Source of the DNA: a virus
DNA length: 64,000 nt
IMG/VR virus record: IMGVR_UViG_3300008108_000067
Span: 1 to 64,000 of that record
Strand: one strand, 5' to 3'
In this document: positions 1-64,000 of the stretch, one piece after another
Position numbering within the stretch: position 1 is the stretch's first letter
Layout of the letters: each line of letters begins with the position of its first letter
Translations under genes and position numbers: made by a program
The notes under the pieces: model-generated
What the model was told of the DNA's origin: nothing
Database searches by the model: none
The model's input: the letters and a program-made list of their open reading frames with translations, nothing else

Positions 1-1463
1 AAGGTACTTTGTGAAATAAAACTAATAGAGGATGACCCTTGTACCACCAAGTTTTGACTAATAAATAATGAACCCGTGATGGTTTGATTTGCTGTAAATG
101 TGTTCGACCCCGTAGTTGCTAATGCACCAATACCCGTAGTGTTTTGTACAACAATTTGTGCGGAACTAGTTACCCACCCAGGATATTGTAATGACGATGA
201 AACGGTACCACCAGGAAGTAATGGTTGGACTTGTGCGGAGGAAGAAACAACACCCGATAATTTATTGGTGATACTATTATAATCAATTTGACTTGATGCG
301 GTGACCCATCCTGGGTATTGTGATGATGCAGAAACAACACCCGGGGATAAAATTGATCCTGTGTGTGGTCCGATAAATGATGATGCGGAAGCAGCACCTT
401 GTACATGTAACAATGCACCAGGTGTAATAGTTCCAATACCGACACCAGTTGCGTTAGAATAGATAACTTGACCATTACTTCCCAACTTAATAGCACCAAC
501 CGTACTATCTTGCACACCATACACGCCTAATGTATTTGCTACGTTTACATCGTGTAATGCCGAATCATCACCACCTTGTAAAAATTTTGCATTATTTGTA
601 CTAATTGCTAATACTGTTCCATCGTAGGTGAGGGTAGATTCTGCGTTTATTCCCCCCGCACCCGTTGATGTTATTACACGATTATCGGTTGCATTTGTAT
701 ATGAGGAAACAGCAGAAGCTGCTGCTTGTAAGTTTGTTCCCGCTGCTCCGGAGCCGGAAGTCACATCTACGAAGAATCCACGAGCACTACCACCTTGTTC
801 AAAAAATCGTAATTTATTTTGAAAAATGTCAATGGTTACACCAGTACCCGCTATTGTACTATTAGTTTGTGGTTTTGCTAGTAAAATTTCTCCACCTTCA
901 TCACCAATTGAATTATTTGATATGAGGTTGGCACCCGCAGCTATATTACCCGATGCACTAACGGTTTGTAATAATGTATTAACAAATGATGCGGTTGCTG
1001 CAAATGATGCCGAAGTGCTTGTTAACGCATTGAACTGCGTCGAACTACTAATAACCCCACTTAATTTATTAGTGATGTTATTATAATCTATTTGTGATGA
1101 TGCGGTGACCCATCCTGAATATTGAGCAGAACTAGATACCGTACCACCAGGAAGTAATGGTTGAACTTGCGTAGATGCAGATACTACGCCTGAAAGTTTA
1201 TTTGTAATTAAGTTATAATCTACTTGACCAGAACTAGATACTGTTCCACCAGGAAGTAATGGTTGAACTTGTGTAGAGGAAGATACCACTCCACTCAACT
1301 TATTGGTAATATTATTATAATCTACCTGACCAGATGATGATACCGTACCCGCTGGTAAACTTGTAATAATTTGCACCGACGACGATACCACCCCACCACC
1401 CAATGCGGTAGTGGGTATACTTCCACTGCGAATAAATGTACCTGTTAATCTCGTAGCTGGCAT
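1..1463 (-). CDS. Ser/Gly/Thr-rich tail fibre-like protein, runs off the left edge
   Basis: Not in the ORF track because it is open at the edge. ATG at 1463 (MPATRLTGTFIRSGSIP...). Contains SSSxQ/IDYNNI/QVQPLLPGGTV modules and ATTGSNTF..QTITGSLFISQNLVVQGSSSISFISQSTL, shared with 5772..7604. Confidence 0.75.
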   Translation of the reverse strand, partial: MPATRLTGTFIRSGSIPTTALGGGVVSSSVQIITSLPAGTVSSSGQVDYNNITNKLSGVVSSSTQVQPLLPGGTVSSSGQVDYNLITNKLSGVVSASTQVQPLLPGGTVSSSAQYSGWVTASSQIDYNNITNKLSGVISSSTQFNALTSTSASFAATASFVNTLLQTVSASGNIAAGANLISNNSIGDEGGEILLAKPQTNSTIAGTGVTIDIFQNKLRFFEQGGSARGFFVDVTSGSGAAGTNLQAAASAVSSYTNATDNRVITSTGAGGINAESTLTYDGTVLAISTNNAKFLQGGDDSALHDVNVANTLGVYGVQDSTVGAIKLGSNGQVIYSNATGVGIGTITPGALLHVQGAASASSFIGPHTGSILSPGVVSASSQYPGWVTASSQIDYNSITNKLSGVVSSSAQVQPLLPGGTVSSSLQYPGWVTSSAQIVVQNTTGIGALATTGSNTFTANQTITGSLFISQNLVVQGSSSISFISQST

Positions 1464-1490
1464 CAGTTCATCTCGTTACAAAGGAGTTAC

Positions 1491-1500
1491 TATAAATAGT
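1491..1500 (-). promoter_or_regulatory. Putative late promoter box ACTATTTATA
   Basis: Exact TATAAATAGT on + strand, 28 nt upstream of ATG 1463. One of 7 exact copies at gene boundaries. Confidence 0.65.
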
Positions 1501-1505
1501 TTATG

Positions 1506-1952
1506 TTATATCTTTTCTGGGAATACTACGGTCCATATAGAATCGAAGGTTTGTGGTATGTCTCGTAATGCTTGACGATAAGTTGCCCATGCCGTTTTTT
1601 CTTCGTCAGTTAGAGTTGACCACCGATCAGCCATTGTGATATAATCGGTTTCTGCTAATAATTTATTTCGTTCTTCTCGAATCGGTTTCCATTCTGCTGT
1701 TATCGTTGCATTCATTTCTTCTTCGGTCTTATCTCGTTTGGTATAAGTTGCGGTTACAAACCCGTCACCAATTTCTAAGATAGGTTCATTTAATACTTCG
1801 GTACGTTCTTTAAACGTTTCGGGCATATTTTGTATTACCGGATACCATCCAAGTTTCACCAGTTCTTCTGGTGGTGTCAATTGGAATTGTGCAGGTAATA
1901 AGGTTGGTCCATCAATGATGGTGTTATCTGTTACAATGTAATATAATGACAT
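1506..1952 (-). CDS. Tail fibre assembly chaperone-like protein
   Basis: C-terminal WKPIREERNKLLAETDY...WATYRQALRDIPQ is typical of phage tail assembly chaperones; lies among fibre genes. Confidence 0.75.
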   Translation of the reverse strand: MSLYYIVTDNTIIDGPTLLPAQFQLTPPEELVKLGWYPVIQNMPETFKERTEVLNEPILEIGDGFVTATYTKRDKTEEEMNATITAEWKPIREERNKLLAETDYITMADRWSTLTDEEKTAWATYRQALRDIPQTFDSIWTVVFPEKI

Positions 1953-1987
1953 ATAAAATATCCTCTAAATTAACTTTGGTAGAGATG

Positions 1988-2368
1988 TTAGCCACAAGCA
2001 CTAACATCTCTACTAATAAACTGATAACAAGTTGCCCCAGGATCTCGAACATAGTAGTCGTAATATGTACCACAACAGTAACCAGTATATGGTATGTCGG
2101 AGCAGGGTCCGCTAAATGTTTCTCCTACTGAGTAGTCAGCGGAGCAACTTGTGTATGCACATCCAAGATTGTTTATTGAAAATCCGCAAGCACCATTCCC
2201 GGTGGTTGCTACAAACTGACCACTACCGTTACACGAACCAGCCAACACAGCGCCATTACCTGGACAATAATTTGCGGTAATTGATGCAGTAGTTGGTGAC
2301 GGGATTCCATTTTTAATATATCGTAAATCATGTCTGATATTAATTGAATATGATGGTGGTGAAATCAA
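1988..2368 (-). CDS. Cys-rich protein, possibly the frameshifted C-terminus of the RCC1-repeat protein
   Basis: TTG start with no obvious RBS; overlaps the end of 2340..4532 in the +1 frame; many Cys. Confidence 0.45.
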   Translation of the reverse strand: MISPPSYSINIRHDLRYIKNGIPSPTTASITANYCPGNGAVLAGSCNGSGQFVATTGNGACGFSINNLGCAYTSCSADYSVGETFSGPCSDIPYTGYCCGTYYDYYVRDPGATCYQFISRDVSACG

Positions 2369-4532
2369 TATAAGTCACAAATCGACTACCCGTTGCGTTA
2401 GGATAACTACTGGATACTTGTATTTCCGCATCATCTAGACTACTACTAAATTCTATATAAGCAAATCGTGGAACATCATTATTAGAACTACCCGTGAATA
2501 TTTTAAACGATAGATTGGTTGGTGCTCCAGACGCAGTAGGAAAACTAGATCCGGATATCTTTTTGCCCAGTACCAATAATGTAGGTCGATCATTTGAAGT
2601 TACATTATATACCGTACCCTTTGCAAAATTTTGCCAATTGTAAGTAGAAGATACACGAAATTTTGATCCAACAGTTTTACTATTATTCATACCCCAGTTC
2701 ATATTATTAACTTCGGACGATACATATGGTGAAACTAATTGTGCTTGTTGTGGAGTAAGAGTTAATCCTGCAATTGTACTTGCGATTGGTAATGTTGTAC
2801 CATAAGTAAGTTGTGCAGATATAGATGTCGGATGTCCCCACGCATTTAATGATCCAGTACTATCTATTTCATAAATAACTCTACCGACCATGCAAATATT
2901 TGCACTGGTTGTAATAAATGGATCTAATACAGGTGTACTCGAAGCTGATTGTAACTGGTTGGATGATACAATATTTTGTTTTCTAGTATGAATAAAATCT
3001 TGTATATATCCACCCCATCCATAGAACCGTGTACCGGCAACACCATATGATGCTTGGTATCTCAACGATCGATCAGGTCCGACTTGAAATTCAGTAGTTG
3101 CATTGGTTATAAAATCGCTGGATCCTCGTGACGGAATAACTGTTACCCAATCTGTTAATCCATTATTTTCTTGTGATGGTGTAGTTAAATTGGCGACGGT
3201 TGTGTTACCTAGTAGTGAGAATGCATTATTTCCCCATGCCCACAAGGTTCCATTATTTTTAATTGCATATGTTGTTCTGTCTGCTGCTGCAAATATTCTT
3301 GGTGACCAATTATCTCCATTTACTTGATTAAATAAATGTACGTTTGTACTACCAGTTATTCCAAGTCCCAATTGACCTCTATTATTAGCACCAGTAGCCC
3401 ATAAGGTAGTGTCTACTTTTAATGCCAATGTCATCTCATTACCACACGAAACAGCTACCCAATCCGAATCTGTTCCCACTCTCATAGGAATGCTTGCAGT
3501 TGTTATTGTTGGACCCAACCCCAATGCTCCCGATACACTAGATCCCCAAGTCCATAATGTACCATCATTGCGTATGGCCGCGGCATGTCTGAGTCCAATT
3601 GAATGTTGAACCCAGACCGAACTAGAAAATGATCCTGTACCGACTCGTGTTGGTGTTCTAGAACCACCCCCATTTACATTTGTTGATCCTGTTCCAAATA
3701 AACTTCCTGTGCTGCCCCACGCGTATAAAATTCCATCAAATGTTGTAGCGAGAACATTTGATCCATTCGTGGATGCTGATTCCCATGTTGTCAAAGCACT
3801 AACCAATTGAGGACCACCAGTACCAACCAATTGACTAGAATTTCCATTATATCCCGATGAAGTTGGTATAGCAAATGTACCGGCGTTGCCCAATGCATTT
3901 AATGATAATGGATCTACAATTGTAAATGTAATTGGAGTTAATAAACTACCACTAATAGAACCCGATACAGTGAACGATCCAGTGATTTTGTTTGGTCCTG
4001 TTACCGACGAGGTAAATATTCCACTTGCAGAATATACGGTTGGTGTATATGTACCGTCTGATCCTGTAATTGTTACTGGTTGATTTGTATTAATATTTAA
4101 TAATTTATTAAATCTATCTTTTAGTTGTACCGATAATGGTATAGTCGTACCTGATACAATTTTTCGTACTGATGCGGTGACAAACGAGTAAAACGTATTA
4201 CCGATAGCAATATTAGATCCCGTAGATAAATTTAACCATTCGTTGGCGTTTGCTGTTCTGTCTGAATTTACAAAGAGTTGACCAGAGGAACTATTTAACC
4301 ACAATGATCCCGTTGTTGTGGGATTTACTGTTAGTGTTGGGTCTGATGCCGTGACGAATACACCACCACCTCCACCGCCTCCACCACCTGCCGAAGTCAA
4401 TGCAAATGATGCGGTAGTAGCAAGTAAAGCAAACGATGCTGATGTAATGGATCCGGTAAATCCACCGATAGCGGTAATACCCACCGATGCTGTTAAACTT
4501 CCTGTTATCGCGGTAGATTGTAGTTGTGCCAT
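2340..4532 (-). CDS. RCC1/BLIP-II repeat tail-associated protein
   Basis: Repeats such as DGTLWTWGSSVSGALGLG, DTTLWATGANNRGQLGLG and NGTLWAWGNNAFSLLG; TGS-rich N-terminus with poly-Gly. Confidence 0.75.
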   Translation of the reverse strand: MAQLQSTAITGSLTASVGITAIGGFTGSITSASFALLATTASFALTSAGGGGGGGGGVFVTASDPTLTVNPTTTGSLWLNSSSGQLFVNSDRTANANEWLNLSTGSNIAIGNTFYSFVTASVRKIVSGTTIPLSVQLKDRFNKLLNINTNQPVTITGSDGTYTPTVYSASGIFTSSVTGPNKITGSFTVSGSISGSLLTPITFTIVDPLSLNALGNAGTFAIPTSSGYNGNSSQLVGTGGPQLVSALTTWESASTNGSNVLATTFDGILYAWGSTGSLFGTGSTNVNGGGSRTPTRVGTGSFSSSVWVQHSIGLRHAAAIRNDGTLWTWGSSVSGALGLGPTITTASIPMRVGTDSDWVAVSCGNEMTLALKVDTTLWATGANNRGQLGLGITGSTNVHLFNQVNGDNWSPRIFAAADRTTYAIKNNGTLWAWGNNAFSLLGNTTVANLTTPSQENNGLTDWVTVIPSRGSSDFITNATTEFQVGPDRSLRYQASYGVAGTRFYGWGGYIQDFIHTRKQNIVSSNQLQSASSTPVLDPFITTSANICMVGRVIYEIDSTGSLNAWGHPTSISAQLTYGTTLPIASTIAGLTLTPQQAQLVSPYVSSEVNNMNWGMNNSKTVGSKFRVSSTYNWQNFAKGTVYNVTSNDRPTLLVLGKKISGSSFPTASGAPTNLSFKIFTGSSNNDVPRFAYIEFSSSLDDAEIQVSSSYPNATGSRFVTYIDFTTIIFN

Positions 4533-4569
4533 ATCTTAACCTTGTTGTAAATACTTGTGTTTATACATA

Positions 4570-5685
4570 TTATTTTTGTTCAAGAATTTGTATTTTTTCT
4601 GCCATTTCCTGAATAGCTTTTAATAGCAATACGGTAAGTTTACTATATTTAACACCGATAATATTTCCTTCGGTGTCATACTTGACCAATTCAGGATAAA
4701 TTTCTTGTACTTGTTCTGCAATTAATCCGATATCTTGTTCATCATTTTCCTTCCATTCAAATCGTGATGGAGATAATTGATTAATAGTATTTAATGTGGA
4801 TTCCAACGGAATTATATTTTTCTTTAATTCTTGGGTAGAAGTTTCTACTAAGGTTTGTACGGTAGCTGTTCCTGTAATCGTGATAGATGATCCAGAAATA
4901 GAAGTTGCGGTGACTGATGATGGTGCAATATTTTGTGATGCGAGTAATGATATCACTTGCGCAGAACTAGATACCGTACCACCAGGAAGTAATGGTTGGA
5001 CTTGTACGGACGAAGAAACAACACCTGACAATTTATTGACAAGATTGTTGTAATCTATTTGAGAAGATGCGGATACTAACGTTGGTGTTCCGGTTAATCC
5101 AGAATACGGGAAGGTACCTGTGAGTGCGCCACTAACCGATCCTGTAATACCCCCAACACTTCCTGTTGGAACAACTTGTAGTGATCCTGTAATAACTGCT
5201 GACCCACTAAATGGAAATCCAGCACCAGAACCACCAGATTGTGCATTTAATGCGTAGGATGCAGTTTGCGCATAACTTGCAGACTCTATAATACCAAAAA
5301 ACGAGCCACTAAATGATCCCGTAGCGTTTTGGGTAACATTTACTAATGCTCGTACTAAAATATTTGATTGTGATGGTGGTGCTGTAACAAACGACACCGT
5401 ATTCGTTGTTACCGTATAATCTTCAATATTGGTTTGTGTTAAACCGTCAACCGATAAAAATAAGGAATTAGCATTATAACTTTGGGATAATACATAATTG
5501 GTAGTTGTACCGTTGCCAACGAATGTGTACGTATCAATATTAAGAGTTCCACTAACTGCAGCAACTGCCGCTATATTTGTCAGTTGGCTACCATCACCTT
5601 TAAAGAATGATGCCGTAACTGACCCAGATACATTGATACTTCCGCTGGATATTAGACCTTTGCGGGCTACAAATTCGTTTGCCAT
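4570..5685 (-). CDS. Tail fibre/spike protein with C-terminal intramolecular chaperone (peptidase S74-like)
   Basis: C-terminal ETSTQELKKNI...FEWK...IGLIAEQVQEIYPELV...VKYSKLTVLLLKAIQE. Confidence 0.8.
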   Translation of the reverse strand: MANEFVARKGLISSGSINVSGSVTASFFKGDGSQLTNIAAVAAVSGTLNIDTYTFVGNGTTTNYVLSQSYNANSLFLSVDGLTQTNIEDYTVTTNTVSFVTAPPSQSNILVRALVNVTQNATGSFSGSFFGIIESASYAQTASYALNAQSGGSGAGFPFSGSAVITGSLQVVPTGSVGGITGSVSGALTGTFPYSGLTGTPTLVSASSQIDYNNLVNKLSGVVSSSVQVQPLLPGGTVSSSAQVISLLASQNIAPSSVTATSISGSSITITGTATVQTLVETSTQELKKNIIPLESTLNTINQLSPSRFEWKENDEQDIGLIAEQVQEIYPELVKYDTEGNIIGVKYSKLTVLLLKAIQEMAEKIQILEQK

Positions 5686-5717
5686 ATTATCCCTTTTTCA
5701 CATTTCCAAAGGTTTTT

Positions 5718-5755
5718 AAAAAAATAGGGGTGGGTAGGATTAGTACCCATCCCCT
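5718..5755 (-). terminator. Rho-independent terminator
   Basis: Minus strand AGGGGATGGGTA-CTAATCC-TACCCACCCCT followed by ATTTTTTT, just after the stop of 5772..7604. Confidence 0.7.
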
Positions 5756-5771
5756 TACTATTAATTACTTA

Positions 5772-7604
5772 TTACAATGCTCTGATTATGGTTTTAACTG
5801 TCCACGTACCAGAACTATTAGTAAACTTCAATCGAAGAAGTCCACCAACAATATCCACTGTAAATATTGCTTGTGCAGTATTACCAATATCATTTGTTGA
5901 TACATCCGTAAATTCTACAGCTGTACCATTTTCTATCACCATTACGGTTCCTGTTCGAGAGTTTGTACCGTCCTTAACAATGTAATCAAAGAATACACCA
6001 TCACAACTTGCCGCGAGAAGTGACGCTACCACTTGATTTGATACAGGACCAACAATGTTTGTAACCATACTACCAGAATAAATTGCATTATTAATAAATG
6101 CACTGGTACTTGCACTTACGTTACCTGTTGCCGTGATTGTTGTTGCACGGACAGTAGTAATATCTGCTTGTGATGCGGTAAGATTTGTACCAACACTTAA
6201 TCCGTTAGTGATAGATACCGTAATACCGTTATCACTAATTTGTGAATCACCGATGTGTTCTGCATTGGTTGACTTAGGAATAACATTGGTTGTTAATGTT
6301 GTTTCATTTCCAATATTATTGTAAGTCTGTGGCCCCATTATCAATATGGATGATGTTGGGGTAGTTTGGTTTTGATGGATAAATATCCATTGGTCATTGG
6401 TTGAGTCAAAGAACAATGACCCACTGCGTTGTGGTGAGGAACCAGAATCAATTACTGATAATCCACCAAATCGTGTACCAGGAGTGAGTGTATTAACAGT
6501 AATAACATTGGTACCAATATTTAACGTACTTTGCGAAATAAAACTAATAGAGGATGAACCCTGTACCACTAAGTTCTGACTAATAAACAACGAACCTGTA
6601 ATGGTTTGGTCTGCTCTAAATGTATTTGACCCCGTGGTTGCGTACGAACCAGTTACATTTTTTAGTGCGTTTATTTCTGCTTGTTGGTTTGCATCAACCG
6701 TGGATAGTGACGAACTAAATGTGGAATAACCAGTAGTTTGCGTGATATTAATTTGTGATGATGCAGTTACCCAACCAGGATATTGTGCTGAACTTGATAC
6801 CGTTCCTGCTGGAATTGTTGCGTTTGTTGCAAACGAGGCTGTAACAGCAAATGATGCCGAAGTATTAGATAATGCGTTAAATTGTGTTGAACTACTAATA
6901 ACACCACTTAACTTATTTTGAATGTTGTTATAATCAATTTGACTTGACGCAGTTACCCATCCAGGATATTGTGCGGATGATGATACTGTACCACCTGGTA
7001 AATACGCTTTAACTTGACCACTACTTGAAGCGACACCCGCTAGTTGACTTTGTAATGCATAGGAACTGGTGCTCGCAATCAATGCACCAATTTGTGCTTG
7101 TTGATTCTGGTCAACAGTTGCCAACGATTGACTAAATGTTGTATAACCCGTAGTTTGTGTTATATCAATTTGTACAGAGGAGGAAACTGTACCTGCCGCG
7201 GTGACACCAGTTAAACCAGATCCATCACCTCTAAATGATCCAGTAAATGAACCAGTGAATGGACTAGTTAGACTATTAAACTGTGTTGAACTTGATACTG
7301 TTCCTGCGGGTAATAATGGTTGAACTTGTGTTGAGGATGATACTACGCCACTGAGTTTATTTTGTATTGAATTGTAATCAATTTGCGAAGATGCCGATAC
7401 TGTACCCAGTGGTAGTCCAGACGGCAGTACATAGGACGCACTTACTGCGGTACCAATAGAACCAGAAAATGATCCAGTAATTGATGATGCAATAATACTA
7501 TATCCAGTTGCATCAATTGTACCACTAACCAGTAACGATCCAGTGATTTTTGCCCCACCAGATTGGGCTATAATACCTCGTCGTGCTACAAATTCATTTG
7601 CCAT
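5772..7604 (-). CDS. Ser/Gly/Thr-rich tail fibre-like protein
   Basis: Start chosen at MANEFVARRG (ATG 7604, GGAG upstream). Shares modules with the neighbouring fibres; its C-terminal domain resembles that of 7653..8258. Confidence 0.7.
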   Translation of the reverse strand: MANEFVARRGIIAQSGGAKITGSLLVSGTIDATGYSIIASSITGSFSGSIGTAVSASYVLPSGLPLGTVSASSQIDYNSIQNKLSGVVSSSTQVQPLLPAGTVSSSTQFNSLTSPFTGSFTGSFRGDGSGLTGVTAAGTVSSSVQIDITQTTGYTTFSQSLATVDQNQQAQIGALIASTSSYALQSQLAGVASSSGQVKAYLPGGTVSSSAQYPGWVTASSQIDYNNIQNKLSGVISSSTQFNALSNTSASFAVTASFATNATIPAGTVSSSAQYPGWVTASSQINITQTTGYSTFSSSLSTVDANQQAEINALKNVTGSYATTGSNTFRADQTITGSLFISQNLVVQGSSSISFISQSTLNIGTNVITVNTLTPGTRFGGLSVIDSGSSPQRSGSLFFDSTNDQWIFIHQNQTTPTSSILIMGPQTYNNIGNETTLTTNVIPKSTNAEHIGDSQISDNGITVSITNGLSVGTNLTASQADITTVRATTITATGNVSASTSAFINNAIYSGSMVTNIVGPVSNQVVASLLAASCDGVFFDYIVKDGTNSRTGTVMVIENGTAVEFTDVSTNDIGNTAQAIFTVDIVGGLLRLKFTNSSGTWTVKTIIRAL

Positions 7605-7636
7605 CGGGTTCTCCAAACGGTGCTAAATATCTAATC

Positions 7637-7646
7637 TATAAATAGT
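7637..7646 (-). promoter_or_regulatory. Putative late promoter box ACTATTTATA
   Basis: Exact copy, 33 nt upstream of ATG 7604. Confidence 0.65.
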
Positions 7647-7652
7647 TAAATA

Positions 7653-8258
7653 CTATGATAAAGAAGGAAATAATTTAAATATACTCTGTACCGTCCACGG
7701 GTATGACCCACTTCCAGCACTTTCTACTCGTAATTTCATATAACCATTATCTTGCACCAACGAAAATCTAATATCAGATGTGTCCCCAACATCTGTACTG
7801 GATATATCGGTAACCGTACTACCCGTTCCTTGCCACGCGGACATCAACATACCGACTCGTATACCACCAGGTCTGGATGCCGCATATTCTACTGTTGCTC
7901 CAACATAACTACTGGTTGGGATGAATGGGTAGACGTATTCCGTAGCCCCAAATATTCCAGTATTAACGGACCCTGTGAATGTTAGTGAAACATTTCCAGC
8001 CTTTAATTTAAATTCATCGGATTGTACAGAATGTGGAGTAATCGTACTACCACTAATATATCCTACTATTTGAGCAGAACTGGTGGGTATTCCACCTGGT
8101 AAATTCATGTCATTTAATAATAGAATAGCTGACCCAGAACGGGTGAATAATTTTCCGTCTGCGATATTAAGTGCCAATTCACCAGGAAATAACCCAGACG
8201 CGGTGGGTACTGCTCCTGATTGACTACTAACTAGTGGTATAAAACGATTTGCTGGCAT
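7653..8258 (-). CDS. Short tail fibre/adaptor protein
   Basis: N-terminal VPTASGLFPGELALNIADGKLF resembles the N-terminal motif of T4 gp34-type fibres. Confidence 0.6.
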   Translation of the reverse strand: MPANRFIPLVSSQSGAVPTASGLFPGELALNIADGKLFTRSGSAILLLNDMNLPGGIPTSSAQIVGYISGSTITPHSVQSDEFKLKAGNVSLTFTGSVNTGIFGATEYVYPFIPTSSYVGATVEYAASRPGGIRVGMLMSAWQGTGSTVTDISSTDVGDTSDIRFSLVQDNGYMKLRVESAGSGSYPWTVQSIFKLFPSLS

Positions 8259-8312
8259 CTTTAAAACCCGACTGATTGTTGAATACGTGTTACAAAATTA
8301 TCCACTACTGTT

Positions 8313-9860
8313 TTACATTCTGCCGCGGTTACTTGTACACCAGAAAGTTCCTGTGTACACGTATATGAATGAATCACTAAAATACATTGACCCAGTTTGT
8401 GGTGTGGTGGGCGCAACTGTTGGTAATATAAAATGTGTGGCTTGAAGTGAACCAGTAACAGATACACTTCCACTCGTATACATTGACCCACTTAATTCAT
8501 GATTATTATTTGCACGTAATCGTAGCTTACCATTTCTATAAGTTTCACCACCAGCAAAAATTGTTACTGCTGCATTAGGTGTAGCAGTACCAATTATTAA
8601 ATTACTACCTGTGTGGAACAAATATCCATCGTTAGGTACATCGTGAATTTTGGAACCTACGTAGTTGGTTCCATTAATACCCATATTAATATATCCGGTT
8701 TCTTCATTACCAGTATCCGATGTTGCTACGATATCGGACGAGGCATTTTGTCCAGTACTGAAATTTCGAATATTAATTTGTAGATAATCATCAACGGTAG
8801 CGTGCGCCGAAATTAAATTATACGAACCTACATTACCCGCATAAATACCAAGTACGTCAGGTGCGTTATTATCAAAAAAGTTCGATGCACCCCAGAGTAT
8901 ACTTGATCCTGTATAATATAATGGACTATTGGTTAGTCTATATGTATCCTGCCACAATGGAATATAATTTGCAGTTCCAATTGAACTAGACACCATTCCA
9001 AGTGGTAATGCTTGTTGAACTTGTGTAGAACTGGAAATTGTTCCTGCCGGTATGGTTGCTGCACCACCGTTTGCAGCGTACGATGCAGTTAATGCATAAC
9101 TTGCACTGATTACGTTTCCAGTACCACCAACTTGTAAGGCTATGGGTGTATCATTACCAGTTTGAAATCCACCAGCAAAAATAACATCTATTGCATCTGC
9201 AACACTTGCAGTTCCTAGTAGTGATCCTGTTATACTTGGGGCTTCTACTACGTTTGACTGTACGAACCCAGCGATGAATTCATTTTGAGCAAAGATTGCA
9301 CCAGAAACAATTAAACTATTTCCAGAGGTAACTACTATGTTACCCGCATCAATTTCCAAATCACCAAATATGGTTTGATTACCATTAAATGTATTTGAAC
9401 CAAGTTTTGCTACACCAGTTAATTCACTACCATCACCTTTAAATGATCCTGTAACTGATCCCGTGATACCACCAACACTTCCCGTGCTGAGTACTTGTAG
9501 TGATCCTGTAATAACTGCTGACCCACTAAACGGAAACCCTGATCCAGCTCCAGCGTTGAGCGCATACGATGCAGTTTGTGCATAGGAAGCAGATACCGCA
9601 GTATCAATTGAACCACTAACTCCAAGTGCATAACTCGCTGTGTTTGCAAATAATGCAGATACCGCCAGCGACGGCAAAGACCCCGTTCGTTGAACTACTA
9701 ACGAACTGGGTTGTACACTTACCTTATAATCAGGTGATGTTTCAATATTAACACTAATATTTGGTACATCTACTAAAACTTTATTAGCGTCACTATTTTC
9801 TCTGACTACAACTGTTATGTCTGGTACACCTAAATTAATTGGACGTAATGATCCACTCAT
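8313..9860 (-). CDS. Tail fibre-like protein
   Basis: TASYA/TGS repeats; GFPFSGSAVITGSLQV is shared with 4570..5685. Confidence 0.7.
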   Translation of the reverse strand: MSGSLRPINLGVPDITVVVRENSDANKVLVDVPNISVNIETSPDYKVSVQPSSLVVQRTGSLPSLAVSALFANTASYALGVSGSIDTAVSASYAQTASYALNAGAGSGFPFSGSAVITGSLQVLSTGSVGGITGSVTGSFKGDGSELTGVAKLGSNTFNGNQTIFGDLEIDAGNIVVTSGNSLIVSGAIFAQNEFIAGFVQSNVVEAPSITGSLLGTASVADAIDVIFAGGFQTGNDTPIALQVGGTGNVISASYALTASYAANGGAATIPAGTISSSTQVQQALPLGMVSSSIGTANYIPLWQDTYRLTNSPLYYTGSSILWGASNFFDNNAPDVLGIYAGNVGSYNLISAHATVDDYLQINIRNFSTGQNASSDIVATSDTGNEETGYINMGINGTNYVGSKIHDVPNDGYLFHTGSNLIIGTATPNAAVTIFAGGETYRNGKLRLRANNNHELSGSMYTSGSVSVTGSLQATHFILPTVAPTTPQTGSMYFSDSFIYVYTGTFWCTSNRGRM

Positions 9861-9863
9861 TAA

Positions 9864-10211
9864 TTATCTCGTAGCTGTGGGGCGGACAGTCAATGCTCCT
9901 TCTAGGATTCTTCGTTTTATTGGACTAACTGACCCACTTACCATATTTACATCATACACATATTTTCTTTGTGTTAATGCTAATGTTTGATCGGGAGTTA
10001 ACTCTACAATAATTGAGCCAGAATTTAATGGTGCTAGTTTTGTAATATTAAATGTAGCAGCAACTTCATCGGTGGTATAATTTTCTCTAACTTGACCACT
10101 AAATACATAATCTGTTATATTAAGTGGGATACTTCCACTATCGCTGATAATCGTTGCTGCGATACGAAATGTTTCACCTTGACCTACATTGAATTCGGTA
10201 AGTTCTGCCAT
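9864..10211 (-). CDS. Small Ig-like tail/fibre adaptor protein
   Basis: QGETF...LNITDY...QVR...KYVYDV...RILEG pattern, common ahead of fibre genes. Confidence 0.5.
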   Translation of the reverse strand: MAELTEFNVGQGETFRIAATIISDSGSIPLNITDYVFSGQVRENYTTDEVAATFNITKLAPLNSGSIIVELTPDQTLALTQRKYVYDVNMVSGSVSPIKRRILEGALTVRPTATR

Positions 10212-10222
10212 AGCTTATACCC

Positions 10223-10282
10223 AAAAAAGAAAGTGTCCCACTGCCCAATTATACTCTATATAAGTATCAGACAGTGAGACAC
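10223..10282 (-). terminator. Long terminator hairpin after tail tube
   Basis: Minus strand GTGTCTCACTGTCTGAT...ATTGGGCAGTGGGACAC (17 pairs including G-U) followed by TTTCTTTTTT. Confidence 0.7.
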
Positions 10283-10304
10283 ACCTTCTATTTTTAACTA
10301 CTGA

Positions 10305-10799
10305 TTAGTAGTTCAATACACAATAGTCTGGTTGAATTTCTAGTTCGATTGCCACATTGTCTGTGGTTTCCGCCCATTCTAAATCACCAAATGTTGCACG
10401 TGTAATTTGTGCACCCTTGATAATCCATTCTTCAACCTTATCACCTACTGGTCCAAGAACTTGAAGGGTTAAATCTTTCTTATAGAATTCCGCGTATCCA
10501 TCACGACCTGTTACTGATTCGTGATGTAGACGAACCCATTCCATTACTGCTTGTGCGCCAGATGGAACTACTGGATCGTACAACGTAAGGGTCATTGGTT
10601 GCCATACAGAAATACCCTTGACAAAGCGAACGGTATTGATGTGTGGAACCTTAATCGTATCTTGACGAATTTCAGGACGGCTTACTTTCTTAACGATGTA
10701 AGCTGGGATTCCTTCAATTAACATTAAAAAGCGATTTTTAACCTTTGGTTCAAATGCCGTAAAAAATATTTCATTTTCGGCTACTATATTGTTTGCCAT
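10305..10799 (-). CDS. Tail tube protein (T4 gp19-like)
   Basis: FEPKVKNRF...WQPMTLTLYDP...VMEW...YKKDLTL...VEEWIIKGA; directly downstream of the sheath gene. Confidence 0.9.
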   Translation of the reverse strand: MANNIVAENEIFFTAFEPKVKNRFLMLIEGIPAYIVKKVSRPEIRQDTIKVPHINTVRFVKGISVWQPMTLTLYDPVVPSGAQAVMEWVRLHHESVTGRDGYAEFYKKDLTLQVLGPVGDKVEEWIIKGAQITRATFGDLEWAETTDNVAIELEIQPDYCVLNY

Positions 10800-10822
10800 T
10801 CGTATCTCCTAACGGATTTAAC

Positions 10823-10832
10823 TATAAATAGT
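10823..10832 (-). promoter_or_regulatory. Putative late promoter box ACTATTTATA
   Basis: Exact copy, 24 nt upstream of tail tube ATG. Confidence 0.65.
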
Positions 10833-10860
10833 CAGTTTGTTAAAAATATAACCTATTTTA

Positions 10861-13212
10861 TTAAGCCCCAGGGAATGTAGCACCCGTTGGGAGAATGTTG
10901 AATTCGAGTTTGATGAATTCAGCAGTCTTTGTTGGTTGGAGATACAATTGACCAACCAAGATGTTACGGTCAATTACGTCTGGTGTATTATTGGTTTCGT
11001 CCATAATGACACGGAATGCGTATAGACCTGAACGTTCTTGGACGTTTGCCAAATATGGGTTGACGATGTTCAAGAAACGACGACGAGTTGATTCAACGTT
11101 TTGTTCAAATACGAGGAATCGTGCCGAACTTGCGATGAACTTCTTCACTGCGATTAATAAGCGACGAACGTTTACACGGTCAAGTGCTGATGAGCGACGT
11201 TGTAATGTCTTTTGACCCCATACACAAATACCTTGTCCTGGGAATTGTGCGATTGGGTTGACCTTACCATCATACAATTCATCACGTTGTACTTGACTTA
11301 AACGTAACTTAACACCTGCTGCTCCTGGGATTCCACCACGATTCAAACCTGCTGGTGCAAACCATTCTGCTGCTGTGTTGTCACTATATGCGTATACTTC
11401 TGGAAGTACTGCTGATGGTGGAACAAATGCGAATTTGTTTGTATTATCATCTAGTACTCGAATCCAAGGATAGTATGCTGCTGCGTAGTTACTATCAAGT
11501 AATGCTGCTTGGTTGACTGCTGTTGTGATTGTTGAACTTGCTTGTGTTAAATCCATAATATAGAAACAATCACCACGTTGTTCACATACACTTAATGCGT
11601 AGTTAGCTACGTACGGATGTAATTCATAAACAACACCAGGAAGTACCAACAAGTTAATATCGTATGCATCAGGATTGCTAATTGCATCTAATGCTTTCTT
11701 ATATGCTCGTGAACCTGCACTTGTTGCAGTTTGTAAGTTAAATCCTTGTGTGTTATTTGATGTAATACCGTCATACATGTTGATATAACGTGCTGGGTTA
11801 TCACCATCAAATCCACCTTGAAGTGGTACAGTAAACTTCAAATATGCCGTAACTGATGGCGTTGTTAAGAAGTTTGCAACTGCTACAGCGTTTCCAGAAT
11901 CGTCATACAATTCATTTGCTGGAAGATTTTCAAGGTTAAATGCTGCACCGCGTGTTACTGAACCACTTGGAAGTGGTGCCAAGTAAGACATATTGGTGTT
12001 AGGTGTATCTGAGTATTGGAATCCGTAGAATTCATTTACATTGTATGTTGCTTGTGTACTGTATCCACGGGTACTTCCAGAAATCCAAGATGAACTAATA
12101 AATGTTGGAATTGGAAGAACTGATCCAGATGTTCCAATTGGTGAGTTCAATGATGCAAATCCGAATGGTAATGCATCTGTTGATACGTTATCAGCACCAG
12201 GTGCCATTTCAACACGAATGAATTGTGAGTTATTACGATAGTCACCTTCAAAATAACGTTCACCTGAACTATTTTCTACTGGTGCACTATTACCAATTCG
12301 TCGTGCGATATAATTTGGACTATTTGGGTCCATACTTAAATTATCATACTGTTCCAATACTGATGGTTGTGCATCGGTATCTGTGAAGTCACGTACTAAT
12401 AATGTAAATGTACCATAGTCACCAGAAATTTGTGCTTTCTTAGGACCAACGATGGAAATCTTGACATCCTTGTTTGCTGCATTACCATCTGTTAATGTAT
12501 GCACCTTAAACAAATTATCGTTTGAACCACCAAGTGTTTGTGATTGTATCCAAGGTGTACTTGCAAAACTATATTTACCGTATGTACTACCAGTTAAGAA
12601 TAGTGCATCGGAACTAGTTACTGCTGACATACTAACGGAAGCACCTGCCATTGTAATTGCTTCTGGGAAGATTCCGTAGATATATCCGTTCTTTGCGCCT
12701 GTTGGACCGTAGCCAAGATAATTTCCAATATAAGAAGCTGCGGATGTTGTTGTACTGAGTCCTGTTGTTGTTACATCCGTGACTGCTGATGAAGAAATGG
12801 TAAGTGAGAAATTACTTGCTGGCCCCGTTGCATTAATTGCTTCAATACTACTACCCGATACTGTTGGGTGGATAACTGCGTAAACAAATGAACCACTCGT
12901 ACCGGTAGCTGTTAAAATTGCTGGTGTTGCTGTGGTTGGACTATATCCGTCCAATCCAAGAACACGAACAACTGTTGCTCGTCCTGATTCTCTGAGATAA
13001 TTCTTAACAGTTAATCCCAAAAATGACTTTCCATCAGGTGTTCCAAATACGTTTTCAAACGCTTGTTGATTTTCAACAATCGTTGGAATAAAAGCTGGAC
13101 CTTTTGGTGTTGGTCCGATAAATGCTCCAGCAATTTCACCAACGCCTTGTTCTAAGAAACTAAGGTCACGTTCTTGTGTGAAAACGCCAGGACTCACAAT
13201 GCGTTCTGCCAT
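10861..13212 (-). CDS. Tail sheath protein (T4 gp18-like)
   Basis: N-terminal SPGVFTQERD; C-terminal WFAPAGLNRG, WGQKTL, RVNVRRLL, PTKTAEFI. Confidence 0.95.
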   Translation of the reverse strand: MAERIVSPGVFTQERDLSFLEQGVGEIAGAFIGPTPKGPAFIPTIVENQQAFENVFGTPDGKSFLGLTVKNYLRESGRATVVRVLGLDGYSPTTATPAILTATGTSGSFVYAVIHPTVSGSSIEAINATGPASNFSLTISSSAVTDVTTTGLSTTTSAASYIGNYLGYGPTGAKNGYIYGIFPEAITMAGASVSMSAVTSSDALFLTGSTYGKYSFASTPWIQSQTLGGSNDNLFKVHTLTDGNAANKDVKISIVGPKKAQISGDYGTFTLLVRDFTDTDAQPSVLEQYDNLSMDPNSPNYIARRIGNSAPVENSSGERYFEGDYRNNSQFIRVEMAPGADNVSTDALPFGFASLNSPIGTSGSVLPIPTFISSSWISGSTRGYSTQATYNVNEFYGFQYSDTPNTNMSYLAPLPSGSVTRGAAFNLENLPANELYDDSGNAVAVANFLTTPSVTAYLKFTVPLQGGFDGDNPARYINMYDGITSNNTQGFNLQTATSAGSRAYKKALDAISNPDAYDINLLVLPGVVYELHPYVANYALSVCEQRGDCFYIMDLTQASSTITTAVNQAALLDSNYAAAYYPWIRVLDDNTNKFAFVPPSAVLPEVYAYSDNTAAEWFAPAGLNRGGIPGAAGVKLRLSQVQRDELYDGKVNPIAQFPGQGICVWGQKTLQRRSSALDRVNVRRLLIAVKKFIASSARFLVFEQNVESTRRRFLNIVNPYLANVQERSGLYAFRVIMDETNNTPDVIDRNILVGQLYLQPTKTAEFIKLEFNILPTGATFPGA

Positions 13213-13231
13213 ACGGAATCTCCAATATTAC

Positions 13232-13507
13232 TTATTGCTCAGGGGTAAATACACCAGTTTCTACATCCAAAGAACCCATTCCATATTTTTGTAAAAGAGT
13301 ATCAATTAATTCTTTCTCTTTAACCAACAACTCTTTATATTTTGTTGTTTGTTCAGATAATTTTAGTTTCGTATTAGTTAAATCTTCCTCAATTAAATCA
13401 TGCGTTAGTTTTAATTGACCCACGGAAGAAATAACATTAACAATCTCATCTCGCAAACCTTTAACAGACGTTAATTCTTCGTCTGTTAACTTCTGTACTT
13501 CACTCAT
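13232..13507 (-). CDS. Hypothetical coiled-coil protein
   Basis: 91 aa, strong RBS AAGGAGG, TATTTATA box upstream. Confidence 0.6.
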   Translation of the reverse strand: MSEVQKLTDEELTSVKGLRDEIVNVISSVGQLKLTHDLIEEDLTNTKLKLSEQTTKYKELLVKEKELIDTLLQKYGMGSLDVETGVFTPEQ

Positions 13508-13538
13508 ATAACCTCCTTAAAGATATCTGTACTCGTAT

Positions 13539-13546
13539 TATAAATA
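13539..13546 (-). promoter_or_regulatory. Putative late promoter core TATTTATA
   Basis: TATAAATA on + strand, 32 nt upstream of ATG 13507, heading the sheath/tube genes. Confidence 0.55.
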
Positions 13547-13572
13547 TAGATTATTTTGTCCAAACCTTACTT

Positions 13573-14382
13573 TTAACCTTCTTCTATCTCTGAAAATGTA
13601 ACGATTTTTTTGGTAGAGAATCGTTGTTGAGAAGTTTGCATAATTTGGTTGGTCTTGTTAACCATTCTTTCTGGTAACAGATATGCCGAAACAGACAAAT
13701 TAAAACTGGTTCTCACTAATCTATCTTGTACATCTGGGAGTACCGTATCGGTTTTGTATTCGTCTATTCTAGTTCTAAATTTATATTGTCCTCTATCACC
13801 CCAATATTCATCATCTTCGAATGATATTTGTTCTATAAGACGATTCATTTGTTCCATATATTCCGTCCATACCATACACTCATACGTAAGGTCGAAATAG
13901 TCTGGTGTGATTGTCGTAACGTACTGTTTAACGGGCTTAATGCCGTTTACGGCCGCAAATCTATCGTAGGGGTTATATTTGTTCCATCCTGTTTCAAACT
14001 CACGTTCTAAGTACTTGTTTACGGGTGAATTGGTACTCAGATTCTTCTTCATACTAGTTCTACGAATCATAATAATTGGTAATTGTATTTTACCTTTATT
14101 ATCTCGTAATATACCATCACGTTGAACACTTTTCCAACGTTCCGGATTACCGTAAATAATCGGAACTTTCACAGACTTGGAATCTTGTGTTAAAATAGGT
14201 TGTATTCGATTTGTTAAATACTTTATAAGAGTATCGTCAATAGTTAATAGTGTAACAGTAATCGGAGTATCACTATTTTCCGTTTTGGTATCGTATCCAC
14301 GATTTTGTGTAGGTGATGGTACGATATTATCGGTTACTTTTTTTATCTTATCGGTTGATTTTCTGTTACTGTAATCAGCCAT
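13573..14382 (-). CDS. Tail terminator/sheath stabiliser (T4 gp15-like)
   Basis: KVPIIYGNPERW...LPII...PDYFDLTYEC..WTEY.EQMN..IEQI; located between neck and sheath. Confidence 0.65.
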   Translation of the reverse strand: MADYSNRKSTDKIKKVTDNIVPSPTQNRGYDTKTENSDTPITVTLLTIDDTLIKYLTNRIQPILTQDSKSVKVPIIYGNPERWKSVQRDGILRDNKGKIQLPIIMIRRTSMKKNLSTNSPVNKYLEREFETGWNKYNPYDRFAAVNGIKPVKQYVTTITPDYFDLTYECMVWTEYMEQMNRLIEQISFEDDEYWGDRGQYKFRTRIDEYKTDTVLPDVQDRLVRTSFNLSVSAYLLPERMVNKTNQIMQTSQQRFSTKKIVTFSEIEEG

Positions 14383-14840
14383 TATGTGTTAGCCTCCTCA
14401 ATTTGGATATTACTACGACGAGTTAAGTGAGCGTTACACAAAATTGATGTTGTGTATTGTGGTTGACCCGCAACAAGTTGTGTATCATTGACATTATCAA
14501 TTTCATAGTATGCTTCGTCATAAAAAATAATATCACCTGCTTCTGGGTAGGTTTTTACTTGTTCGAGTAATGCACGGACAAATCTAAATTCAACATTTTG
14601 TTCTACATCAACACCAAATCCATCTTTTGTATTACTAATATTTTTTGGATATCGTACAAGTGATTTCAATTCCACACCAGTGTATCTTGCCTTTTCTGTT
14701 GCTTCACCATACAAATTTACCGCAGTAGTTTCTAATGCAATCTTATATAAAATTACATCTACATCAACTACATCACTAACTAATTCACGATTGATGTGTT
14801 GAAAAAAATTAAAATCTTTCTGAGATACGAAACGTGGCAT
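14382..14840 (-). CDS. Neck/head-closure protein (gp14-like)
   Basis: NLYGEA...PEAGDII...YYEIDNV; synteny after the gp13-like gene. Confidence 0.65.
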   Translation of the reverse strand: MPRFVSQKDFNFFQHINRELVSDVVDVDVILYKIALETTAVNLYGEATEKARYTGVELKSLVRYPKNISNTKDGFGVDVEQNVEFRFVRALLEQVKTYPEAGDIIFYDEAYYEIDNVNDTQLVAGQPQYTTSILCNAHLTRRSNIQIEEANT

Positions 14841-14841
14841 G

Positions 14842-16008
14842 TTATCCTATGTAGATAAGTGTTGGAACTTTCTGGTACATTTCTTGCATAAATTTAGCAT
14901 TTTCTGCTTGTTTTTTCATTTGTGCTTGTAATCCAGTTTGTTCTAATGTTTCACGAAGTTCTTTTATCAATTGTTCTTTCATTTCCTTTGCTTCTCTGCG
15001 GAGAAGTTCACCATCCAATTTAATAATTGCGTCTGGGATAGGTATATTTTCGTATTTTGAACGAATCATACCCAATGTTTCTTTAGCCAATGCAAGTGTA
15101 TAATCAAATATCCAAGTTTTTCCTATGGAATTTATTGTGGTATATGGTATATGATTATATGGAACATTGGAATAATCCGATGTCACATTACTTGCTGAAT
15201 TATAAGTTTGATTCGCACCTTGCTTATCACCAACTACTATATAATCAAACCATACGGTAGCTTCTTTCTTAAATATTGGTGAGAATCTAATAACGTTATT
15301 GGAAACTTCAAATGAGTACTGACTTTTACGAATCATATCATTAATTTCAATCGCTTGAATACGAAGTAAATCTTCGTATGCGGGCATCATTACGAAGGTA
15401 ACTGGTGGTGAATATCCATCGAATCCAAACTCTGCCATTAAGTTTGTTAAACCAAGACCCGTGGTTGCAAATGGGTCATAATATCGTGCAACCGCCGGTG
15501 GCATATAGTGGTAGATACGACGAATTTCTATTGCAGAACCACTTTCATGTACGTCAGCCCACAAAGTTTTTAAATCATATGATTGAGTATATGCCGATGC
15601 AGAGATGTATCCTTTCTTTACTTCTACATTACCACCAGATTGTGCTTCCGTACCGTATTGTGCAGATAGTTGAATAATTTGTGGTAATGGTGACCCTATT
15701 ATATTTTTTTGTGTAATGTTATTAGTTGTAGACAATCCTTGTAATGTCAACATGTGTTCCCGAGCGTTAAATTGATTTACTTGGGATCCATATGTTATAA
15801 TTGCATCTTCAAAACACGCATAGAATATTTTATCTGTCAATTCGACATCAACGACACTATATCCCAAACGACGAGAAATATATTCTGCTATTTTTGGTGC
15901 ATCTGATTGAAACGCGGCTTCATCATCAAATATACCAAATGGAGTTATTCCACTTGGATTAACTGGACTGCCATCATATACAATCGGATCATCACTTAAT
16001 ATTGTCAT
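14842..16008 (-). CDS. Neck protein/head-tail adaptor (gp13-like)
   Basis: RRLGYSVVDVELTD...WIFDYTLALAKETLGMIRSKY...LDGELL; follows major capsid. Confidence 0.8.
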   Translation of the reverse strand: MTILSDDPIVYDGSPVNPSGITPFGIFDDEAAFQSDAPKIAEYISRRLGYSVVDVELTDKIFYACFEDAIITYGSQVNQFNAREHMLTLQGLSTTNNITQKNIIGSPLPQIIQLSAQYGTEAQSGGNVEVKKGYISASAYTQSYDLKTLWADVHESGSAIEIRRIYHYMPPAVARYYDPFATTGLGLTNLMAEFGFDGYSPPVTFVMMPAYEDLLRIQAIEINDMIRKSQYSFEVSNNVIRFSPIFKKEATVWFDYIVVGDKQGANQTYNSASNVTSDYSNVPYNHIPYTTINSIGKTWIFDYTLALAKETLGMIRSKYENIPIPDAIIKLDGELLRREAKEMKEQLIKELRETLEQTGLQAQMKKQAENAKFMQEMYQKVPTLIYIG

Positions 16009-16038
16009 AGTATTCTCATAGATAAAAGAACTCTAAAC

Positions 16039-16048
16039 TATAAATAGT
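16039..16048 (-). promoter_or_regulatory. Putative late promoter box ACTATTTATA
   Basis: Exact copy, 31 nt upstream of ATG 16008 and just downstream of the capsid terminator. Confidence 0.65.
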
Positions 16049-16062
16049 AGTTTACTTTATAT

Positions 16063-16095
16063 AAAAAGAAAAAGGGGTGACCTTTCGGCCACCCC
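16063..16095 (-). terminator. Rho-independent terminator after major capsid
   Basis: Minus strand GGGGTGGCC-GAAA-GGTCACCCC followed by TTTTTCTTTTT. Confidence 0.85.
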
Positions 16096-16123
16096 AGTTT
16101 CGTATACCCACCTCTTACATCTA

Positions 16124-17692
16124 TTAGATTGTTGCCAATCCGTCGATGAAGATTTTGCCGAAGAATTCTGGACGTACGATCTTCTTCGCGTAGCGGGTCA
16201 TTACGCCGCGACGTGGTGTGAAGTTGTTTGGATCGTAGACCAATGGGGTCATGATGAGTGGGATATATGGTGCGTAGACTGCACCAGTTTCGAGGAAGTT
16301 ACTTCCACGGAAGCCCATCAACAATGTGTTTTCGGTCATGTATGGGTTCTTGTAGATTGTGTAACGGTTTTGGAATGAACCAACCTTGGTTACGCCACCT
16401 GCAAATTCCATCTTGTCACCGTCTGTTGCTGCCATAAAACCAGGGATGGTTTCGATGATTGTTGCAACTGTTGGTGAAACCACTGCGAAGTTAGCACCGC
16501 CACGCATTGTGAGTTGGTGGATACGGTTACTGACTTTTTGCATCTTCTGACCAAGTGTTTGGTACCAGGTCATGTTTGTCCAAGCTTGACCACTGAGTGT
16601 TGCACTTGGTACGAATGCTGTACCATTCCATACCTTACCGACTTCTGCGTGCCAGTATTCGGTTGTTGTTGCGTTGTTGATTAACATGTCAAGGATTTCG
16701 AGGTCGATTTCTGTTGAGATGTAATCACTTAACATTGCTGTTAATTCTGCTTCTGCGTCAACACTGTGGTATGCGTTCAAGTCTTGTGCAAGTTCTGGTG
16801 ACCAGACTGCCTTCAACTTACGTGTCTTAGCAACGATTGTTTCTGAACGAAGTTCCAAATCAATTTGTGGAATGTTCAAGTTTGTTACTGAGTTGTCACG
16901 ATCTTCGAAGTCACCACGAGTTGTTTCAGTTGGTTGCTTACTGTATTCAACTGCTGTGATTGTTGCTGCAGCTGCTGCTGAACCACTTACGATGAAGGTT
17001 ACGTTTGTACCATCATACTTGGTGAATTCTGGGAGTAAGTCACCTGTTACGGTGTCTGTAATGCGGAATGAACGAACTGCGTTGAAATCTGCATTTGAGA
17101 AACTTACTGCTGGAACAACGAACTTGAAGAATGATGCAAATGATGAAGAATATGCATCGTTATAGTTTACATCACCGTATGAAGTTACAGATGATGATGC
17201 GATTGCTGGAGCAAGTGTTAATGTTGCATCATTTACTGAGTATGCATATTCACCAGCACCGTAGAAACCACCGCGTGGAAGAACACCTGAACCACTGGTT
17301 GTTCCATATACTGAACCACCTGCTGTCTTACCGTTGATTGTGTTTGCGTACTTGAAGTCCATGAAGAATACCAAACCTGCTGGTAAGTTCATTGGTTGGA
17401 CTGATACGAAGTTCTTCGATGCGATTGAACCGAATACCTTACGTACTAATGGAAGTGCGACACCTGCCCAGTTTTCACCAGCTGTGCCCGAACCACCTGG
17501 GTTTGTGGTTGTTGCTTCTGAAAGAAGTTGTGTTGCTTGGTTTTCCAACATTACTGCCATGCCTTGCTTTTCGTGGCCAGTTAAGCCTTCGAGAAGGCCT
17601 GACTTTTCCCACTTGCCTGCCAATTGGCGGGTCTTTTCAACTACCACGCGGTGTGCTGAACCGGCTTCGTTGATAAATTCTGATACTGACAT
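16124..17692 (-). CDS. Major capsid protein (T4 gp23-like)
   Basis: VSVQPMNLPAGLVF, AKTRKLKAVWSPELAQDLNAYHSVDAEAEL, YAPYIPL, FTPRRGVMTRYA. Confidence 0.97.
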   Translation of the reverse strand: MSVSEFINEAGSAHRVVVEKTRQLAGKWEKSGLLEGLTGHEKQGMAVMLENQATQLLSEATTTNPGGSGTAGENWAGVALPLVRKVFGSIASKNFVSVQPMNLPAGLVFFMDFKYANTINGKTAGGSVYGTTSGSGVLPRGGFYGAGEYAYSVNDATLTLAPAIASSSVTSYGDVNYNDAYSSSFASFFKFVVPAVSFSNADFNAVRSFRITDTVTGDLLPEFTKYDGTNVTFIVSGSAAAAATITAVEYSKQPTETTRGDFEDRDNSVTNLNIPQIDLELRSETIVAKTRKLKAVWSPELAQDLNAYHSVDAEAELTAMLSDYISTEIDLEILDMLINNATTTEYWHAEVGKVWNGTAFVPSATLSGQAWTNMTWYQTLGQKMQKVSNRIHQLTMRGGANFAVVSPTVATIIETIPGFMAATDGDKMEFAGGVTKVGSFQNRYTIYKNPYMTENTLLMGFRGSNFLETGAVYAPYIPLIMTPLVYDPNNFTPRRGVMTRYAKKIVRPEFFGKIFIDGLATI

Positions 17693-17711
17693 ATGATTTA
17701 TCTCCTAAAAG

Positions 17712-18905
17712 TTATAGAATGCCTGCGAGTTGTTGTAGACGTTTTGCTACTGTGTTTTCTTCTAAAATTTCTTTCTTTGGCGCGGTACTTGGGGTTGCCT
17801 TACTTGCTAACCCTTCCGTAACCACCTTACTTGATACGGTGCGACCCTTATTCATAGTCTTAGCTGCTACTGACATTGCTTCGACCAATGTTGTGTATAC
17901 CATCTTAACTTCACGAACATTTACTGCACGATCAAATGATTCTAAGATTGTAACTTTTTGTTCGTTGGTCAAACCTTCCTTACGGAAGATTCTGTTGGTA
18001 TATAAGAGTTTTGCGTTTAGAAGATTTACTTCTTGTAGCTTGCCTCGTAGGACATTTACAACCTTACGATATTCTGCGAGCTCATTGTGAAGCGCTGCCA
18101 TTTCAGCTGCCATTTTTTCAGATGATTCTTTTTCTTTTTCATCTTCGGCTTCTAATTCACGGAGAATTGCTTCAATATCAAGTTCTTCTTCGCCTTCACC
18201 TTCTTCGTGACCCTTTTCCATATCCATTCCCATTTCCATTCTTGGTTCGGCTGGATTTACTGCTCTCTTGTGTGGATCAGATGCATCTGTTGCTGCTTCT
18301 GTTTTTCCAATATCTGATGAGTGTGCTGGAATAGTCTTGTCATGAACGTCTGCTGGTGATGCTGCTGGGAGTTTTTCTCCACCTTCTTCACCATCTGCCC
18401 AACTTTCATCCATTTCTTCCTCTTCCTCTTCTTCACCTTCATGCTTAGCTTCGTCGAGTTCTTCTTCTTTTTCCTCTTCTTCAGCTTCTGAAAGTGCCTT
18501 CACATCTGCTTCTAATTCCTTAATTACTTCGTCAAGGTCAAAGTCTGATTCTGACCAGTCATCGTACCAATCAGTACTACTATCAGCTTCTCCCTCACCT
18601 CCTTGATCAATTCCTGATGAATCCCAGGATGCTGCTGAAGGTTCTTTGTTGTCACCTGTGCCGATACCAGATGTATCTTCTGGACCGCCACCTGTTACGT
18701 GAGTTGCGTCTTGGAATGGTTCTTCCTTCGCCTTCTCTTCGGTTTCCATTGTTGCTTCAGCGCGAAGGCGCTTTGCTAACATGGACTTAATTTGGGGTGT
18801 GAATGTTTCTTCCAATGCAATCTTTGCATTTGCGATAGCTGTTTGACGTACAGCTTCTGCATCTGCAATTGCTTGCTTTAGAAGTTCGTTTGTGATTTCT
18901 GCCAT
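17712..18905 (-). CDS. Prohead scaffold/core protein (gp22-like)
   Basis: Acidic, coiled-coil protein immediately upstream of capsid; start chosen at MAEITNELLK with GAGAGG RBS. Confidence 0.75.
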   Translation of the reverse strand: MAEITNELLKQAIADAEAVRQTAIANAKIALEETFTPQIKSMLAKRLRAEATMETEEKAKEEPFQDATHVTGGGPEDTSGIGTGDNKEPSAASWDSSGIDQGGEGEADSSTDWYDDWSESDFDLDEVIKELEADVKALSEAEEEEKEEELDEAKHEGEEEEEEEMDESWADGEEGGEKLPAASPADVHDKTIPAHSSDIGKTEAATDASDPHKRAVNPAEPRMEMGMDMEKGHEEGEGEEELDIEAILRELEAEDEKEKESSEKMAAEMAALHNELAEYRKVVNVLRGKLQEVNLLNAKLLYTNRIFRKEGLTNEQKVTILESFDRAVNVREVKMVYTTLVEAMSVAAKTMNKGRTVSSKVVTEGLASKATPSTAPKKEILEENTVAKRLQQLAGIL

Positions 18906-19035
18906 ATAATGCCTCTCAGTTTGTTTCAATAGTTATTCGAACTATTATACGGTTATTAATACAAATAGCTACACACCCCAAGAGAGGTGTAATCTATATA
19001 ATATATAGTGTTATATTATCAAAAAACACTATTTT

Positions 19036-19254
19036 TTACCACTCGGAAGTTTTTCTTTTTTCCTGTTTCTTTTCTTCACGTATCTTACGACGAAGTGCTT
19101 CTTGTTGTTTTAGAATTTTTTTCTTTGACTTTTTAACATAAAATTCGCGGCGTTTTACTTCATTTACAATTTCCGCTTTTTTAACCATTTTTGAGAACTG
19201 TCGTAACGCTCTATCTAAGTCACCCAGTCCTTCTCCTTTTACTTCAACGTGCAT
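19036..19254 (-). CDS. rpsU: Phage-encoded 30S ribosomal protein bS21
   Basis: 72 aa, basic; V.V...LDRALRQF.K.VKKAEIVNEVKRREFYVKKS matches the bS21 pattern; RBS AAGGAGG. Confidence 0.85.
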   Translation of the reverse strand: MHVEVKGEGLGDLDRALRQFSKMVKKAEIVNEVKRREFYVKKSKKKILKQQEALRRKIREEKKQEKRKTSEW

Positions 19255-19266
19255 ACAACCTCCTTA

Positions 19267-19590
19267 TTATCCAGCTAATGTACTTGAAAGTGATTGTCCA
19301 TCTTCTTCATCCATCTTTTGTACTAACATCTTGTCCTTGTCGGTATCTGAGAACCAGTAGTCAATAATCTTGCCGTAACTACCGATAAATGCACCCAACA
19401 TAAGAAGAAGAATTTCCTTCCATTCTTGATCTAATACAGACTTACTTTCAATGGCCATGGCAATACCAATGGCAATGAATAAAAATGTTGTTAATACGAT
19501 AGCAGTAATGCCCCAACGACGGGACATAGTTTGGTTAAGTAATTGACTAAACTTACTTTCTTGATTAATTGTTTCTTGTTCCGTTGCCAT
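19267..19590 (-). CDS. Two-TM membrane protein (holin-like candidate)
   Basis: Two hydrophobic segments (WGITAIVLTTFLFIAIGIAMAI; ILLLMLGAFIGSYGKIIDYWF) and a charged C-terminus. Confidence 0.5.
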   Translation of the reverse strand: MATEQETINQESKFSQLLNQTMSRRWGITAIVLTTFLFIAIGIAMAIESKSVLDQEWKEILLLMLGAFIGSYGKIIDYWFSDTDKDKMLVQKMDEEDGQSLSSTLAG

Positions 19591-19626
19591 AATCATCTCC
19601 GTTTATGAAACTAAAACATAAGTAGT

Positions 19627-20310
19627 TTATTTCATATTCTTAGCTACATAATTTATTGCTACTTTTCGTACGTTTGAATCTTGCGAATATCCCAATGCAC
19701 TCTTGACCAAAATATCTCTGCCGGTTTGTGGATTCTTAATACGATGTTTTAATAAATCTTTTAGTCGTATTTGTTTCGTTGGTGTCTCACCAGTTTTCTT
19801 GGTATCCTTTTCTTGAGCTTGCTGTACTACCAATTTTGTTTGCGGATACTTTGTAAGTAGTGTTTTAACTGCCTTTACATTTTTGGGAGCATCATCTACG
19901 AATACAATTCTGTCAAATCCATCATTGATATGTTTTTCAATGTACCGTGCTTTTGCCATTGGATCAGAGTTACCCAAAGCAGCAATAGTAATACCAGAAG
20001 TAATTCCTTGTAATTTAAGAAATTTTGCAATAGGTTTGGTGTGACCACGAGCTGTGAGTACAACTATTTTATCAGCTTTCTTTTGGTCAACGACTTTCTT
20101 TAATAAGTCTGTATATTTTTTGATAGGACGAGGATTTTTTAATTGTTCAAACTCCGAAAAATCAAATGTATCACCATCTTGCTTTTCATATGCAGCGTAT
20201 TCCGCTGGTGATATTGTTCTTCGTTTACCGTCCTTATCAATGACAATAACCCTAGCGTCAGTATGCACTAGGGTATCATCAAAGTCCGTAATATATGCCG
20301 TTTTTCCCAC
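19627..20310 (-). CDS. HAD-superfamily phosphatase with C-terminal NPxTxRDI module
   Basis: HAD motifs DFDDTL, LTARG, K and FVDD. Confidence 0.75.
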   Translation of the reverse strand: MGKTAYITDFDDTLVHTDARVIVIDKDGKRRTISPAEYAAYEKQDGDTFDFSEFEQLKNPRPIKKYTDLLKKVVDQKKADKIVVLTARGHTKPIAKFLKLQGITSGITIAALGNSDPMAKARYIEKHINDGFDRIVFVDDAPKNVKAVKTLLTKYPQTKLVVQQAQEKDTKKTGETPTKQIRLKDLLKHRIKNPQTGRDILVKSALGYSQDSNVRKVAINYVAKNMK

Positions 20311-20314
20311 GATA

Positions 20315-20797
20315 TTATCGGGTAACTAATTTATATGCAGTAGCCACCATCTTTTCTAATGGAAGTGCCAACATTTTCTTACGATTTTCTGGTGCCAACT
20401 TATGTAAAACTTTTGTAAGTAATGCGGCAGTGTATACGTCAACTAACGTACCATCTATCTCTGCTGGGTGTTTATCCTTGACAATACTCAAAATCTTACT
20501 TTGTTTTTCACTATAATTTTCATCAGTAGTGACCAGATGTGGATCATTTGATACTGTTGGTGTAGTATCGTTGGATGCCACTGGAAAGTCAGATACAGGA
20601 ACTGCTCCTGCTACTTCATCCTTTTTCTTTGGTAATTTGGAAATTGGAGTTGATGCGTATTTTTTCACATCACTCTTAGACATTGTTTGTGCCAACTTTT
20701 GTGCAGTTGGACTAAAATCCGTTGCTTTTGCTCTTCCGGTTTGGATAGCATGAACGATACCAAATAATTTTTGTTGTGCTTTACTGACTGATGGCAT
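20315..20797 (-). CDS. Hypothetical head-region protein
   Basis: Start chosen at MPSVSKAQQKLFG, directly after the stop of the upstream gene. Confidence 0.6.
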   Translation of the reverse strand: MPSVSKAQQKLFGIVHAIQTGRAKATDFSPTAQKLAQTMSKSDVKKYASTPISKLPKKKDEVAGAVPVSDFPVASNDTTPTVSNDPHLVTTDENYSEKQSKILSIVKDKHPAEIDGTLVDVYTAALLTKVLHKLAPENRKKMLALPLEKMVATAYKLVTR

Positions 20798-20798
20798 C

Positions 20799-21179
20799 CT
20801 ATTTCTCCGAATACATTTCAGGATACAAATATCTAAATTTACGTAGTAATGTACCTGCCATTGCGTTGGCTTCATTTTCAATTTCAGAACCGTCTGTACC
20901 GTCTAGTTCTTTTTGTTCTTCACGTTGTTTGTGATGAACCAATTCATGCGCAAGTGTTCGTAATGTGTCAACCATGTGTCTACCATTTTTGACAATTACA
21001 ATTTCATCATTATCTGGTTGGTATGTACCAAATGTAAGATGTTGTTTGGAATAATCACTACCTACCATTTTAATTTTGGCAGGTAGTGATTTGAGTTGTA
21101 ATTCCTTTGCTGTAAACTTTACAAACTCATTTACTATATTTTTGTTGTAAACTTCGTTTAGTAAAGTTTTTAATTGCAT
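20799..21179 (-). CDS. Zincin-like metallopeptidase domain protein
   Basis: TLAHELVHHKQ (HExxH) plus downstream ENEA; leader MQLKTLLNE. Confidence 0.65.
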   Translation of the reverse strand: MQLKTLLNEVYNKNIVNEFVKFTAKELQLKSLPAKIKMVGSDYSKQHLTFGTYQPDNDEIVIVKNGRHMVDTLRTLAHELVHHKQREEQKELDGTDGSEIENEANAMAGTLLRKFRYLYPEMYSEK

Positions 21180-21185
21180 AAATTA

Positions 21186-21449
21186 TTACTTACCTTTTTT
21201 CTTGGTAGTAATTTTTGCTGCCTTCTTAACCACTTTCTTTCCTGTTTGTTCAACAGCCTTAACTGCTGCGACAACATCCTTGATGTCAACCTTTCCATCG
21301 TTATTGACATCTGCGATATCTTTTGCAGCAGTTTCAACTTTCTTAGCTGCAACAAATAGTGGTTTCTTTTCCATCTCTGTCATATTTTTGTGGTTAATCC
21401 ACCATGCGATAACCACAAGAACAACGACAACACTTAAAAATAGTAACAT
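21186..21449 (-). CDS. Membrane-anchored protein with EF-hand/dockerin-like loop
   Basis: N-terminal TM segment; DVNNDGKVDIKD. Confidence 0.6.
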   Translation of the reverse strand: MLLFLSVVVVLVVIAWWINHKNMTEMEKKPLFVAAKKVETAAKDIADVNNDGKVDIKDVVAAVKAVEQTGKKVVKKAAKITTKKKGK

Positions 21450-21468
21450 ATAAACTCCTTATGAAGAA

Positions 21469-22056
21469 TTATTTTAACTCACCTAGGAAATCGTAGATGA
21501 GAGTATCAATACGAGAATAAGGTGTAATGATTTGAGTTCCCTTATTTTCGTTGATGAACGCACCATGTGTAGATGGGTTACTTACGATGTCAAAACAAAT
21601 AAGAGAAAAATCTTCACCAACTTCTACGGTGTTTTCTCCAATAGGTTTGACTGAACCCAATCCACGCGATGATACACCCAAACGAATATTATTCTTAATT
21701 AATTCACGAACAATATTACCGGACGGAGTAGATAAAATTTCAATATTACCCTTCACATCCGCGCCTTCGAACCAAAGGTCTGTGACGTTACAACAAACAT
21801 TTTTTAGATTTACAACTGGGCTTTCTGGGTGGTCTAATTCACCCAGAGCTCGTCGTTGTGTAACGAAATTATTTTTATATACCATTGCTTCACGTGCCAA
21901 AATATCCTTTGGATAAATTCGACCATTTTGATTTTTATGATCTGCACGTTGTAGTACCACATCTTTCAAAACCAATGGTTTTGAAATGTCGGAAGCTTCG
22001 GTTAATAATTTACTGTCATAAGAAATGACGTTATATTCTACTAGTAGTGATTGCAT
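21469..22056 (-). CDS. Prohead protease (T4 gp21-like)
   Basis: NQNGRIYP, ALGELDHP, LGVSSRGLGS, FDIVSNPSTHGA; start chosen at MQSLLVE. Confidence 0.92.
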   Translation of the reverse strand: MQSLLVEYNVISYDSKLLTEASDISKPLVLKDVVLQRADHKNQNGRIYPKDILAREAMVYKNNFVTQRRALGELDHPESPVVNLKNVCCNVTDLWFEGADVKGNIEILSTPSGNIVRELIKNNIRLGVSSRGLGSVKPIGENTVEVGEDFSLICFDIVSNPSTHGAFINENKGTQIITPYSRIDTLIYDFLGELK

Positions 22057-22057
22057 C

Positions 22058-22552
22058 TTATTGTCCTCTAATTTCACGAATTCGAGTAGCGATACCAAGG
22101 AGTTTTGCTTCCAACTTTAATAATCCTTGTTGGGTACGTTTCCACAGTTGTTCACTTGTAATTCCCGATTCGTTTTTTAAACGAGCGTTCATTCTAATAA
22201 CTCGTTCAACTTCATTTAAATTTTTATTTAACTGAGATATTGCGTCAGCAATTTTCTTGTGTGGTGACTTTGTATCATCATTTCTATATTGATAATATTT
22301 GTTCTCTGCTAATTCGCGTGTCACCACTTCCATCTTATCTGCTGGACGGTTTGCATCTTTTTCACCCTTGGGTGTGAGTTTATATCCAGTTTGATTTGCT
22401 AGATGCTTTGCTCTATCTACATTTGTCTTTTTATTACCACGAAATGCCATAGGAGTTAGATAACCAGCAACCATGCCAGTTGTTGACATTTCATCCAATT
22501 CTTTCTTAATCAGTTCACGGATAGTTTGACGAAGCGCTTCTTTTTTGTCCAT
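22058..22552 (-). CDS. Hypothetical prohead-region protein
   Basis: Between portal and protease; N-terminal LRQTIRELIKKELDE. Confidence 0.55.
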   Translation of the reverse strand: MDKKEALRQTIRELIKKELDEMSTTGMVAGYLTPMAFRGNKKTNVDRAKHLANQTGYKLTPKGEKDANRPADKMEVVTRELAENKYYQYRNDDTKSPHKKIADAISQLNKNLNEVERVIRMNARLKNESGITSEQLWKRTQQGLLKLEAKLLGIATRIREIRGQ

Positions 22553-22554
22553 AA

Positions 22555-23439
22555 TTAACTCTTCAAATTGTCTAACGTTTTGGTAATTTCCAAAGCGATA
22601 AGTAACGCTGTCATATGATTTTCTTTAATGACTTGTGTAGTCTTAATTTTTTCCAGCTGACTAACTACTTCTGACAACTTAATTTTTACAATTTTGTCTT
22701 GTACGTAATTAAGTTTAGACTTGATTTCCGTTATTAATACGTTACATTCACTAACTGCACACTTACGAAGTGTTGCACTGTTAGACACATTATTAATGTA
22801 TTCACGAAGAAGATTTTTCTGACGGTCATTCAATCCTTGATATTTTTCGTTGAATTTTTCCATCAAAATTTTGTATGACAACAGACGTAAATCTTCTTCT
22901 TGTCCCTTGACGGTTTCGAATAACGCTGTGTCGTTTTTAATTTCTTTGTTGGTAATCGTACCACTTAAATGTTCTACTATGGTAAACTTTGCTTCTACCA
23001 TTCCTTCGATTTCATTGAAATCTTTAAGTTCGTTGATAACCCCATCAAAAACTTTATACACGGATGCGTAAACTTTGTATGACGGAACACGGGCACCCAA
23101 AAATTCTTTTAAGTCATAATTATTTTTTATTTCTTTAATTAACTTATATTTTTGAGTGTTAAGTGCTATCTCATTAAGTTTCTTACGTTGATTAATAATA
23201 AGATTTAATAATTCGAATGCCTTTGCTTCACTTAAATGCGAAGCATTGAAAAATGATCTATACAGAATTAATTCTTTACCTAGTTCTGTTTTAGAGTTGA
23301 AGTACTCCTTCATTAGCTTAACTGCAACATCGCTGTTACGGTTCTCTAATGCATCGGAGGTGATTTTACGGACTAATAATTCAAAGAGAATGCCCGTATT
23401 CCGTATTTTATTGTGCTTGACGTTAGATTTCATACACAT
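22555..23439 (-). CDS. Hypothetical prohead-region protein
   Basis: 294-aa helical protein directly downstream of portal. Confidence 0.55.
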   Translation of the reverse strand: MCMKSNVKHNKIRNTGILFELLVRKITSDALENRNSDVAVKLMKEYFNSKTELGKELILYRSFFNASHLSEAKAFELLNLIINQRKKLNEIALNTQKYKLIKEIKNNYDLKEFLGARVPSYKVYASVYKVFDGVINELKDFNEIEGMVEAKFTIVEHLSGTITNKEIKNDTALFETVKGQEEDLRLLSYKILMEKFNEKYQGLNDRQKNLLREYINNVSNSATLRKCAVSECNVLITEIKSKLNYVQDKIVKIKLSEVVSQLEKIKTTQVIKENHMTALLIALEITKTLDNLKS

Positions 23440-23496
23440 CCCGTTTTGGTGACATTATACCGTCATATATTAAATATAACGAATATTTATAAGACT

Positions 23497-25380
23497 TTAA
23501 TTTTCTAGGTCCAAAATGTTACTTTCGTCCAACAATGTTTGTGAAGATAAGGTAGATTCCATAATAATTTTTTTAGAATTTGCCTTATTCAAGAATGCTT
23601 GTACTTCCAAAGATAGTGGTGATTTACGTTTGTCGTTTCTCTGCTTACCCACTTTAAAAACTTTTTTATTTTCTTTGTGTCCTAGTGGATCACGACCTCG
23701 TGGGTGACTATCTTGACCAAATTTCATTCCTTCTCGTGGACGACCCATCTTAGCTTCTTCTAATTCTTCCTCTGGAATTTCCAGTTCACTTTCTTCACTT
23801 GGTTCTTCAAGAGAGGATAAAATGGTATTAACATCATCTATTTGTTGATCTTGTTCCGGAGCTGCCTGACTGTCTGGTTCTCCTGCGGGAAGTTCCTCTG
23901 GTGGTGCTTCCGTTGGCTGACCTGCCTGTTGCTCAATTCCAGTCAACTCCGACATACGTTTGACATCTTCTATAATCTTTTTACGTTCCGTAATAATTTC
24001 ATCTTCTGATAATTCTAGGATGTTGTGGTAAACCCAATCTTGGGATAACATCTTAGATTCCATAATTTGTGTAGCAACACCTACCTTTTCCTTCCACAAA
24101 TTTAATTTTTCTTGTTCGTAGATGACCGATGGATTGGTTAATGATAGTTCAAAATCAACTAAATCTTCATCTGTAAATCCTTGAACGTATAGATGGATAA
24201 TCGCAATCTTAGTTAATTCCGATACCATGATTCTCTGGATACGTTCGATTGTACGAGCAAATCGTACATCTTGCGCAGCCAACGTAGCTTTTCCACTAAT
24301 ATCTTCATCATATCCTATAAATGATTTGGGGACTTTAAATGCTGCCAAAAGTTTTCTACGGAGATATTCAATATCTTCAATTGCATTGAATTGTAACCCA
24401 GGAAGATTCTGAATGTCAGTACCACTATCTTTTCCACGGGTTGGTAAGAAGAAATCTTCTGTGATATTTTGCATATTATATCGAAGATTATAATCACCCG
24501 TTTGTGGATCAACTAATGGTGTCTTTTTCATACGGTCAATAATACGACTCATAAACGTATCAATTTCGGCAGGTGGTATATTACCAATATCTACTAAAAT
24601 CTTACGTTTATCTGGTGCTCTCATAATACGATGAATTAACATCGCATCTTCCATCAATTGAAGTTGCTTCCACACACGACGACCACCTTCAATCATACTT
24701 TTTCCATATGGAAGGAAGTTGGTGTCTGCTAATAATCGGAAGTGGGCAATTTCGTAATTATCAAATTCTGTTTTACCCAGTGCCAAGAAATCGTTTTCAA
24801 TCTTGAATTTTACAGAGAATGGATTGCCTGGGTCTTGTCCTTCAATACGGATGGTTTCATATACAGATAACGGCAATACGTTGACAACACCATATTCCGG
24901 GTCAATGTCGAGATATAAGAAGAAATCTCCATACTTACACATATTTCTGACCCACGGCCAGAGATTAAATTCTACGTTGAGAATGTCGTAAAATAAATTG
25001 TGAAGAATTTCTTGTATTTGAGTGTTTTTTGAATGGATACTGATTATTTGATTGAATTCGTCTTTAACAGTACTTTCGTCTGCATAGATATCCATAACCG
25101 ATGCGATAATAGGGTCATTATCCATCATGTCGTAGTCACGGAATAATTGTAACCGTGAACCTTGGAACGCCGCGGCTGCTTCATATCGTCCGTGGGCAGA
25201 ACCATATCCACCCGTCATTGACGAATAGACGCGATGGTATCTATCAATACCGCGTCTATTGATAAATGCTTGAATATTATCGGTGTCTGCGATTCTTAAC
25301 TTTTTTCCACCAACATTACGAACTATCGTGTTAGAAGAAAAAAGTTTCTTTAATCTGCCAAATATGCCGTTGTCAGCCAT
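23497..25380 (-). CDS. Portal protein (T4 gp20-like)
   Basis: WKQLQLMEDAMLIHRIMRAPDKR..VDIGNIP, EDFFLP.RG...GTDI..LPG, IEDIEYLRRKL.AAFKVP. Confidence 0.95.
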   Translation of the reverse strand: MADNGIFGRLKKLFSSNTIVRNVGGKKLRIADTDNIQAFINRRGIDRYHRVYSSMTGGYGSAHGRYEAAAAFQGSRLQLFRDYDMMDNDPIIASVMDIYADESTVKDEFNQIISIHSKNTQIQEILHNLFYDILNVEFNLWPWVRNMCKYGDFFLYLDIDPEYGVVNVLPLSVYETIRIEGQDPGNPFSVKFKIENDFLALGKTEFDNYEIAHFRLLADTNFLPYGKSMIEGGRRVWKQLQLMEDAMLIHRIMRAPDKRKILVDIGNIPPAEIDTFMSRIIDRMKKTPLVDPQTGDYNLRYNMQNITEDFFLPTRGKDSGTDIQNLPGLQFNAIEDIEYLRRKLLAAFKVPKSFIGYDEDISGKATLAAQDVRFARTIERIQRIMVSELTKIAIIHLYVQGFTDEDLVDFELSLTNPSVIYEQEKLNLWKEKVGVATQIMESKMLSQDWVYHNILELSEDEIITERKKIIEDVKRMSELTGIEQQAGQPTEAPPEELPAGEPDSQAAPEQDQQIDDVNTILSSLEEPSEESELEIPEEELEEAKMGRPREGMKFGQDSHPRGRDPLGHKENKKVFKVGKQRNDKRKSPLSLEVQAFLNKANSKKIIMESTLSSQTLLDESNILDLEN

Positions 25381-25393
25381 AACCCCTCAACTG

Positions 25394-25744
25394 TTAGTAG
25401 ATATATAATTCGTCTAATGCAATAACCGTTAGACGAACTGCTTCCGTATCTAATCCCGTAGTTGGTTTTTGCAATAGACTGTTTAATTTTTCGTGTAATG
25501 CACGTGCTGGTATTACTACATCTACGAGTTCTTTCATATGCCATGCGGACATTGTATTATAATTGTATGGCATTTCATTGACCGCAGTAATACCTTCCAT
25601 TAACTTTGCTACCAATTCGGTAATTTCATTCTGCTGCGACTCTTTTAAAGAGGGCATTAATTTTTCAAGTAGGGCAACTAATCGTGTAGAATTAATACGA
25701 TTTTCCTTACCTGCTTCTGTTACTAAGTGTGTTAACTTAATCAT
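25394..25744 (-). CDS. Small protein with MIKLxxLxxE leader
   Basis: MIKLTHLVTE N-terminus. Confidence 0.6.
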   Translation of the reverse strand: MIKLTHLVTEAGKENRINSTRLVALLEKLMPSLKESQQNEITELVAKLMEGITAVNEMPYNYNTMSAWHMKELVDVVIPARALHEKLNSLLQKPTTGLDTEAVRLTVIALDELYIY

Positions 25745-26102
25745 GCTTCTTCTCCTTATCTAATGCTCTTCGCATTTTCTTAACATCTTTTGGTTTCGGT
25801 GCGCCTCGAATGACACCACCAGGTCCAACTAATCCCATTGCGGGTGCCGCTGCCGCTGGTGCTGCTCCTGCCATTTGTTCCGAAACCTTTTTCTCTACGT
25901 TCTTTAATAATAGAGAATAATACTTTGGATTTTCTTTCAAATGTGCTGCTGCAATTTTTGCAGTCTTAACCACGTTTCCGTGGGTCACATCTTGATGTTC
26001 CAATTCAGTATTCATTCCCAAAAAGAATTCTGTTGGGTTAAACTTATAACCCATTTTATCTAACATCTTGTCGGATTGTTTCCGTGAAATTTTCTTTTTC
26101 AT
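25737..26102 (-). CDS. Small hypothetical protein (DUF5661-like)
   Basis: GMNTELEH.D......TAKIA.AHLKE.PKYY pattern. Confidence 0.55.
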   Translation of the reverse strand: MKKKISRKQSDKMLDKMGYKFNPTEFFLGMNTELEHQDVTHGNVVKTAKIAAAHLKENPKYYSLLLKNVEKKVSEQMAGAAPAAAAPAMGLVGPGGVIRGAPKPKDVKKMRRALDKEKKHD

Positions 26103-26105
26103 ATG

Positions 26106-26660
26106 TTACCAAGTACGACATGCCCAGTAACGAGCTTTCGTTCTTGGACCTGGGTTATCACAGTTGTGTCTAGCACGGAATGCTTTACGGCGAGAAGGAA
26201 TGTTCTTTTTAATTTTCATTGTCTTTTCACCACGGCGTTTTGCCGAAGTTCCACCGTGACCAAAGCTAACTTTCTTAATATTTCCACTCTTTGGGTCACG
26301 AACATATACCTTGAACTTCTTGACATCCCCTCTCATAATCTTACCAAGAGGAACTTTACGTCCTTGGTATTCTGCTTCACCAAGTTGATTTTCGTGTAGT
26401 CCTTCAAGAACTTCTATTAAACACTCATTACAGAACTCGCCTTCATGTAATTCATCAACTGCTTCCGAACCAAATTGGTTACGTTCGTGGTCTTGGTCTG
26501 GTTTGAAGTCACTATCCGAAGTAACATCACTTTCTGGACGATGATATAATTCTTTAACTGGAACACAGTTTGGAACCATTTTACCGTTTAGTTCCTTCAT
26601 TCCAACTTGCTTATATCCGTCCCAGCAGGATTCACATAGAATATCAGTCAATCTAATCAT
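26106..26660 (-). CDS. Modular basic Cys-containing protein with MIRLxDILxE leader
   Basis: Start chosen at MIRLTDILCE; modules CWDGYKQVGMK...VPNCVP and AEYQGRKV...FRARHNC...ARYWAC. Confidence 0.65.
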   Translation of the reverse strand: MIRLTDILCESCWDGYKQVGMKELNGKMVPNCVPVKELYHRPESDVTSDSDFKPDQDHERNQFGSEAVDELHEGEFCNECLIEVLEGLHENQLGEAEYQGRKVPLGKIMRGDVKKFKVYVRDPKSGNIKKVSFGHGGTSAKRRGEKTMKIKKNIPSRRKAFRARHNCDNPGPRTKARYWACRTW

Positions 26661-26683
26661 AGTTGCTCTCAATGTCAAGAGTT

Positions 26684-27010
26684 TTATTTCTTTTTAAAAG
26701 TAGAAACCATAGTTGGTTTTCCACCTGGATTTCCTGCTTTTCTCTTTCTTGTTACAGCTGAACGTTTTTCACCTTTACTCATTGCTGCTGCGGAACGAGC
26801 AGGTCTACATTTTGGATATTTAGCCGACCCACCTTTACGCTCTTTTTTACCAGCGGAAGCACCACACGGTGGATGCTTTCCAGTTTTCGGGTCTTTTCTG
26901 GAAATATCCACCCATTTTTGCTTCAACCACTTACCCAATTCACCTTTTGGTTTATACTTCTCATCCAAAATATCTTCGGTAAGTTCAACTAAAATATCTT
27001 GTAATTTCAT
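26684..27010 (-). CDS. Basic Cys-containing protein with MKLxDILxE leader
   Basis: MKLQDILVE; LGKWLKQKWVDI...PCG...YPKCRP. Confidence 0.65.
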   Translation of the reverse strand: MKLQDILVELTEDILDEKYKPKGELGKWLKQKWVDISRKDPKTGKHPPCGASAGKKERKGGSAKYPKCRPARSAAAMSKGEKRSAVTRKRKAGNPGGKPTMVSTFKKK

Positions 27011-27372
27011 TACTTTAAGAACTTCAACTTATAAATTGTGGAATTCACCAATCCAGAAATTTCATCTACGATATTATTGAGGTCACCATCTTGTGGCAAT
27101 CCCTTGCGAACACTATCAATATAGGTTGATAATCCAGTAAAATACTTTACTATTTCATCACCTTCGAAGTATTGCTTTTGTGGAGTATATCCACGAATAA
27201 TACCATAACGACCTTGGCAGGTTTCTGCGTACTTATCTACCAAATCTACGATATCATCATAGTATTCATTCAATGCCTTGTGAGCGGCATATGATGAAGT
27301 TTGTAAGTGGAAGATGTGTGCTTGGTCACGACTATTGAATAGTGTGGACAAAAACTTTGCTACGGTTCCCAT
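27010..27372 (-). CDS. Ferritin/Dps-like four-helix protein
   Basis: QAHIFHLQT.SYAAHKALNEYYD.I.DLVD..AE...DEI..L...T.YKL. Confidence 0.65.
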   Translation of the reverse strand: MGTVAKFLSTLFNSRDQAHIFHLQTSSYAAHKALNEYYDDIVDLVDKYAETCQGRYGIIRGYTPQKQYFEGDEIVKYFTGLSTYIDSVRKGLPQDGDLNNIVDEISGLVNSTIYKLKFLK

Positions 27373-28019
27373 TACATTGCTCCAGCGTCAGAGGCTGGTT
27401 GCTCCTTTTGTCCGTATTCGTGATAACTTGTATTTGCTTGGTCCAAGTTATTTTCTGCCACTGCGATATGGTCTTGAATCCATGCTGGAATGTCCTTTTC
27501 GTCCATTCCAAGCTTACCCTTTAATTCGGTTGCGTGACGGATGATGGAGTCAAGAGTTTTAGTTGCCATTGAAACTTCGTGATCTTCACCTTCAGCACCT
27601 TCCTTCTTCATTGCCTTGCCGATTGCGTCACGACGAGCTTGTAAATACTTGTCGGAAGAGTCTTTATCTCCATCGTTATCAATGTCACCATCTTCTTTAC
27701 CAACTGGATCCATTGCTTCCAGTTGTGCGATTAATTCATCAAGTTTTGCAGATTGTTCTTCGGAGAGTTCAGTTTCTTCCTTGAGCTTCTTCAAGGTCAT
27801 AGCTAAACGAGCACGTTGGCCTAGCTTACCACCCTTTTCGGCAGCAGCCTTTAACTTACCGGCTGGGATTGGTTCATCTGCCGATACACCAAGTTGTTTC
27901 TTTAATGCACCTGGTTTCTTGATTGCTTGTTGAATCCACTTTTCTTCTTCGTTCATCGAACCAACTGGTTTGTTACCAATTGCTTTAATACCAGGTACTA
28001 ATCCCATTAATTTAATCAT
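27372..28019 (-). CDS. Modular hypothetical protein with EF-hand-like loop
   Basis: MIKL leader; modules KWIQQAIKKPGAL..., DPVGKEDGDIDNDGDKDSSD and EDHEVSMA...PAWIQ. Confidence 0.65.
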   Translation of the reverse strand: MIKLMGLVPGIKAIGNKPVGSMNEEEKWIQQAIKKPGALKKQLGVSADEPIPAGKLKAAAEKGGKLGQRARLAMTLKKLKEETELSEEQSAKLDELIAQLEAMDPVGKEDGDIDNDGDKDSSDKYLQARRDAIGKAMKKEGAEGEDHEVSMATKTLDSIIRHATELKGKLGMDEKDIPAWIQDHIAVAENNLDQANTSYHEYGQKEQPASDAGAM

Positions 28020-28035
28020 CGTGCTTCTCCAAATG

Positions 28036-28518
28036 TTATAGGGAGGTTTGTCCCTTCTTTTTTGCTATTAAATACCGCTTATATAAATCTCTTTTTGCTT
28101 TCATCAACTTATCTGTTAAATCTACCTTTCCATCATTGTTGATGTCTGCGTCCTCTTGACCCATTGGATCACGACGAACGTGTGGATAATGTACTTCTTT
28201 CTTACCACTTCTCCATCCACCACCCATACTCTTGTACTTTTTTGCTGCCCATAAGTTAGCGTATGCTGATGGATAGACTTTAAACTTACGTTTTGCAGCT
28301 GCCTTGGCTGCAGCCCACTTTGATGGATTGGTTGGAATTGACTTTTCTAATAATGCGGAAAGTTCTTCCATTTTTTGTAGTCGTGGGTCTGCAAAGTCAC
28401 TTTCAGTTTCTTTATATCCACCCCACGGATAACCTTCATCTTGTTTGCAATCACAACCTTCGGTTTGCAAACAACCACAATCCTCAAAGATATATGAATA
28501 GTAATCCTTGTAATTCAT
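28036..28518 (-). CDS. Modular basic protein with EF-hand-like loop
   Basis: Start chosen at MNYKDYY; KFKVYPSAYAN.W..K.YK..GGGW; DPMGQEDADINNDGKVDLTD. Confidence 0.6.
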   Translation of the reverse strand: MNYKDYYSYIFEDCGCLQTEGCDCKQDEGYPWGGYKETESDFADPRLQKMEELSALLEKSIPTNPSKWAAAKAAAKRKFKVYPSAYANLWAAKKYKSMGGGWRSGKKEVHYPHVRRDPMGQEDADINNDGKVDLTDKLMKAKRDLYKRYLIAKKKGQTSL

Positions 28519-28520
28519 TG

Positions 28521-28817
28521 TTATTTTGCCTTCTTTTTCTTTTTGGAATCTATTGCTCTGTTGGTAGCTGTTGCATATAGGTATGACTTCCAATCGTCAC
28601 CAAATTTATCTTTGAAATAACGAACCGAACGTTTGTTTTTTAGTAATTTCTTACCAATCTTATCACGACCTTGAACTTGTCCCTTGGTCATCTTTCGTGG
28701 TGGTTCACGACTTGCAACCGTACGTTCGTCGAGTTCCTCTTCTTCTGGCTTTTGCATTTCTTGAAGAACTGCTGCCAATTCTTCACGGATGATTTCTAAA
28801 ATTTCATCTTTGGTCAT
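28521..28817 (-). CDS. Hypothetical protein
   Basis: ILEIIREELAAVLQE N-terminus; basic C-terminal FKDKFGDDWKSYLYATAT. Confidence 0.6.
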   Translation of the reverse strand: MTKDEILEIIREELAAVLQEMQKPEEEELDERTVASREPPRKMTKGQVQGRDKIGKKLLKNKRSVRYFKDKFGDDWKSYLYATATNRAIDSKKKKKAK

Positions 28818-28820
28818 ATC

Positions 28821-28979
28821 TTATACCGGTTTAGATTTGGTTACACCACCACGTTTGCGTTTTTTACGTCCTGCGCAATGTGCTTTTTGACTGAAACCTT
28901 TGGGGTTACTACAATTTATGGACTTTTTATACTTCTTTGTCCATTTTTCAGTTAGTAAAATATCAACTAGTTTAATCAT
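28821..28979 (-). CDS. 52-aa basic protein with MIKLxDILLxE leader (below ORF-track cutoff)
   Basis: MIKLVDILLTEKWTKKYKKSINCSNPKGFSQKAHCAGRKKRKRGGVTKSKPV; promoter box 27 nt upstream. Confidence 0.7.
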   Translation of the reverse strand: MIKLVDILLTEKWTKKYKKSINCSNPKGFSQKAHCAGRKKRKRGGVTKSKPV

Positions 28980-29005
28980 AGTTAAATCCAATAAAAACAC
29001 TACAT

Positions 29006-29015
29006 TATAAATAGT
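29006..29015 (-). promoter_or_regulatory. Putative late promoter box ACTATTTATA
   Basis: Exact copy heading the small-protein cluster. Confidence 0.65.
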
Positions 29016-29018
29016 GTA

Positions 29019-30605
29019 TTATCCTAGTAACCACGATATATTTTCCTTCTTACCACCAATTTCCATTTCATATGGATTGTGTGTAACATGCTTATTTGTG
29101 TACACCATACCTTCTACACTATACCTTGTCTTGTCCAATGTTAACTTCGTCAGTTCTATACCCTCCTGGCGCAACCTGAGGGCGGTGTCCCGTACCCATA
29201 GACCTATACACAATGCCATCGTCAAGTCATCGTTATAACCAGATAATGCTTCTGGTCTACCGTTCTTCCAAATAAAAGTATCTAATTCGGCGCACATACG
29301 AGATGACCGAATAGTAAAACTATTTTCTAACATATATTCTTTTAATCGTGCGATAACCAACGGACGAGTTCTTTGCGAGGTGGTGAACCCAGGTACCATA
29401 TTTCGTTCTTCACGATAATACTTTCCGGTCATTTGATGCTCGACATCCACATATTGTAAATCTTTGGACATATAAAAGAGATTTTTATATCCTCGGTCTA
29501 TAACTTGTTGTATTGCGTTCCATCCTATACTACTATTTTCTGGGATGAGTAGTGCATCATTGTATTCTGTTGCGATGGACACCAACATATTACCAAACTG
29601 TTTGGTTTCTACCTTTCCTTTATATTCTGCCACTTGGGTTGACGTTTCTACATCAATCACATGAAATGCGGAATAGTCCTCACCATCTCCACGAGATACG
29701 TCAGCCGAAACAATATAGGATTTCCCGGATTGTGGGTACTCCCATATCCATAAGTTTCCATCAAACCCACCCTTACTAATAGGTTCTTTCACAAACGTGG
29801 ATTTGTAGAATTCAATAATTTCTGGTGGGACAACTGTATTACCTGAGAATATAAACGAGGCATCATGTTCTTGTGCTGCCTGCATTTCACCAAGAATTTC
29901 TGTTTGACGGTCACGCCATGCCTGGTCACGTTCTGGATGTACTTGCCAATCCAACAAGATTGGATTAAATTCGTTTGCTTGACTTTCTGCTTGTTGCCAC
30001 ATCTTGTGGAAGAAGTTACCCACACCGTTTGGAGTGGAAATAAGAATAGCTTTTCCACCCGTGGATAACGTACTTGATGCTGCCGTCCAGATAATGTCGG
30101 CGTTATCAATAAATGCACACTCGTCAAGAATCAATAGAGACAATGCTTCGGAACGTCCAGCGTCTTTACTACTTGCCACAGCTTTAATCTGTGACCCGTT
30201 GGTAAATTGTAATGACAGTTTATTATCTGTTAATATTTCACCACGTAACCACACAGGAAGGTTTTGATGCATAAAACGAACTTTGGTTACTAAGTTTTTT
30301 GCAGTTTCTTGCTTGGTTGCGATAACAAGAATATTCTTGTCTTTGTGAAACAACATCAACCACAACGCATACCCCGCAACTAATGTAGAGAAACCTAACT
30401 GACGCCCTTTAAGTACAATGTTATATCGGTTTTCTTCAAACTCTCCCATCGCCTTTGCTTGGTATGGATATAAGTCAAACAACACCCGACCACGAATCGG
30501 GTGTTGAATATACGAATATTTAGATAAAAAGTACTCAGGCTGGAGTGCGCACTTTTTATATTCTTCTTTAATACGTTCACGTAACTGTTGTGCTGTTGTA
30601 TTCAT
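29019..30605 (-). CDS. Terminase large subunit (T4 gp17-like)
   Basis: KGRQLGFST (Walker A), LLILDECAF (Walker B), ISTPNG, nuclease SADVSRGDGEDYSAF and NDDLTMA. Confidence 0.95.
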   Translation of the reverse strand: MNTTAQQLRERIKEEYKKCALQPEYFLSKYSYIQHPIRGRVLFDLYPYQAKAMGEFEENRYNIVLKGRQLGFSTLVAGYALWLMLFHKDKNILVIATKQETAKNLVTKVRFMHQNLPVWLRGEILTDNKLSLQFTNGSQIKAVASSKDAGRSEALSLLILDECAFIDNADIIWTAASSTLSTGGKAILISTPNGVGNFFHKMWQQAESQANEFNPILLDWQVHPERDQAWRDRQTEILGEMQAAQEHDASFIFSGNTVVPPEIIEFYKSTFVKEPISKGGFDGNLWIWEYPQSGKSYIVSADVSRGDGEDYSAFHVIDVETSTQVAEYKGKVETKQFGNMLVSIATEYNDALLIPENSSIGWNAIQQVIDRGYKNLFYMSKDLQYVDVEHQMTGKYYREERNMVPGFTTSQRTRPLVIARLKEYMLENSFTIRSSRMCAELDTFIWKNGRPEALSGYNDDLTMALCIGLWVRDTALRLRQEGIELTKLTLDKTRYSVEGMVYTNKHVTHNPYEMEIGGKKENISWLLG

Positions 30606-30613
30606 AATACCTC

Positions 30614-31249
30614 TTATTTGACTACAAGGACTCCCGATACTACACCGACTCCGATACCAACCAAAAATGACATTTTACGACTTGGTAACTTGATACCAAA
30701 CATACGGTTGGGATTTTTTGGTGCTTGTGGGATATTAATAACTACTTTTTGTAAACTATCCCGTGATGTTGTAAGTAATAAAATAGCGTTATCTTTGTTT
30801 TTTAATGCTCGTTCCAACTCAGATACTTGCGATGCTTGGGTTTCAATTGTAATTTCTTGTTGTGCAATAATAGAATCTTTCACTGGTAGTATTGCTCGTG
30901 CCAATTCCAGTGTGTCTGTTATTGTTTTCGACATTGTTGCCGCTACAGTTTTTAAATTAGTAGTGGATGTTCGAAGTTCAACAACTTGTGACCCCAGAAC
31001 TTTTGCACGTGACTCCGCCGCACGAGCTTCATTTTCTTCTATTGTAATTTGTGTTTTTAAACTATCTGCAAAATGTATAGCAGAATCAGCTTGTGCTTGA
31101 AACTTTTTATATTCCGCTATATACTTGTCCATTTCATCTTGCTTAGCAGATGTTGTAACACAATACGATAATGATGCAATTACCGATATTATTACGATAG
31201 ACTTAGTTGTTTTCAGTATATGCGGGATCACCAAATTTACCCGTTTCAT
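30614..31249 (-). CDS. Membrane-anchored coiled-coil protein (spanin-like candidate)
   Basis: Hydrophobic N-terminus, long coiled coil, hydrophobic C-terminus. Confidence 0.4.
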   Translation of the reverse strand: MKRVNLVIPHILKTTKSIVIISVIASLSYCVTTSAKQDEMDKYIAEYKKFQAQADSAIHFADSLKTQITIEENEARAAESRAKVLGSQVVELRTSTTNLKTVAATMSKTITDTLELARAILPVKDSIIAQQEITIETQASQVSELERALKNKDNAILLLTTSRDSLQKVVINIPQAPKNPNRMFGIKLPSRKMSFLVGIGVGVVSGVLVVK

Positions 31250-31820
31250 CGAATTCTCCGGCTTCGACCTTTATTAAATGGTCTTTGAGTTTTTGTATTT
31301 CTTCTTCTAAATCTCTTCGAACAGTAGTTAAATCAACATTCCATTTTTCAATCATCAAAATCTTTTCTTGGTCTGCATGAATAAATTCTGGTTGTGATAG
31401 ATTTTCGTGGTAATTTTGAAGTTCTTGTATTCTATCTTTTACCCAGGCAATATGATTTTGTTTACCTTTTTCTACAATTGTTTCTACCCATTTACCCTGA
31501 CGTTTTAATTCCATCTCTTCTCTTTCTATACAATTATAACAAACACCACGTTTTTTATAAGCTTTTAGATGAACACCATTCAAGGGAGTGTCGCACTTTG
31601 GACACCACCACGGCGTTTTAAAACCATCCAGTTTAGTGACCGATTGGATTAATCCATTTTTCCTAGTCCACTTTGTACCATTTACATCCACCCACACTTC
31701 ACCTTCTTTTCGTTCAACTTGTTTCGGTGTCCAACCAAACGTAAGTTTTTGTTCCTGCTTGTTCATTACTTCACCAATTTTTCTTCTTACGTTCTTCATT
31801 GCATCTTCATTTGTTGCCAT
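31203..31820 (-). CDS. Hypothetical Zn-finger protein
   Basis: CPKC...CYNC. Confidence 0.5.
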   Translation of the reverse strand: MATNEDAMKNVRRKIGEVMNKQEQKLTFGWTPKQVERKEGEVWVDVNGTKWTRKNGLIQSVTKLDGFKTPWWCPKCDTPLNGVHLKAYKKRGVCYNCIEREEMELKRQGKWVETIVEKGKQNHIAWVKDRIQELQNYHENLSQPEFIHADQEKILMIEKWNVDLTTVRRDLEEEIQKLKDHLIKVEAGEFDETGKFGDPAYTENN

Positions 31821-31829
31821 AGTAACCTC

Positions 31830-34682
31830 TCAGTTTGATATTGCTTTTTTAACTATACTCATTGCTGCGGTATATACTGGTTCTTTTTTATCGTATTTTA
31901 ACGCGGTTCCTACAAATATATCTCTATCCGTTTTTGGATTTCTAACTTTCTGTTTTAATACCTTTGCCAAAGTTTGACGTTTTGCCGGTGGTACGTTTGA
32001 TACCATATCTTTGGGTGATTTTGTCGGTGTAACTTTTGGCTTTTGTTTCATTTTTGGAGCAGTTACATCTTTACCATGTGTCTGCGTCAACTTCAAAGCT
32101 TCCTCTGAATCTGTTGTTACTTTAACAATTTTATCAAAGATTTTTTTGTCAAATTTACCGTATACTTTGGTAAATATTTCTTGCTTTGCTCTATCTGTTA
32201 TGTTTGGATTTCCCATAACAGACCGAAGTTGTGTACCACTAATATTTTTACCATCAATTTGTAGTTGCATCTCAGGAGCAACTATAAAGTATCCTTGATC
32301 TGCGTATCCTTTGAGGTCTTTTTCTGGTACTTCTTCGTATGGTTTGAAATATTTTCCTCCCAACCGGTCAGCATCTTTTTGACTGACTGCTGTAACGTAC
32401 ACCGCGTCTGGTGGTAATTTACTTAATACTTCCGATGGTGCGTATGGATTTTTAACTTGTATTACGTTATCGTCTGGTATTCCAAACATACGAGTCATAA
32501 TTTCTTTTTTGTCTTTGAACCCGAACGGTGATTTGGTTGCATCGGTTTTATCGCTCGATGCGATATATACATTATCTTTACCAAATTTCTTTACCATTGC
32601 TTGATAGATACTATAATGTCCAGCATGAAATGGTTGAAATCTTCCGGTAAATATAGCAGCAATTTTACGTTCCCCAACAGGTGTGGGTTCTGTCTTTTGC
32701 GCTTCCGGTTCTTTCTTTGGTTCTTCTACTGGTGCTTCTTCGGCTTTACCCTTCGCAAACTTCAAAGTTCCTAAAATTTGATTTACTGGTGCGAATGTAC
32801 CTGTAAATTTATATGGTTTGCCGTTATATATAAACACCAATCCTTCTGATGGTACGACATTATCAATACCAATATCGTCCAATCGTTCAATTTGTGTTTG
32901 TAGTTTTGCAAGTTTATTTATATCGTCTGTATCTTGTAGAGACTTAATAGTATCTAATAATTCTTTCTTCAACGATGCAGTTAATTCTGGATTGTTTGCC
33001 GATAACGTATTGGTAACACGACGAAGTGTATCAGCTCCTACTTTCAGAAAAATACTTTCTAATGGGCGTGTAACAGCTCGTTCCGAATTCGTTAATTCAG
33101 TTGCTTCAAATTGCCTAAACCATTTTTTGGTTTCTGGATCTTCAAAGTCCTTAACTCCAATAGCTTTCTTGTCTCCCGTTGCCCATCGTTTAACCAATCC
33201 ATTAAATTGTTCTTCCGATAATTCCAATCCTTGTGTTTCTACTTGTCTGGTAAGTTCTCTTTCCCACCATGCTATTTTATAATCTTCCAAGGTATTTTTA
33301 TCGTCAAGATCAAATTCTTGTTGTAGTCGTGTCAATGCTGCACCATACTCTTGCATTTTTTCTTTATTACGAGCAGTATCTGCGTCGCTAAATGCAATAC
33401 TACGTGGTCCAGATATACCAAACGTTTTTTGTTGCTGTGCGTTTACTTTTGTAATTTGATCAGAAAGTTTTTTACTATCCTCTATATCACGACCAATTTC
33501 GTTTCCTTCTTCGTCGTATTTAACAGTTCCATGAAATACCAAAACACTCTTGTCGTATGGTATAACGTTCTTTGTGTCTGGAAATATTATCTCAACGTTC
33601 ATAAATTTTGAACCGTCAGCAAACATCTGATCACGTTCTTCTTGTGGTAAAGCTTGAATAGCTTTAGTGATATCATCCGCAGCACCACCAAAAGCTTTTT
33701 CAACGTTACCTCGTCCGGCAAACATCTGTCGTAAATCTGCCGCAGGTAGTGCGTTTTTTGCTTTATTTTTTACTTGGCCTTTATTACGAGCAAAAACAAC
33801 TTGACCATCTCTAACAGAAAACATGATATTTTGTCCATCAAGTTTTTCTGTGACAGGTGCTTCCGCATCTAACCCACCTACCAATCCACGTTTAATCATT
33901 TCTTTTACATCAGAAAACTTTAATGTATCATCTTCATACGGATGTGCTAAATGTCCTGCCGCACCACCCTCAGATATTAATTGCCATGGACCATTAGGAA
34001 CATTACCTTCATATAGTTCAGAAAGATAAACATATTCTAAGCCTTCATTCTTTTTATCTCGTCCGTGGTCTTTACGAGCAAGTTTCCAGTTACCATTTTT
34101 TGCACCATTGGGATGATGTACATCATGGTTTTTCATTTTTGATTTGCCGTACTTCTTAACTGCCTTTTTGCGGTCACGGTTACGGGCAACACGGTCATCC
34201 TGAGTCTTTTTAAGGTAGTTACGAACTTTTTCGGGATGACGGCGATTGTATCTCCGCATTCGTTCCGTGCTTGATAGTGCTTCATTATTGATGAATTCAT
34301 CATCATGCTCCGGTCCAATAGAGTAAGGGTATGCAAATGCATTATCTTTATTTTGTGGTTTAATTTCATCCACTCCACCTTCACCTGCACCTGTCTCTCC
34401 ACCAGTATCACCGCTGTCTGTTGGTGGTGTTGTTGGTTCTTCTGCTGGTTGTTCACCAGTTTTTATTACACGAGGATATAATGGATAGAAAAATCCATAA
34501 TTTTTTATTTTTTCTTTTGCTTTTTTACGCTTCTTCTTCATCTCATCCATTGAATCTGTGTGATTAATGGTTAGTTCACCAACAAGTTCTGGTGCCAACT
34601 TCGCAACCAAAAAATTATGTTGGTCAACATATTCATTTTCATTCAATATATTTTCAAATAAATTATTTATTGGATTACTCAT
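31830..34682 (-). CDS. Multidomain protein: degenerate HNH-like segment + ligase-like (KxDG) domain + HxGH nucleotidyltransferase + C-terminal NPxTxRDI module
   Basis: HDVHHPNG; TEKLDGQN...EGLVF...YKFTG; IFTGRFQPFHAGH...ISGTQLR. Confidence 0.7.
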   Translation of the reverse strand: MSNPINNLFENILNENEYVDQHNFLVAKLAPELVGELTINHTDSMDEMKKKRKKAKEKIKNYGFFYPLYPRVIKTGEQPAEEPTTPPTDSGDTGGETGAGEGGVDEIKPQNKDNAFAYPYSIGPEHDDEFINNEALSSTERMRRYNRRHPEKVRNYLKKTQDDRVARNRDRKKAVKKYGKSKMKNHDVHHPNGAKNGNWKLARKDHGRDKKNEGLEYVYLSELYEGNVPNGPWQLISEGGAAGHLAHPYEDDTLKFSDVKEMIKRGLVGGLDAEAPVTEKLDGQNIMFSVRDGQVVFARNKGQVKNKAKNALPAADLRQMFAGRGNVEKAFGGAADDITKAIQALPQEERDQMFADGSKFMNVEIIFPDTKNVIPYDKSVLVFHGTVKYDEEGNEIGRDIEDSKKLSDQITKVNAQQQKTFGISGPRSIAFSDADTARNKEKMQEYGAALTRLQQEFDLDDKNTLEDYKIAWWERELTRQVETQGLELSEEQFNGLVKRWATGDKKAIGVKDFEDPETKKWFRQFEATELTNSERAVTRPLESIFLKVGADTLRRVTNTLSANNPELTASLKKELLDTIKSLQDTDDINKLAKLQTQIERLDDIGIDNVVPSEGLVFIYNGKPYKFTGTFAPVNQILGTLKFAKGKAEEAPVEEPKKEPEAQKTEPTPVGERKIAAIFTGRFQPFHAGHYSIYQAMVKKFGKDNVYIASSDKTDATKSPFGFKDKKEIMTRMFGIPDDNVIQVKNPYAPSEVLSKLPPDAVYVTAVSQKDADRLGGKYFKPYEEVPEKDLKGYADQGYFIVAPEMQLQIDGKNISGTQLRSVMGNPNITDRAKQEIFTKVYGKFDKKIFDKIVKVTTDSEEALKLTQTHGKDVTAPKMKQKPKVTPTKSPKDMVSNVPPAKRQTLAKVLKQKVRNPKTDRDIFVGTALKYDKKEPVYTAAMSIVKKAISN

Positions 34683-36499
34683 AGTTGTGAACCTGAGAAG
34701 AAGGTAGGTGTTGAAATTATATCCAGATTTAGTGCATTGTTGTTCAAATCAAACAACTCTGTTTTGAATACCAAACTAGATGTAATCTGTGAATTGTTTG
34801 GGATTGTAATTGTAACTTCGTCTGGACTAAATGCATATTCTTCTGCAACTTTCAAAGAAACATTTGCAAATTGCCAAAATCCGTTCGATACTACAAATCG
34901 TAACCCAGCACTACCACTCTGTGTAATTCTAAAATTAAATGTCTTTTGTGGAAAATATGCTACCTTTTCCGTGGTTGAGATAGAACCTATCTTTTGTCCA
35001 AGTTTATCTCTACCAATTACCGCCGATCCTGTTAAATAAATATCTACATTGTAGTTACTTGCTGTAAAAGCGGCGGATTGTGAAGTGGTATATACGAAAC
35101 TGTCTAGTTTCAAGGTATATTCGGATGTTGGGAACAATCCAAATTCTTGTCGTGTACCGATGAAATAACTACTTGCCGTAGTCAACGCATAGACAGCATC
35201 CAGCATATGACTGTCATCACGGGGTAAAGTAAATTGGTACGACGAAGATACCGCGTCATCGTAATAGGACGGATCAGGGATTGCTGATCCTGTCATCCGA
35301 TATCCATACCAACTAGAAGATATTATTTGATTAGTACTGAATACCCCAATCGGTTGTTCTCTGTTTGCCAGTCCTGTTGAACTTGTTATTAGTAATTCAC
35401 CAACAACCGTTGGCGTATCAGCAATAAATTCAAAGTCGGTTACTATTGCAGCTTCTCTGTTTGATGCCTTAATTCTAAATATTTGTCCGCTAACTGTATC
35501 TAGATTAATTAATCGTAACTTTGCAAATGAACGTATATTTGTTGGTAATATTCTAACACTTTCACTTACATAGTAATAGTTTATAGATCCTGTTATAGAT
35601 GATGCCGTACGGACATATGTAGTATTTGATGCGGTGTATAAACTTTCACCCAATTCGTACTGCCCATTATATAATGTAGGTATACTTAGAATATTTCCAT
35701 CAGTTGAACTTGTAATGTTTATATCAGTAAATGATTTAGATGCATTTAAATGACTGAGTGGTAAGTTCAACGATGCCGTGTGATTTTCCAACACTGTGTA
35801 CGATTCCGTAGTTGCCGGTATTGTACCCAAATATTTTCTTTTCTGTAATGTAACACTTCCTGTGATTTTTGGAGTTAGATGAAATGATCTAAATTGAAAC
35901 GTGTTACAATCATTTACAACTATGTATCCCCGTTGCTTGTTGAGTACACTCTTAGGTTTTAATACTATATTAGAAACTGCTTGATTAATTATTGACTGAC
36001 TCAACAACGAACCCGTTAATAACAATTCGTTTGTTATTATCTGCGGTTGTACTTTTAATCGAATTGGCGTTATGTTTTGGTTTTTTGGTTCTATGATAAT
36101 TTTCTTCTGCCAACTTACATTTGAACGACCTTTCCAATCACTTGGTATTGGATTTCCGTTTGCCAATTGTCTAGCGGTTCCCACAATAGTAAGAATTGCT
36201 GCACCACGAGCTGAGTTTTCATAAACTTCGACAACTATAACTCTAGCTCCACCTTCTGCAAAGTTTTTGATAGCTTCCACATACATACTTTTTCCATTGA
36301 CATCAAGTAGTTCAATAAAAATGTTTGTATTTGGTTCTAACAATCCCGTTCCTGTTATAAGGAATGCGTTACGTCCACCAGTAAAATAACTATTTAATTG
36401 TTTTATATTAAAATATACAGATTCCTGTGCGGTATCCTTCACCAACACAGGAATCTTGTCTAAATTTTGTTTAAATAATTCTTTTCTAGTTCTTGGCAT
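34679..36499 (-). CDS. Putative virion structural protein
   Basis: 606 aa, Ser/Thr-rich with TGS motifs like the tail genes; promoter box upstream. Confidence 0.5.
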   Translation of the reverse strand: MPRTRKELFKQNLDKIPVLVKDTAQESVYFNIKQLNSYFTGGRNAFLITGTGLLEPNTNIFIELLDVNGKSMYVEAIKNFAEGGARVIVVEVYENSARGAAILTIVGTARQLANGNPIPSDWKGRSNVSWQKKIIIEPKNQNITPIRLKVQPQIITNELLLTGSLLSQSIINQAVSNIVLKPKSVLNKQRGYIVVNDCNTFQFRSFHLTPKITGSVTLQKRKYLGTIPATTESYTVLENHTASLNLPLSHLNASKSFTDINITSSTDGNILSIPTLYNGQYELGESLYTASNTTYVRTASSITGSINYYYVSESVRILPTNIRSFAKLRLINLDTVSGQIFRIKASNREAAIVTDFEFIADTPTVVGELLITSSTGLANREQPIGVFSTNQIISSSWYGYRMTGSAIPDPSYYDDAVSSSYQFTLPRDDSHMLDAVYALTTASSYFIGTRQEFGLFPTSEYTLKLDSFVYTTSQSAAFTASNYNVDIYLTGSAVIGRDKLGQKIGSISTTEKVAYFPQKTFNFRITQSGSAGLRFVVSNGFWQFANVSLKVAEEYAFSPDEVTITIPNNSQITSSLVFKTELFDLNNNALNLDIISTPTFFSGSQL

Positions 36500-36525
36500 A
36501 GTCTCTCAACGTGAATACTACTCAA

Positions 36526-36535
36526 TATAAATAGT
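36526..36535 (-). promoter_or_regulatory. Putative late promoter box ACTATTTATA
   Basis: Exact copy, 27 nt upstream of ATG 36499 and immediately after the SbcCD stop. Confidence 0.65.
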
Positions 36536-36537
36536 TA

Positions 36538-39500
36538 TCACGATTGGATATAGGAGAATCCGTCCTCTCTTTTTATCTCAATTAAATTGTCCACCATATC
36601 TCTAGCCGCATCCAAATGACTGATGACAATAAGGAAATCGAATTGAGTTTTGAGAATACCGAACATCGTATGCATTGAACTTAAATTTTCCGCATCAAGA
36701 GTACCCAATCCTTCATCAATAATCATAAAGTTAGACTTTGGTAAGTTTGAAGCGTTCATCAATGCCACACGGATAGCCAAACTACTGATGAACCGTTCCA
36801 TACCCGACGAGTTTTCCAACGGCCAGATACGGTCATAATCGTAGTTTAATTTACCCACGATGTTTTTTCCATCCACTTCGAGAGAAATAGTAAAGTCCAC
36901 TATTTGTGACAGAATATTGTTAATTTCTGCCTCAATATTTGGTATAGCTTTACTCATCAAGTCGTACGGAATACCATCACGACCAACAGCTTCCATATAA
37001 TACTTATATGCTTCGTAAGTATTCTCCAACTCTTCGGCTTCCTTAATCTGGTTCATAATATCGGTCTTGGTGGCTTCCAGTACCTTGACCTCACCGTGAA
37101 GTTCACGGATAACCTTTTCCATATGGTCAGCCTTCTTCTTTGCCGATGCAATATCGTGTTCGACAAAAGAGATTTGCTTATCAATATCTACATTATGTTC
37201 GATATTTTCTTTGTTCAACCGATGAAGTTCAATATCATTTTCTATTTGTTCCCGCTTACGGTCACACTTTTCGATGTTGGTAATCAACTTCTGGATTTCC
37301 AGTTCAACTCCACTTGCATTCTTTTGAAGCTGTTGGACTTCGGTTTGTAACTTTTCATAACTTACACAAAGATTGACCTTCTCGACCAACGGTTCCATCT
37401 GCTCCTTAATTGTGGTAAGGGCATCTTCTTGGTCAAATCGGAGTCTATCCAACTGTACCAGTTCTGCGTTTACTTGGTCCTTATCAGCGATAACTGACTT
37501 ATTGTTTTCTACACACACCAAACAGTCTGAATTGTACTTGTACCCAGATAACTTCTGCTGGAACTTCTCCTTCTCAGTAATCTTGGAAACGGTAAGTTTC
37601 AATGCAGATGACCCCTTGTTAAATAATCCAGTTAATCTCTCGTATTCACTTACCGCCTGCTTTAGTTCTGGAATATTTGCCTCTACCACCCGATGTGTCT
37701 TTTCAGTGATGTTCTGGTTGAGCAGTTTTAGTCGTTCCTCTGCTTCCGTTTTTTGTTGTTCGTAGGTTGCAGACAATTCTATGGTCTTGTCTTTGTTTGA
37801 TAAGAGTGTATCAATGTCTAGTTCAATATTTGGAACAGGACGTTTCTTATCTTGGAATTCCTTTAATTTTTCATAAAAAGTTTCTTGTTCTTGTTTGAGC
37901 CTTGTAAATATACCTTCAATCCGTTCATGCTCCTCACGAGTCGTATCCAACTTGGTCTGAGTATCCGATAAAGTTTGGGTAAAATCTATCTTCTTAAACT
38001 TACGAAGTGCCCCAGAAATTTCCTTCATCTCATCATTTGCTGTGTCACATAACTTATCAAAGATACTTAATCCCATAAACTGAATGAGAAGGTCTTTACG
38101 TTCAGAATGTGACTTATCAATAAACAATGCGTTACTAGTTTGACCACTTAATGCAGTCAAGACGAAATCTTCATAACTACCAACATAATTACGAATGTTG
38201 GCATTAGTATCACGACGGTCCTCACCATTGAGTGAAGTATGTGTTCCGTCCTCGTTTTCCTTCCAGAACAAGACATCTACCTTGACATCACCATTCTTCT
38301 TACGAGTTCCAGTTCTACGGATGTAGAATATTTCATCGTTGATTTCAAACTTTAATTGACAGGTGAATTCGTTTTTACGGTTGTTCATGATGTGGTCACC
38401 ACGGAACGCACGTGGTGTCTTGTCGTAAAGACAGAAGATGAGTGCATCCATTGAAGAACTCTTTCCCGTTGCGTTCTGAGCAAACACTCCGTATATTCCC
38501 TTCATCTTCCCAAAGTTAATCACATTGTCCTCACCATAGGAGAACATATTAGAAAACTTTAATTGAATAGGACGCCAATGTACATTTCTAGAATGATCAT
38601 CGTGACTAATTTGTGCATTGAGATTTTTATTAACATCCAAAATTTTTGTCATCAATGGACGGTCAATTGTATTATCATACTGACGTTCCAACCAATCTTG
38701 AATGAGTTGGTTCTGTATGTTTAGATTGTTTACATCAACAATATCTGATCCACTCTTAATTTTGTCACGATTGGTATTATCGGTTCTGGACTTGTTAATG
38801 CTTAGTTCAATAATATTATATTGTTTGCGTAGTGTTGCTACTACCTTCTTAACACCAGAATTATCAAGAGTTCCCGTAAAAAGTCGCATGCGAACATTTT
38901 TTGGAACATCCGTAGGGAATGGTAATTTTCCATTCTTAACTTCCAACGTATAATATCCATAATTATTTTGTAATGACTTGAATTCATGTGTGCATGCACT
39001 GACATCCCACATACACCAACCGTGATTATCTACCGTTTCTCCGTGGTTCTGCTGAATGAGTGAGGATGCGTACACTATAATTGGTTTCTTTGCGTGTACA
39101 TCTCGTTCTTGTAGTATCTGGTATTTGTGGATGTCACCCAACAGTACCATATCAAATCCGTTGAACAATGATGTTTCAACGTGACGGTTAGTAATTACGT
39201 ACCGTGCATCGGTTTGTGCACCGTGTACTGGTCCGTGGTATAATGCAATCTTACGGCGACCCTCACAATCCTTTACGGAAGGCCACTGTTCTCTATCATC
39301 CAAAATGGAAAATACAGCAAAATCAGTATCACCAACTTGATAGATACCAGAATGTTTTAGATAGTGTAATTGTTCGTGGTTAATACTTTTGATTAGTGGT
39401 GTCAAACTATCCAATCGGTTCATATTGGACAGATTCAAATCGTGATTACCAGCAATCACTAAGGTGGGAGCTATGTTAGCTAGGTTCTTTAAAAACTCCG

Positions 39501-39717
39501 TTGCCATCATCACCATTTCAGGACTCATGTCCGTCTTTGCGTGCAGAATATCACCAGCAACAACAATAACCGAGTCAGTCAAATCTTCTTGACGTAACTG
39601 GTTATATAGTGTTTCAAAACATTCCCGATATTCATCGTGTCGTTTAAATAGTCGTATATGAATATCCGCAAGGTGTACAATTTTATTAAGCTTGTTAATA
39701 CCAGCGATATGTGTCAT
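36538..39717 (-). CDS. Fused SbcD/Mre11 nuclease - SbcC/Rad50 ATPase (gp47-gp46-like)
   Basis: ADIH, AGDILH, AGNHD, LGDIH (phosphoesterase); AQNATGKSS Walker A; CLVC zinc hook; SSGME signature; IIDEG Walker B. Confidence 0.9.
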   Translation of the reverse strand: MTHIAGINKLNKIVHLADIHIRLFKRHDEYRECFETLYNQLRQEDLTDSVIVVAGDILHAKTDMSPEMVMMATEFLKNLANIAPTLVIAGNHDLNLSNMNRLDSLTPLIKSINHEQLHYLKHSGIYQVGDTDFAVFSILDDREQWPSVKDCEGRRKIALYHGPVHGAQTDARYVITNRHVETSLFNGFDMVLLGDIHKYQILQERDVHAKKPIIVYASSLIQQNHGETVDNHGWCMWDVSACTHEFKSLQNNYGYYTLEVKNGKLPFPTDVPKNVRMRLFTGTLDNSGVKKVVATLRKQYNIIELSINKSRTDNTNRDKIKSGSDIVDVNNLNIQNQLIQDWLERQYDNTIDRPLMTKILDVNKNLNAQISHDDHSRNVHWRPIQLKFSNMFSYGEDNVINFGKMKGIYGVFAQNATGKSSSMDALIFCLYDKTPRAFRGDHIMNNRKNEFTCQLKFEINDEIFYIRRTGTRKKNGDVKVDVLFWKENEDGTHTSLNGEDRRDTNANIRNYVGSYEDFVLTALSGQTSNALFIDKSHSERKDLLIQFMGLSIFDKLCDTANDEMKEISGALRKFKKIDFTQTLSDTQTKLDTTREEHERIEGIFTRLKQEQETFYEKLKEFQDKKRPVPNIELDIDTLLSNKDKTIELSATYEQQKTEAEERLKLLNQNITEKTHRVVEANIPELKQAVSEYERLTGLFNKGSSALKLTVSKITEKEKFQQKLSGYKYNSDCLVCVENNKSVIADKDQVNAELVQLDRLRFDQEDALTTIKEQMEPLVEKVNLCVSYEKLQTEVQQLQKNASGVELEIQKLITNIEKCDRKREQIENDIELHRLNKENIEHNVDIDKQISFVEHDIASAKKKADHMEKVIRELHGEVKVLEATKTDIMNQIKEAEELENTYEAYKYYMEAVGRDGIPYDLMSKAIPNIEAEINNILSQIVDFTISLEVDGKNIVGKLNYDYDRIWPLENSSGMERFISSLAIRVALMNASNLPKSNFMIIDEGLGTLDAENLSSMHTMFGILKTQFDFLIVISHLDAARDMVDNLIEIKREDGFSYIQS

Positions 39718-40628
39718 GTGTTTTGTAACCTATTTTGTATAAAGTCCTTAAATGTCGTTGCCTTTGAGTTATTTATAAACTCCCAGGTCTTTTGAAATCC
39801 AAGGTCGGCGGCGTCCCCACCACTCACCGATACTTGTGATACATTAATACCATATGATGTTAACTTTCGTTCCAGATTCAATGCTTCTGTCTTTGCATCA
39901 TCGTCAAGAAGAATATACACGTTCTTGACTTTATTTTCAAGTAGTTTTACTTCTAATTTTTTCGGTAAAAACTTCCCCAACATTGGAATTGCATTCCGTC
40001 GAACTGAGATAGCGTCAAACACTCCTTCCACTAATACAATCGGTTCGTTCCAATTAATCTGTTCTTCAAATACCACCACATTCTTTGATACTGGTGGGTT
40101 CTTGTACTTCATATTTGTATCGTGATATGCACGTGCGATGAAGTAATTTAGCTTTCCATCTACACCATACGAAGGGACAATAATACGACCACCATACTGA
40201 CCTGTCTCACAATATCCCATTCGATAACGGATAATATCGTATCCAGAAATGCTACGCTTCTTTAAGTAATTGATTGCGTGTTTGTATTCAAATGTATTGG
40301 TGGGTTTCCAAAGTGGTTTAAATTCGTGTGGAAGGTGAAGCTCAACAATTTCGTCCGTTGATGTATCTGTATAACTCTTAACATCTTCTTCACTCAAACA
40401 CTTTTTAAGCTCTTTTATTTGTGCGGGTGACACATCCAGTTTTCTAAACAAACCAAGTAGGTGCCCACCTTTTGCACCACACACCCAACACTTCCATTTA
40501 TTCTTTACAACATTAACTGCGAACTTCTTGTTACGATGATGGCAAAACGGGCAGGAGAAGTAGTGTTCTCCTTTGCCCATATGGTCATAATTGCCGAGTA
40601 TTTGTGATAAGAGAGAGATTAGATTCAT
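39714..40628 (-). CDS. DNA primase (Zn-binding + TOPRIM)
   Basis: CPFCHH...KCWVC; LVEGVFDA; LLDDDA. Confidence 0.88.
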   Translation of the reverse strand: MNLISLLSQILGNYDHMGKGEHYFSCPFCHHRNKKFAVNVVKNKWKCWVCGAKGGHLLGLFRKLDVSPAQIKELKKCLSEEDVKSYTDTSTDEIVELHLPHEFKPLWKPTNTFEYKHAINYLKKRSISGYDIIRYRMGYCETGQYGGRIIVPSYGVDGKLNYFIARAYHDTNMKYKNPPVSKNVVVFEEQINWNEPIVLVEGVFDAISVRRNAIPMLGKFLPKKLEVKLLENKVKNVYILLDDDAKTEALNLERKLTSYGINVSQVSVSGGDAADLGFQKTWEFINNSKATTFKDFIQNRLQNT

Positions 40629-40665
40629 ATGTTAGAAATCTAACCTCTCTCCTTCAAAAAAACAA
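40609..40665 (-). promoter_or_regulatory. Sigma70-like promoter overlapping a start-codon-sequestering hairpin at primase
   Basis: TTGTTT(40665-40660)-17 nt-TAGATT(40642-40637); inverted repeat 40611-40625/40637-40651 with ATG in the loop. Confidence 0.6.
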
Positions 40666-40676
40666 GTGTTAATTTA

Positions 40677-41027
40677 TTAATTTATATTTTTTGGTTTGGT
40701 CAATTCAAAAAAATGTTCTGCTTCTATAACAGCGTATGTTTTTGTATTATTTCTTTTAAAGAACACTACTGGGTGGGTATTTTCCTTATTATTTTTCTCT
40801 GCTTGTTGTAGTGCTGACCAAATATTAACTTTTTCTTGGTTCTTACACTCAGGAGAATACGGAAACACTTTCCGAGCAGCGGGGCTGAGTTTTATATCAG
40901 CCCCCGAATCACCCATCAATGTAGATACTACATCGTCTGGTTCTAGCTGTGGAAAGTGTTCGAGTATAAGATCACGGATTGCGTTCTGCAATCGTTTTCC
41001 TTTGTTTTTTGCGCTGCGAGCCTTCAT
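40677..41027 (-). CDS. PD-(D/E)xK nuclease, Holliday junction resolvase-like
   Basis: SAKNKGKRLQ...GADI...ECKNQE. Confidence 0.7.
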   Translation of the reverse strand: MKARSAKNKGKRLQNAIRDLILEHFPQLEPDDVVSTLMGDSGADIKLSPAARKVFPYSPECKNQEKVNIWSALQQAEKNNKENTHPVVFFKRNNTKTYAVIEAEHFFELTKPKNIN

Positions 41028-41046
41028 ATAACCTCTTTATAATTTA

Positions 41047-41499
41047 TTATGCTGGTGTGTATCCTAGTACTACTCCAGCCGATGTTGAATTTTTAGTTAA
41101 GTACTTTTCATTATTATCTGTTGCCAAATAACGATGTACTAACTTCGAATTATAATTTTTACGAGATGAATCTATTGCGAAACGATAATATGTGTCAAAC
41201 GCTGAGTTTACATTTGTTCCAGGTGCACCTGTTGTTGTACCTGTAAAATCGGAATCTTGTGTGTTTACCGACTTTTGAAATCCAGCGACACTCAAACTTG
41301 GTTTGTCAACATTAAATCCGTTTTGGTATGTATTTGGAATAAAATCAACGGCGTTTGTTTGTCTAATTTCTTTTGTAACATCCGATTGCTTACGAACACT
41401 GAAATTTTTTGGATTTGCAGTGTTTGGTGAATGTCCAGCAATTGTATTTAATCTGCTATACACTTCTGAATTTTGTAGTAATTCAACTAACTTTGACAT
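41047..41499 (-). CDS. Hypothetical protein
   Basis: Start chosen at MSKLVELL with GGAG RBS. Confidence 0.5.
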   Translation of the reverse strand: MSKLVELLQNSEVYSRLNTIAGHSPNTANPKNFSVRKQSDVTKEIRQTNAVDFIPNTYQNGFNVDKPSLSVAGFQKSVNTQDSDFTGTTTGAPGTNVNSAFDTYYRFAIDSSRKNYNSKLVHRYLATDNNEKYLTKNSTSAGVVLGYTPA

Positions 41500-41512
41500 G
41501 GGAATCTCCACA

Positions 41513-42448
41513 TTAGGTATCAAACTTTACAATGAAAGTTTGGTCTACATTTTTTGCTCGTGGTACTGGATTTGCCAACTTAGCAATTGCAAGTAGCTCG
41601 TAATTGTTGTTATATAACCCAATTGTCGTAACATACGGAGTCAATGTACCAGAATCAAACAATCCAGTTATTGATTCACCAGATGTTGCTTTTGTAGACG
41701 ATGATACATTCGGAACAAAATTATTATATGTAACCGTGGTTGACCCCGAAACGTAAGAACCTGTTACTGTTTTATAATATCCGACTGTGTGATTAAACAC
41801 CGATGCGTTAAATTCTGATGGTCCCATTTTACATACGACTGTATGTTCAGTTATTTCAAACGAGGATGAGAACTTAACATCTACCGATTTAAATCTTTCC
41901 AGTCTTAATCCACTAGTTGTTATGGATTGAGTTGGTGCAGAAAGATTATTTTGTACCACTACAATTCCATGCTTATAAAATATATTACCAACTACATTCG
42001 TAGTATTATTAACATATAATCTACCATAACCGTCATCTAGTATTGGTGATGATCCAGAAACTCTTATACTAAACGTACCTGCTCCAATTCCCTCACCAAC
42101 TGCATCGTTTACGATATTAAACACATACAGCGATGCAGTTGGTGTGTACTTATTTACTGCGATAGATTCTGTGCCATATTCAACAATAGACTGCGATGAA
42201 TAAAATGCATGATTTATCAAACTAAACAACGGGTACGAGTACACACCACTTGCAGAATTATATGTTCCTAAATCTGTATCACTAGTATTTTGGTATTTCC
42301 AATCACTAGGTGGTTGTTCCGCAAAGTCAATAGTTACCAAATCTGTGTTTACTGGTGATCCGGAAACTATTGTATAACTTTGCGATATGTACGCGGTATA
42401 ATTGTTTCTAGTATAACCATCAGTACTGAGAGGTTTGAGAGCTCTCAT
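41513..42448 (-). CDS. Putative baseplate/tail structural protein
   Basis: C-terminal YVTTIGLYNNNYELLAIAKLANPV...FIVKFD, paralogous to the adjacent gene. Confidence 0.6.
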   Translation of the reverse strand: MRALKPLSTDGYTRNNYTAYISQSYTIVSGSPVNTDLVTIDFAEQPPSDWKYQNTSDTDLGTYNSASGVYSYPLFSLINHAFYSSQSIVEYGTESIAVNKYTPTASLYVFNIVNDAVGEGIGAGTFSIRVSGSSPILDDGYGRLYVNNTTNVVGNIFYKHGIVVVQNNLSAPTQSITTSGLRLERFKSVDVKFSSSFEITEHTVVCKMGPSEFNASVFNHTVGYYKTVTGSYVSGSTTVTYNNFVPNVSSSTKATSGESITGLFDSGTLTPYVTTIGLYNNNYELLAIAKLANPVPRAKNVDQTFIVKFDT

Positions 42449-42466
42449 AAAACCTCCCGTAGTTCA

Positions 42467-43585
42467 TTAGAAATCAAGTCTGACGCGGATAAGTGCTTCC
42501 TTGTCGAAACTCTTTTCTAGTGGGCGACTTAACTTTGCAACTGCTACCAACTCATTACTATTATTATATAATCCAATTGTTGTTGCGTATACTCGTGGGT
42601 CTTGTACGAAGTCCTCATTCAAGATTTGACCATTTGTATTATTATAGAACGTTGGATTATTGGAATAGTTGAAATCTTTGTTACGTAAACGTACGAAGAA
42701 GTGTGTTGATGCAATTGTTTCTGCCGAACGTGCTTGGAAGTCACCACCCAACTTAATTGAACGAACTAAACCGTCGTGGTTACGTTGTTCACGGATAGTT
42801 GCGCCAACCAATGATGCTGTATATGGTGCAAATGGTACTGATGTATTCGTTGTATCGTATGAATAATCTTGTTGTGTACCACAACCAAATCCTGCTGATG
42901 CTGAACTAAATCCAACTGTTGGGATAATTGCATCTGGATTTAATACGATGATACCCAAGTCTGGGTATACAAGACCAAATCCTTTACCTGCTGCAGATTG
43001 ACTGGTCAATACTGTACTTCCACTTGTACCTGTCAATGAACCTGAGCAAACATTGAACACACGACCAGATTTACTTGTCTTTGATTTTGCACTTAGTGTT
43101 TGACCACTATCATCAATAAATGTAAATTTACCAAGTGAACCAGAAAGTGTTAACAACCAGTTACCTGGGTCTAGTTGCTCACGTAGTCGTGCACGTTGAA
43201 TGTTAACCACGTAAATATGGTCTGCATTTGTAGTACCAAATGTAAACAAATCGTCAGATGGATCTAACAATATGTTTTTATATTGTAAATATGTTGTTTT
43301 TGTAGCAACAACCGATAAATCGTCTTGTGCTAATGTTGGTGAACCACCACCAGAAATGTGTCCGTATGCTACGGCAAATTGAACTTCTGCGGTAGTATCG
43401 GTTGCTGGATTCTTATCGTATGCGTCAAAATAATACTCACCACTTGCAGAAATCTGCGTAGTTGACGTAAAGAGCGTCGTTAAACTACCTGTATCACCGG
43501 ACCACAGACCAGTTGTAACCGTGGTTTGACTACCACGAACGATATCTTCATCTACGTTAAATGGAACGAAAGTTCTAATTGCCAT
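42467..43585 (-). CDS. Putative baseplate/tail structural protein
   Basis: C-terminal YATTIGLYNNSNELVAVAKLSRPL...IRVRLDF. Confidence 0.6.
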   Translation of the reverse strand: MAIRTFVPFNVDEDIVRGSQTTVTTGLWSGDTGSLTTLFTSTTQISASGEYYFDAYDKNPATDTTAEVQFAVAYGHISGGGSPTLAQDDLSVVATKTTYLQYKNILLDPSDDLFTFGTTNADHIYVVNIQRARLREQLDPGNWLLTLSGSLGKFTFIDDSGQTLSAKSKTSKSGRVFNVCSGSLTGTSGSTVLTSQSAAGKGFGLVYPDLGIIVLNPDAIIPTVGFSSASAGFGCGTQQDYSYDTTNTSVPFAPYTASLVGATIREQRNHDGLVRSIKLGGDFQARSAETIASTHFFVRLRNKDFNYSNNPTFYNNTNGQILNEDFVQDPRVYATTIGLYNNSNELVAVAKLSRPLEKSFDKEALIRVRLDF

Positions 43586-43599
43586 ATATTAAACCCCTA

Positions 43600-44229
43600 T
43601 TATACTGTTGGCTTCGCAGATACGGTAACCGTAACCGTCTTTGTTGCGCCCGTAAGATTGTTGATGATTGTCAACTGCGTTGTACGATCAACAGTCAATT
43701 CTTTTGCAGATAAATTGAAACTAAATCCTTGTACAACCACAGCATTTGCTGATGTTGGTTGGTTAATTGAGAAGAATGGAACTGTTGTGCCAGCTGCCAA
43801 TGGTTGGTTTGTAGTTAATGTTGCTACGTTACCATCATATAGGATTGCTGTGTATCCAGCAGTTGCCAATTCTGCGGTAGTTGTTGGACTGACCACAACC
43901 GAGTCATTGAAGTTAAGCGAGTATGCAGCAACACCCAACGAAATTGTTGGAATTTCTTTTGTTCCTTGGTCGAGAGATACTAGTTTATATCTCATAGCTT
44001 GTGTTTCATCAGTTGATGCTTCAAGTACCGGCATGCTTTCAATTAAAGCGCCGTAGTACGATGAACCAAGTGGATGTGAAGTGGTATAAAGAGTGTAGTC
44101 TACCTCGTCATCAGCTACAGCAAATTGCGTAATTTCTGCCGCAGCTTGCTGTCCCTTGGACAAGATTTCTCTACCTTTCTTTGTTAACACCGCATCAACT
44201 GTAATCGTTGACTTGTTTAGATATCCCAT
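43600..44229 (-). CDS. Putative virion structural protein
   Basis: MGYL....VDAVLTKKGRE...ITQFAVADDEVDY N-terminus, typical of baseplate-region genes. Confidence 0.55.
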   Translation of the reverse strand: MGYLNKSTITVDAVLTKKGREILSKGQQAAAEITQFAVADDEVDYTLYTTSHPLGSSYYGALIESMPVLEASTDETQAMRYKLVSLDQGTKEIPTISLGVAAYSLNFNDSVVVSPTTTAELATAGYTAILYDGNVATLTTNQPLAAGTTVPFFSINQPTSANAVVVQGFSFNLSAKELTVDRTTQLTIINNLTGATKTVTVTVSAKPTV

Positions 44230-44261
44230 AGTAAGTACCTCTCCCGACTTAAATTGTCTAA

Positions 44262-44269
44262 TATAAATA
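44262..44269 (-). promoter_or_regulatory. Putative late promoter core TATTTATA
   Basis: TATAAATA on + strand, 33 nt upstream of ATG 44229. Confidence 0.55.
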
Positions 44270-44284
44270 TGTTATACATTGGTT

Positions 44285-47200
44285 TTAGTTCACATTTAGG
44301 TTAATTCCACCCAAACTTTCTTCTTCTTGTAGAATGTTTGGAGATACCGTTAACGTGGTACCTGCGGTAAATGTAACTTCTACTGGTGAACGTCCATCTG
44401 TTGTTGTGTCTTGCGTTTGTAAACATCCCAAATAATTTCTACGTTTGGTAGCCAATGCATTATCACGATAGAATTTATAATGTCTTGGCAAGTATCCAAT
44501 GGGTAATTGGATAGGTGCTTCGATAGCGAAATAATTAAATGTAACAATAAATCCGTTTGTATACGTATTACCCGCTAATTCTTCAATCGTATAATATATA
44601 ACTGGACTTGAACTACTTCCTTCGTCATTATTGATAAGGGTTACCGGAGGATATAATCCTACGTTTCTACTTACGGACCCATTTTCAACTTTCATATCCA
44701 GTAATACACCGTGATTGTCCAATGGTTCTATTCCAAAGGCTCGATTTACGTCAGCATCACGAGAAGTCGAAGTATCATATAATCTTACACGTATTGCTGG
44801 AAGTGGTACATCCGCTACACCAACGTTTACAGAAAATAGTGTTGCTAGTGCCTGTAATCTGACCAATCCAGTAGTTCTACTATTTGCTGCGACAGATCCT
44901 AGTGTCAATTTGGTACTGTATCGTTTTGGTTCTACGATAGGACGATTAATTGATACTCTGGTAGTTGGTAATTCAAATACCGATTCGTTACCACTAGCTT
45001 TATTAACGTCGAAAATAATACGATACGGAGTCTGGACCGCCTTCCCTCTATAAAACACAGGTACCCATCGGTTTTGATCAAGCGATGGATAATTGTATGA
45101 TACGGACGGTGCATCTTGGGCTATATATCTAAATAGTTTACCATTTGCCGTTTTTGCCGAACCGTTGGTTGCCCCGTACTGTACTACAACATCATTTTTA
45201 TTATATGTTGTTCCAAATGACCACGTTGCGGCAGCTCCCGACAAGAAATTTAATTGGTTTAATCCAATAATTTCTTTATAAACAGTTTCAAAATTATAAA
45301 TACCATTATTTTTGATATAATAATTTGCTACGCTATAGTCAGTTAAATCTGTTCTTGGTGGAATTACATTAATAATGTTTGCTTGGTTAATGTTTTCACT
45401 AACACCAATCAAGTCACCAATATCAATTATATTACCAGCTTTGTATCCGATAGCCATTTCTTCAGCTTCTCGTAACGACAATCCGGCGTATTTACGCAAG
45501 TACTGTATGTAACTTATCTTTTCTACATCCGAATCAAATAATGCAAAGTCGGACGATACGGATTCAGAAACAATCGTACTACGCGTGGTTCCTTCATAAT
45601 AATTGAAATCACCACGAACAGTTCCACCAGGAGCTTCAATGGATACCCCATTTAATAATCCTGTGAGAATTTCCCCCATAGGCATTGATTGCGTTATATG
45701 GAGAGTATTTGCATTGTATGTCGAATACAATCCAGAACCAGTAACTTGCGTCGGGCTGAATCGTGCGTTAAAGGTTAGATTTGCATCACCCGTTGGAACT
45801 GTATACGAATTTATATTAAATCTGGTGTTGTAATCCGTATAGAAGGCCACCTGGTTAGTGATTCCACTAGCCGATGGTATCTTTGCCTCTGTTGACAGTG
45901 TGATGTCAAAATCACGTGCGTATGTACGTTCAGTGTTAGCAAATCTACTATTTCTTCTAGTGTTCGCACCACTTAATTTTACAGGTTTTTCAGCTGTTAG
46001 TTTTTTGCGTTCGAGAATATTTGGTTCAATTACTATACCAGTAGCTAAAATAGTTTTTGCTGGTACCAATTGACTTGCTTGTTCAAATAATGTCGGTGCT
46101 AACTCATCAAAGAAACGTACGAATTGTGGTATATTAACTGTGGCGTTATAATATTGTTTATAATAGTTTTGTAGTGCCTCTATGTCTGCGTACTTTGATT
46201 TGTAACGAGTACCATACCCAACACGACTATTAACGTCAACATTACCCAATGCACGAATTAATAAATTATTAACCGCATCGGTTGGTGATACGAAGAATCC
46301 TAAATAACTCTTCGATTGCTGTTGTTTTCTACGTGTTTCGTTATCAACAATACTCTTCTTTCTATGGAGTATTAGTTCACCACCAGGTGAAACCTCAGTA
46401 AATACTGGTGGTGGTGCGATGATAATTTTGTTACTTCCGTATGAGTATGCTCCCGTGTTAGTAGTGTATTGACGAATTTTTCTACTTACACGAGTCATGC
46501 TGTATGGATATACAGATTTATTTTCAAATCCTACTGCTATAATATTTGTGATATTTGGTAGTAGTGATAATGTAGGATCGGACACACCATCTTTATTTCT
46601 GTATGGTGATTCATTTGGAATACTTCCTGACGATAGATTTTTTGGTGTGTGGAAGGACATACGAACCCACAAACTTTCTACCGGTGATGTGTAGTCATTA
46701 CCTACAAAACTACCAGGGTCTAGTACCTGTGCCTTAAACACAGAGTCACTTATCTGTTCACCCCACACACGAACTTCGTCAATGTATCCACCAAAATTAT
46801 TTAGACTTAGTGAACCAGAACCACCCAAGTAAAAGTTTTTTGTTAATGGCCATGCATCTCGTAAGTAAGAACCCGTGGTGCTCATACTGGACGAGAATAG
46901 TATTTGTTCACCGTCTGATTGTGCAACTTGTAGATTTACACTTGATGTACTGTATCTAAGCATTACATCAAAATAATCTTCTGTATCAAACATATCTGCG
47001 TAACTACTACTTAATAAAACTTCTCCAATATTATCAGTTACTTCGATACGCCCATATGGTGATGATGCGGATGGATGTGTTGCAAGTTTAACGATCCACG
47101 ATCCTGATGGTGATGCTGTGTCACCGACACCCAACGTGGTAGTTTGTTTAATAGAATTATTAAATCTAAATTGTAATGTACCTACTGGTCGGTTTGAGGC

Positions 47201-49222
47201 AGACATTGGTAATACAAGATACGATCCTGTATTAAAATTCAATGCGTTTGTAACTTCATCAAATATTTCGAAACTACCAGTTGTAGTTGTGTCGGTTTCT
47301 CTAATACCGACAACTTGTTCATTCAATCCAAAAATACTAAGTAGTGCTTTTAATGCGTTGGCAGTACCACGGGTTTTGTTGAGGTACGGTCCATTGTGAA
47401 GAAAACGTTTCCAGAGTTCTGTTGTTGATTCACGTTTTTTCGTTATATCCGTATCTGTTGTAAAGTTGTATAGTGACGCTGCAGCGTTTGGATTAGTTAA
47501 TGACAATCCAAATGATTTTGCAACATCCCATACCAAATCTTGTGACAAACCAGTAGTTGCGGTAACTTGTCTATCGTAAATTCTTGGTAAATGGTCAATG
47601 TATAGTTTTACATTATCAAAGAAATGACCAATTAAATTTGTGAACTTTATAAATTCTTGTGAATTTACATCATCGTGGAGATATAATGGTATTCCTCTGG
47701 ACATTAGGTTTGCATTATTTTCATCATATCTTTGTGCAATTGCAGACTGTTCTTCGTACCAAGCAGTCGCTTGTGCACTGGTTGGAAGATATATGGTTCC
47801 GTCAGTATCTTTCTTTGGCCACGTTCCATCTGCATGGTATTCTGTACCATTTAATTGCCAGTACACACTTGCACTGTATGCACTTCCAGATTGATAGAAA
47901 AGATAACGTTCGTACCCATCAAATCCACGAATAATATTTTCAATTTCCAACGCTGCTGTTTTTGAACCTTCTACAAGATACAACGATGCAGATGGTATCT
48001 CATCTGGTGAGTAAATGGTAAGTATTGAACCAGTAGATACAGTTATTGATCCTGAATCGGTGACTAGTACAGGACTTGCGTATGTGGTATTGGTATTGAT
48101 AACCACATCCGTATCAATAATCGTTGCTTCACTACCAAAAATTGAACTTGATGCAAGTCCAGCAATAAATCTTGATGAATTTTCTAATTCACGTATTTTT
48201 GTTAATTTTTGTCTAAATGTTTGTAGTCTTAATTGGGCAGAACTATACGTTATAAAATTTGCATAATTCGTATAATCTACATTCAACTCTGCTGATCTAT
48301 AATCATCCGTATACCATTTACGTAATATATCATCTTCAAACGTGTATCCACCGTAATTATCTGCCGACCCTGTTAGGTTAATTCCTAGGGTAGCTAATGT
48401 TTGATTTGATACCGTGTGATTATAGATGTTTAGTAATTCAGTATCCGTTATAAAACTTCTTGGTTGCGTATTCTTTGGACGTAACCACAACGATGTATCT
48501 GGTTGTGGGAGTAATTCAAATTTAATTGTATCTGCTATTGGATTTGCAACTTCACGACTGATGAATACATTATTACCGACATCTAATTCAAAGTCGAGCG
48601 GAGATAATAATTTAACCAATAACTTACTAGGATCGTTTGGATCTAACTTCCAGTTAGTTAACAACCGTTGAGTATCTTCACCAAAATTTAATAATGTCTT
48701 TAAAAATCTATCTCTATCAAAATATTGATTTACTCTGTTAGAAACTTCATCCGTAATTACTTTTACCAACGCAGCACGTAAAGGTACTTCAACGGGGTCA
48801 TATCCAGAAATATTAATATTTAACGGAATAGTTTTTTCAGAAACAATCGCATCTTCTGCAAATATTGTAACTACAACTGGTAGGGTTTTTGTTGATCCTA
48901 CTAATGGTGGTAATGTTCCCAATACTGTAACAGGTGGTTGTGCTGCAACGTATTGGGCAGTTGAACTAAAATTTGATGGTGACGGTGCAGGATTTGGCAT
49001 ACCTCGTAGTAAAACACCACCTGGTGTTGCCTGTTCACCACCAGTTAATTCACCACTTCGATATTGTTGTATTAAATCTGTTTGATCTGCTCGTATAAAT
49101 ACAACACCACCAACAGCCGTAGGCACAGCTACGGCGTCTGGATAATCTCGTCCTATAAAAGAATTTGCTTCTTTTAATGATTGTATTTCCGAATTACTTA
49201 GTGGTATGTATTCGTTTGCCAT
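44285..49222 (-). CDS. Large baseplate wedge-like protein with LamG-like domain
   Basis: 1645 aa; YLNKTRGTANALKALLSIFG (wedge-type motif); FGGYIDEVRVW (LamG-like end). Confidence 0.6.
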   Translation of the reverse strand: MANEYIPLSNSEIQSLKEANSFIGRDYPDAVAVPTAVGGVVFIRADQTDLIQQYRSGELTGGEQATPGGVLLRGMPNPAPSPSNFSSTAQYVAAQPPVTVLGTLPPLVGSTKTLPVVVTIFAEDAIVSEKTIPLNINISGYDPVEVPLRAALVKVITDEVSNRVNQYFDRDRFLKTLLNFGEDTQRLLTNWKLDPNDPSKLLVKLLSPLDFELDVGNNVFISREVANPIADTIKFELLPQPDTSLWLRPKNTQPRSFITDTELLNIYNHTVSNQTLATLGINLTGSADNYGGYTFEDDILRKWYTDDYRSAELNVDYTNYANFITYSSAQLRLQTFRQKLTKIRELENSSRFIAGLASSSIFGSEATIIDTDVVINTNTTYASPVLVTDSGSITVSTGSILTIYSPDEIPSASLYLVEGSKTAALEIENIIRGFDGYERYLFYQSGSAYSASVYWQLNGTEYHADGTWPKKDTDGTIYLPTSAQATAWYEEQSAIAQRYDENNANLMSRGIPLYLHDDVNSQEFIKFTNLIGHFFDNVKLYIDHLPRIYDRQVTATTGLSQDLVWDVAKSFGLSLTNPNAAASLYNFTTDTDITKKRESTTELWKRFLHNGPYLNKTRGTANALKALLSIFGLNEQVVGIRETDTTTTGSFEIFDEVTNALNFNTGSYLVLPMSASNRPVGTLQFRFNNSIKQTTTLGVGDTASPSGSWIVKLATHPSASSPYGRIEVTDNIGEVLLSSSYADMFDTEDYFDVMLRYSTSSVNLQVAQSDGEQILFSSSMSTTGSYLRDAWPLTKNFYLGGSGSLSLNNFGGYIDEVRVWGEQISDSVFKAQVLDPGSFVGNDYTSPVESLWVRMSFHTPKNLSSGSIPNESPYRNKDGVSDPTLSLLPNITNIIAVGFENKSVYPYSMTRVSRKIRQYTTNTGAYSYGSNKIIIAPPPVFTEVSPGGELILHRKKSIVDNETRRKQQQSKSYLGFFVSPTDAVNNLLIRALGNVDVNSRVGYGTRYKSKYADIEALQNYYKQYYNATVNIPQFVRFFDELAPTLFEQASQLVPAKTILATGIVIEPNILERKKLTAEKPVKLSGANTRRNSRFANTERTYARDFDITLSTEAKIPSASGITNQVAFYTDYNTRFNINSYTVPTGDANLTFNARFSPTQVTGSGLYSTYNANTLHITQSMPMGEILTGLLNGVSIEAPGGTVRGDFNYYEGTTRSTIVSESVSSDFALFDSDVEKISYIQYLRKYAGLSLREAEEMAIGYKAGNIIDIGDLIGVSENINQANIINVIPPRTDLTDYSVANYYIKNNGIYNFETVYKEIIGLNQLNFLSGAAATWSFGTTYNKNDVVVQYGATNGSAKTANGKLFRYIAQDAPSVSYNYPSLDQNRWVPVFYRGKAVQTPYRIIFDVNKASGNESVFELPTTRVSINRPIVEPKRYSTKLTLGSVAANSRTTGLVRLQALATLFSVNVGVADVPLPAIRVRLYDTSTSRDADVNRAFGIEPLDNHGVLLDMKVENGSVSRNVGLYPPVTLINNDEGSSSSPVIYYTIEELAGNTYTNGFIVTFNYFAIEAPIQLPIGYLPRHYKFYRDNALATKRRNYLGCLQTQDTTTDGRSPVEVTFTAGTTLTVSPNILQEEESLGGINLNVN

Positions 49223-49228
49223 ATAATC

Positions 49229-50758
49229 TTAGAATTGGTTGGATGTATTTCTGTCATCACCGAAGTTTCTATTTCCATCATCATCAATGGTAATTGGACC
49301 ACCACCGCCACCACGGCCTACATTACGATTGTTGAAATCATCAACGGTAGTTCTAGGCCCATCGGTACGTGGACCTGTGCGTGGTCTGATACATACGCCC
49401 AAGTTTCCACCGACACCATCACCGTCATCACATACTAATCCTGGACAGCAGCTTCCTGAATCACATGCTTCACCTTCTTCCAAGCATCGCGTTTCATATC
49501 TACACGTTCCATTATCTCTTACAGCGTAAGGATTGTAGTTTATAGCAGATTTGTCCATACAACCAGTTACATAAATACACGAACCATCATTTTGTGTTGC
49601 ATCGGGATTATAATTGGTTGCTTGTTGATCTGTACATCCTACACGTGCAGGAGTTCCTGTGTATTCATCTGAACACGATTCACGACATCCGCCAACAAAA
49701 GTATCTTGAATTAATCGACAGACATTTGTGTATGATGGATCCTGATTGACCGGTAATCCTGTTTGTGTAATTTTACCAATTTCCAAACACGGTTCTATTT
49801 TTTTATCATATGTACAACACGAATTATTTACACATGGTTCTATATTATCACCTTGTACGTAATTATTTGCTAGCGGATCTGTACATCCTGTAAATTTACA
49901 TGTGTTATTATCTTTTTCCGCTCGTCTATCGTAATTAAACGCAAATGGATTTGTACATCCAAAAATGTATTGAATACACGTACCATTATCTAGTACAGCA
50001 CTAGGATCATAATTTTTTGCATTTCTGTCCGTACATCCTTGTATTACTGGTGGTAATGGATCAGTTCCTCTGTATTGACAGCAACCTTCACATGAAGTAT
50101 TTGCATCTGCATTGTAATTTTCTGCATTAATGTCTCTACAACCAATTACTCGTGCAATACAACTTCCATCATCTTGTGTCGCATTTTGATTATAGTTAAT
50201 AGCATTTACATTAGTACATCCGAGCACTCCTGGTAGTGGTGGTGCTACGAATTGACAGCTACCATCTTCCATATTTGCACGTGGATTATAATTTAATGCA
50301 TTAATATTTGTACAACCAAATATTTTTGGTATACATGTACCATCATTACTTGTAGCTTGCGGATTATAGTTCATTGCACTTGCATCGGTACATCCGAATA
50401 CTACCGGCGGAGCAGGTGGAGGAGGAGGCGGTGGTGGTGGGGGTGGTACCGGAATAACAACTGGAACTGCGTTAACGACGAAATTTAATGAATTTGTCAA
50501 TACACCAACAGGATATGTTTCCAATGGCGCAGTTTGAAACGTCACAGTTAGTACTGTACTTTGATTTGGTGCCAACTCAATTCTACTTGGTGAAACCGAA
50601 GCACCTTCTAAATTAGTGGATATATCTGCGGTTAAACTATAATTGGTCGCAATATTTGTAGCCGTAACATTAATCCCCGAAATAGAACGAGATCTTAACT
50701 TGTACGGTACAACTAATTGTGTCTGTGACAGTTGTAGGAAATCTGCTGCGTTTGCCAT
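49229..50758 (-). CDS. Cys-rich repeat protein (GCxDxxAxNYxxxAxxxDGxC repeats)
   Basis: Ig-like N-terminus, poly-Pro linker, about 9 repeats, C-terminal knottin-like Cys cluster. Confidence 0.7.
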   Translation of the reverse strand: MANAADFLQLSQTQLVVPYKLRSRSISGINVTATNIATNYSLTADISTNLEGASVSPSRIELAPNQSTVLTVTFQTAPLETYPVGVLTNSLNFVVNAVPVVIPVPPPPPPPPPPPAPPVVFGCTDASAMNYNPQATSNDGTCIPKIFGCTNINALNYNPRANMEDGSCQFVAPPLPGVLGCTNVNAINYNQNATQDDGSCIARVIGCRDINAENYNADANTSCEGCCQYRGTDPLPPVIQGCTDRNAKNYDPSAVLDNGTCIQYIFGCTNPFAFNYDRRAEKDNNTCKFTGCTDPLANNYVQGDNIEPCVNNSCCTYDKKIEPCLEIGKITQTGLPVNQDPSYTNVCRLIQDTFVGGCRESCSDEYTGTPARVGCTDQQATNYNPDATQNDGSCIYVTGCMDKSAINYNPYAVRDNGTCRYETRCLEEGEACDSGSCCPGLVCDDGDGVGGNLGVCIRPRTGPRTDGPRTTVDDFNNRNVGRGGGGGPITIDDDGNRNFGDDRNTSNQF

Positions 50759-50766
50759 ATGTTACC

Positions 50767-51645
50767 TCAAATATATCTAATTTGATTTTGAGTAAATAGA
50801 TTAATATTGTTGTTTGTTAGAGCATTATCAATTGCTTTTTCGATAATTGCAACAATTTCGTTTTCTTGTAATCTATCAAATTGTTTTGAACTTCTTGTAA
50901 CTTCCAATAAATTTATGAACTCATCATAAATAGCTGCTGATATGAATTCTATGGTAAGATTTAGGTTATCTGGGAGTTCTGCTTCCAAATTTGTTAACTG
51001 CGCCACTATGTCGGGATTTAAATCTTCCAAAAATTCATTTATTTTTGCTACGTATTCATTAATCTGTGCTTGTTCGTCTGGTGTCTGTGTGATTATATCG
51101 TTTTGACCGACGCCGATTGTACCACCCACCAACCCTGCAGCAAGAACTCGTGGTACACTTGGTTCCACAAATTCAAATAATTCACCTTGCTCAACCTCTG
51201 TAAATGCCGTGTTGAATCCTAAACGTAACTCCGTGCGTGATGGAGATACTTCTTCGATAGTCATTTTTCTATCGGTGTATGTACCAATTTCATCCGAAAA
51301 TAAGTTGATAATAGTGGTGTATGTGCCAGGAGGAATTATTAATCCCAATTCCTTCTGTACTCGTGTCATGTTAATAATTATTTTTTCATCTTTACTATTG
51401 TCAGGTAATAACACCGTTTTTGCACTGATTATTCCCGAACTTACTGGTATGAGTACCGACCCCACCAAATTATTCACCGAATCGTAAAAATGCATCTCAA
51501 TATTATCATCTATATCGAATCCAAATTCTGCCGGTAATCTACCTTCAATTATATCAATATCCGATTCGGATTCTGCAATACGAGAAATTGGAAATGACTG
51601 TGGTTTGTTTGGTATTACTTGTACGTAGTTTGTTTGATTTGGCAT
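50767..51645 (-). CDS. Hypothetical baseplate-region protein
   Basis: IEEVSPSRTELRL; lies in the structural block. Confidence 0.5.
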   Translation of the reverse strand: MPNQTNYVQVIPNKPQSFPISRIAESESDIDIIEGRLPAEFGFDIDDNIEMHFYDSVNNLVGSVLIPVSSGIISAKTVLLPDNSKDEKIIINMTRVQKELGLIIPPGTYTTIINLFSDEIGTYTDRKMTIEEVSPSRTELRLGFNTAFTEVEQGELFEFVEPSVPRVLAAGLVGGTIGVGQNDIITQTPDEQAQINEYVAKINEFLEDLNPDIVAQLTNLEAELPDNLNLTIEFISAAIYDEFINLLEVTRSSKQFDRLQENEIVAIIEKAIDNALTNNNINLFTQNQIRYI

Positions 51646-51648
51646 AGA

Positions 51649-52869
51649 TTAACAATCCTTCGCTAAAATATCTTCTAATTTTTTCTTTGTTTCTCTCAAA
51701 CTAATTAAAATTTCATTTTTAGTCATACCAACAGTTGTTCTGCCTAGTAGTGATTCGGTTATACGACCAGGAGCTAAAGGTAAAGCCAACACAGAACCTA
51801 GTAATTGTCCTGCAACACCTGCTTTAGATGCCACTCGTGTAATAGCGCCTGCTGCTCTAGCAAATATACCAACTTTTTGTTTTTTCTTACCGTATCCAGG
51901 AATTGGCCCGTTTGATGCTTCTTGCTTAGCAATTTCTTCATCAATTGTTTTAAGTTTTTCTTCAATATCGGTACGTTTAACAGTACGTTGTGATTTTTTA
52001 CCAATGCCCAAGAATCCTTTCTTTCCGTTAGCAACAATAATTTCTTTACATTGTCCATCTTCATTATACTTAGATTCTGCCTGGACTGTTTCTTCTACCG
52101 CTTGTATACCACTATTCAATAATGTAATTGCTTGATTAATAGTGTTGATACCACTGGCTTTTCCGGCAACTAGTGGTAATCGTTGAATTAAATCTTCTTC
52201 CAATACTTCTGGTGTAGGATCAATAATATCTTCGGCACCATCGGTTTGTCCATAATCATCAGTTAATCCAACAATGTCAAGTGCACTGAGTTCATCAAAT
52301 TCTTCGGGTGACAATATTGCTTCTGGTTCTGGGTCTTGTGCATTAAGTGCTGATGCAAATCCTTCGTCAAGTGCCGTATCAATTGCTTCGTTAGCTTCAT
52401 TAATTGCATCTTCATCACCAGCATCAAGTGCAGCATTTAAATCGTCAAGTGACAATGCTGCCTGTAATGCAGCATCACGTTGTTGTCGTAATGAATCAAG
52501 AGTTGTATCGTCTGGTAATGCCAAATCATCTGTAATTTCTTGAAAGAAATTATCTATTGGAACTACTTGATACATGTCACGCACAACAGAATTTGGATAA
52601 TATTGTGGTGTGGTGATATCTGTTGCACCGATTGGTAGTTTCACCACTGGAACGTTATTGGCCGTACGTTCCACCATACTTTCACTTGGTAATCCCAAAA
52701 CGTCTGATCTACTAGTAGCAATATATCTTGGTGTAAAAAATTGTGTTTCGGCAGTAAATGATACTACTTCACCATCACTTAGTGGAATACGTAGTGTTAA
52801 ATCAGATGACCCTGTGACGAAATCCGGAGCTTCTACAACAGTCTTATCTATTACCGTTAATATTGGCAT
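51649..52869 (-). CDS. Hypothetical protein
   Basis: 406 aa; acidic middle, basic C-terminus. Confidence 0.5.
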   Translation of the reverse strand: MPILTVIDKTVVEAPDFVTGSSDLTLRIPLSDGEVVSFTAETQFFTPRYIATSRSDVLGLPSESMVERTANNVPVVKLPIGATDITTPQYYPNSVVRDMYQVVPIDNFFQEITDDLALPDDTTLDSLRQQRDAALQAALSLDDLNAALDAGDEDAINEANEAIDTALDEGFASALNAQDPEPEAILSPEEFDELSALDIVGLTDDYGQTDGAEDIIDPTPEVLEEDLIQRLPLVAGKASGINTINQAITLLNSGIQAVEETVQAESKYNEDGQCKEIIVANGKKGFLGIGKKSQRTVKRTDIEEKLKTIDEEIAKQEASNGPIPGYGKKKQKVGIFARAAGAITRVASKAGVAGQLLGSVLALPLAPGRITESLLGRTTVGMTKNEILISLRETKKKLEDILAKDC

Positions 52870-52870
52870 A

Positions 52871-53596
52871 TTATTTTACTTCCGTAACTGAAAGTTGTTT
52901 ATCTACCACCGCACTTTGTAACTTCGCTAATTTATCCATATACCCTGCTCTTCGTAATAACTTAAATGCAAGATTCTCTGTGGAAAATTCTCCACCCAAT
53001 TGTAATCCAGATTGTCTAAACTTACCCAACTTGTCACGAAACTTTTCAATTTTTTTATCCAATCCGTCAAGTTGGTCAGCTTGAAATTGTTTTACTAATT
53101 GATTAAACATTCCTACAAAATATTTTACCTTAGTCATTACATCTTGTTCATCATATGCGGGTGTTTCTTTCTTTGGTTCTTTAATCCATTTGTCCTTCAT
53201 TACACTATACAATCCAGTTGCAACGTGTGGTGAACTTTCATCTTCCGCATACACTTCCACATCGTATCCCTTAATTGTAATGTCGTGTTTGTCATTCCAC
53301 TTTGATTTTGCCAACAAGAAAAACTGTGCTAATAGCTCCTTATCTTTTCCAAAATCAAACAATAAGTGAAGGTCAACATCGGAGTAATCTGAGTAGTTAT
53401 AGTTTGCCAAACTTCCAGTAAATACGATGTCCTTGATTTTTGGTTTGTTTTCTAACTCAATACCATCATAGAACTCTTTTGCAATTCTCAAAAGAGCTTT
53501 ACGAATAGATGGAGTAAGTTTGTTTTCAGGTGTCCAAAACTCTCTATTAAGGTCTGGTTGCACCTTGAACGTTTTAATCAAGTCATCAAACGTCAT
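52871..53596 (-). CDS. Pol-beta-superfamily nucleotidyltransferase
   Basis: TGSLANYNYSDYSDVDLHL (GS...DxD) plus YDVEVY. Confidence 0.75.
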   Translation of the reverse strand: MTFDDLIKTFKVQPDLNREFWTPENKLTPSIRKALLRIAKEFYDGIELENKPKIKDIVFTGSLANYNYSDYSDVDLHLLFDFGKDKELLAQFFLLAKSKWNDKHDITIKGYDVEVYAEDESSPHVATGLYSVMKDKWIKEPKKETPAYDEQDVMTKVKYFVGMFNQLVKQFQADQLDGLDKKIEKFRDKLGKFRQSGLQLGGEFSTENLAFKLLRRAGYMDKLAKLQSAVVDKQLSVTEVK

Positions 53597-53597
53597 T

Positions 53598-54629
53598 TTA
53601 CTTTACCAAGAATGTGAATATTTCGGGAATGATGTTCGTGTCATCAGTACCATTTTCAAGATGTAAATTTACTGTATAATATCTGTTCTTATATAATGGT
53701 GTGGTATCTAACACGAAATATGAACCCGTTGCATCACAACTTAATTTAGCATATTGGTCTGCTGGGTAAATTGTGGTTCCTGCTTGTTTATCCACGACAC
53801 TAAAATATGATGAAGTCGGTAAATAATATACATTTTTATATCGTAACGTTGCATCAAAATTCTTTTGTGGATACTTATCACGAACCACAAGTCTTACCTT
53901 TTCTTTTGATCCACGAACGTAATTTTCCTTTACATTTTTTGGAACTACAGCAATGTCATACGTATTTGGAACACGTTTTAAAGATCCTGTGGTAAACGTG
54001 GAATCATCCCACGCAATTTCCAAAACAGGTGCATGTACCGTGTGTGTTTGTTTGGAGAAGAATTTAATGTTTCCTTCGTTATTATAATCCGCCTCTGATG
54101 CGCTTGGAAACTTTAATACAAGTCCAGTCCAAGATAATGATTGTGAGATAATTGGTTGAATTATTGATGATACATCAATACGTAAGTCTTGTAACGGATA
54201 TTCATTAAGAATTACACTAGACGATGGTGTTGTATAATAATCACCACCAGCGTTACTCCAAGATAGCGAGGTTGTTGCTTGTCTCCACGTTGCACCATCC
54301 CCAGCGTTTACAGTTTGTTGATTAAAATATCCACTACCTTCTGCCCACGACCCAGATACCTTTTGGATAATAATTTCTTGTGAATATGGAAGTTTATTTG
54401 CGTTTGCAATTTTTAAATTTAAATAGTACGATGCTGTTGGTGATATTGATGCACTATTTGGTAAATTAAAATTTAATAACGCACGTGCTGCACTACTAGA
54501 ATATGCAATTTCTATATCTTCCGGCGCTGCTACTTTACCAACTTCTAAAATTTCATCCAACCCAGCATTATTGGTTGGAAAACGTTGATACAAAGTTGTA
54601 TCTGCGGATGCGGTTAAAAATATTCTCAT
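53598..54629 (-). CDS. Putative virion structural protein
   Basis: ADTTLY...NAGLDEILEV...IKFFSKQTHTVHAPVLEIAWDD; overlaps the end of the gp6-like gene. Confidence 0.5.
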   Translation of the reverse strand: MRIFLTASADTTLYQRFPTNNAGLDEILEVGKVAAPEDIEIAYSSSAARALLNFNLPNSASISPTASYYLNLKIANANKLPYSQEIIIQKVSGSWAEGSGYFNQQTVNAGDGATWRQATTSLSWSNAGGDYYTTPSSSVILNEYPLQDLRIDVSSIIQPIISQSLSWTGLVLKFPSASEADYNNEGNIKFFSKQTHTVHAPVLEIAWDDSTFTTGSLKRVPNTYDIAVVPKNVKENYVRGSKEKVRLVVRDKYPQKNFDATLRYKNVYYLPTSSYFSVVDKQAGTTIYPADQYAKLSCDATGSYFVLDTTPLYKNRYYTVNLHLENGTDDTNIIPEIFTFLVK

Positions 54630-56569
54630 TGTCTTGCACTTCCTACGATGTCATCTTCTGGATATCTAATTTCGAATATACACGGATCCAATGATGGATA
54701 CACAACCCCGTTTTCAGTAGCTTCGGTGATGTCGTATCTATATGGTTTATAATCTCGTCCATCCTTAAAGAAATACTTATTACTAATTTCTAACTTATTG
54801 ACACTTTGTACACCGTCTTGTGCTTGAATTAACAACTGTAAGTCTCCCAAACGGATTGGTTGGTTGATGTTCCATTTATCAATATCAAAGTAGTCTTTTA
54901 TAGCACCCAAGCATACAGTTAGAACATCATTCATATTATAATTTTTAAATACAGTGATATCAAAAGTGACACCTATATTAACAACGAACGCGTCAAGAAT
55001 ATTAACTTGATCTGTCAACATTCTATATTGAGACAAGTACTGTTGTAAATTTTCCTTGACCAGTTCGTTCAAATTTGTAATCTTTTTATTTTCGTTGTAT
55101 CCCAATACATACAAATTAATTGAATTCTGTTTTGGATTATCCTCAACAAATTGTCTTACAGTTTGGTCAACTTGTTCTGGTGTTGTTAACGCCTGAATTT
55201 TTGATTGAAGTGTATCGGATATAGCAAATACTTTGGCGACAGCGCCATATTTTGCTGGCATTGCCAATGACCGTGCTTCATAGTCTCGACGAGTAACAAC
55301 ACGATTTTGTGCTGAGTACGATGCCAATGCTCGTTGACGAATTTCTTCAACCGTTTCACCATCTAATCCGCCGCGGGCTGGCATTTCATTATACACCGTT
55401 ACTGTACTTATGATATCATTAAACAATGCTAATTCAGTTGAATTTAGTTCCGTTGTTCTATTGATAACATTTAACTGTCCAATCTGTGTAATTGTTCCAG
55501 AAGCAACGTTGGTTTCTACACCACCACCAGTAACATATTCTACTGTCAATGTGGTATTTGCTGGTGCTATACCAAAATTATCTGTGTTTAATAAATCTGT
55601 ATTACTCAACGATACACTTGCTAAGTTCGTTCCATAATCAGAATTTGCTACCTGTTGAGAATCTAGATAGACTATATCTTCCGACACATTACCTCGTCCA
55701 GAACCAAATACTAATTGTGTATATTTTTCGGGAGTTAATCGTGTTGTAAATCTACGTGGAACAGATCTAAATTTTATGGAATATGAAGGACTAACTGATT
55801 CACTTACACTTGCTTGGTACGCTACTTCTCTGTCATCAATTATTGTATCTTGTGCCAAGAAGTCTACTTCATACCAAGGATACCCATCCGAATCAGTTAC
55901 GTTCGTAACGGTAGTTACGTTTGTATCATTAATTGTTACAGTTGAAAATTTTGCTGGATCACCAAAGGTGACAGTTTGCTGACGTACATCACCCGCAATT
56001 ACGTTTACCTTTTTTGTTACAAGATATGTGACGGGTAATAGTGTTACCGAATCTAATTGTCTTGGTACTATTGATCTGTCCGTTGGGTCATTAAAATCCA
56101 CCAAGTCCGTAGTTCTAAATGTAACTATATTCGGACCTTGTGTAGATATTGTAGAGTTTCTATCAATTTTCAAGAAATATGTTGCGTCTGGAATATATCC
56201 GTCAGTTGCACCCAATGCTGGAACTATCTGAGAAATTAAAACTTCTGCTGTTGCTGGAACAATTGTTTTTGGCTTGTACCCCAACGATTGTGCGATGGCA
56301 ATTATATTTTTTTCTTCTTCTGCGTATGCTAATAAATTTTCTTTGAAAGAATTATCTACATAGAAGGATAATACGTCACCAACATATGCAGCCAATTCCA
56401 ACATAATCATACCTGGATTGGCTTCGTTGAAATCTGTCCAAGTTGTTGGATAGTAATTTTTAATAAATGTAATAAGATCACCTTTGAAGTCAACGAACGA
56501 CTTGTTAAGGTATCGTACTTCTTTTGGTGCTACACTTAGTTTTTTTAATACATCATTGGTTGTAGCCAT
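54626..56569 (-). CDS. Baseplate wedge subunit (T4 gp6-like)
   Basis: DFNEANPGMIMLELAAYVGDVLSFY, AQNRVVTRRDY. Confidence 0.85.
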   Translation of the reverse strand: MATTNDVLKKLSVAPKEVRYLNKSFVDFKGDLITFIKNYYPTTWTDFNEANPGMIMLELAAYVGDVLSFYVDNSFKENLLAYAEEEKNIIAIAQSLGYKPKTIVPATAEVLISQIVPALGATDGYIPDATYFLKIDRNSTISTQGPNIVTFRTTDLVDFNDPTDRSIVPRQLDSVTLLPVTYLVTKKVNVIAGDVRQQTVTFGDPAKFSTVTINDTNVTTVTNVTDSDGYPWYEVDFLAQDTIIDDREVAYQASVSESVSPSYSIKFRSVPRRFTTRLTPEKYTQLVFGSGRGNVSEDIVYLDSQQVANSDYGTNLASVSLSNTDLLNTDNFGIAPANTTLTVEYVTGGGVETNVASGTITQIGQLNVINRTTELNSTELALFNDIISTVTVYNEMPARGGLDGETVEEIRQRALASYSAQNRVVTRRDYEARSLAMPAKYGAVAKVFAISDTLQSKIQALTTPEQVDQTVRQFVEDNPKQNSINLYVLGYNENKKITNLNELVKENLQQYLSQYRMLTDQVNILDAFVVNIGVTFDITVFKNYNMNDVLTVCLGAIKDYFDIDKWNINQPIRLGDLQLLIQAQDGVQSVNKLEISNKYFFKDGRDYKPYRYDITEATENGVVYPSLDPCIFEIRYPEDDIVGSARQ

Positions 56570-56581
56570 TGTATATCTCTA

Positions 56582-57025
56582 TTAAAAATTTCTTGTTGTT
56601 AATCTTCCAGAAGCTATCAATCCACCAGTTGGTGATGATCCTAATAAAACTTGGACCTCTTCTGATATCAACGGATTGTTTGCAAAACTATAACGAACAT
56701 ATAAATTTATATCATTGTCGTTAACAAATGTATCTAAATTTAAGACTCGAATTTCTTGTAAGACAAGGTATGGCATAAAAGCATCTACTGCTTCTATGAC
56801 ATACTGTTGTGCTTTATCTTGTATCTCACCATCCTTTTGTTCAAACAATAGTCGCCACAAGTCACATCCAAAATTTGGATTTGCAACTCGTTCTCCTTTT
56901 CTAGTCAAAATTAAATTAATAAATTTTGATTTTTCGTTTGCCAACGGGTCAGGCGTAGTTTGGAAATACCCACGCCCACCACGTTGTAAAGGGAGAGTAG
57001 AACCAAGATAAACAGTTTTTGACAT
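56582..57025 (-). CDS. Baseplate wedge subunit (gp25-like)
   Basis: NLILTRKGERVANPNFGCDL..LLFE. Confidence 0.88.
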   Translation of the reverse strand: MSKTVYLGSTLPLQRGGRGYFQTTPDPLANEKSKFINLILTRKGERVANPNFGCDLWRLLFEQKDGEIQDKAQQYVIEAVDAFMPYLVLQEIRVLNLDTFVNDNDINLYVRYSFANNPLISEEVQVLLGSSPTGGLIASGRLTTRNF

Positions 57026-57026
57026 C

Positions 57027-57374
57027 TTACTTACTCAATCCCAACTTTTTCATTACGGCGCTGTAATCTTTCGTGATAGCTTCTACAGCCGGTTTGAACG
57101 CTGGATCATTTAAATTAACACCTTGTGGGATATTTTCTGGAAGTACCACATTATTTGTGGTTGCCATAATGGTATCTCCGTGGCGTTCCAATCCCATCAT
57201 CGCAGCCAACTTTGAACGGTCAAGTTTTGGCTTACTGGACGCCGATGCAGTTTCGTTAACTTGTTGTATACCTTTAATTTGGGCTACAGCTTCTCCCAAA
57301 AGGTTGGGAAGAATTCTATTAACTTCTTCTTCGACAACGGTTCTGATGTATGCTTTTAGTAATGTTTTGTCCAT
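57027..57374 (-). CDS. Hypothetical protein
   Basis: LKAYIRTVVEEEV N-terminus; AITKDYSAVMKK C-terminus. Confidence 0.55.
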   Translation of the reverse strand: MDKTLLKAYIRTVVEEEVNRILPNLLGEAVAQIKGIQQVNETASASSKPKLDRSKLAAMMGLERHGDTIMATTNNVVLPENIPQGVNLNDPAFKPAVEAITKDYSAVMKKLGLSK

Positions 57375-57455
57375 TTTCTTCTCCTTAAAAAAATAACCAT
57401 TTTTATCACTCTATTTAAATATCAAAAGATATTGAATTTAAACGATTTAAGTGAG

Positions 57456-58769
57456 TTATTGTCCAACACTTAATTGATTTGTTAATTCGGATGCCAATTG
57501 TAATCCTAACTGTCTACTATTAAGTGTTGATGCTAAGTTTTGTGCTGAACTGATAGCGGAATCGACAGACCGTACAGTAGTAAGTCCTTGATTTATTGTA
57601 CCCAATGACCGTTGCTGTACATTTGTTAAAGTTTGTCTTGCTTGTGAAACTCTATTCTGAGCTCTAGTTCTTGTGTTTTGATACTGCGTAATTGCGTTTT
57701 GTTGTTCACGTAATACCTGTGAACTAATATTTCGAGTTTGTTGTATAAGATCATTTCTTGCTCTATTAACTGCTTCGGAACGTATAGCTTGTCTAGTTTG
57801 TAAGTTTGCTCTTGCCTCACGTAACGAATTTCTTGCTTGTGTCAATCCTCGTTGAATTTTGTCTTTCTTAGGATCAACAATTTCAAATCCAGCTTGTTCT
57901 ACAGCTTTTTTGTATGCTTTTTGATAAAATTCCCCATCCTTTTTCTTTAATGTTTCCAAGGCTTTCTTATATTTTGCAAAGAAATTTGCTTTGGTAAAAT
58001 TAAATGTTGGTAATTTAGGAAACTTTGGAAACCGAATGATACGTGGGATTTCTCTTAATTTTAAGATTCTACCAAGAACATCAAGTCCTTTTTTCAATGT
58101 TTCCTTTGCTTTTGGTATGTCTTGAAATAATGCTTTTAAAATTGCCTTCTTGACAGCCTGAGCAGTTTTAATCACAAGTTCTAGTGCAGCTTTTGCTCGT
58201 GTATAAGCCTGTTCTAAGCTATCAAGTTTATCAATCAGTATCGTTAGAGCAGCTGATGCTGCAGCGTCTGGTAAATTTATTAGTGCATTAAATAACGAGG
58301 TAAACTTATTAATCTGATCTTCTAATTTTCTTGTTAGTTTTGTTAGTCTATTAGTTAATTCAGTTAACGCACGTAAATCGTCTAGTTGTTCGACCAATCG
58401 TTTTATTTTTGGGTCTATTCCACGTAATATTCTATCCCGAGGATTCTCTGGAACTATTACCCCGTTAATTTTTCTACGTTGTATTGCGTTTGTCGGTAGT
58501 ACTTGTGGTTTATAATTTTTCAATCTATCCAATGATTGTTCACTAGAACTTATTAATTCTTGTGTTATCTTGGATTGTATTATTGGAAAATTTTGTCCAT
58601 ACTTTTGTACAATACCACCAGGAATTATTTCCGGTCTAAAAGTCGCCAACGCAATAAGTGTTTCCAAGGGAACTTCCCGTGGAATGTTACTGATTGTAGA
58701 TATATTCGAGGTACTATTAGTTGCTCGTTGTAAATAAGCACCAAAATATTGTTCGGATAATGTAGTCAT
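57456..58769 (-). CDS. Hypothetical helical/coiled-coil protein
   Basis: 437-aa ORF in the baseplate block. Confidence 0.5.
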   Translation of the reverse strand: MTTLSEQYFGAYLQRATNSTSNISTISNIPREVPLETLIALATFRPEIIPGGIVQKYGQNFPIIQSKITQELISSSEQSLDRLKNYKPQVLPTNAIQRRKINGVIVPENPRDRILRGIDPKIKRLVEQLDDLRALTELTNRLTKLTRKLEDQINKFTSLFNALINLPDAAASAALTILIDKLDSLEQAYTRAKAALELVIKTAQAVKKAILKALFQDIPKAKETLKKGLDVLGRILKLREIPRIIRFPKFPKLPTFNFTKANFFAKYKKALETLKKKDGEFYQKAYKKAVEQAGFEIVDPKKDKIQRGLTQARNSLREARANLQTRQAIRSEAVNRARNDLIQQTRNISSQVLREQQNAITQYQNTRTRAQNRVSQARQTLTNVQQRSLGTINQGLTTVRSVDSAISSAQNLASTLNSRQLGLQLASELTNQLSVGQ

Positions 58770-58772
58770 AAA

Positions 58773-60272
58773 TTATAATTTCGAAGTAGTTTCATCGTCA
58801 AAGAACTTTCTAAGATTTCGTATAGAAGAATTGGTTGCAACTTCTCTACCGAAATCAATTGTAGAAACTCCCGAAGAACCTAGTCCAGTAACATTTTTTA
58901 AGCTTTCATTTGCTGGTAAATCTCCAGCCAATGTTCTCTCATTAGTTTTCATTACGAAATTATCGTTAGATGCCCATAGTGGTTGAAATGGGTCTGGGAA
59001 TACTTGGTACTTTGCGTATACCACCAACATTCTTGCGATTAACGCAGGATTCACGATACCAGAGGGTCCGAGAGTTAGTGGAGAGGTAGACATGATTGTT
59101 CGTAGTAATTCAAACAAAAATAATTTTAATGGTTTTGCCATTGCAATAGGAGATGCATTTGAACTTCTACCACCCAAGAATATTTCGTTACCGTGGAACG
59201 TAACATTTCTATCGGCACTAATAAGAACATCTCGTTTAGTATTCACTATGGTATCTTCTTTTGAATCTAAACTAATAGTTTTTTCTGCGAACAGATTAAT
59301 TAAATTTGGTGTTCGTATAGTAACGTTTCCGGCAGAATCTAATGTAAATCCATCATCTAACGTGTTAAGATGTATGCCTTTTTTCGAAAACATATATATG
59401 GATGTTTGTTTTGCATTAAATATTAACTTATCGGAATTTATTAATATGGATGCACCATCAAATATAGGTTTCTCAAACGTTGAACGAAGATGGATATTTG
59501 TACCATACGTTGCAGGTACCAATGGTAATATCTGTTTTGATACCATATATATCGAACTGGCGTCTGCGTTAAGTGATTCGTTCGTCAATCCAGCAGGTCC
59601 GTCAGCAGTTCTTATTACAGATGATTGTCCAGCACGTAAGATAATATTTGGAAATTGTTCACCATCGGACGCTTGACTTAACTGACTACTTCCTAGTCGA
59701 ATGGATTGTCCATATCGTCCTTGATAAATAATGTCTCCTTCAAATGCTTTGACAGGATTTACATTTAATTCTCTAAAATTATCACCTGCGTTGGTTTTAA
59801 TTTTGGATGCTTGTGTTGTGACTCCACGAAGTGCTTGTCGTTGTCTATCAATCGCATTTTCCGTTCGTGCCGCTTCTAATATAGTTCCAACAACAGGATG
59901 TGCGTTTTCTGATATTTTTCGTTTGGTGTTAAGTGGTCCTATATACCAATAAGTACCTAACATTTTAAACACCAATACATATTCTCCAACTAGTGGATAT
60001 GATGTTTGATATGGTATAAGCGGGTCCGCCCAAACCAAGTTTTTACTTCTGGTGTCTTGGTCTGTATTTACAAACCGTACTTTGGCACGACCAACGTTTG
60101 CCGTTGTACTTGCTCTATTTTGATCGTATTTATTACTTGCTTCATTAACAATGATTTCTTCAACTTGCGCAGCTTCATAGATAAAAGAGTCCGTAGCTAC
60201 TGTATTGGTGGGGGCACCTGGTAGTAGTGTTCTAACTCCGTTGTTACTGACGGGGACTCTAAATCCTGGCAT
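58773..60272 (-). CDS. Baseplate hub/spike protein (gp5-like)
   Basis: YPLVGEYV; FEGDIIYQGRYGQSIRLGS; beta-helix-like stretch; located upstream of gp25/gp6. Confidence 0.55.
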   Translation of the reverse strand: MPGFRVPVSNNGVRTLLPGAPTNTVATDSFIYEAAQVEEIIVNEASNKYDQNRASTTANVGRAKVRFVNTDQDTRSKNLVWADPLIPYQTSYPLVGEYVLVFKMLGTYWYIGPLNTKRKISENAHPVVGTILEAARTENAIDRQRQALRGVTTQASKIKTNAGDNFRELNVNPVKAFEGDIIYQGRYGQSIRLGSSQLSQASDGEQFPNIILRAGQSSVIRTADGPAGLTNESLNADASSIYMVSKQILPLVPATYGTNIHLRSTFEKPIFDGASILINSDKLIFNAKQTSIYMFSKKGIHLNTLDDGFTLDSAGNVTIRTPNLINLFAEKTISLDSKEDTIVNTKRDVLISADRNVTFHGNEIFLGGRSSNASPIAMAKPLKLFLFELLRTIMSTSPLTLGPSGIVNPALIARMLVVYAKYQVFPDPFQPLWASNDNFVMKTNERTLAGDLPANESLKNVTGLGSSGVSTIDFGREVATNSSIRNLRKFFDDETTSKL

Positions 60273-60667
60273 TATTTAATTCTCTTTGAGATTGCAAATA
60301 TATCTTCTTCGATATCTTTACCTTCATCTTCCAGTTTTTCAACTTCCATCTTTAAGTCACCTAATAATGCCTGTTTTTCTGCTTCCGAAAGTAACCCATC
60401 AATGGATTCTCCCTTGGCTGCAACACCAATAATACGTTGGGCAATTTGTGCAACACGTATTAAGTGTTCATCATTTTTGACATTTACTTCAATAAAGTCT
60501 TTTATAACAGGACCAATAACTGCTGCATCTTCTGGGGTTCTGATCAGCATAACCAACTTAGAGACAAACGTATTAATTTGTTGTCTCTTAGAGTCGGTAT
60601 TCTTATAGATTTCTGAAAAGAGGTCGGAAAGTGATTTTCCCTCAAATATTTCCTTGTCTAAACTCAT
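60272..60667 (-). CDS. Hypothetical protein
   Basis: Start chosen at MSLDKEIF with GGAGG RBS; promoter box upstream. Confidence 0.55.
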   Translation of the reverse strand: MSLDKEIFEGKSLSDLFSEIYKNTDSKRQQINTFVSKLVMLIRTPEDAAVIGPVIKDFIEVNVKNDEHLIRVAQIAQRIIGVAAKGESIDGLLSEAEKQALLGDLKMEVEKLEDEGKDIEEDIFAISKRIK

Positions 60668-60689
60668 AATAACCTCCAAGTTACTACAA

Positions 60690-60699
60690 TATAAATAGT
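60690..60699 (-). promoter_or_regulatory. Putative late promoter box ACTATTTATA
   Basis: Exact copy right after the sigma factor gene, 23 nt upstream of ATG 60667. Confidence 0.65.
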
Positions 60700-60705
60700 T
60701 AGAGG

Positions 60706-61443
60706 CTATTTTTTATACGTAAAATATGCAGATGGGTCGGAAATATGTCCTGTTCGTCTAAATTCTTGCATTTGGACTAAAACGTGTCCTCGCATCTTGT
60801 TGATTACCTTAGTAATATGCGAAGTTTTGTGGTTAGTCATTTCCCTAATCATTAGGTAGAGAGCTTTTTTATTGAAATTATCAATGTTATCCACTCGGCG
60901 GAGTAGTTCAACAACAGCGGTGGCGATATCTAAATCTCTCTTTTTCTTGAAAATCTTCGTGGTGTTAAAATCCCAATACTGAACAAGTAGTTGGATGAAA
61001 TCACGCATATCACTCTTTACTTCGTGTTCTTCTGGCTCCGCAACTAGAATTTCTTCTAACGAAAATGTTTCATCGGTCTTGTCCGCCAAGTATACAGACC
61101 GCTTCTCTTCCTTATATGCGTTGTTATTATGTAATATAAGATAATTTTTTGCGATTACACTAAAATATGAAAACGCTTTACCTTTACCAGATGTAAATTT
61201 GTGTAAGTTTATAACCAAAAAGGAAACAACTTCCGACTTTACATCTTCAAAGCTACCTTCCATATAAGGAAACTTGAATCTATTAATTACATTTTCGGCC
61301 AATTTATCGAATGGTGCCCAAATGTACTCCCGATAGATGTATTCTCGTTCATCTTGGTCAGTACTTTGGTTATACTTTATAATTGCATCTTCGGTTTCTT
61401 GTGTAAAATAGACCTTGCCCAACTTAGTTTTCTTTCGACCCAT
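60706..61443 (-). CDS. Phage sigma factor (T4 gp55-like late sigma)
   Basis: YFTQETEDAI..YN...KLAEN.I..FKF...LHKF...KGKAFSYFSVIAKNYLI, a region-2-like pattern. Confidence 0.7.
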   Translation of the reverse strand: MGRKKTKLGKVYFTQETEDAIIKYNQSTDQDEREYIYREYIWAPFDKLAENVINRFKFPYMEGSFEDVKSEVVSFLVINLHKFTSGKGKAFSYFSVIAKNYLILHNNNAYKEEKRSVYLADKTDETFSLEEILVAEPEEHEVKSDMRDFIQLLVQYWDFNTTKIFKKKRDLDIATAVVELLRRVDNIDNFNKKALYLMIREMTNHKTSHITKVINKMRGHVLVQMQEFRRTGHISDPSAYFTYKK

Positions 61444-61702
61444 CGTTTGAATCACTCCCATAAATTAGCGGACGTAAATCATTTATGATGTCCGTAATTT
61501 GAGAAAAGACTTCACCAACCTCATCATCTTTCTCAAACATTTGTCGTTCATCAATTATCCGCATTGTGTGTAATGTTATGCTCAGACGGGAATAAAAATT
61601 GTTGACGGCATCTTCCATTATTTCAACTTTACGTAACGTATTCCATGTTGCGTAACAAAGTAGAATATTAAACAATAGACTAATAACAACAATTACTATC
61701 AT
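61424..61702 (-). CDS. Small membrane-anchored protein
   Basis: Hydrophobic N-terminus. Confidence 0.5.
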   Translation of the reverse strand: MIVIVVISLLFNILLCYATWNTLRKVEIMEDAVNNFYSRLSITLHTMRIIDERQMFEKDDEVGEVFSQITDIINDLRPLIYGSDSNDGSKEN

Positions 61703-62223
61703 ATCTTTACCAAGTTGTAGATTGAAAAGGTTTGCATGTACTCACGAATACTTGTTCCGTTCGCGTCAGTTCTACCTTTAAAATCTGAATTATTGAAAAA
61801 GTTGATAACATTCTGTGGTCCTGCCAAATGTGCTGCTGCCAAGATGCCAGAACGTGTAACTTTTATTCCCTTTACTACCTTACCGCTATATTTTATAATA
61901 ATATTATGTAATTCTTTATTGTTTAGTCGCATATTTGCAACCATTACAGAGTCTTGAAGTTCTGAGTTCTGTAAGAATTGCTTCTGTGTAACTCTAAATC
62001 CTAGCATTCTAACCGTACGAGGATCAAACTGATACTTTCCCATCATTCCGAATCTGTTCACCACATGCAAAGTATTATCACTTTCCCGTTCTGCCATATG
62101 GTTAAGAAACTTTTCAAGTTCCGTTGGTTCCGACCGAACAATACGATTCGGTACATAAACCTCATTTATTTTCAACATCAAAAGAACCATTAATGTCGAA
62201 AAGACAGTTATTACCTGTTTCAT
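61699..62223 (-). CDS. Lysozyme-like/transglycosylase with N-terminal hydrophobic segment
   Basis: MAERES...NRFGMMGKYQF...GILAAAHLAG; start chosen at MKQVITV with AGGAG RBS. Confidence 0.65.
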   Translation of the reverse strand: MKQVITVFSTLMVLLMLKINEVYVPNRIVRSEPTELEKFLNHMAERESDNTLHVVNRFGMMGKYQFDPRTVRMLGFRVTQKQFLQNSELQDSVMVANMRLNNKELHNIIIKYSGKVVKGIKVTRSGILAAAHLAGPQNVINFFNNSDFKGRTDANGTSIREYMQTFSIYNLVKI

Positions 62224-62236
62224 AATTTCTCCTGTG

Positions 62237-63311
62237 TTAGAGAAGGTGCGGTCTTGCCTCACTAATTCCAGCGTTAGTGACTACAACATACGAGGGACAA
62301 AATTCATCAATACTCATTGCTCCTGCGTATGATAAGGCCGACCGTAATCCATCAGTTAATCCATCCACGATAAACTTTGCTTTACCCTTGAATGGAACAA
62401 TGGTGGATTCACCCTCAACATTACGAGTTTTTTGACCGTGTATACTCTTTGTTTCCAAAGAAGCTGCTCCACGATATCTTTTATATAAACCATTTTGTTT
62501 TTCAATAATAGCCCCAGGCGCTTCCTTTGTTCCTGCCAAAAGCGACCCAAGAATTACCGAACTTGCTCCAACCGCCAACGCTTTAGCAATATCACCACTA
62601 TTACGAATACCACCACATGCAATAATAGGAACAGTTACTGCGTTTGACGTTTCCAACAATGACGTAACATTTGGTACACCAAAACCAGTTTTAATACGAG
62701 TAGTACACAATGAACCACCACCGATACCTACTCGAATTGCATCTGCTCCCCAGAATTCTAATTCTTCTGCTGCTTCTGCGGTTGCTACATTTCCTGCAAT
62801 AACGTCAATATGAGGAAAGTTATCTTTAATTTTGATGATAGCTTCACGGACAAACGAATGATGACCGTGGGCTACATCAATCAATATAACATTTGCACCA
62901 GCATTAATCAAGGCTTCTGTTCGTTGGAAATAATCTCCATTGGCTCCAACCGCTGCCATAATCTCCATTGGCTCCAACCGCTGCCATAACAGGAGTTGTT
63001 TTTCCTTCCCAAGTTCTATATATAGGCCCGTCCCATATAGCCATTTTTACATTTTGTACTTGTTCTGCTTGTTCTTCAATTGACATAAAACGATGAATAC
63101 ATCCTACACCACCCAATTCTGCCATTGCAATAGCCATTTCAGACTCACATACCGTGTCCATAGGTGATGCAATGAGAGGAACTCTAATACTATAATTAGT
63201 TGTTAATCTAGTAGTAAGGTCAATTTGTGACCGTGATTCAATATCCGAATACTGTGGTATCAGCTGGATATCATCATAGGTTAGTGCTTGTTTACCGTGT
63301 AATGGTATCAT
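62237..63311 (-). pseudogene. IMP dehydrogenase/GMP reductase family gene (no CBS domain), frameshifted by a 28-bp duplication
   Basis: LTYDDIQLIP, PLIASPMDTV, GGVGCIHR in one frame; IDVAHG, GNVAT, VGIGGGSLCTTR, GGIRNSGDIAKAL in the next frame. guaB versus guaC cannot be decided by eye. Confidence 0.85.
62930..62989. repeat. 28-bp perfect tandem duplication
   Basis: ATAATCTCCATTGGCTCCAACCGCTGCC at 62930-62957 and 62958-62985, followed by ATAA. Confidence 0.95.
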
Positions 63312-63918
63312 AATATGCGTTTTGCTCCCGTTGTCTCTTGATGTCCTTGATGTGATAAAGTGACCACTCTTCTTCTGCTGGAAGTGGTGCGTGTGTTTGA
63401 TATCCTACGATTCGTTCATGCACCTTACCTTCCCATCTAATACGTTCTGTATTTTTATACAGTCTAGTTTGGTAGTCAGGAAACATTACCCATCCCTTGT
63501 CGTTCAGTGTCCATCCCCAACTACGAATATCATCTTCCGTTAATCCGTTTACCACATTTACTCGTGGAATTAAGAACATATCTACATTGGTATTATTATA
63601 CACTATATCATGCAAATATGTCAAAAGATTATTATTAAATTTTTCATCAGCATCAACTTGGAAAATGTAATCACCTTCACACAAAGAATTAAGATAATTT
63701 TTATGTGCAGCAAAATCATTATTTAATGCATGTGAAAATAGACGAATTTTGTCCTGTTGTTCATATCCATATAAAATTTGGGATGTAAATGCATCAGTAG
63801 AATGATCGTCCACAACAATAATTTCGTCACCGGTTTTTTCGCAGTGAGGAACCAACTGGTCAAGTAGTTGTTGAATATAATGACCTTCGTTGTGGGTTGT
63901 AATTGCAAAACTAATCAT
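63292..63918 (-). CDS. Glycosyltransferase family 2
   Basis: ISFAITTHNE, EIIVVDDHSTD, IFQVDADE, VHE. Confidence 0.85.
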   Translation of the reverse strand: MISFAITTHNEGHYIQQLLDQLVPHCEKTGDEIIVVDDHSTDAFTSQILYGYEQQDKIRLFSHALNNDFAAHKNYLNSLCEGDYIFQVDADEKFNNNLLTYLHDIVYNNTNVDMFLIPRVNVVNGLTEDDIRSWGWTLNDKGWVMFPDYQTRLYKNTERIRWEGKVHERIVGYQTHAPLPAEEEWSLYHIKDIKRQREQNAYYDTITR

Positions 63919-64000
63919 AGTAACTCCCAATATTTAAATAAAGCTTTTTCTTTGGCTTTTGCTTCTAGATCAATGTCAATATCTAAACCGTAGTCATCAA
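63915..64000 (-). CDS. C-terminus of probable UV-damage endonuclease (UvsE-like), runs off the right edge
   Basis: ...DDYGLDIDIDLEAKAKEKALFKYWELL*; DIxxEAKxKE.AL resembles the UvsE C-terminus. Only 27 complete sense codons are visible. Confidence 0.5.
   Translation of the reverse strand, partial: DDYGLDIDIDLEAKAKEKALFKYWELL

Follow-up and report, generated by a model that had tools for sequence, protein, structure and literature searches.

Genes and features at the locus

The window analysed here is a 64,000-nt stretch (positions 1 to 64,000) of the 90.9-kb viral record IMGVR_UViG_3300008108_000067, which is ~47% complete according to CheckV and derives from an uncultured, T4-like phage. The relevant features, with the basis of each assignment in brackets, are as follows.

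16127..17704, minus strand: major head protein (phrog_138, E 1.3e-68)
19627-20310, minus strand: P0001, HAD phosphatase, 227 aa (ORF confirmed)
19639..19782, minus strand: module copy 1, P0001 residues 177-224, core KNPQTGRDILVKSALGY (BLASTP to copy 2, profile hit of 105 bits, AF2 model)
19783..19806, minus strand: K/T/P-rich linker, P0001 residues 169-176 (translation)
19807..20310, minus strand: predicted HAD-superfamily phosphatase domain, P0001 residues 1-168 (phrog_415, Pfam DUF2608, motifs)
21469..22098, minus strand: prohead (gp21-like) protease (phrog_207, E 5e-49)
23497..25380, minus strand: T4 gp20-like portal (phrog_213, E 5e-61)
29019..30605, minus strand: large terminase (phrog_2, E 3e-50)
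31830-34682, minus strand: P0002, multi-domain fusion, 950 aa (ORF confirmed)
31845..31988, minus strand: module copy 2, P0002 residues 899-946, core RNPKTDRDIFVGTALKY (BLASTP, tblastn, profile)
31989..32102, minus strand: K/P/T-rich linker, P0002 residues 861-898 (translation)
32103..32669, minus strand: NMNAT-like HIGH-motif nucleotidyltransferase domain, P0002 residues ~672-860 (Pfam, PHROG and PDB sequence matches)
32748..33980, minus strand: RNA-ligase-like covalent nucleotidyltransferase domain, P0002 residues ~235-645 (motifs, AF2 fold)
34038..34280, minus strand: basic region with HNH-like HDVHHPNG...NW...DH, P0002 residues ~135-215 (sequence reading alone)
34638..34682, minus strand: possible T4-type leader MSNPINNLFENILNE, P0002 residues 1-15 (motif, orthologue starts)

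The P0001 gene is located between the prohead protease and major head protein genes and the P0002 gene 1.2 kb upstream of the large terminase gene in the same orientation, both within operons of head and packaging genes. The best tblastn matches of the portal are Microcystis phage Mel-JY01 (47%) and Flavobacterium phage immuto (44.5%). An earlier note on this DNA had reported that two unrelated enzymes share a 43-residue tail. BLASTP confirms this with a gap-free, 48-residue alignment of P0001 177-224 and P0002 899-946 that covers the reported stretch (19/48 identical, 29/48 positive, E 3e-7), and the translations contain the Lys/Pro/Thr-rich linker described before each tail (QEKDTKKTGETPTKQ; TAPKMKQKPKVTPTKSPK...). 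The tails are C-terminal as stated, although three residues (NMK) follow the P0001 copy and four (AISN) the P0002 copy. A six-frame tblastn search of the 90.9-kb record finds no third copy, the next match having an E-value of 0.55.

P0001 begins with a GTG codon and is a predicted HAD phosphatase, as previously proposed: the DxDxT motif is present (motif I, DFDDT, residues 9-13), followed by VVLTARG (83-89) and FVDDAPKN (137-144), and PHROG ‘polynucleotide kinase’ families match the protein, including phrog_415 over residues 3-168 (E 1.3e-6). Pfam DUF2608 scores 22.9 bits against a cut-off of 22.6. P0001 has neither an N-terminal leader nor a hydrophobic-hydrophobic-x-Glu site, and no 5′-kinase was found in the ~47% complete record.

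P0002 appears to combine HNH-like, RNA-ligase-like and NMNAT-like domains with the module in one fusion protein. A hydrophobic-hydrophobic-x-Glu site lies at residues 12-15, and orthologues start alike. The HNH-like region matches no family and is 63-75% identical in loci L081, L092 and L118. The ligase-like domain starts with LISE-GGAAGH at residue 235, contains EKLDGQN (279-285), SEGLVF (612-617) and KPYKFTG (622-628), and has a long helical insert of 200 residues. Sixteen orthologues all retain the K, D and G of motif I, the E-G of motif IV and the K of motif V. The domain has no Pfam match; with its AF2 model (pLDDT 69), the top 31 VIA rows are all ligases, led by the Naegleria RNA ligase 6vt3 (Z 7.3, rmsd 4.6, 177 aligned), and Foldseek gives an E-value of only 0.03. 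The invariant motifs and the ligase-like predicted fold support the earlier KxDG ligase-like call. The NMNAT-like domain, with GRFQPFHAGH (680-689) and ISGTQLR (814-820), matches Pfam CTP_transf_like (E 4e-9) and phrog_395 (E 7e-12). Its best PDB sequence matches are NMNATs (2qjt, E 1.1e-4; 1f9a, 2.8e-4; 1ej2), and its closest resemblance to NadM/archaeal NMNATs agrees with the suggested NadM type.

A mobile viral mini-domain and its partners

The tail common to both enzymes constitutes an autonomous mini-domain of about 45-50 residues that had not been annotated before, here called the module. A profile built from 35 copies recovers 629 clusters (counted at 50% identity) at E <= 1e-3 and 188 at E <= 1e-10 from 1.84e9 (1.84 billion) representative proteins, and 80/80 IMG/VR loci retrieved with a degenerate DNA core pattern encode a true copy. 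Because of these recoveries, the similarity of the two tails is, on sequence comparison, far beyond chance. The profile and carrier list, which the note had proposed as a check, place the module on hundreds of phage proteins. Each carries one to four copies at N-terminal, internal or C-terminal positions, and in L101, L103 and L107 the domain order is permuted to NMNAT-module-ligase-module; the module has been shuffled like a cassette, both to the termini of enzyme domains and in between them. Pfam and PDB contain no match, and PHROG gives one that is non-significant. Among prokaryotes, only 2 of 185,579 species genomes contain the module, each time on phage-like contigs in Bacteroidota MAGs. 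It is restricted to viruses, and the clade that shuffles it consists of aquatic T4-like phages, whose hosts are probably Bacteroidota.

Structure prediction, also proposed earlier, yields a confident AlphaFold fold for the module. The AF2 model of copy 1 (pLDDT 90.5) comprises a helix, a beta-hairpin and two helices, with N-P-x-T-G at the hairpin tip and Lys/Arg on its flanks. Across 143 non-redundant copies the mean net charge is +5.5, with Lys/Arg in 62-74% of copies at hairpin-flanking positions and in the last helix. The profile additionally has a conserved aromatic/His-Pro surface (Y33, H37-P38, Y40). A Foldseek search of the PDB with this fold returns no match, VIA scores reach at most Z 3.9, and no known nucleic-acid-binding structure or family matches the module.

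Partners of the module, whose activities are predicted throughout, include on the RNA/NAD side RNA-ligase-like, NMNAT, PNK-like HAD phosphatase, PNK-like kinase and CCA-adding enzymes. Further partners, with DNA-modification and anti-restriction enzymes among them, are AAA_33/zeta-type kinase, Mom, Toprim, topoisomerase IB, ParB (ParB_N), ADP-ribosyltransferase, SAM lyase, GNAT and protein kinase. The partners are mostly enzymes that act on nucleic acids; SAM lyase, NMNAT, GNAT, protein kinase and ADP-ribosyltransferase act on small molecules or proteins. The earlier idea of a co-targeted RNA-repair/nucleotide kit survives in so far as the module is shared, portable and tied to a functional theme, and the PNK-like kinase and CCA-adding enzyme of other phages fit RNA repair; it fails as to specificity for that kit, given the second set of partners. 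Nor is the tag conserved on both enzymes, because the nearest P0002 orthologues (76% identical) keep the same linker and then end in another module that is unrelated to this one, whereas the HAD protein of those phages retains the original. Phages without the module likewise have the ligase-NMNAT fusion beside the terminase; together with the exchanged orthologues, this indicates that the module is not essential to that enzyme. The replacement is itself basic and occupies the same position, which points to selection for some function at this terminus.

Possible roles of the module

Many module carriers are probably head cargo. T4 loads Alt and a diverse set of basic internal proteins, which lie embedded in DNA, by way of a 10-residue CTS with Glu at its end (PMC9026906, PMC3012670), and such an N-terminal leader is sufficient for loading (PMC9026906). 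Hydrophobic-hydrophobic-x-Glu occurs in the first ~18 residues of 38/105 carriers (5.6 expected), representing 16/31 independent similarity groups, and within <=10 residues after internal modules in 20/70 cases (2.8 expected). In L243, MIKLINLLQE leads directly into a module in a gene between the protease and capsid genes. Hydrophobic-hydrophobic-x-E-GGAAGH also precedes the ligase domain in 45/56 contexts, where it may belong to the fold of the domain and not be a cleavage site. Module genes lie in head clusters in this window and in L126, L132, L145, L164 and L196, several of them among the portal, prohead-protease and capsid genes. From the T4-type leaders, the motif at cassette boundaries and the head-core genes, we infer that many carriers are probably loaded, trimmed and delivered. 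Counting against cargo, the HAD-module and SAM-lyase-module genes of complete 180-245 kb (jumbo) relatives are far from head genes.

The reading we tentatively prefer, with a little less than even confidence, is that the module binds nucleic acid and so tethers enzymes to it, and that many of these enzymes are probably delivered by the capsid. The basic module would hold the attached enzyme to DNA or RNA without sequence specificity. A large share of the carriers would enter the prohead, undergo trimming by the gp21-like protease and be delivered together with the genome, with the module holding them on the packaged DNA and then on nucleic acids of the newly infected cell. Late expression and a role in counter-defence, both proposed earlier, may apply to such a system. 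The basic charge is also compatible with other roles, and a nucleic-acid tether would not be obviously useful to the partners that act on small molecules or proteins, which counts against the preferred reading.

The module might instead bind one protein hub in the infected cell, such as the sliding clamp, SSB, RNA polymerase, the ribosome or a phage factory protein, and so concentrate many enzymes at a single site. Promiscuous fusion to enzymes of differing substrates, small molecules included, would fit, and the Y33, H37-P38, Y40 surface could be a protein-binding site. This seems unlikely, as no candidate partner was identified, and nucleic acid is the better match for the hairpin motif and for a positive charge that is both strong and conserved. 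Elements that bind such hubs are usually short peptides and seldom folded domains. It is very improbable that the module is a stabilising or oligomerising cap shuffled along with linkers by chance and having no targeting role. It is small, helical, often terminal and without a functional match, yet its surface Lys/Arg and N-P-x-T-G tip are strongly conserved over the 143 diverged copies, over a dozen unrelated partner domains retain it, and a second, unrelated basic module takes its place on the P0002 orthologues.

Two further explanations follow the earlier note. Much as a scaffolding protein binds coat through its C-terminal domain, the module itself might bind the scaffolding core, capsid interior or portal and load unrelated enzymes into the prohead. 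The head-core clusters of several related phages agree with this, as does leaderless P0001, which has the module and lies between protease and capsid genes, and partners such as ADP-ribosyltransferase, SAM lyase and primase-like Toprim resemble known injected effectors (PMC5512222). Such an address is nevertheless unlikely, since many carriers already have the T4-type leader that suffices for loading in T4 (PMC9026906), the module stands at any position in up to four copies, tblastn finds it on no structural protein of the 90.9-kb record, several module genes lie far from head genes in the jumbo relatives, and the P0002 orthologues exchange it. Of the earlier proposal of a localisation tag, the shared portable module is supported; if these proteins enter the capsid, the better candidate for an address is the N-terminal leader of many carriers. 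Alternatively, the module could be a tRNA- or RNA-specific handle of a phage RNA-repair kit that brings the enzymes of healing and sealing to broken tRNAs. Its carriers include RNA-ligase-like, PNK-like phosphatase, PNK-like kinase and CCA-adding enzymes, and the genes of the last two adjoin in L179. We regard this as quite improbable, because topoisomerase IB, Toprim, ParB_N, Mom, SAM lyase and ADP-ribosyltransferase carry it equally, a whole group of relatives has HAD fused to Mom, and the kinase is not found in the ~47% complete record.

Comparison with known systems

The module's hairpin tip shares R/K-N-P-x-T-G-K/R-x-I-x-[IV] with the DNA-binding beta-arm of HU/IHF. This is resemblance, not membership: the match covers 14 residues (E 0.11, not significant) and is common to an unrelated isocitrate dehydrogenase loop, the module lacks the rest of the HU fold, and no fold match was found. 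The NMNAT-like domain of P0002 shares GRFQPFHAGH and ISGTQLR with NadM/archaeal-type NMN adenylyltransferases, and its best solved relatives are NMNATs. Unlike NadM and phage NAD salvage, it is joined to the module and to a ligase-like domain, and no NAMPT/NAPRTase partner was found in the ~47% complete record.

As in T4 Pnkp/Rnl1 tRNA repair, a HAD phosphatase that matches the PNK family occurs with a KxDG ligase-like domain, and relatives of this phage add a module-bearing PNK-like P-loop kinase and CCA-adding enzyme. In contrast to Pnkp, P0001 has no kinase domain, and unlike Rnl1, the ligase-like domain has the 200-residue helical insert and the NMNAT-like fusion. The HAD-Mom fusion of the relatives also departs from Pnkp/Rnl1, and the genes are located in head operons, not among early genes.

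Polyvalent proteins of phages and conjugative elements (Iyer, Burroughs, Anand, de Souza, Aravind 2017; PMC5512222) likewise combine several unrelated enzyme domains per polypeptide in genes adjoining those for portal and terminase, and share ADP-ribosyltransferase, ParB, Toprim and zeta-toxin-like kinase with the module carriers. The carriers differ in their regular leader-enzyme-module cassette, and no MuF, portal or peptidase fusion was seen among them. The text of PMC5512222 contains no sign of the module or the ligase-NMNAT fusion; adaptor, Mom, NMNAT and DUF3293 are absent from it.

T4 internal proteins IPI-III and Alt differ from the carriers in that a recurring folded domain of ~45 residues, C-terminal, internal or repeated, is not described for them. 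The cargo here would be large multi-enzyme proteins, with P0001 leaderless and packaging predicted. T4 internal proteins are embedded in the packaged DNA (PMC3012670, PMC9026906). The two systems share T4-like head machinery (gp20-, gp21- and gp23-type genes), short Glu-terminated leaders at the N-termini of many otherwise unrelated basic proteins (an ADP-ribosyltransferase among them) and a cargo set that varies between relatives.

Sequence, fold and spread of the shared module

The two genes under study encode proteins that end in the same basic mini-domain of about 48 residues, here called the module, which is built around an N-P-x-T-G hairpin.

19627-20310, minus strand: P0001, a putative HAD phosphatase of 227 aa
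31830-34682, minus strand: P0002, a fusion protein of 950 aa

Aligned without gaps over 48 residues, the two copies have 19 identical and 29 similar residues (pairwise E 3e-7), which confirms the common C-terminal stretch that had been proposed from the sequence alone. A Lys/Pro/Thr-rich linker precedes the module in both proteins, and 3-4 residues separate the module from the stop codon. Translated in all six frames, the 90.9-kb record, a fragment judged about 47% complete by CheckV, yields no third copy.

Alignment A1 was built from 35 diverse copies out of 66 distinct ones, all drawn from P0001 and P0002 orthologues in IMG/VR contigs. Across 143 non-redundant copies the consensus is [KR]-[IV]-[KR]-N-P-x-T-G-[NR]-x-I-x-V-K-[TS]-A-L-x-Y-D-K-x-H-P-[AV]-[YH]-K-x-A, with N, P, T, I, A, Y and A near-invariant and a mean net charge of +5.5. 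From A1, AlphaFold2 models the module alone with high confidence (pLDDT 90.5), with a predicted helix at 5-15, a beta-hairpin at 18-20/27-29 that turns on N-P-x-T-G, a short helix and a helix at 41-54. Searched against 1.84 billion representatives, the A1 profile matches 629 clusters at E <= 1e-3, of which 188 reach E <= 1e-10. These carriers range from 46 to 1,693 aa and hold 1-4 copies in N-terminal, internal or C-terminal positions. In IMG/VR a core degenerate DNA pattern matches at least 120 stretches, and a true module copy is present in 80 of the 80 loci returned. The profile and locus results together rule out chance similarity or a low-complexity artefact as the cause of the shared tail.

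A stricter DNA pattern, run on 185,579 prokaryotic species genomes, matched just two contigs, both from Bacteroidota MAGs. These contigs are L243 (CAZDEU010000005.1) and L244 (CAIMGI010000016.1), binned with uncultured Bacteroidales/Bacteroidetes MAGs. L243 plainly carries phage head genes and is therefore probably a mis-binned phage contig; the binning of the two contigs hints at a host in Bacteroidota.

Searches for a known family or fold were performed with the module by itself. Pfam returns no family at E <= 10 for either copy, the best PHROG (phrog_9471, E 0.19) is non-significant, and among 45 full-length carriers no Pfam family covers the module region. Foldseek and a full VIA search against the PDB give no fold match (best VIA Z 3.9), and the ESM Atlas search gives no match. 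Every BFVD match is named "uncharacterized protein [uncultured Caudovirales phage]", and of the module-bearing clusters, the ten looked up are all of metagenomic origin (JGI/IMG, ENA, Logan) and have no informative name. Searching the two copies by tblastn against 50,697 GenBank phage records yields nothing at E <= 1, and therefore no cultured phage in those records visibly carries the module; megablast of the 16-kb region against phages likewise gives no match. The sole sequence echoes in a PDB profile search are the HU arm tip (RNPQTGKEIKIAA, 14 residues, E 0.11) and an isocitrate dehydrogenase loop, both non-significant. The similarity to HU is best taken as a motif-level resemblance, not homology. 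Membership of the HU/IHF family was rejected, given the lack of whole-domain homology or a matching fold in a module modeled as a helix, a hairpin and two helices.

Enzymes that carry the module

The HAD assignment of P0001 begins from one motif at the start of the fold.

P0001 residues 9-13: HAD motif I, DFDDT (DxDxT)

This motif is conserved in all orthologues inspected, and VVLTARG and FVDDAPKN form the later HAD motifs. Against the PHROG polynucleotide kinase families, P0001 matches phrog_415 (E 1.3e-6, residues 3-168) and phrog_3970 (E 1.6e-3), and the earlier call of a HAD phosphatase is borne out by the DxDxT motif and the phrog_415 match. Pfam returns only DUF2608, at its cut-off, and no sequence relative of P0001 was found in the PDB. 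A search for a 5'-kinase partner found no kinase domain in P0001 and no AAA_33 match in the 90.9 kb (about 47% of the genome); relatives possess a separate AAA_33 kinase that bears the module. P0001 is also an exception among carriers in having neither an N-terminal leader nor a hydrophobic-hydrophobic-x-Glu motif. One group of relatives has a HAD-Mom fusion ahead of the module (L032:2974-4461 and L033-L042; Mom PF25680, E 1.3e-25), and Toprim-Mom-module fusions such as P0142 are also known. These two kinds of fusion hint that the HAD may act in a nucleic-acid modification pathway and not in end healing.

P0002 combines several unrelated segments, listed here from the N-terminus.

P0002 residues 1-15: possible T4-type leader, MSNPINNLFENILNE, with NLFENILNE at residues 7-15
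P0002: basic region with an HNH-like motif, read by eye
P0002 residues 279-285 (EKLDGQN), 612-617 (SEGLVF) and 622-628 (KPYKFTG): ligase-like motifs I (KxDG), IV (EGhh) and V (K)
P0002 residues 680-689 (GRFQPFHAGH) and 814-820 (ISGTQLR): NMNAT-like motifs HxGH and ISxxxxR
P0002 C-terminal end: linker, then module

The ligase-like motif residues K, D, G, E, G and K do not vary among 16 orthologues. The domain model is of modest quality (pLDDT 69), and a second look with VIA places ligases in all top 31 rows, led by the Naegleria RNA ligase 6vt3 (Z 7.3, rmsd 4.6, 177 aligned residues). Foldseek gives the same model an E of only 0.03, a PDB profile search with the domain finds nothing, and Pfam RNA_ligase is seen only in one orthologue (L107), at E 0.039. 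For the second domain, the earlier assignment to a NadM-type NMNAT-like enzyme agrees with both motifs and with the PDB, where the best matches are the NMNATs 2qjt and 1f9a and the nearest solved relatives are NadM and archaeal NMNATs. It also matches Pfam CTP_transf_like (E 4e-9) and the PPAT 3do8 (E 0.003). The NMNAT fold family also includes PPAT and cytidylyltransferases.

The module is not a fixed part of P0002. In the closest orthologues (up to 76% identity, e.g. L043), the same linker is followed by a different basic module of about 45 residues.

L043:5671-5820 and orthologues: alternative C-terminal module A4, YKPGETWET-GGNFGGKNKKNQVRYFGT---A-KFAKT

A distant relationship between A4 and the module was rejected by hhalign (probability 0.5%). 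A4 has no match in Pfam or the PDB, and those searches do not support the AP2-type DNA-binding domain that it resembles by eye. The HAD protein on the same contig as an A4-type orthologue retains the N-P-x-T-G module. Judged from these sequences, a common tag on both enzymes is not conserved, and the C-terminal end of P0002 accepts interchangeable small basic modules. The ligase-NMNAT core also occurs without the module. Microcystis phage Mel-JY01 (L121, PP395634.1 11243-13162) has such a core, once more directly upstream of the terminase, and a 484-kb uncultured phage likewise has the core with no module.

Carriers were inspected for the best 150 of the 629 profile matches. About 70 of these 150 contain ligase-like, NMNAT-like or HAD domains. 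In the rest of the best 150 and in the viral loci, the largest partner group is SAM lyase/DUF3293, and the module is also joined to Mom family domains (including HAD-Mom-module and Toprim-Mom-module proteins), Toprim, ParB_N-Toprim, topoisomerase IB, ADP-ribosyltransferase, GNAT, a protein kinase, a PNK-like AAA_33/zeta-type kinase and a complete CCA-adding enzyme. At one locus (L179) the kinase-module gene adjoins the CCA-module gene. Many ligase-NMNAT proteins have the permuted order NMNAT-module-ligase-module, and others have extra appended cassettes, each closed by a module. Module polypeptides of relatives reach 1,400-1,700 aa with up to four modules, and complete relatives of 180-245 kb have 2-6 copies in 2-4 proteins, typically a SAM lyase, a HAD or a ligase-NMNAT polyprotein. 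Some ligase-NMNAT polyproteins (L118:2773-7107, L097:756-5291) have a PGDYG domain (PF14083) inserted ahead of the NMNAT domain, together with an extra cassette of about 190 residues (start ...LTEN..KLKVYVYTRDYTEEEL) that is closed by a second module.

From this partner list, the module is therefore promiscuous across unrelated enzymes, yet it keeps a theme of nucleic-acid and nucleotide enzymes and classic host-takeover enzymes. The earlier note had proposed a shared tag that unites RNA-repair and nucleotide enzymes. That interpretation is partly supported: a portable module with a functional theme stands, and a common tag on both enzymes does not, given A4 in the closest P0002 orthologues.

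Head-gene neighbourhood, leaders and cassette boundaries

The portal is gp20-like, and among named phages its nearest relatives are in Microcystis phage Mel-JY01 and Flavobacterium phage immuto. The gene order is as follows.

Minus strand, part 1: 606-aa gene; P0002; two small genes; large terminase; small genes with MIKLxxILxE starts; portal
Minus strand, part 2: two genes; gp21-like prohead protease; small genes, one with a DUF3008-like segment; P0001
Minus strand, part 3: two small genes; 405-aa gene; major head protein; adaptor-like gene; tail sheath
21469-22098: gp21-type prohead protease (phrog_207, E 5e-49)
17712-18929: 405-aa gene, scaffold-like product

By this order, both genes are inside head and packaging operons. 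The P0002 start overlaps the upstream stop by 4 nt and lies 1.2 kb upstream of the terminase; P0001 begins 4 nt past the upstream stop. Other module-bearing proteins fill the same neighbourhood in related contigs (L126, L132, L145, L164, L196 and L243). Complete jumbo relatives likewise place the ligase-NMNAT polyprotein directly upstream of the terminase, but their HAD-module and SAM-lyase-module genes are far away. Linkage of the ligase-NMNAT enzyme to packaging genes is conserved. In very distant phages (L121 and the comparison genomes G003/G005) the fusion stays a few kb upstream of the large terminase, with the module present or not.

Directly upstream of the HAD gene, positions 20315-20875 (minus strand) encode a 186-aa protein with a SKAQQKLFGIVHAIQTG segment that matches several PHROGs of unknown function. 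A DUF3008 domain (PF11450) heads the Mom-module protein P0070, and the SKAQQKLFGIVHAIQTG/DUF3008-type segment may represent a further portable mini-module in this group of proteins.

Promoter signals were also searched. The T4 late promoter TATAAATA has 14 matches against 7.75 expected, which is no clear enrichment, and these are mostly on the wrong strand for these genes. The motif TATTTATA is upstream of 22 of 72 module ORFs versus 43 of 509 other ORFs; no weight is placed on this difference, since some of the background ORFs are spurious and the distance to the start codon ranges from 3 to 54 nt. On the sense strand, ACTATTTATA stands about 26 nt ahead of two genes: the 606-aa gene that heads the P0002 operon (motif at 36526-36533) and the first MIKL-leader gene (motif at 29006-29013).

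Small proteins with MIKLxxILxE-type leaders, the format of the T4 capsid-targeting sequence, are encoded at 25394-28979 (minus strand) and 20799-21179. The leaders in the run, placed between the terminase and portal genes, are MIKLTHLVTE, MIRLTDILCE, MKLQDILVE, MIKLVDILLTE and MQLKTLLNE. Two of the leader-bearing proteins (26106-26660 and 26684-27010, minus strand) have Cys-rich or very basic C-terminal parts and a KVYVRDPKSGNIKKVSFG-type hairpin motif, and no family was identified for either.

Leaders of this kind are enriched in the module family. A hydrophobic-hydrophobic-x-Glu motif is present in the first 18 or so residues of 38 of 105 complete module-bearing representatives, where the remainder of these sequences would predict 5.6, and 20 of those 105 have the longer L-x-x-L-L-x-E form (1.8 expected on the same basis). 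After masking of the module, the enrichment holds in 16 of 31 independent similarity groups. Examples include MIKLKGLLTE on the CCA-adding enzyme, MVNLLKE and ...DILKE on jumbo-phage HAD-module proteins, and MIKLINLLQE in L243, where the module follows directly. Of 70 internal modules, 20 are followed by the same motif at a distance of no more than 10 residues (2.8 expected), and there it precedes at least three different downstream domains. Before the ligase domain it is almost constant as hydrophobic-hydrophobic-x-E-GGAAGH (LISE at 235-238 in P0002), and there it might belong to the fold of the domain rather than to a boundary.

Interpretation and comparison with known systems

The reading preferred here, held tentatively and at slightly under an even chance, is that the module is a small basic tether that binds nucleic acid without sequence specificity. 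The tip of its hairpin resembles the HU arm, and the module would hold the attached enzyme on DNA or RNA. In leader-bearing carriers the module would keep the enzyme on the packaged genome, so that enzyme and DNA would be delivered together. Homology, mobility, predicted fold, charge, partner domains, gene positions and motif enrichment are established by the analysis; nucleic-acid binding, packaging, cleavage and every catalytic activity are inferred. It is improbable that the module itself is the capsid address, in a family where leaders are enriched among complete carriers. Binding to a shared protein hub is somewhat less probable again. A tRNA-specific handle of an RNA-repair kit is quite improbable; the partners include a CCA-adding enzyme and a PNK-like kinase along with SAM lyases and ADP-ribosyltransferases. 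A structural cap is very improbable.

A broader reading is possible but unlikely: the module would mark a large enzyme repertoire pre-loaded in the capsid of aquatic T4-like phages as protease-processed leader-enzyme-module cassettes and injected on the DNA. This repertoire would include an RNA-repair set (ligase, 3'-phosphatase, 5'-kinase and CCA-adding enzyme), an NAD-making enzyme, SAM lyase, Mom-like modifiers, topoisomerase IB and ADP-ribosyltransferases. If so, counter-defence and repair enzymes would enter the cell already synthesised, together with the genome, and would not have to be produced after infection.

One module profile retrieves hundreds of phage enzymes that evolution has treated as one class, including the previously unannotated ligase-NMNAT and HAD-Mom fusions. 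If the module does tether enzymes to nucleic acid or the packaged genome, this would explain how T4-like phages that infect environmental bacteria deliver or localise RNA-repair, NAD and anti-restriction activities, and the engineering of phage cargo would gain a compact, portable tag. From the regular leader-enzyme-module layout it is predicted that the head protease processes these proteins.

There are precedents both for portable adaptors on phage effectors and for cargo targeted to the capsid. The resources searched appear to contain no description of this domain family, of its leader-enzyme-module cassettes or of the conserved ligase-NMNAT fusion. In T4, the first 10 residues of IPIII, which end in Glu, suffice for prohead loading and are then cut off by gp21; processing of Alt takes place at both termini; and the internal proteins are diverse, basic and embedded in DNA (PMC9026906, PMC3012670). 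The likeness to these internal proteins consists of the enriched Glu-ending leaders in the module family and the gp21-type protease in this phage, where packaging of the carriers is putative. From the leader and boundary enrichment and the T4 precedent, the leader-enzyme-module layout, repeated in polyproteins, therefore looks by analogy like protease-processed head cargo. The layout also fits the theme of polyvalent proteins (PMC5512222), and P0002 likewise unites unrelated HNH-like, ligase-like and NMNAT-like domains with the module in a packaging-gene context.

Follow-up and report, generated by a model that had tools for sequence, protein, structure and literature searches.

Leaders resembling the T4 capsid-targeting sequence on head-module proteins of an uncultured T4-like phage

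Proteins that a phage packs into its head and injects along with its DNA reach the host before any other phage product. The head-carried proteins of T4 include IPI (a restriction-enzyme inhibitor) and Alt (an RNA-polymerase modifier); T4 gp67 and gp68 are degraded and expelled in head maturation. The capsid-targeting sequence (CTS) of T4 IPII and IPIII, MKTYQEFIAE, was read directly from NC_000866; residues 4 and 7 of the CTS direct targeting, and processing depends on residues 8 and 10. The protease gp21 cuts after L/I-x-E (PMC9026906). Internal proteins of T-even phages make a highly diverse set in which only the CTS is conserved (PMC3012670). In the giant phages phiKZ and SPN3US, ejection and inner-body proteins have long propeptides that gp21 homologues cut (PMC5694885).

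We have analysed a window of 64,000 nt (positions 1 to 64,000 of IMG/VR record IMGVR_UViG_3300008108_000067). The source virus is a distant, uncultured T4-like myophage. Its head module, like all features described below, is encoded on the minus strand and contains a T4-type large terminase (29019..30605; PF03237), a portal protein of the T4 gp20 type (23497..25380; PF07230, E = 1.5e-65), a prohead protease of the S77/gp21 type (21469..22056; PF03420, E = 2.8e-26; phrog_207, E = 7e-48) and a gp23-type major capsid protein (16124..17692; phrog_138, E = 1.3e-68). Two further members have no match in Pfam or PHROG: an untagged conserved protein of 294 aa (22555..23439), found in 67 related loci, and an acidic coiled-coil protein (17712..18905) that is scaffold-like by position and composition and whose N-terminus is conserved in relatives. 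The protease is 34% identical to T4 gp21 and retains the GELxHP and GVSSRGLGS columns with His85 and Ser140 intact, which we take to be the catalytic residues. As the initial annotation of this DNA had read, the protease begins at 22056 with MQSLLVE and the capsid protein at 17692 with MSVSEFINE. The LVE ending at residue 7 of the protease resembles LIE-9 of the T4 protease, and a second site, LLTE, ends at residue 20; in the capsid protein the leader-like start is followed by AGSAH, conserved among the N-termini of the relatives compared.

About nine head-module proteins begin with leaders that end in hydrophobic-x-Glu, and these leaders are of three types. Type 1, MI[KR]LxD[IL][IL]xE, is present on six proteins, one of them (28019) with a 24-residue variant; type 2, of ∼20 residues (...IREE...LxE), is present on two proteins and type 3, MxYKDYY..IFE, on one. 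The N-termini quoted in the initial annotation for the starts at 28979, 28019, 27010, 26660, 25744 and 21179 were all found as given, and so was its second leader type at 28817 and 22552. Its list was incomplete in that it missed the type 3 leader at 28518 (MNYKDYYSYIFE), and the leader at 28019, quoted as MIKLMGLV, has the right start but is actually longer, ending in SMNE at residue 24.

The terminase forms the upstream boundary of a 3.6-kb island that extends to the portal gene. Island and head genes share one strand and one operon, and the box that had been proposed at 29006 as the cluster's own promoter is there: the late-promoter-like sequence TATTTATA (29006..29013, minus strand) heads the island 20 nt upstream of the ATG at 28979. 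The box is common to other structural genes; nine of its 11 minus-strand copies in the window precede a structural or late gene, at a distance of 20-35 nt from the ATG.

The first island gene (28821..28979) encodes a 52-aa protein with the type 1 leader MIKLVDILLTE (nt 28947-28979), retained in nine of 11 orthologues, and a mature part that is a very basic 41-aa peptide with two Cys (pI 11). Next come a 98-aa protein (28521..28817) with a 20-aa type 2 leader ending in VLQE (16 of 20 orthologues) and a basic mature part, and a 160-aa protein (28036..28518) in which the type 3 leader (14 of 15 orthologues) precedes a Cys cluster, a DUF5872-like N-terminal motif and a DxDxDG loop. The 215-aa acidic protein with the long type 1 variant (27372..28019) has PHROG module matches; in its orthologues the leaders are 15-24 aa long, with x-x-E always ending directly before the conserved start EEKWIQ. 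A 108-aa protein (26684..27010) carries MKLQDILVE (leader in 16 of 18 orthologues), further LTE and LDE sites and a basic mature part with two Cys. In the 184-aa protein (26106..26660), MIRLTDILCE is followed by a Cys module, CWDGYKQVG, an acidic linker and a DUF5872-type C-terminal domain. The last tagged protein of the island (116 aa; 25394..25744) has the leader MIKLTHLVTE, kept in 24 of 25 orthologues, and then a four-helix bundle. In the alignment of this family E10 is among only three invariant columns and indels begin right after it; in an AlphaFold2 model, residues 1-12 are predicted to be unstructured (pLDDT <50) and the remainder to form a confident four-helix bundle (pLDDT >90), for which ESM Atlas and Foldseek searches gave generic four-helix bundles only (Avd-like, TM ∼0.6, E >0.1). 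Two island genes carry no leader in this phage. One, assigned by Pfam and PHROG families, encodes a DUF5856 (Dps-like, ‘starvation-inducible’) protein (27010..27372), with a leader in none of 21 orthologues; the other encodes a DUF5661 protein (25737..26102; Pfam), six of whose 23 orthologues have a type 1 leader, e.g. MIRLRELLLSE or MILLRDLLTE.

Beyond the portal, a 164-aa basic protein (22058..22552), placed in the gp67/gp68 position by T4 gene order, has a 21-aa type 2 leader ending in ELDE before a conserved STTG..AGYLTP segment (leader in 45 of 58 orthologues). A 126-aa HExxH metallopeptidase of the M78/IrrE type (20799..21179) begins with MQLKTLLNE; it matches PF06114 with 23.4 bits (cut-off 22, E = 5.4e-5) and the phrog_87 metallo-protease, has HELVH in its translation, and its orthologues have the leader present, replaced or absent. 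Thus, among the cargo labels proposed earlier, the Zn peptidase is above the Pfam cut-off and the basic Cys modules stand, but the EF-hand-like label does not: EF-hand and dockerin profiles (in 21449, 28518 and 28019) stay below Pfam cut-offs (EF-hand_1, 18.1 versus 25.4 bits; Dockerin_1, 19.1 versus 22.9 bits), the only shared segment being DxDxDG-like.

The leaders share the 10-residue layout of the T4 CTS, MKTYQEFIAE, in which positions 4, 7 and 8 are hydrophobic, position 6 is acidic and position 10 is Glu; they do not constitute the ‘distinct targeting code’ suggested for them. As in the gp21-removed propeptides of T4 (IPII/IPIII, IPI, Alt and gp24), 10 to ∼20 residues precede otherwise unrelated proteins; the leader ends in an L/I-x-E site, and the gene for an S77 protease lies close by; the mature proteins are of small size (here 4.6-21 kDa) and for the most part basic; and the protease and the capsid protein themselves have this motif close to their N-termini. 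The differences from T4 lie in the consensus (MI[KR]LxD[IL][IL]xE, not MKTYQEFIAE), in two extra leader classes (a ∼20-residue ...IREE...LxE helix and an aromatic MxYKDFFxE form), in the number of tagged proteins (about nine, known as such from sequence alone, versus a handful in T4) and in gene order, with most tagged genes in the terminase-portal island whereas the T4 ip genes are scattered. A generalised CTS regular expression recovers IPII, IPIII, gp24 and Alt in T4; it was too loose for genome-wide counts (∼8 extra proteins in T4) and was dropped. In phiKZ and SPN3US a diverged gp21-type protease likewise cleaves the propeptides behind a Glu, and the N-terminus is conserved among paralogues; however, those propeptides are mostly >100 residues long with the motif S/A/G-x-E or A-x-E, while the leaders described here have 9-24 residues and a hydrophobic P3. 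The hyperplastic internal-protein loci of T-even phages, too, contain variable non-homologous genes with only the targeting leader in common, although the present island differs in lying within the head operon, where it separates terminase and portal.

The leaders behave as portable N-terminal tags on unrelated proteins, as had been claimed, and end in the L/I-x-E sites of gp21-type proteases. Because the conserved positions 4, 7, 8 and 10 matter in T4, we regard the leader as a lineage variant of the known T4 CTS, and it is likely that these leaders are T4-type capsid-targeting propeptides. Since the tags are built like the T4 CTS and end at a head-protease cut site, the tagged proteins are probably packed into the virus particle. 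We infer docking, cleavage, virion residence and ejection of the tagged proteins as follows. Late in infection the island would be transcribed from its own late-type promoter. In the precursors, the N-terminal leader would form a short amphipathic helix, flexible and with hydrophobic residues at 4, 7 and 8, that docks on the scaffolding core during prohead building, with the scaffold-like protein (17712..18905) as its presumed partner. After closure of the shell, the S77 (gp21-type) protease would cut after the Glu of hydrophobic-x-Glu and free the mature proteins within the head, where they would remain with the DNA and probably exit with it at infection. T4 already provides the precedent for such a mechanism; what is gained here is breadth and predictive use rather than a new principle.

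An alternative that we consider unlikely, and that shares the first steps of this scheme, is that the leaders target the prohead core and are cut, with the proteins being accessory core or scaffold parts, degraded and expelled like gp67 and gp68 of T4 and not delivered to the host. The type 2 protein at 22552, nearly universal in the clade and in the gp67/gp68 position, would fit such a role, as would the multiple internal hydrophobic-x-Glu sites of several precursors. The number of such sites inside mature parts (the 25744 protein, for instance, has nine) also counts against the main reading: hydrophobic-x-Glu is a short motif, and accessibility would have to decide where the protease cuts. 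Still, island content varies from 6 to 13 ORFs among close relatives, which suits dispensable cargo better than assembly parts, and a peptidase and domains with confidently predicted folds are among the cargo. Relatives with a portal 50-55% identical have no island, their terminase and portal genes being 9-17 bp apart, and a megablast search of GenBank phages with the island as query gave no match. We propose that the island is a lineage-specific, changeable store of cargo genes.

Somewhat less probable again is a shared N-terminus unlinked to the capsid, i.e. a favoured amphipathic start (an AT-rich codon ramp, or an oligomerisation or stability helix) spreading among small phage genes. Leader codons are mostly AT-rich and could also aid translation initiation; a few tag-like N-termini have no Glu (e.g. 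MKTLKELLRK in HTVC008M), and similar helices occur on the terminase. The type 1 expression matches the terminase N-terminus in 10 relatives, where the helix lies within the fold and conservation continues past the Glu. In the leaders, by contrast, conservation ends exactly at the Glu: among 61 distinct 10-aa leaders, positions 2, 4, 6, 7, 8 and 10 carry 2.5-3.7 bits and positions 11-16 only 0.3-0.7 bits. The Glu is also strongly enriched at a fixed distance; in N-termini picked without requiring it (n = 137), E was found at +2 in 64 and at +3 in 13, as against 8 of 72 in a control set of internal Met and a background E frequency of 7.7%. The conserved residues are encoded by varied synonymous codons (including CTC, CTG, CGT and CGG), an indication of selection on the protein level. 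We also rejected the idea that the tagged genes have a common repeat or cassette upstream at the DNA level, as upstream regions differ and codons vary.

The distribution of the leaders argues in the same direction. In the genome-wide search of N-termini, a leader of any type was found in 9 of 22 head-module genes versus 2 of 96 genes elsewhere (Fisher p = 2.4e-6), counts in which 21449 among the nine and both outside matches (hydrophobic or other) are likely false positives; leaders are thus not equally common on other genes. The start MI[KR]L alone is present in four of nine terminase-portal genes and in none of the 101 other genes of the 90.9-kb genome. The tag also tracks genomes that encode S77: PF03420 was detected in seven of nine large contigs with the tag, both complete ones included, in what is a small sample with no base rate. 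Proteins of the DUF5872 type have a leaderless start in four viruses without S77. Of four S77 phages examined, three have a leader on the protein, that of Phage C48C1 being T4-like (MKKFKQYIDE); the HTVC008M homologue has no clear leader at its annotated start.

It is very improbable that the tagged genes are paralogues whose leader is what has survived best from a shared ancestor. They lie next to each other, and the short DxDxDG-type module is common to three of them (28518, 28019 and 21449), but mature parts match different Pfam and PHROG families and otherwise have no BLASTP similarity; on the basis of all-against-all BLASTP and family scans we rejected common descent of the cargo. The exact peptide MIKLKDLLKE, found in 98 IMG/VR stretches, opens 84 ORFs (at the first ATG in 79 of them) whose mature parts make 30 BLAST-unrelated clusters. 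The motif search in 80 related loci revealed leaders kept on orthologues or gained and lost on the same cargo, with conservation only up to the Glu; within the DUF5661, M78 peptidase and 26660 families, one cargo may have the leader, a different leader or none. A secretion or membrane-insertion signal, suggested by a leader that is N-terminal and partly hydrophobic, can practically be dismissed, since the Sec-type layout of a positively charged n-region and an unbroken hydrophobic core is absent (Asp at 6, Glu at 10, only two or three and never more than three consecutive hydrophobic residues) and true hydrophobic N-termini of the same loci (e.g. 21449) are quite unlike the leaders.

If the tag works as in T4, capsid-targeting leaders of this kind would make it possible to recognise, from sequence alone, what is injected by an aquatic T4-like group that is large, abundant and uncultured, would show recruitment of cargo by gain of a ten-residue leader and would provide a second natural CTS with which foreign proteins could be loaded into capsids. 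A more tentative possibility, which we think rather doubtful, is that the three classes serve a very large uncultured T4-like clade as an address system, with type 1 marking exchangeable injected payload for host takeover or anti-defence and types 2 and 3 specifying other core places or copy numbers. Were this true, a simple tag search would list injected proteins of thousands of uncultured phages, and the island would be a hot spot capturing new payload genes via ten acquired codons.

Literature searches for the leader strings and for proteomic work on virions of the closest relatives in culture (Flavobacterium phage immuto and Microcystis phage Mel-JY01) returned nothing relevant. Against the capsid reading stand the two leaderless genes of the island and the occurrence of the tag, in relatives, on enzymes (P-loop kinase, Nudix and HAD phosphatase) whose presence in a capsid is hypothetical. 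In the present phage, neither the ligase/NMNAT enzyme of 950 aa nor the HAD-like enzyme was found to carry a tag; homologues in other phages bear type 1-like leaders.

Small proteins of the head module, most of them encoded in the island between the large terminase and the portal and named here by their minus-strand start positions, carry short N-terminal leaders of three types: type 1, MI[KR]LxD[IL][IL]xE; type 2, about 20 residues long (...IREE...LxE); and an additional type 3, MNYKDYYSYIFE, on the 28518 protein. The N-termini quoted in the initial annotation were all found in the window where it had placed them. A MI[KR]L start is present in four of the nine terminase–portal genes vs none of the 101 other genes of the whole genome. 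Leaders of any type are more common in the head module (9 of 22 genes) than elsewhere (2 of 96; p = 2.4e-6); one of the nine head-module matches and both outside matches appear to be false positives. Two genes of the island are untagged, and the 28019 protein has a long leader variant ending at SMNE-24. The mature parts downstream of the leader Glu are mutually unrelated by BLASTP, except for a short DxDxDG-type segment common to three proteins. The tagged proteins are probably head proteins bearing propeptides of the T4 capsid targeting sequence (CTS) type, which the S77 prohead protease would process. Their delivery into the host is plausible, though less certain. A literature search yielded no relevant virion proteome and no mention of the leader.

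Nearly all genes of the 90.9-kb virus contig are on the minus strand, including those of the head module: the T4-type large terminase (29019-30605), the gp20-type portal (23497-25380; PF07230, E = 1.5e-65), the S77/gp21 prohead protease (21469-22056; PF03420, E = 2.8e-26; phrog_207, E = 7e-48), an acidic scaffold-like protein and a gp23-type capsid protein. The protease and T4 gp21 share 34% identity, with the His85 and Ser140 columns preserved. The closest cultured phages, judged by the portal, are Microcystis phage Mel-JY01 (47% identity) and Flavobacterium phage immuto (44%). A gene for ribosomal protein bS21 (19036-19254, minus strand) lies inside the module between the HAD-like enzyme and scaffold genes; in Mel-JY01 the matching position is occupied by a gene annotated as RpsU.

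Codon usage varies at the conserved leader residues: six Leu codons occur at position 4, and AAA, AAG, AGA, CGT, CGA and CGG at position 3. Such a variety of synonymous codons shows that selection acts on the peptide rather than the RNA. No mutual similarity was found in the DNA upstream of the tagged genes. When N-termini were picked on the hydrophobic core only, with Glu not required (n = 137), Glu was located two residues past the hydrophobic pair in 64 and three residues past it in 13, vs 8 of 72 internal methionines with the same core and a Glu background frequency of 7.7%. Across 61 different leaders of ten residues, the information content is 2.5-3.7 bits at positions 2, 4, 6, 7, 8 and 10, and just 0.3-0.7 bits at positions 11-16. 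The hydrophobic-x-Glu motif itself is short, and further such sites are numerous inside the mature parts.

In T4, both IPII and IPIII start with MKTYQEFIAE (T4 record). The first ten residues of IPIII are enough for packaging, with the targeting function at residues 4 and 7 and the processing function at residues 8 and 10; gp21 cleaves after L/I-x-E, its own site being LIE-9 (PMC9026906). The gp21 active site is blocked by the nine N-terminal residues until their removal (PMC9958956). The protease encoded in the window starts with MQSLLVE-7. The type-1 leader is most strongly conserved at positions 4, 7, 8 and 10 and, like the T4 CTS, has an acidic residue at position 6. The initial annotation had proposed a distinct targeting code; given these matches, the layout is that of T4 with another consensus, so this part of the proposal was not borne out. 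The type-3 leader (MxYKDFFxE) is nearer to the T4 tag than type 1 is. In T4, taken as a positive control, a generalised pattern picks out IPII, IPIII, gp24 and Alt, and also several proteins that are probably false matches. T4 gp61.1, a 54-aa hypothetical protein adjoining the primase gene (NC_000866, 18966-19130, minus strand), starts with MKTFKEFIKE, a near copy of the IPII/IPIII CTS.

A portal search of IMG/VR gave at least 599 related stretches. In the best 80 of these, leaders persist on orthologues even where identity beyond the leader is down to 25-30%: 24/25 in the 25744 family, 16/18 (27010), 9/11 (28979), 16/20 (28817), 45/58 (22552) and 14/15 (28518). In the same best 80, the leader is present on none of 76 portals and none of 67 orthologues of the 23439 protein, and none was found on S21, the scaffold or the capsid protein. 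One cargo family may bear a leader, another leader or no leader. The M78 peptidase is without a leader in some cases and otherwise starts with MRLKALLNE, MKLMDLLYE or MDSRDKFFLNE; proteins of the 26660 family start with MIRLTDILCE or a short MENLTE; and in two relatives MIRLRELLLSE or MILLRDLLTE opens the DUF5661 protein, which is untagged in the window. Ten relatives also have a match to the type-1 pattern at the start of the terminase; these matches were judged false because conservation continues past the Glu into EYKKCA. Both cultured relatives bear tags: MIKLIDLLTE, MISIYNILKE and MRLLELLRE in Flavobacterium phage vB_FspM_immuto, and MIKLKSLL.E on three paralogues in Mel-JY01. In immuto (MW353176/MW353177), the N-terminus MEN(x)FDLKKFLVENKLT recurs on at least three or four proteins that differ in other respects, and several starts are of the MKKSQLRxIIKE type.

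The alignment of the 25744 family has only three invariant columns, E10 among them, with indels starting right after E10. In its AlphaFold2 model, residues 1-12 have pLDDT <50 and the remainder is a four-helix bundle (pLDDT >90) with no significant match in PDB; the invariant leader thus does not pack against its own domain, which is what a partner-binding peptide would be expected to do. In one relative, a 25744-type domain is fused C-terminally to ~125 residues of another protein, and the junction, PIRLTSLLNE, is an internal leader copy without Met, pointing to a two-part precursor that could be cleaved.

Where portals are at least 70% identical, the terminase–portal gap is 3-5.5 kb with 6-13 small ORFs of changing order and content, about a quarter to nearly 90% of them tagged. 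The gap is ~1 kb at ~60% portal identity; at 50-55%, terminase and portal are 9-17 bp apart, and nearly so in immuto and Mel-JY01. This shrinkage with portal divergence, together with the varied content, indicates that the island is a derived, plastic insertion. More distant complete genomes have four or five type-1-tagged genes, scattered like the ip genes of T4.

The exact decapeptide MIKLKDLLKE was found by back-translated search in 98 IMG/VR stretches; presumably well below one match is expected by chance, on a rough base-composition estimate assuming ~1e11 bases in IMG/VR. In 80 of the 98 loci it opens 84 ORFs of 69-502 residues, its Met being the first in-frame ATG after a stop in 79, and the mature parts behind it form 30 BLAST-unrelated clusters. 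PF03420 is present in seven of nine large contigs with this exact tag, including both rated complete; the two lacking it are fragments, with completeness ratings of 34-44%.

The 26660 protein has a DUF5872-type domain that occurs widely. Proteins with this domain in four viruses lacking S77 (Pelagibacter phages Kolga and HTVC026P, Roseobacter phage CRP-902 and a Nitrosopumilaceae spindle-shaped virus) start right at the domain, with MAKYKGRTVKLNKP or a similar sequence. A leader precedes the domain in three of the four S77-encoding phages examined, a small sample without a base rate: MIRLTDILCE in the window, MIRLQEIVG in immuto and MKKFKQYIDE, near T4's own tag, in kyanovirus Phage C48C1. For the homologue in S77-encoding HTVC008M, the annotated N-terminus shows no clear leader.

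The predicted products after cleavage are of 4.6-21 kDa, with pI 9.2-11 in six of nine, and include two very basic 2-Cys peptides and a protein with six Cys and the DUF5872-type domain. Among the cargo labels assigned initially, the Zn peptidase (an M78-type HExxH peptidase above the Pfam cut-off) and the basic Cys modules stand, while the EF-hand/dockerin matches fall below the cut-off. The HAD-like phosphatase (19627-20310) and the 950-aa ligase/NMNAT enzyme (31830-34682), both on the minus strand, have no N-terminal tag in the window. Their homologues in other phages are tagged: the HAD-like one in a complete relative of 177 kb (146011-146565) starts with MITLTELLEE, and the NMNAT-like one of Mel-JY01 (11243-13162) with MGKLINILLSE, which hints that such enzymes may be capsid cargo in other lineages.

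The TATTTATA box that had been described upstream of the 28979 gene was confirmed (29006-29013, minus strand). The window has 11 copies on this strand, of which nine are located 20-35 nt upstream of the starts of structural or late genes (at 1463, 7604, 10799, 13507, 16008, 28979, 36499, 44229 and 60667; span 1491-60697); because of this placement, TATTTATA is a candidate late-promoter consensus and a putative counterpart of the T4 late promoter. A 115-aa protein encoded among the tail/baseplate genes (57027-57374, minus strand), with no match to a Pfam or PHROG family and no homologue among the fetched loci, has a type-2-like start, MDKTLLKAYIRTVVEEEV...LLGE.

Follow-up and report, generated by a model that had tools for sequence, protein, structure and literature searches.

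In bacteriophage T4, the e, soc, 49 and I-TevI-type genes have a hairpin that occludes the translation initiation region on long transcripts (PMC3014915, PMC2988022). The promoter of such a gate lies within the DNA coding for the hairpin's 5' strand, and transcripts that start from this promoter lack that strand and can be translated (PMC3014915, PMC2988022). We describe here a primase start region in an uncultured phage that would fall in the same class of gates as T4 e (lysozyme), soc, 49, I-TevI, I-TevII, I-TevIII, and segB and Aeh1 mobE. It shares with the T4 gates a stable helix over the initiation region of read-through RNA, which is predicted in this case, and a promoter in the 5'-strand region, recognized in this case only by its geometry and by conservation among relatives. 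Some related phages have the structure and others lack it, which is also true of the T4-type phages.

Other features set the locus apart from the T4 gates. The promoter embedded in the T4 gates is late (gp55), whereas the one found here is of the host sigma70 type. The short T4 transcript keeps its Shine-Dalgarno (SD) sequence, whereas no SD lies between the predicted transcription start and the AUG in this phage or in any relative. The T4-regulated genes are late or selfish, but those considered here encode a replication primase and an SbcDC nuclease. Unlike in the T4 gates, the AUG sits at the edge of the loop, and codons 2 to 7 are in the stem.

The locus also resembles known leaderless genes. 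For 70S binding, an AUG at the 5' terminus is sufficient (PMC4965119), and the primase gene shares with lambda cI (transcribed from PRM) and Tn1721 tetR an AUG start codon, the lack of an SD, and an unstructured 5' coding end. In cI and tetR, +1 is the A of the AUG. The same is implied for 29 of 39 relatives with a strong promoter, whereas the phage analyzed here has an 8-nt gap between the -10 element and the start codon. Neither cI nor tetR has a hairpin by which its start codon is shut off when the transcript is longer, a combination that we propose for the primase gene. Also unlike cI and tetR, the primase is a single orthologous gene that keeps its leaderless geometry throughout a wide phage family. 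T4 genes 38 and 25, for which a split-SD mechanism is documented (PMC3014915), show a resemblance only; in our phage and its relatives, the corresponding SD-like tract and inner hairpin are not conserved.

The primase start hairpin and its genomic setting

The window, that is, the whole 64,000-nucleotide stretch that we analyzed, forms the opening 64 kb of one 90.9-kb contig from an uncultured freshwater-type myovirus, with a GC content of 37.8% and 98 of 103 ORFs on the minus strand. Structural genes in the window include those for the tail tube (10305-10799), tail sheath (10861-13212), major head protein (16124-17692), portal (23497-25380), and large terminase (29019-30605). The contig beyond the window carries 27 tRNAs and one tmRNA, whose tag, GNYTLALAA, is uninformative on the host, and the phage encodes its own ribosomal protein bS21. 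The closest named relatives of the primase are from phages of Microcystis and Flavobacterium, at only 35 to 36% identity. Canonical TTGACA-17-TATATT promoters are used elsewhere in the phage, and many of its other genes have strong SDs 4 to 7 nt from the ATG; together, these features argue against a typical Bacteroidota host.

Based on Pfam and PHROG matches, the gene at 39714..40628 (minus strand) encodes a DnaG-type primase of 304 amino acids. The CHC2 zinc ribbon, Toprim, and DNAG_N domains each score slightly under the Pfam curated cutoff, and the match to phrog_47 (DNA primase) has an E value of 2.9e-46. An in-frame TAA lies two codons before the ATG at 40628-40626, which we take as the true primase start because the N-terminal 12 residues are invariant in the clade at the protein level. 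The next gene (36538..39717, minus strand) encodes a fused SbcD-SbcC nuclease of 1059 amino acids, with a Metallophos domain at residues 12-199 and a phrog_77 SbcC-like region at residues 276-1057. Its ATG overlaps the primase TGA as ATGA (39717-39714), and it has no SD of its own, so SbcDC is probably translationally coupled to the primase, in agreement with the earlier note on this DNA. Upstream and co-directional is a resolvase-like gene (40677..41027, minus strand; phrog_244, annotated as RusA-like, with a weak PDDEXK_15 match), which ends 48 nt from the primase AUG.

On the mRNA (minus) strand, the primase start reads TTGTTTTTTTGAAGGAGAGAGGTTAGATTTCTAACATATGAATCTAATCTCTCTCTTATC. The earlier note had claimed that this segment forms a 17-pair stem with 2 G-U pairs and the primase AUG in the loop, and both the sequence and folding bear this out. 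The 5' arm, AGGAGAGAGGUUAGAUU (core, 40653-40637, reaching 40655 with the outer pairs), lies upstream of the predicted start site. The 11-nt loop, UCUAACAUAUG (40636-40626), contains no SD and has the AUG as its last three bases. The 3' arm, AAUCUAAUCUCUCUCUU (core, 40625-40609, extending to 40606 with the outer pairs), consists of primase codons 2 to 7 (N L I S L L) and part of codon 8. Two outer pairs, G40655-C40606 and A40654-U40607, are additional to the 17. Folding of 76 nt gave a minimum free energy of -24.8 kcal/mol (z = -5.17), and none of 200 shuffled sequences was equally stable. When the whole transcribed strand was folded in 60-nt sliding segments (mean, -8.5; standard deviation, 3.8), the hairpin ranked 5th of 12,788. 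An exact-repeat search with a 9-nt seed missed it because G-U pairs break exact seeds.

No family reached its gathering threshold in an Rfam scan, and a match to MIR529 on the opposite strand (19.5 bits versus a gathering threshold of 75) was dismissed as chance. An intrinsic terminator was ruled out, given that the stem is followed by UAUCACAAAU, with no U-tract, and that the terminator scan was silent on the hairpin. We also rejected sequestration of an SD through the AGGAG in the 5' arm: relatives do not conserve this tract, which is located 15-22 nt from the AUG and is no more than the complement of Ser-Leu codons. A short inner pairing, GUUAGA/UCUAAC, had been pointed out as an alternative fold; it does exist in the window, but it is limited to window-type loops (those of L005, L013, and L100) and is probably irrelevant.

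Conserved pairing and compensatory changes in relatives had been named as a check on the hairpin, and we found both. All 25 distinct relatives with at least 57% primase identity (N-terminus, MNLISLLSQILG) fold the hairpin, at -17.5 to -26.9 kcal/mol. Across 23 distinct sequences, 90.6% of cells pair, versus 45-58% with the partners slid, and a 12-pair core is paired in essentially every sequence. At codon 4, a change of the Ile wobble base from C to A is matched by a G-to-U change in the 5' arm (pair 37-67, GC in 17 sequences and UA in 6). The Leu6 wobble position uses all four bases, and the 5' arm tracks it (pair 31-73, found as AU, GU, GC, and UA), while several other stem pairs switch between G-U and A-U. 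The observed covariation score was reached by 0 of 500 shuffles, with the caveat that the relatives represent a handful of lineages and the covariation counts thus overstate the number of independent events.

Synonymous diversity is low at codons of the 3' arm that have six-fold degeneracy, with H values of 0.08 at Leu3 and 0.00 at Ser5, versus 0.5-0.7 for similar codons further downstream. The mRNA-sense strand exceeds the antisense strand in stability in 26 of 26 sequences, by a mean of 6.4 kcal/mol. This advantage stems from 2-5 G-U pairs per sequence, and the asymmetry excludes a simple DNA palindrome. Suppressed synonymous diversity and strand asymmetry together support selection for pairing at the RNA level. 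The loop varies among relatives in both sequence and length (9-13 nt). Based on these sequence comparisons, we conclude that the hairpin is a conserved RNA-level structure.

As a measure of the accessibility of the start region, we computed the energy required to open positions +1 to +15. For the window, this cost was 18.6 kcal/mol in read-through RNA versus 0.2 kcal/mol in RNA starting at the AUG. Among the 25 distinct sequences at 57% identity or more, the corresponding ranges were 12.7-22.8 and 0.2-1.5 kcal/mol, and read-through RNAs with shuffled upstream sequence required 2.4-5.6 kcal/mol (z scores of 4.6-11.7). Opening of read-through RNA was intermediate in a clade at 51-55% identity (4-9 kcal/mol; z, 0.4-2.8) and at background in more distant clades.

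Two further versions of the hairpin were found outside this group. One relative, L118 (49% identity; N-terminus, MTTLFLLQ), has a 20-bp hairpin of -28 kcal/mol that is built from unrelated sequence and has the same layout, with the promoter spacer as its 5' arm and the AUG plus codons 2-6 as its 3' arm. Opening its start region would cost 18.6 kcal/mol in read-through RNA, 1.4 kcal/mol in RNA starting at the AUG, and 4.0 kcal/mol with shuffled upstream sequence (z, 9.0). A search of IMG/VR for close L118 relatives suitable for covariation analysis returned none, the nearest being at 60-66% identity. In a sister clade (N-terminus, MTILTLLQ), represented by 15 distinct sequences, 5 have a 9-bp hairpin, and 4 more have one of 6-7 bp. 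The 9-bp form pairs positions -7 to +2 with +7 to +15, and pair (-4,+12) of the sister-clade hairpins occurs as A-U, G-C, and U-A by way of the Leu wobble (CUU, CUC, and CUA). The AUG is inside the helix in L118 and in the sister clade and is at the 3' edge of the loop in the window. All three designs have the 5' arm upstream of the predicted start, save that the arm of the short design includes the A and U of the AUG, and the 3' arm within the first codons.

The promoter in the window and across the primase family

The 5' arm had also been claimed to overlap a sigma70-like promoter, TTGTTT-17-TAGATT. This promoter is present but weak, matching 7 of 12 consensus positions, and for that reason it was omitted by a consensus promoter scan. 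Its -35 element is TTGTTT (40660..40665, minus strand). After a 17-nt spacer comes the -10 element, TAGATT (40637..40642, minus strand), which doubles as the top of the 5' arm and lies 8 nt from the ATG. From geometry only, the start is predicted at A40630, which would leave a leader of 2 nt, or at A40628, the first base of the AUG (40628..40630, minus strand). A40630 is the 7th base after the -10 element and has a CA context. The 2-nt leader that it would produce (AUAUG) may lower leaderless-type initiation in this phage.

The TTG of the -35 element sits in a clade-invariant box, ACACTTG (40663-40669). This box was rejected as a dispersed phage motif, with 12 copies versus 11.5 expected and the other minus-strand copies located in coding sequence; it is the -35 TTG plus clade-level conservation. 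Among 23 distinct relatives, the CTTG of the -35 region is invariant, and the flanks on both sides are variable. Most members of the clade at 75-100% identity have TTGATT, TTGTTT, or TTGCTT as the -35 element, not TTGACA, which is the form found in the L107 type. Every member of the window's clade retains the 17-nt spacer and TAnnnT. The three variable middle positions of the -10 element change even when stem pairs 42-62, 43-61, and 44-60 break as a result, and G-to-T changes at these positions improve the -10 match. This pattern suggests that the segment is under two overlapping constraints, promoter and stem, although conservation of the -10 element in this clade is confounded with the stem because its sequence is also set by pairing with AAUCUA.

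Protein-guided searches of IMG/VR and metagenome contigs recovered ~170 loci, among which 117 start regions are distinct and primase identity ranges from 41 to 100%. Many clades between 63% and ~43% identity have TTGACA-17-TAnnnT just before the ATG, with unrelated spacer sequences, and all promoter-carrying relatives at 43-63% identity have TTGACA as the -35 element. As a control, we compared promoter scores at primase starts with those at other ORF starts of the same loci, with the end of the -10 element 5-9 nt from the ATG. A score of at least 9/12 occurred at 39 of 117 primase starts versus 2 of 222 other ORF starts, and one of at least 10/12 at 26 of 117 versus 0 of 222. The 39 strong primase promoters have -10-to-ATG gaps of 6 nt (n = 29), 7 nt (n = 5), or 5, 8, or 9 nt (n = 5), and with a gap of 6 nt, +1 falls on the A of the AUG.

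An SD with usable spacing to the primase AUG is lacking in all relatives. When we looked for other genes with leaderless geometry in the contig, only weak candidates (8-9/12) inside or beside unrelated ORFs were found, indicating that the arrangement is specific to the primase. The promoter is present and the hairpin absent in many clades; thus, the leaderless arrangement can exist without the hairpin. At the annotated primase start of Microcystis phage Mel-JY01, a terminator precedes TTGCAC-17-TATATT-5-ATG, and Flavobacterium phage immuto and a ~45% clade have Bacteroidota-style TTTG...TAnnTTTG elements with longer leaders.

Read-through transcription, a candidate mechanism, and its rivals

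The motif TATTTATA, mostly with AAC before it, has about 11 intergenic copies on the minus strand of the contig, 9 of them within the window. It precedes the tail tube gene, a head-tail adaptor gene, and a small ORF upstream of the sheath gene, and based on these structural genes it appears to be a late-type phage promoter. The nearest copy upstream of the primase identified by motif search (44262..44269, minus strand) is the likely source of read-through; we infer its late class from the motif type and from the genes that the motif serves elsewhere. The next copy (36526..36533, minus strand) directly follows SbcDC and marks the end of the unit. The block between the copies at 44269 and 36533 contains four ORFs without assigned function, the resolvase-like gene, the primase gene, and SbcDC. 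A terminator scan revealed no convincing terminator between 44269 and 40665, and none was found in the 48-nt spacer after the resolvase-like gene. Given a late-type promoter upstream and no terminator, read-through RNA that includes the 5' arm is expected.

With moderate confidence, we conclude that the locus is probably a promoter-inside-hairpin gate of the T4 e/soc/I-TevI type that yields a leaderless primase-SbcDC mRNA. Transcription from a host sigma70-type promoter would begin at the primase AUG or 1-2 nt upstream of it, producing a leaderless mRNA with an unstructured 5' end. This mRNA would be translated from the 5'-terminal AUG, and SbcDC would be translated next by coupling at the ATGA overlap. 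Upstream-derived RNA, for example from TATTTATA at 44269, would carry the promoter spacer and the -10 element as RNA, which would pair with codons 2-7 to form a 17-19-bp hairpin on read-through transcripts. We propose that internal initiation does not occur on such RNA because no SD lies at a usable distance, in which case primase and SbcDC would remain untranslated on it. Their synthesis would then be set by the embedded promoter alone, probably early or in the middle of infection, when the host sigma70 holoenzyme would still be in use. The start site, the activity and early class of the promoter, and the translational effect of the gate are what we infer from the DNA itself and from its relatives.

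The earlier note had read the locus as a gate with a logic that mirrors that of T4. This reading is partly supported, by the hairpin, the abutting promoter, the upstream late-type promoter without a terminator, and the apparent coupling of SbcDC translation to that of the primase. Its mirror-image logic is mechanistically the same device as that of T4 e, soc, 49, and I-TevI, with the promoter classes possibly swapped. With a late-type promoter as the likely read-through source, the order of timing may be the opposite of that in T4. A reading that is neutral on timing, in which primase-SbcDC translation is insulated from any upstream transcription, fits equally well and is safer.

The hairpin could instead be a constitutive attenuator, with a decayed or inactive promoter, primase made from polycistronic RNA, and breathing of the hairpin keeping primase and SbcDC low, as for the poorly expressed cellular dnaG. 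Primases are typically needed in small amounts, and an attenuator would fit the 7/12 match of the window promoter, a clade -35 element that is mostly not TTGACA, and the stricter preservation of the hairpin than of the -35 hexamer. We nevertheless consider it rather unlikely. The CTTG is invariant amid variable flanks, TAnnnT and the 17-nt spacer are kept even at the cost of stem pairs, and L107-type members of the clade retain a perfect TTGACA; moreover, if opening costs 18.6 kcal/mol and no SD is present, an essential replication gene would be left with almost no translation. An attenuator also leaves unexplained why the 5' arm ends upstream of the predicted start in three unrelated designs. 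Another idea is that the hairpin serves for RNase III-type cleavage, or as a 3' stabilizer of the upstream message, that it splits upstream late mRNA from primase-SbcDC, and that it affects translation only secondarily; nothing in RNA processing demands, though, that the 5' arm end at the promoter start point. At 17-20 bp, the near-perfect helix has sufficient length for RNases that are specific for double strands, and it is located exactly at the boundary between functional modules. However, the 6-9 bp of the sister clade are too short for cleavage and have the same placement across the start site, and neither a U-tract nor another 3'-end signal is present, making processing quite unlikely as the main role. 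It can coexist with the gate as a route for inactivating read-through RNA.

An element that acts as DNA, either an inverted-repeat operator for a dimeric regulator or a single-stranded DNA hairpin in replication or priming, would be in keeping with a repeat that overlaps the spacer and -10 element, which are common repressor sites, and with a gene that encodes a primase. The greater stability of the sense RNA in all 26 sequences makes this very unlikely, since the G-U pairs are C-A mismatches on the other strand; in addition, stem changes pass through G-U intermediates, and 17-bp arms spaced 11 nt apart are atypical of operators. What persists in L118 and the sister clade is the pairing and where it is placed, not the sequence, unlike what would be seen for a protein-binding site. 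Lastly, the window has a GAGAGG 15 nt from the AUG with the inner complementary hexamers GUUAGA and UCUAAC between, and an inner hairpin of these hexamers could bring the distant tract near the AUG and promote translation as a split SD. This enhancer is highly improbable and is contradicted by the comparative data: the inner pairing is restricted to window-type loops, the loops of other relatives are unrelated, and some relatives have lost the SD-like tract (e.g., AAAGAGAU in L001). The long hairpin is also far more stable and dominates the ensemble.

Meaning for phage gene expression

Transcript-specific translation, in which a start codon is accessible in one RNA and blocked in another, is a classic T4 device, used there for a handful of late or selfish genes with SD-led short transcripts. 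The promoter-inside-hairpin gate that we favor would place the same architecture on a core pair of replication genes, with a leaderless mRNA as the predicted output. The promoter-6 nt-ATG geometry is kept for one orthologous gene from 88% to ~43% protein identity in uncultured freshwater and marine phages. A wider scenario, which we offer as speculative and doubtful, is that leaderless primase expression is ancestral and family-wide in a large group of aquatic myoviruses, in which a promoter-sensing hairpin evolved at least three times and would tie the synthesis of primase and SbcDC to one host-sigma70 promoter; it might even be part of a switch between early leaderless-70S and late strong-SD translation, possibly aided by bS21.

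If confirmed, the gate would be a natural and evolutionarily repeated case of leaderless initiation as a regulatory output in lytic phages, as well as a compact part, about 60 nt long, for promoter-dependent translational insulation. It would also mean that operon position alone is no predictor of expression in these phage genomes.

A probable late promoter and sigma70-type promoters

A motif, (A)ACTATTTATA(G/T), recurs between genes on the minus strand, with nine sites in the window (60697-60690, 44269-44262, 36533-36526, 29013-29006, 16046-16039, 13546-13539, 10830-10823, 7644-7637, and 1498-1491) and two elsewhere on the contig (66719 and 86055, also minus strand). It lies 25 to 35 nt upstream of the start codons of structural genes, including those for the tail tube and head-tail adaptor, and is probably the late promoter of this phage. 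Reverse-complementing the T4 late box, TATAAATA, gives this motif, which is read here on the coding strand. Canonical TTGACA-17-TATATT promoters are also present between genes close to 64890, 83700, and 86740 on the minus strand of the contig, just beyond the window, in a region of small ORFs that is presumably early. The phage therefore depends on promoter recognition of the standard sigma70 type. Taken with its strong use of SD sequences, this dependence speaks against a host of the typical Bacteroidota kind.

Stable folds and gene content

With energies of -25.4 to -26.8 kcal/mol, four other local minus-strand folds in the window match or exceed the primase hairpin in stability. One directly follows the tail tube gene (10285-10226) and may be a terminator or stabilizer; the others are at 21105-21046, at 40940-40881 within the resolvase-like gene, and at 42145-42086, where a perfect 14-bp inverted repeat (42094-42144) lies within ORF 41513-42448. 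Downstream of the primase gene, a single 1,059-aa protein (36538-39717, minus strand) fuses SbcD (Metallophos, residues 12-199) to SbcC (phrog_77, residues 276-1057), whereas Flavobacterium phage immuto encodes its exonuclease separately, downstream of the primase. Outside the window, at 66752-81013 of the contig, ARAGORN identified 27 tRNA genes and a tmRNA whose tag is GNYTLALAA; every one of them is encoded on the minus strand.

Primase promoters in relatives

Among relatives with ∼45% primase identity (loci L048, L074, L076, L079, L080, L093, and similar), a Bacteroidota-type promoter, TTTG-N19-TAnnTTTG, lies ∼15 to 45 nt upstream of the primase ATG (for example, TTTGGTAAATCC...CGTATATTTG), and an A/T-rich leader of 10 to 15 nt replaces the TTGACA-17-TAnnnT-6-ATG layout. 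The primase has therefore kept a promoter of its own across host phyla, but its leaderless geometry is specific to host type. In Microcystis phage Mel-JY01 (L176; PP395634.1), the sequence from about 181960 to 182020 holds a clear intrinsic terminator, AGGAACC...GGTTCCTATTTTTTT, then TTGCAC-17-TATATT, and the annotated primase ATG begins 5 nt after TATATT. Mel-JY01 is a cultured phage, and leaderless primase expression is open to direct test there.
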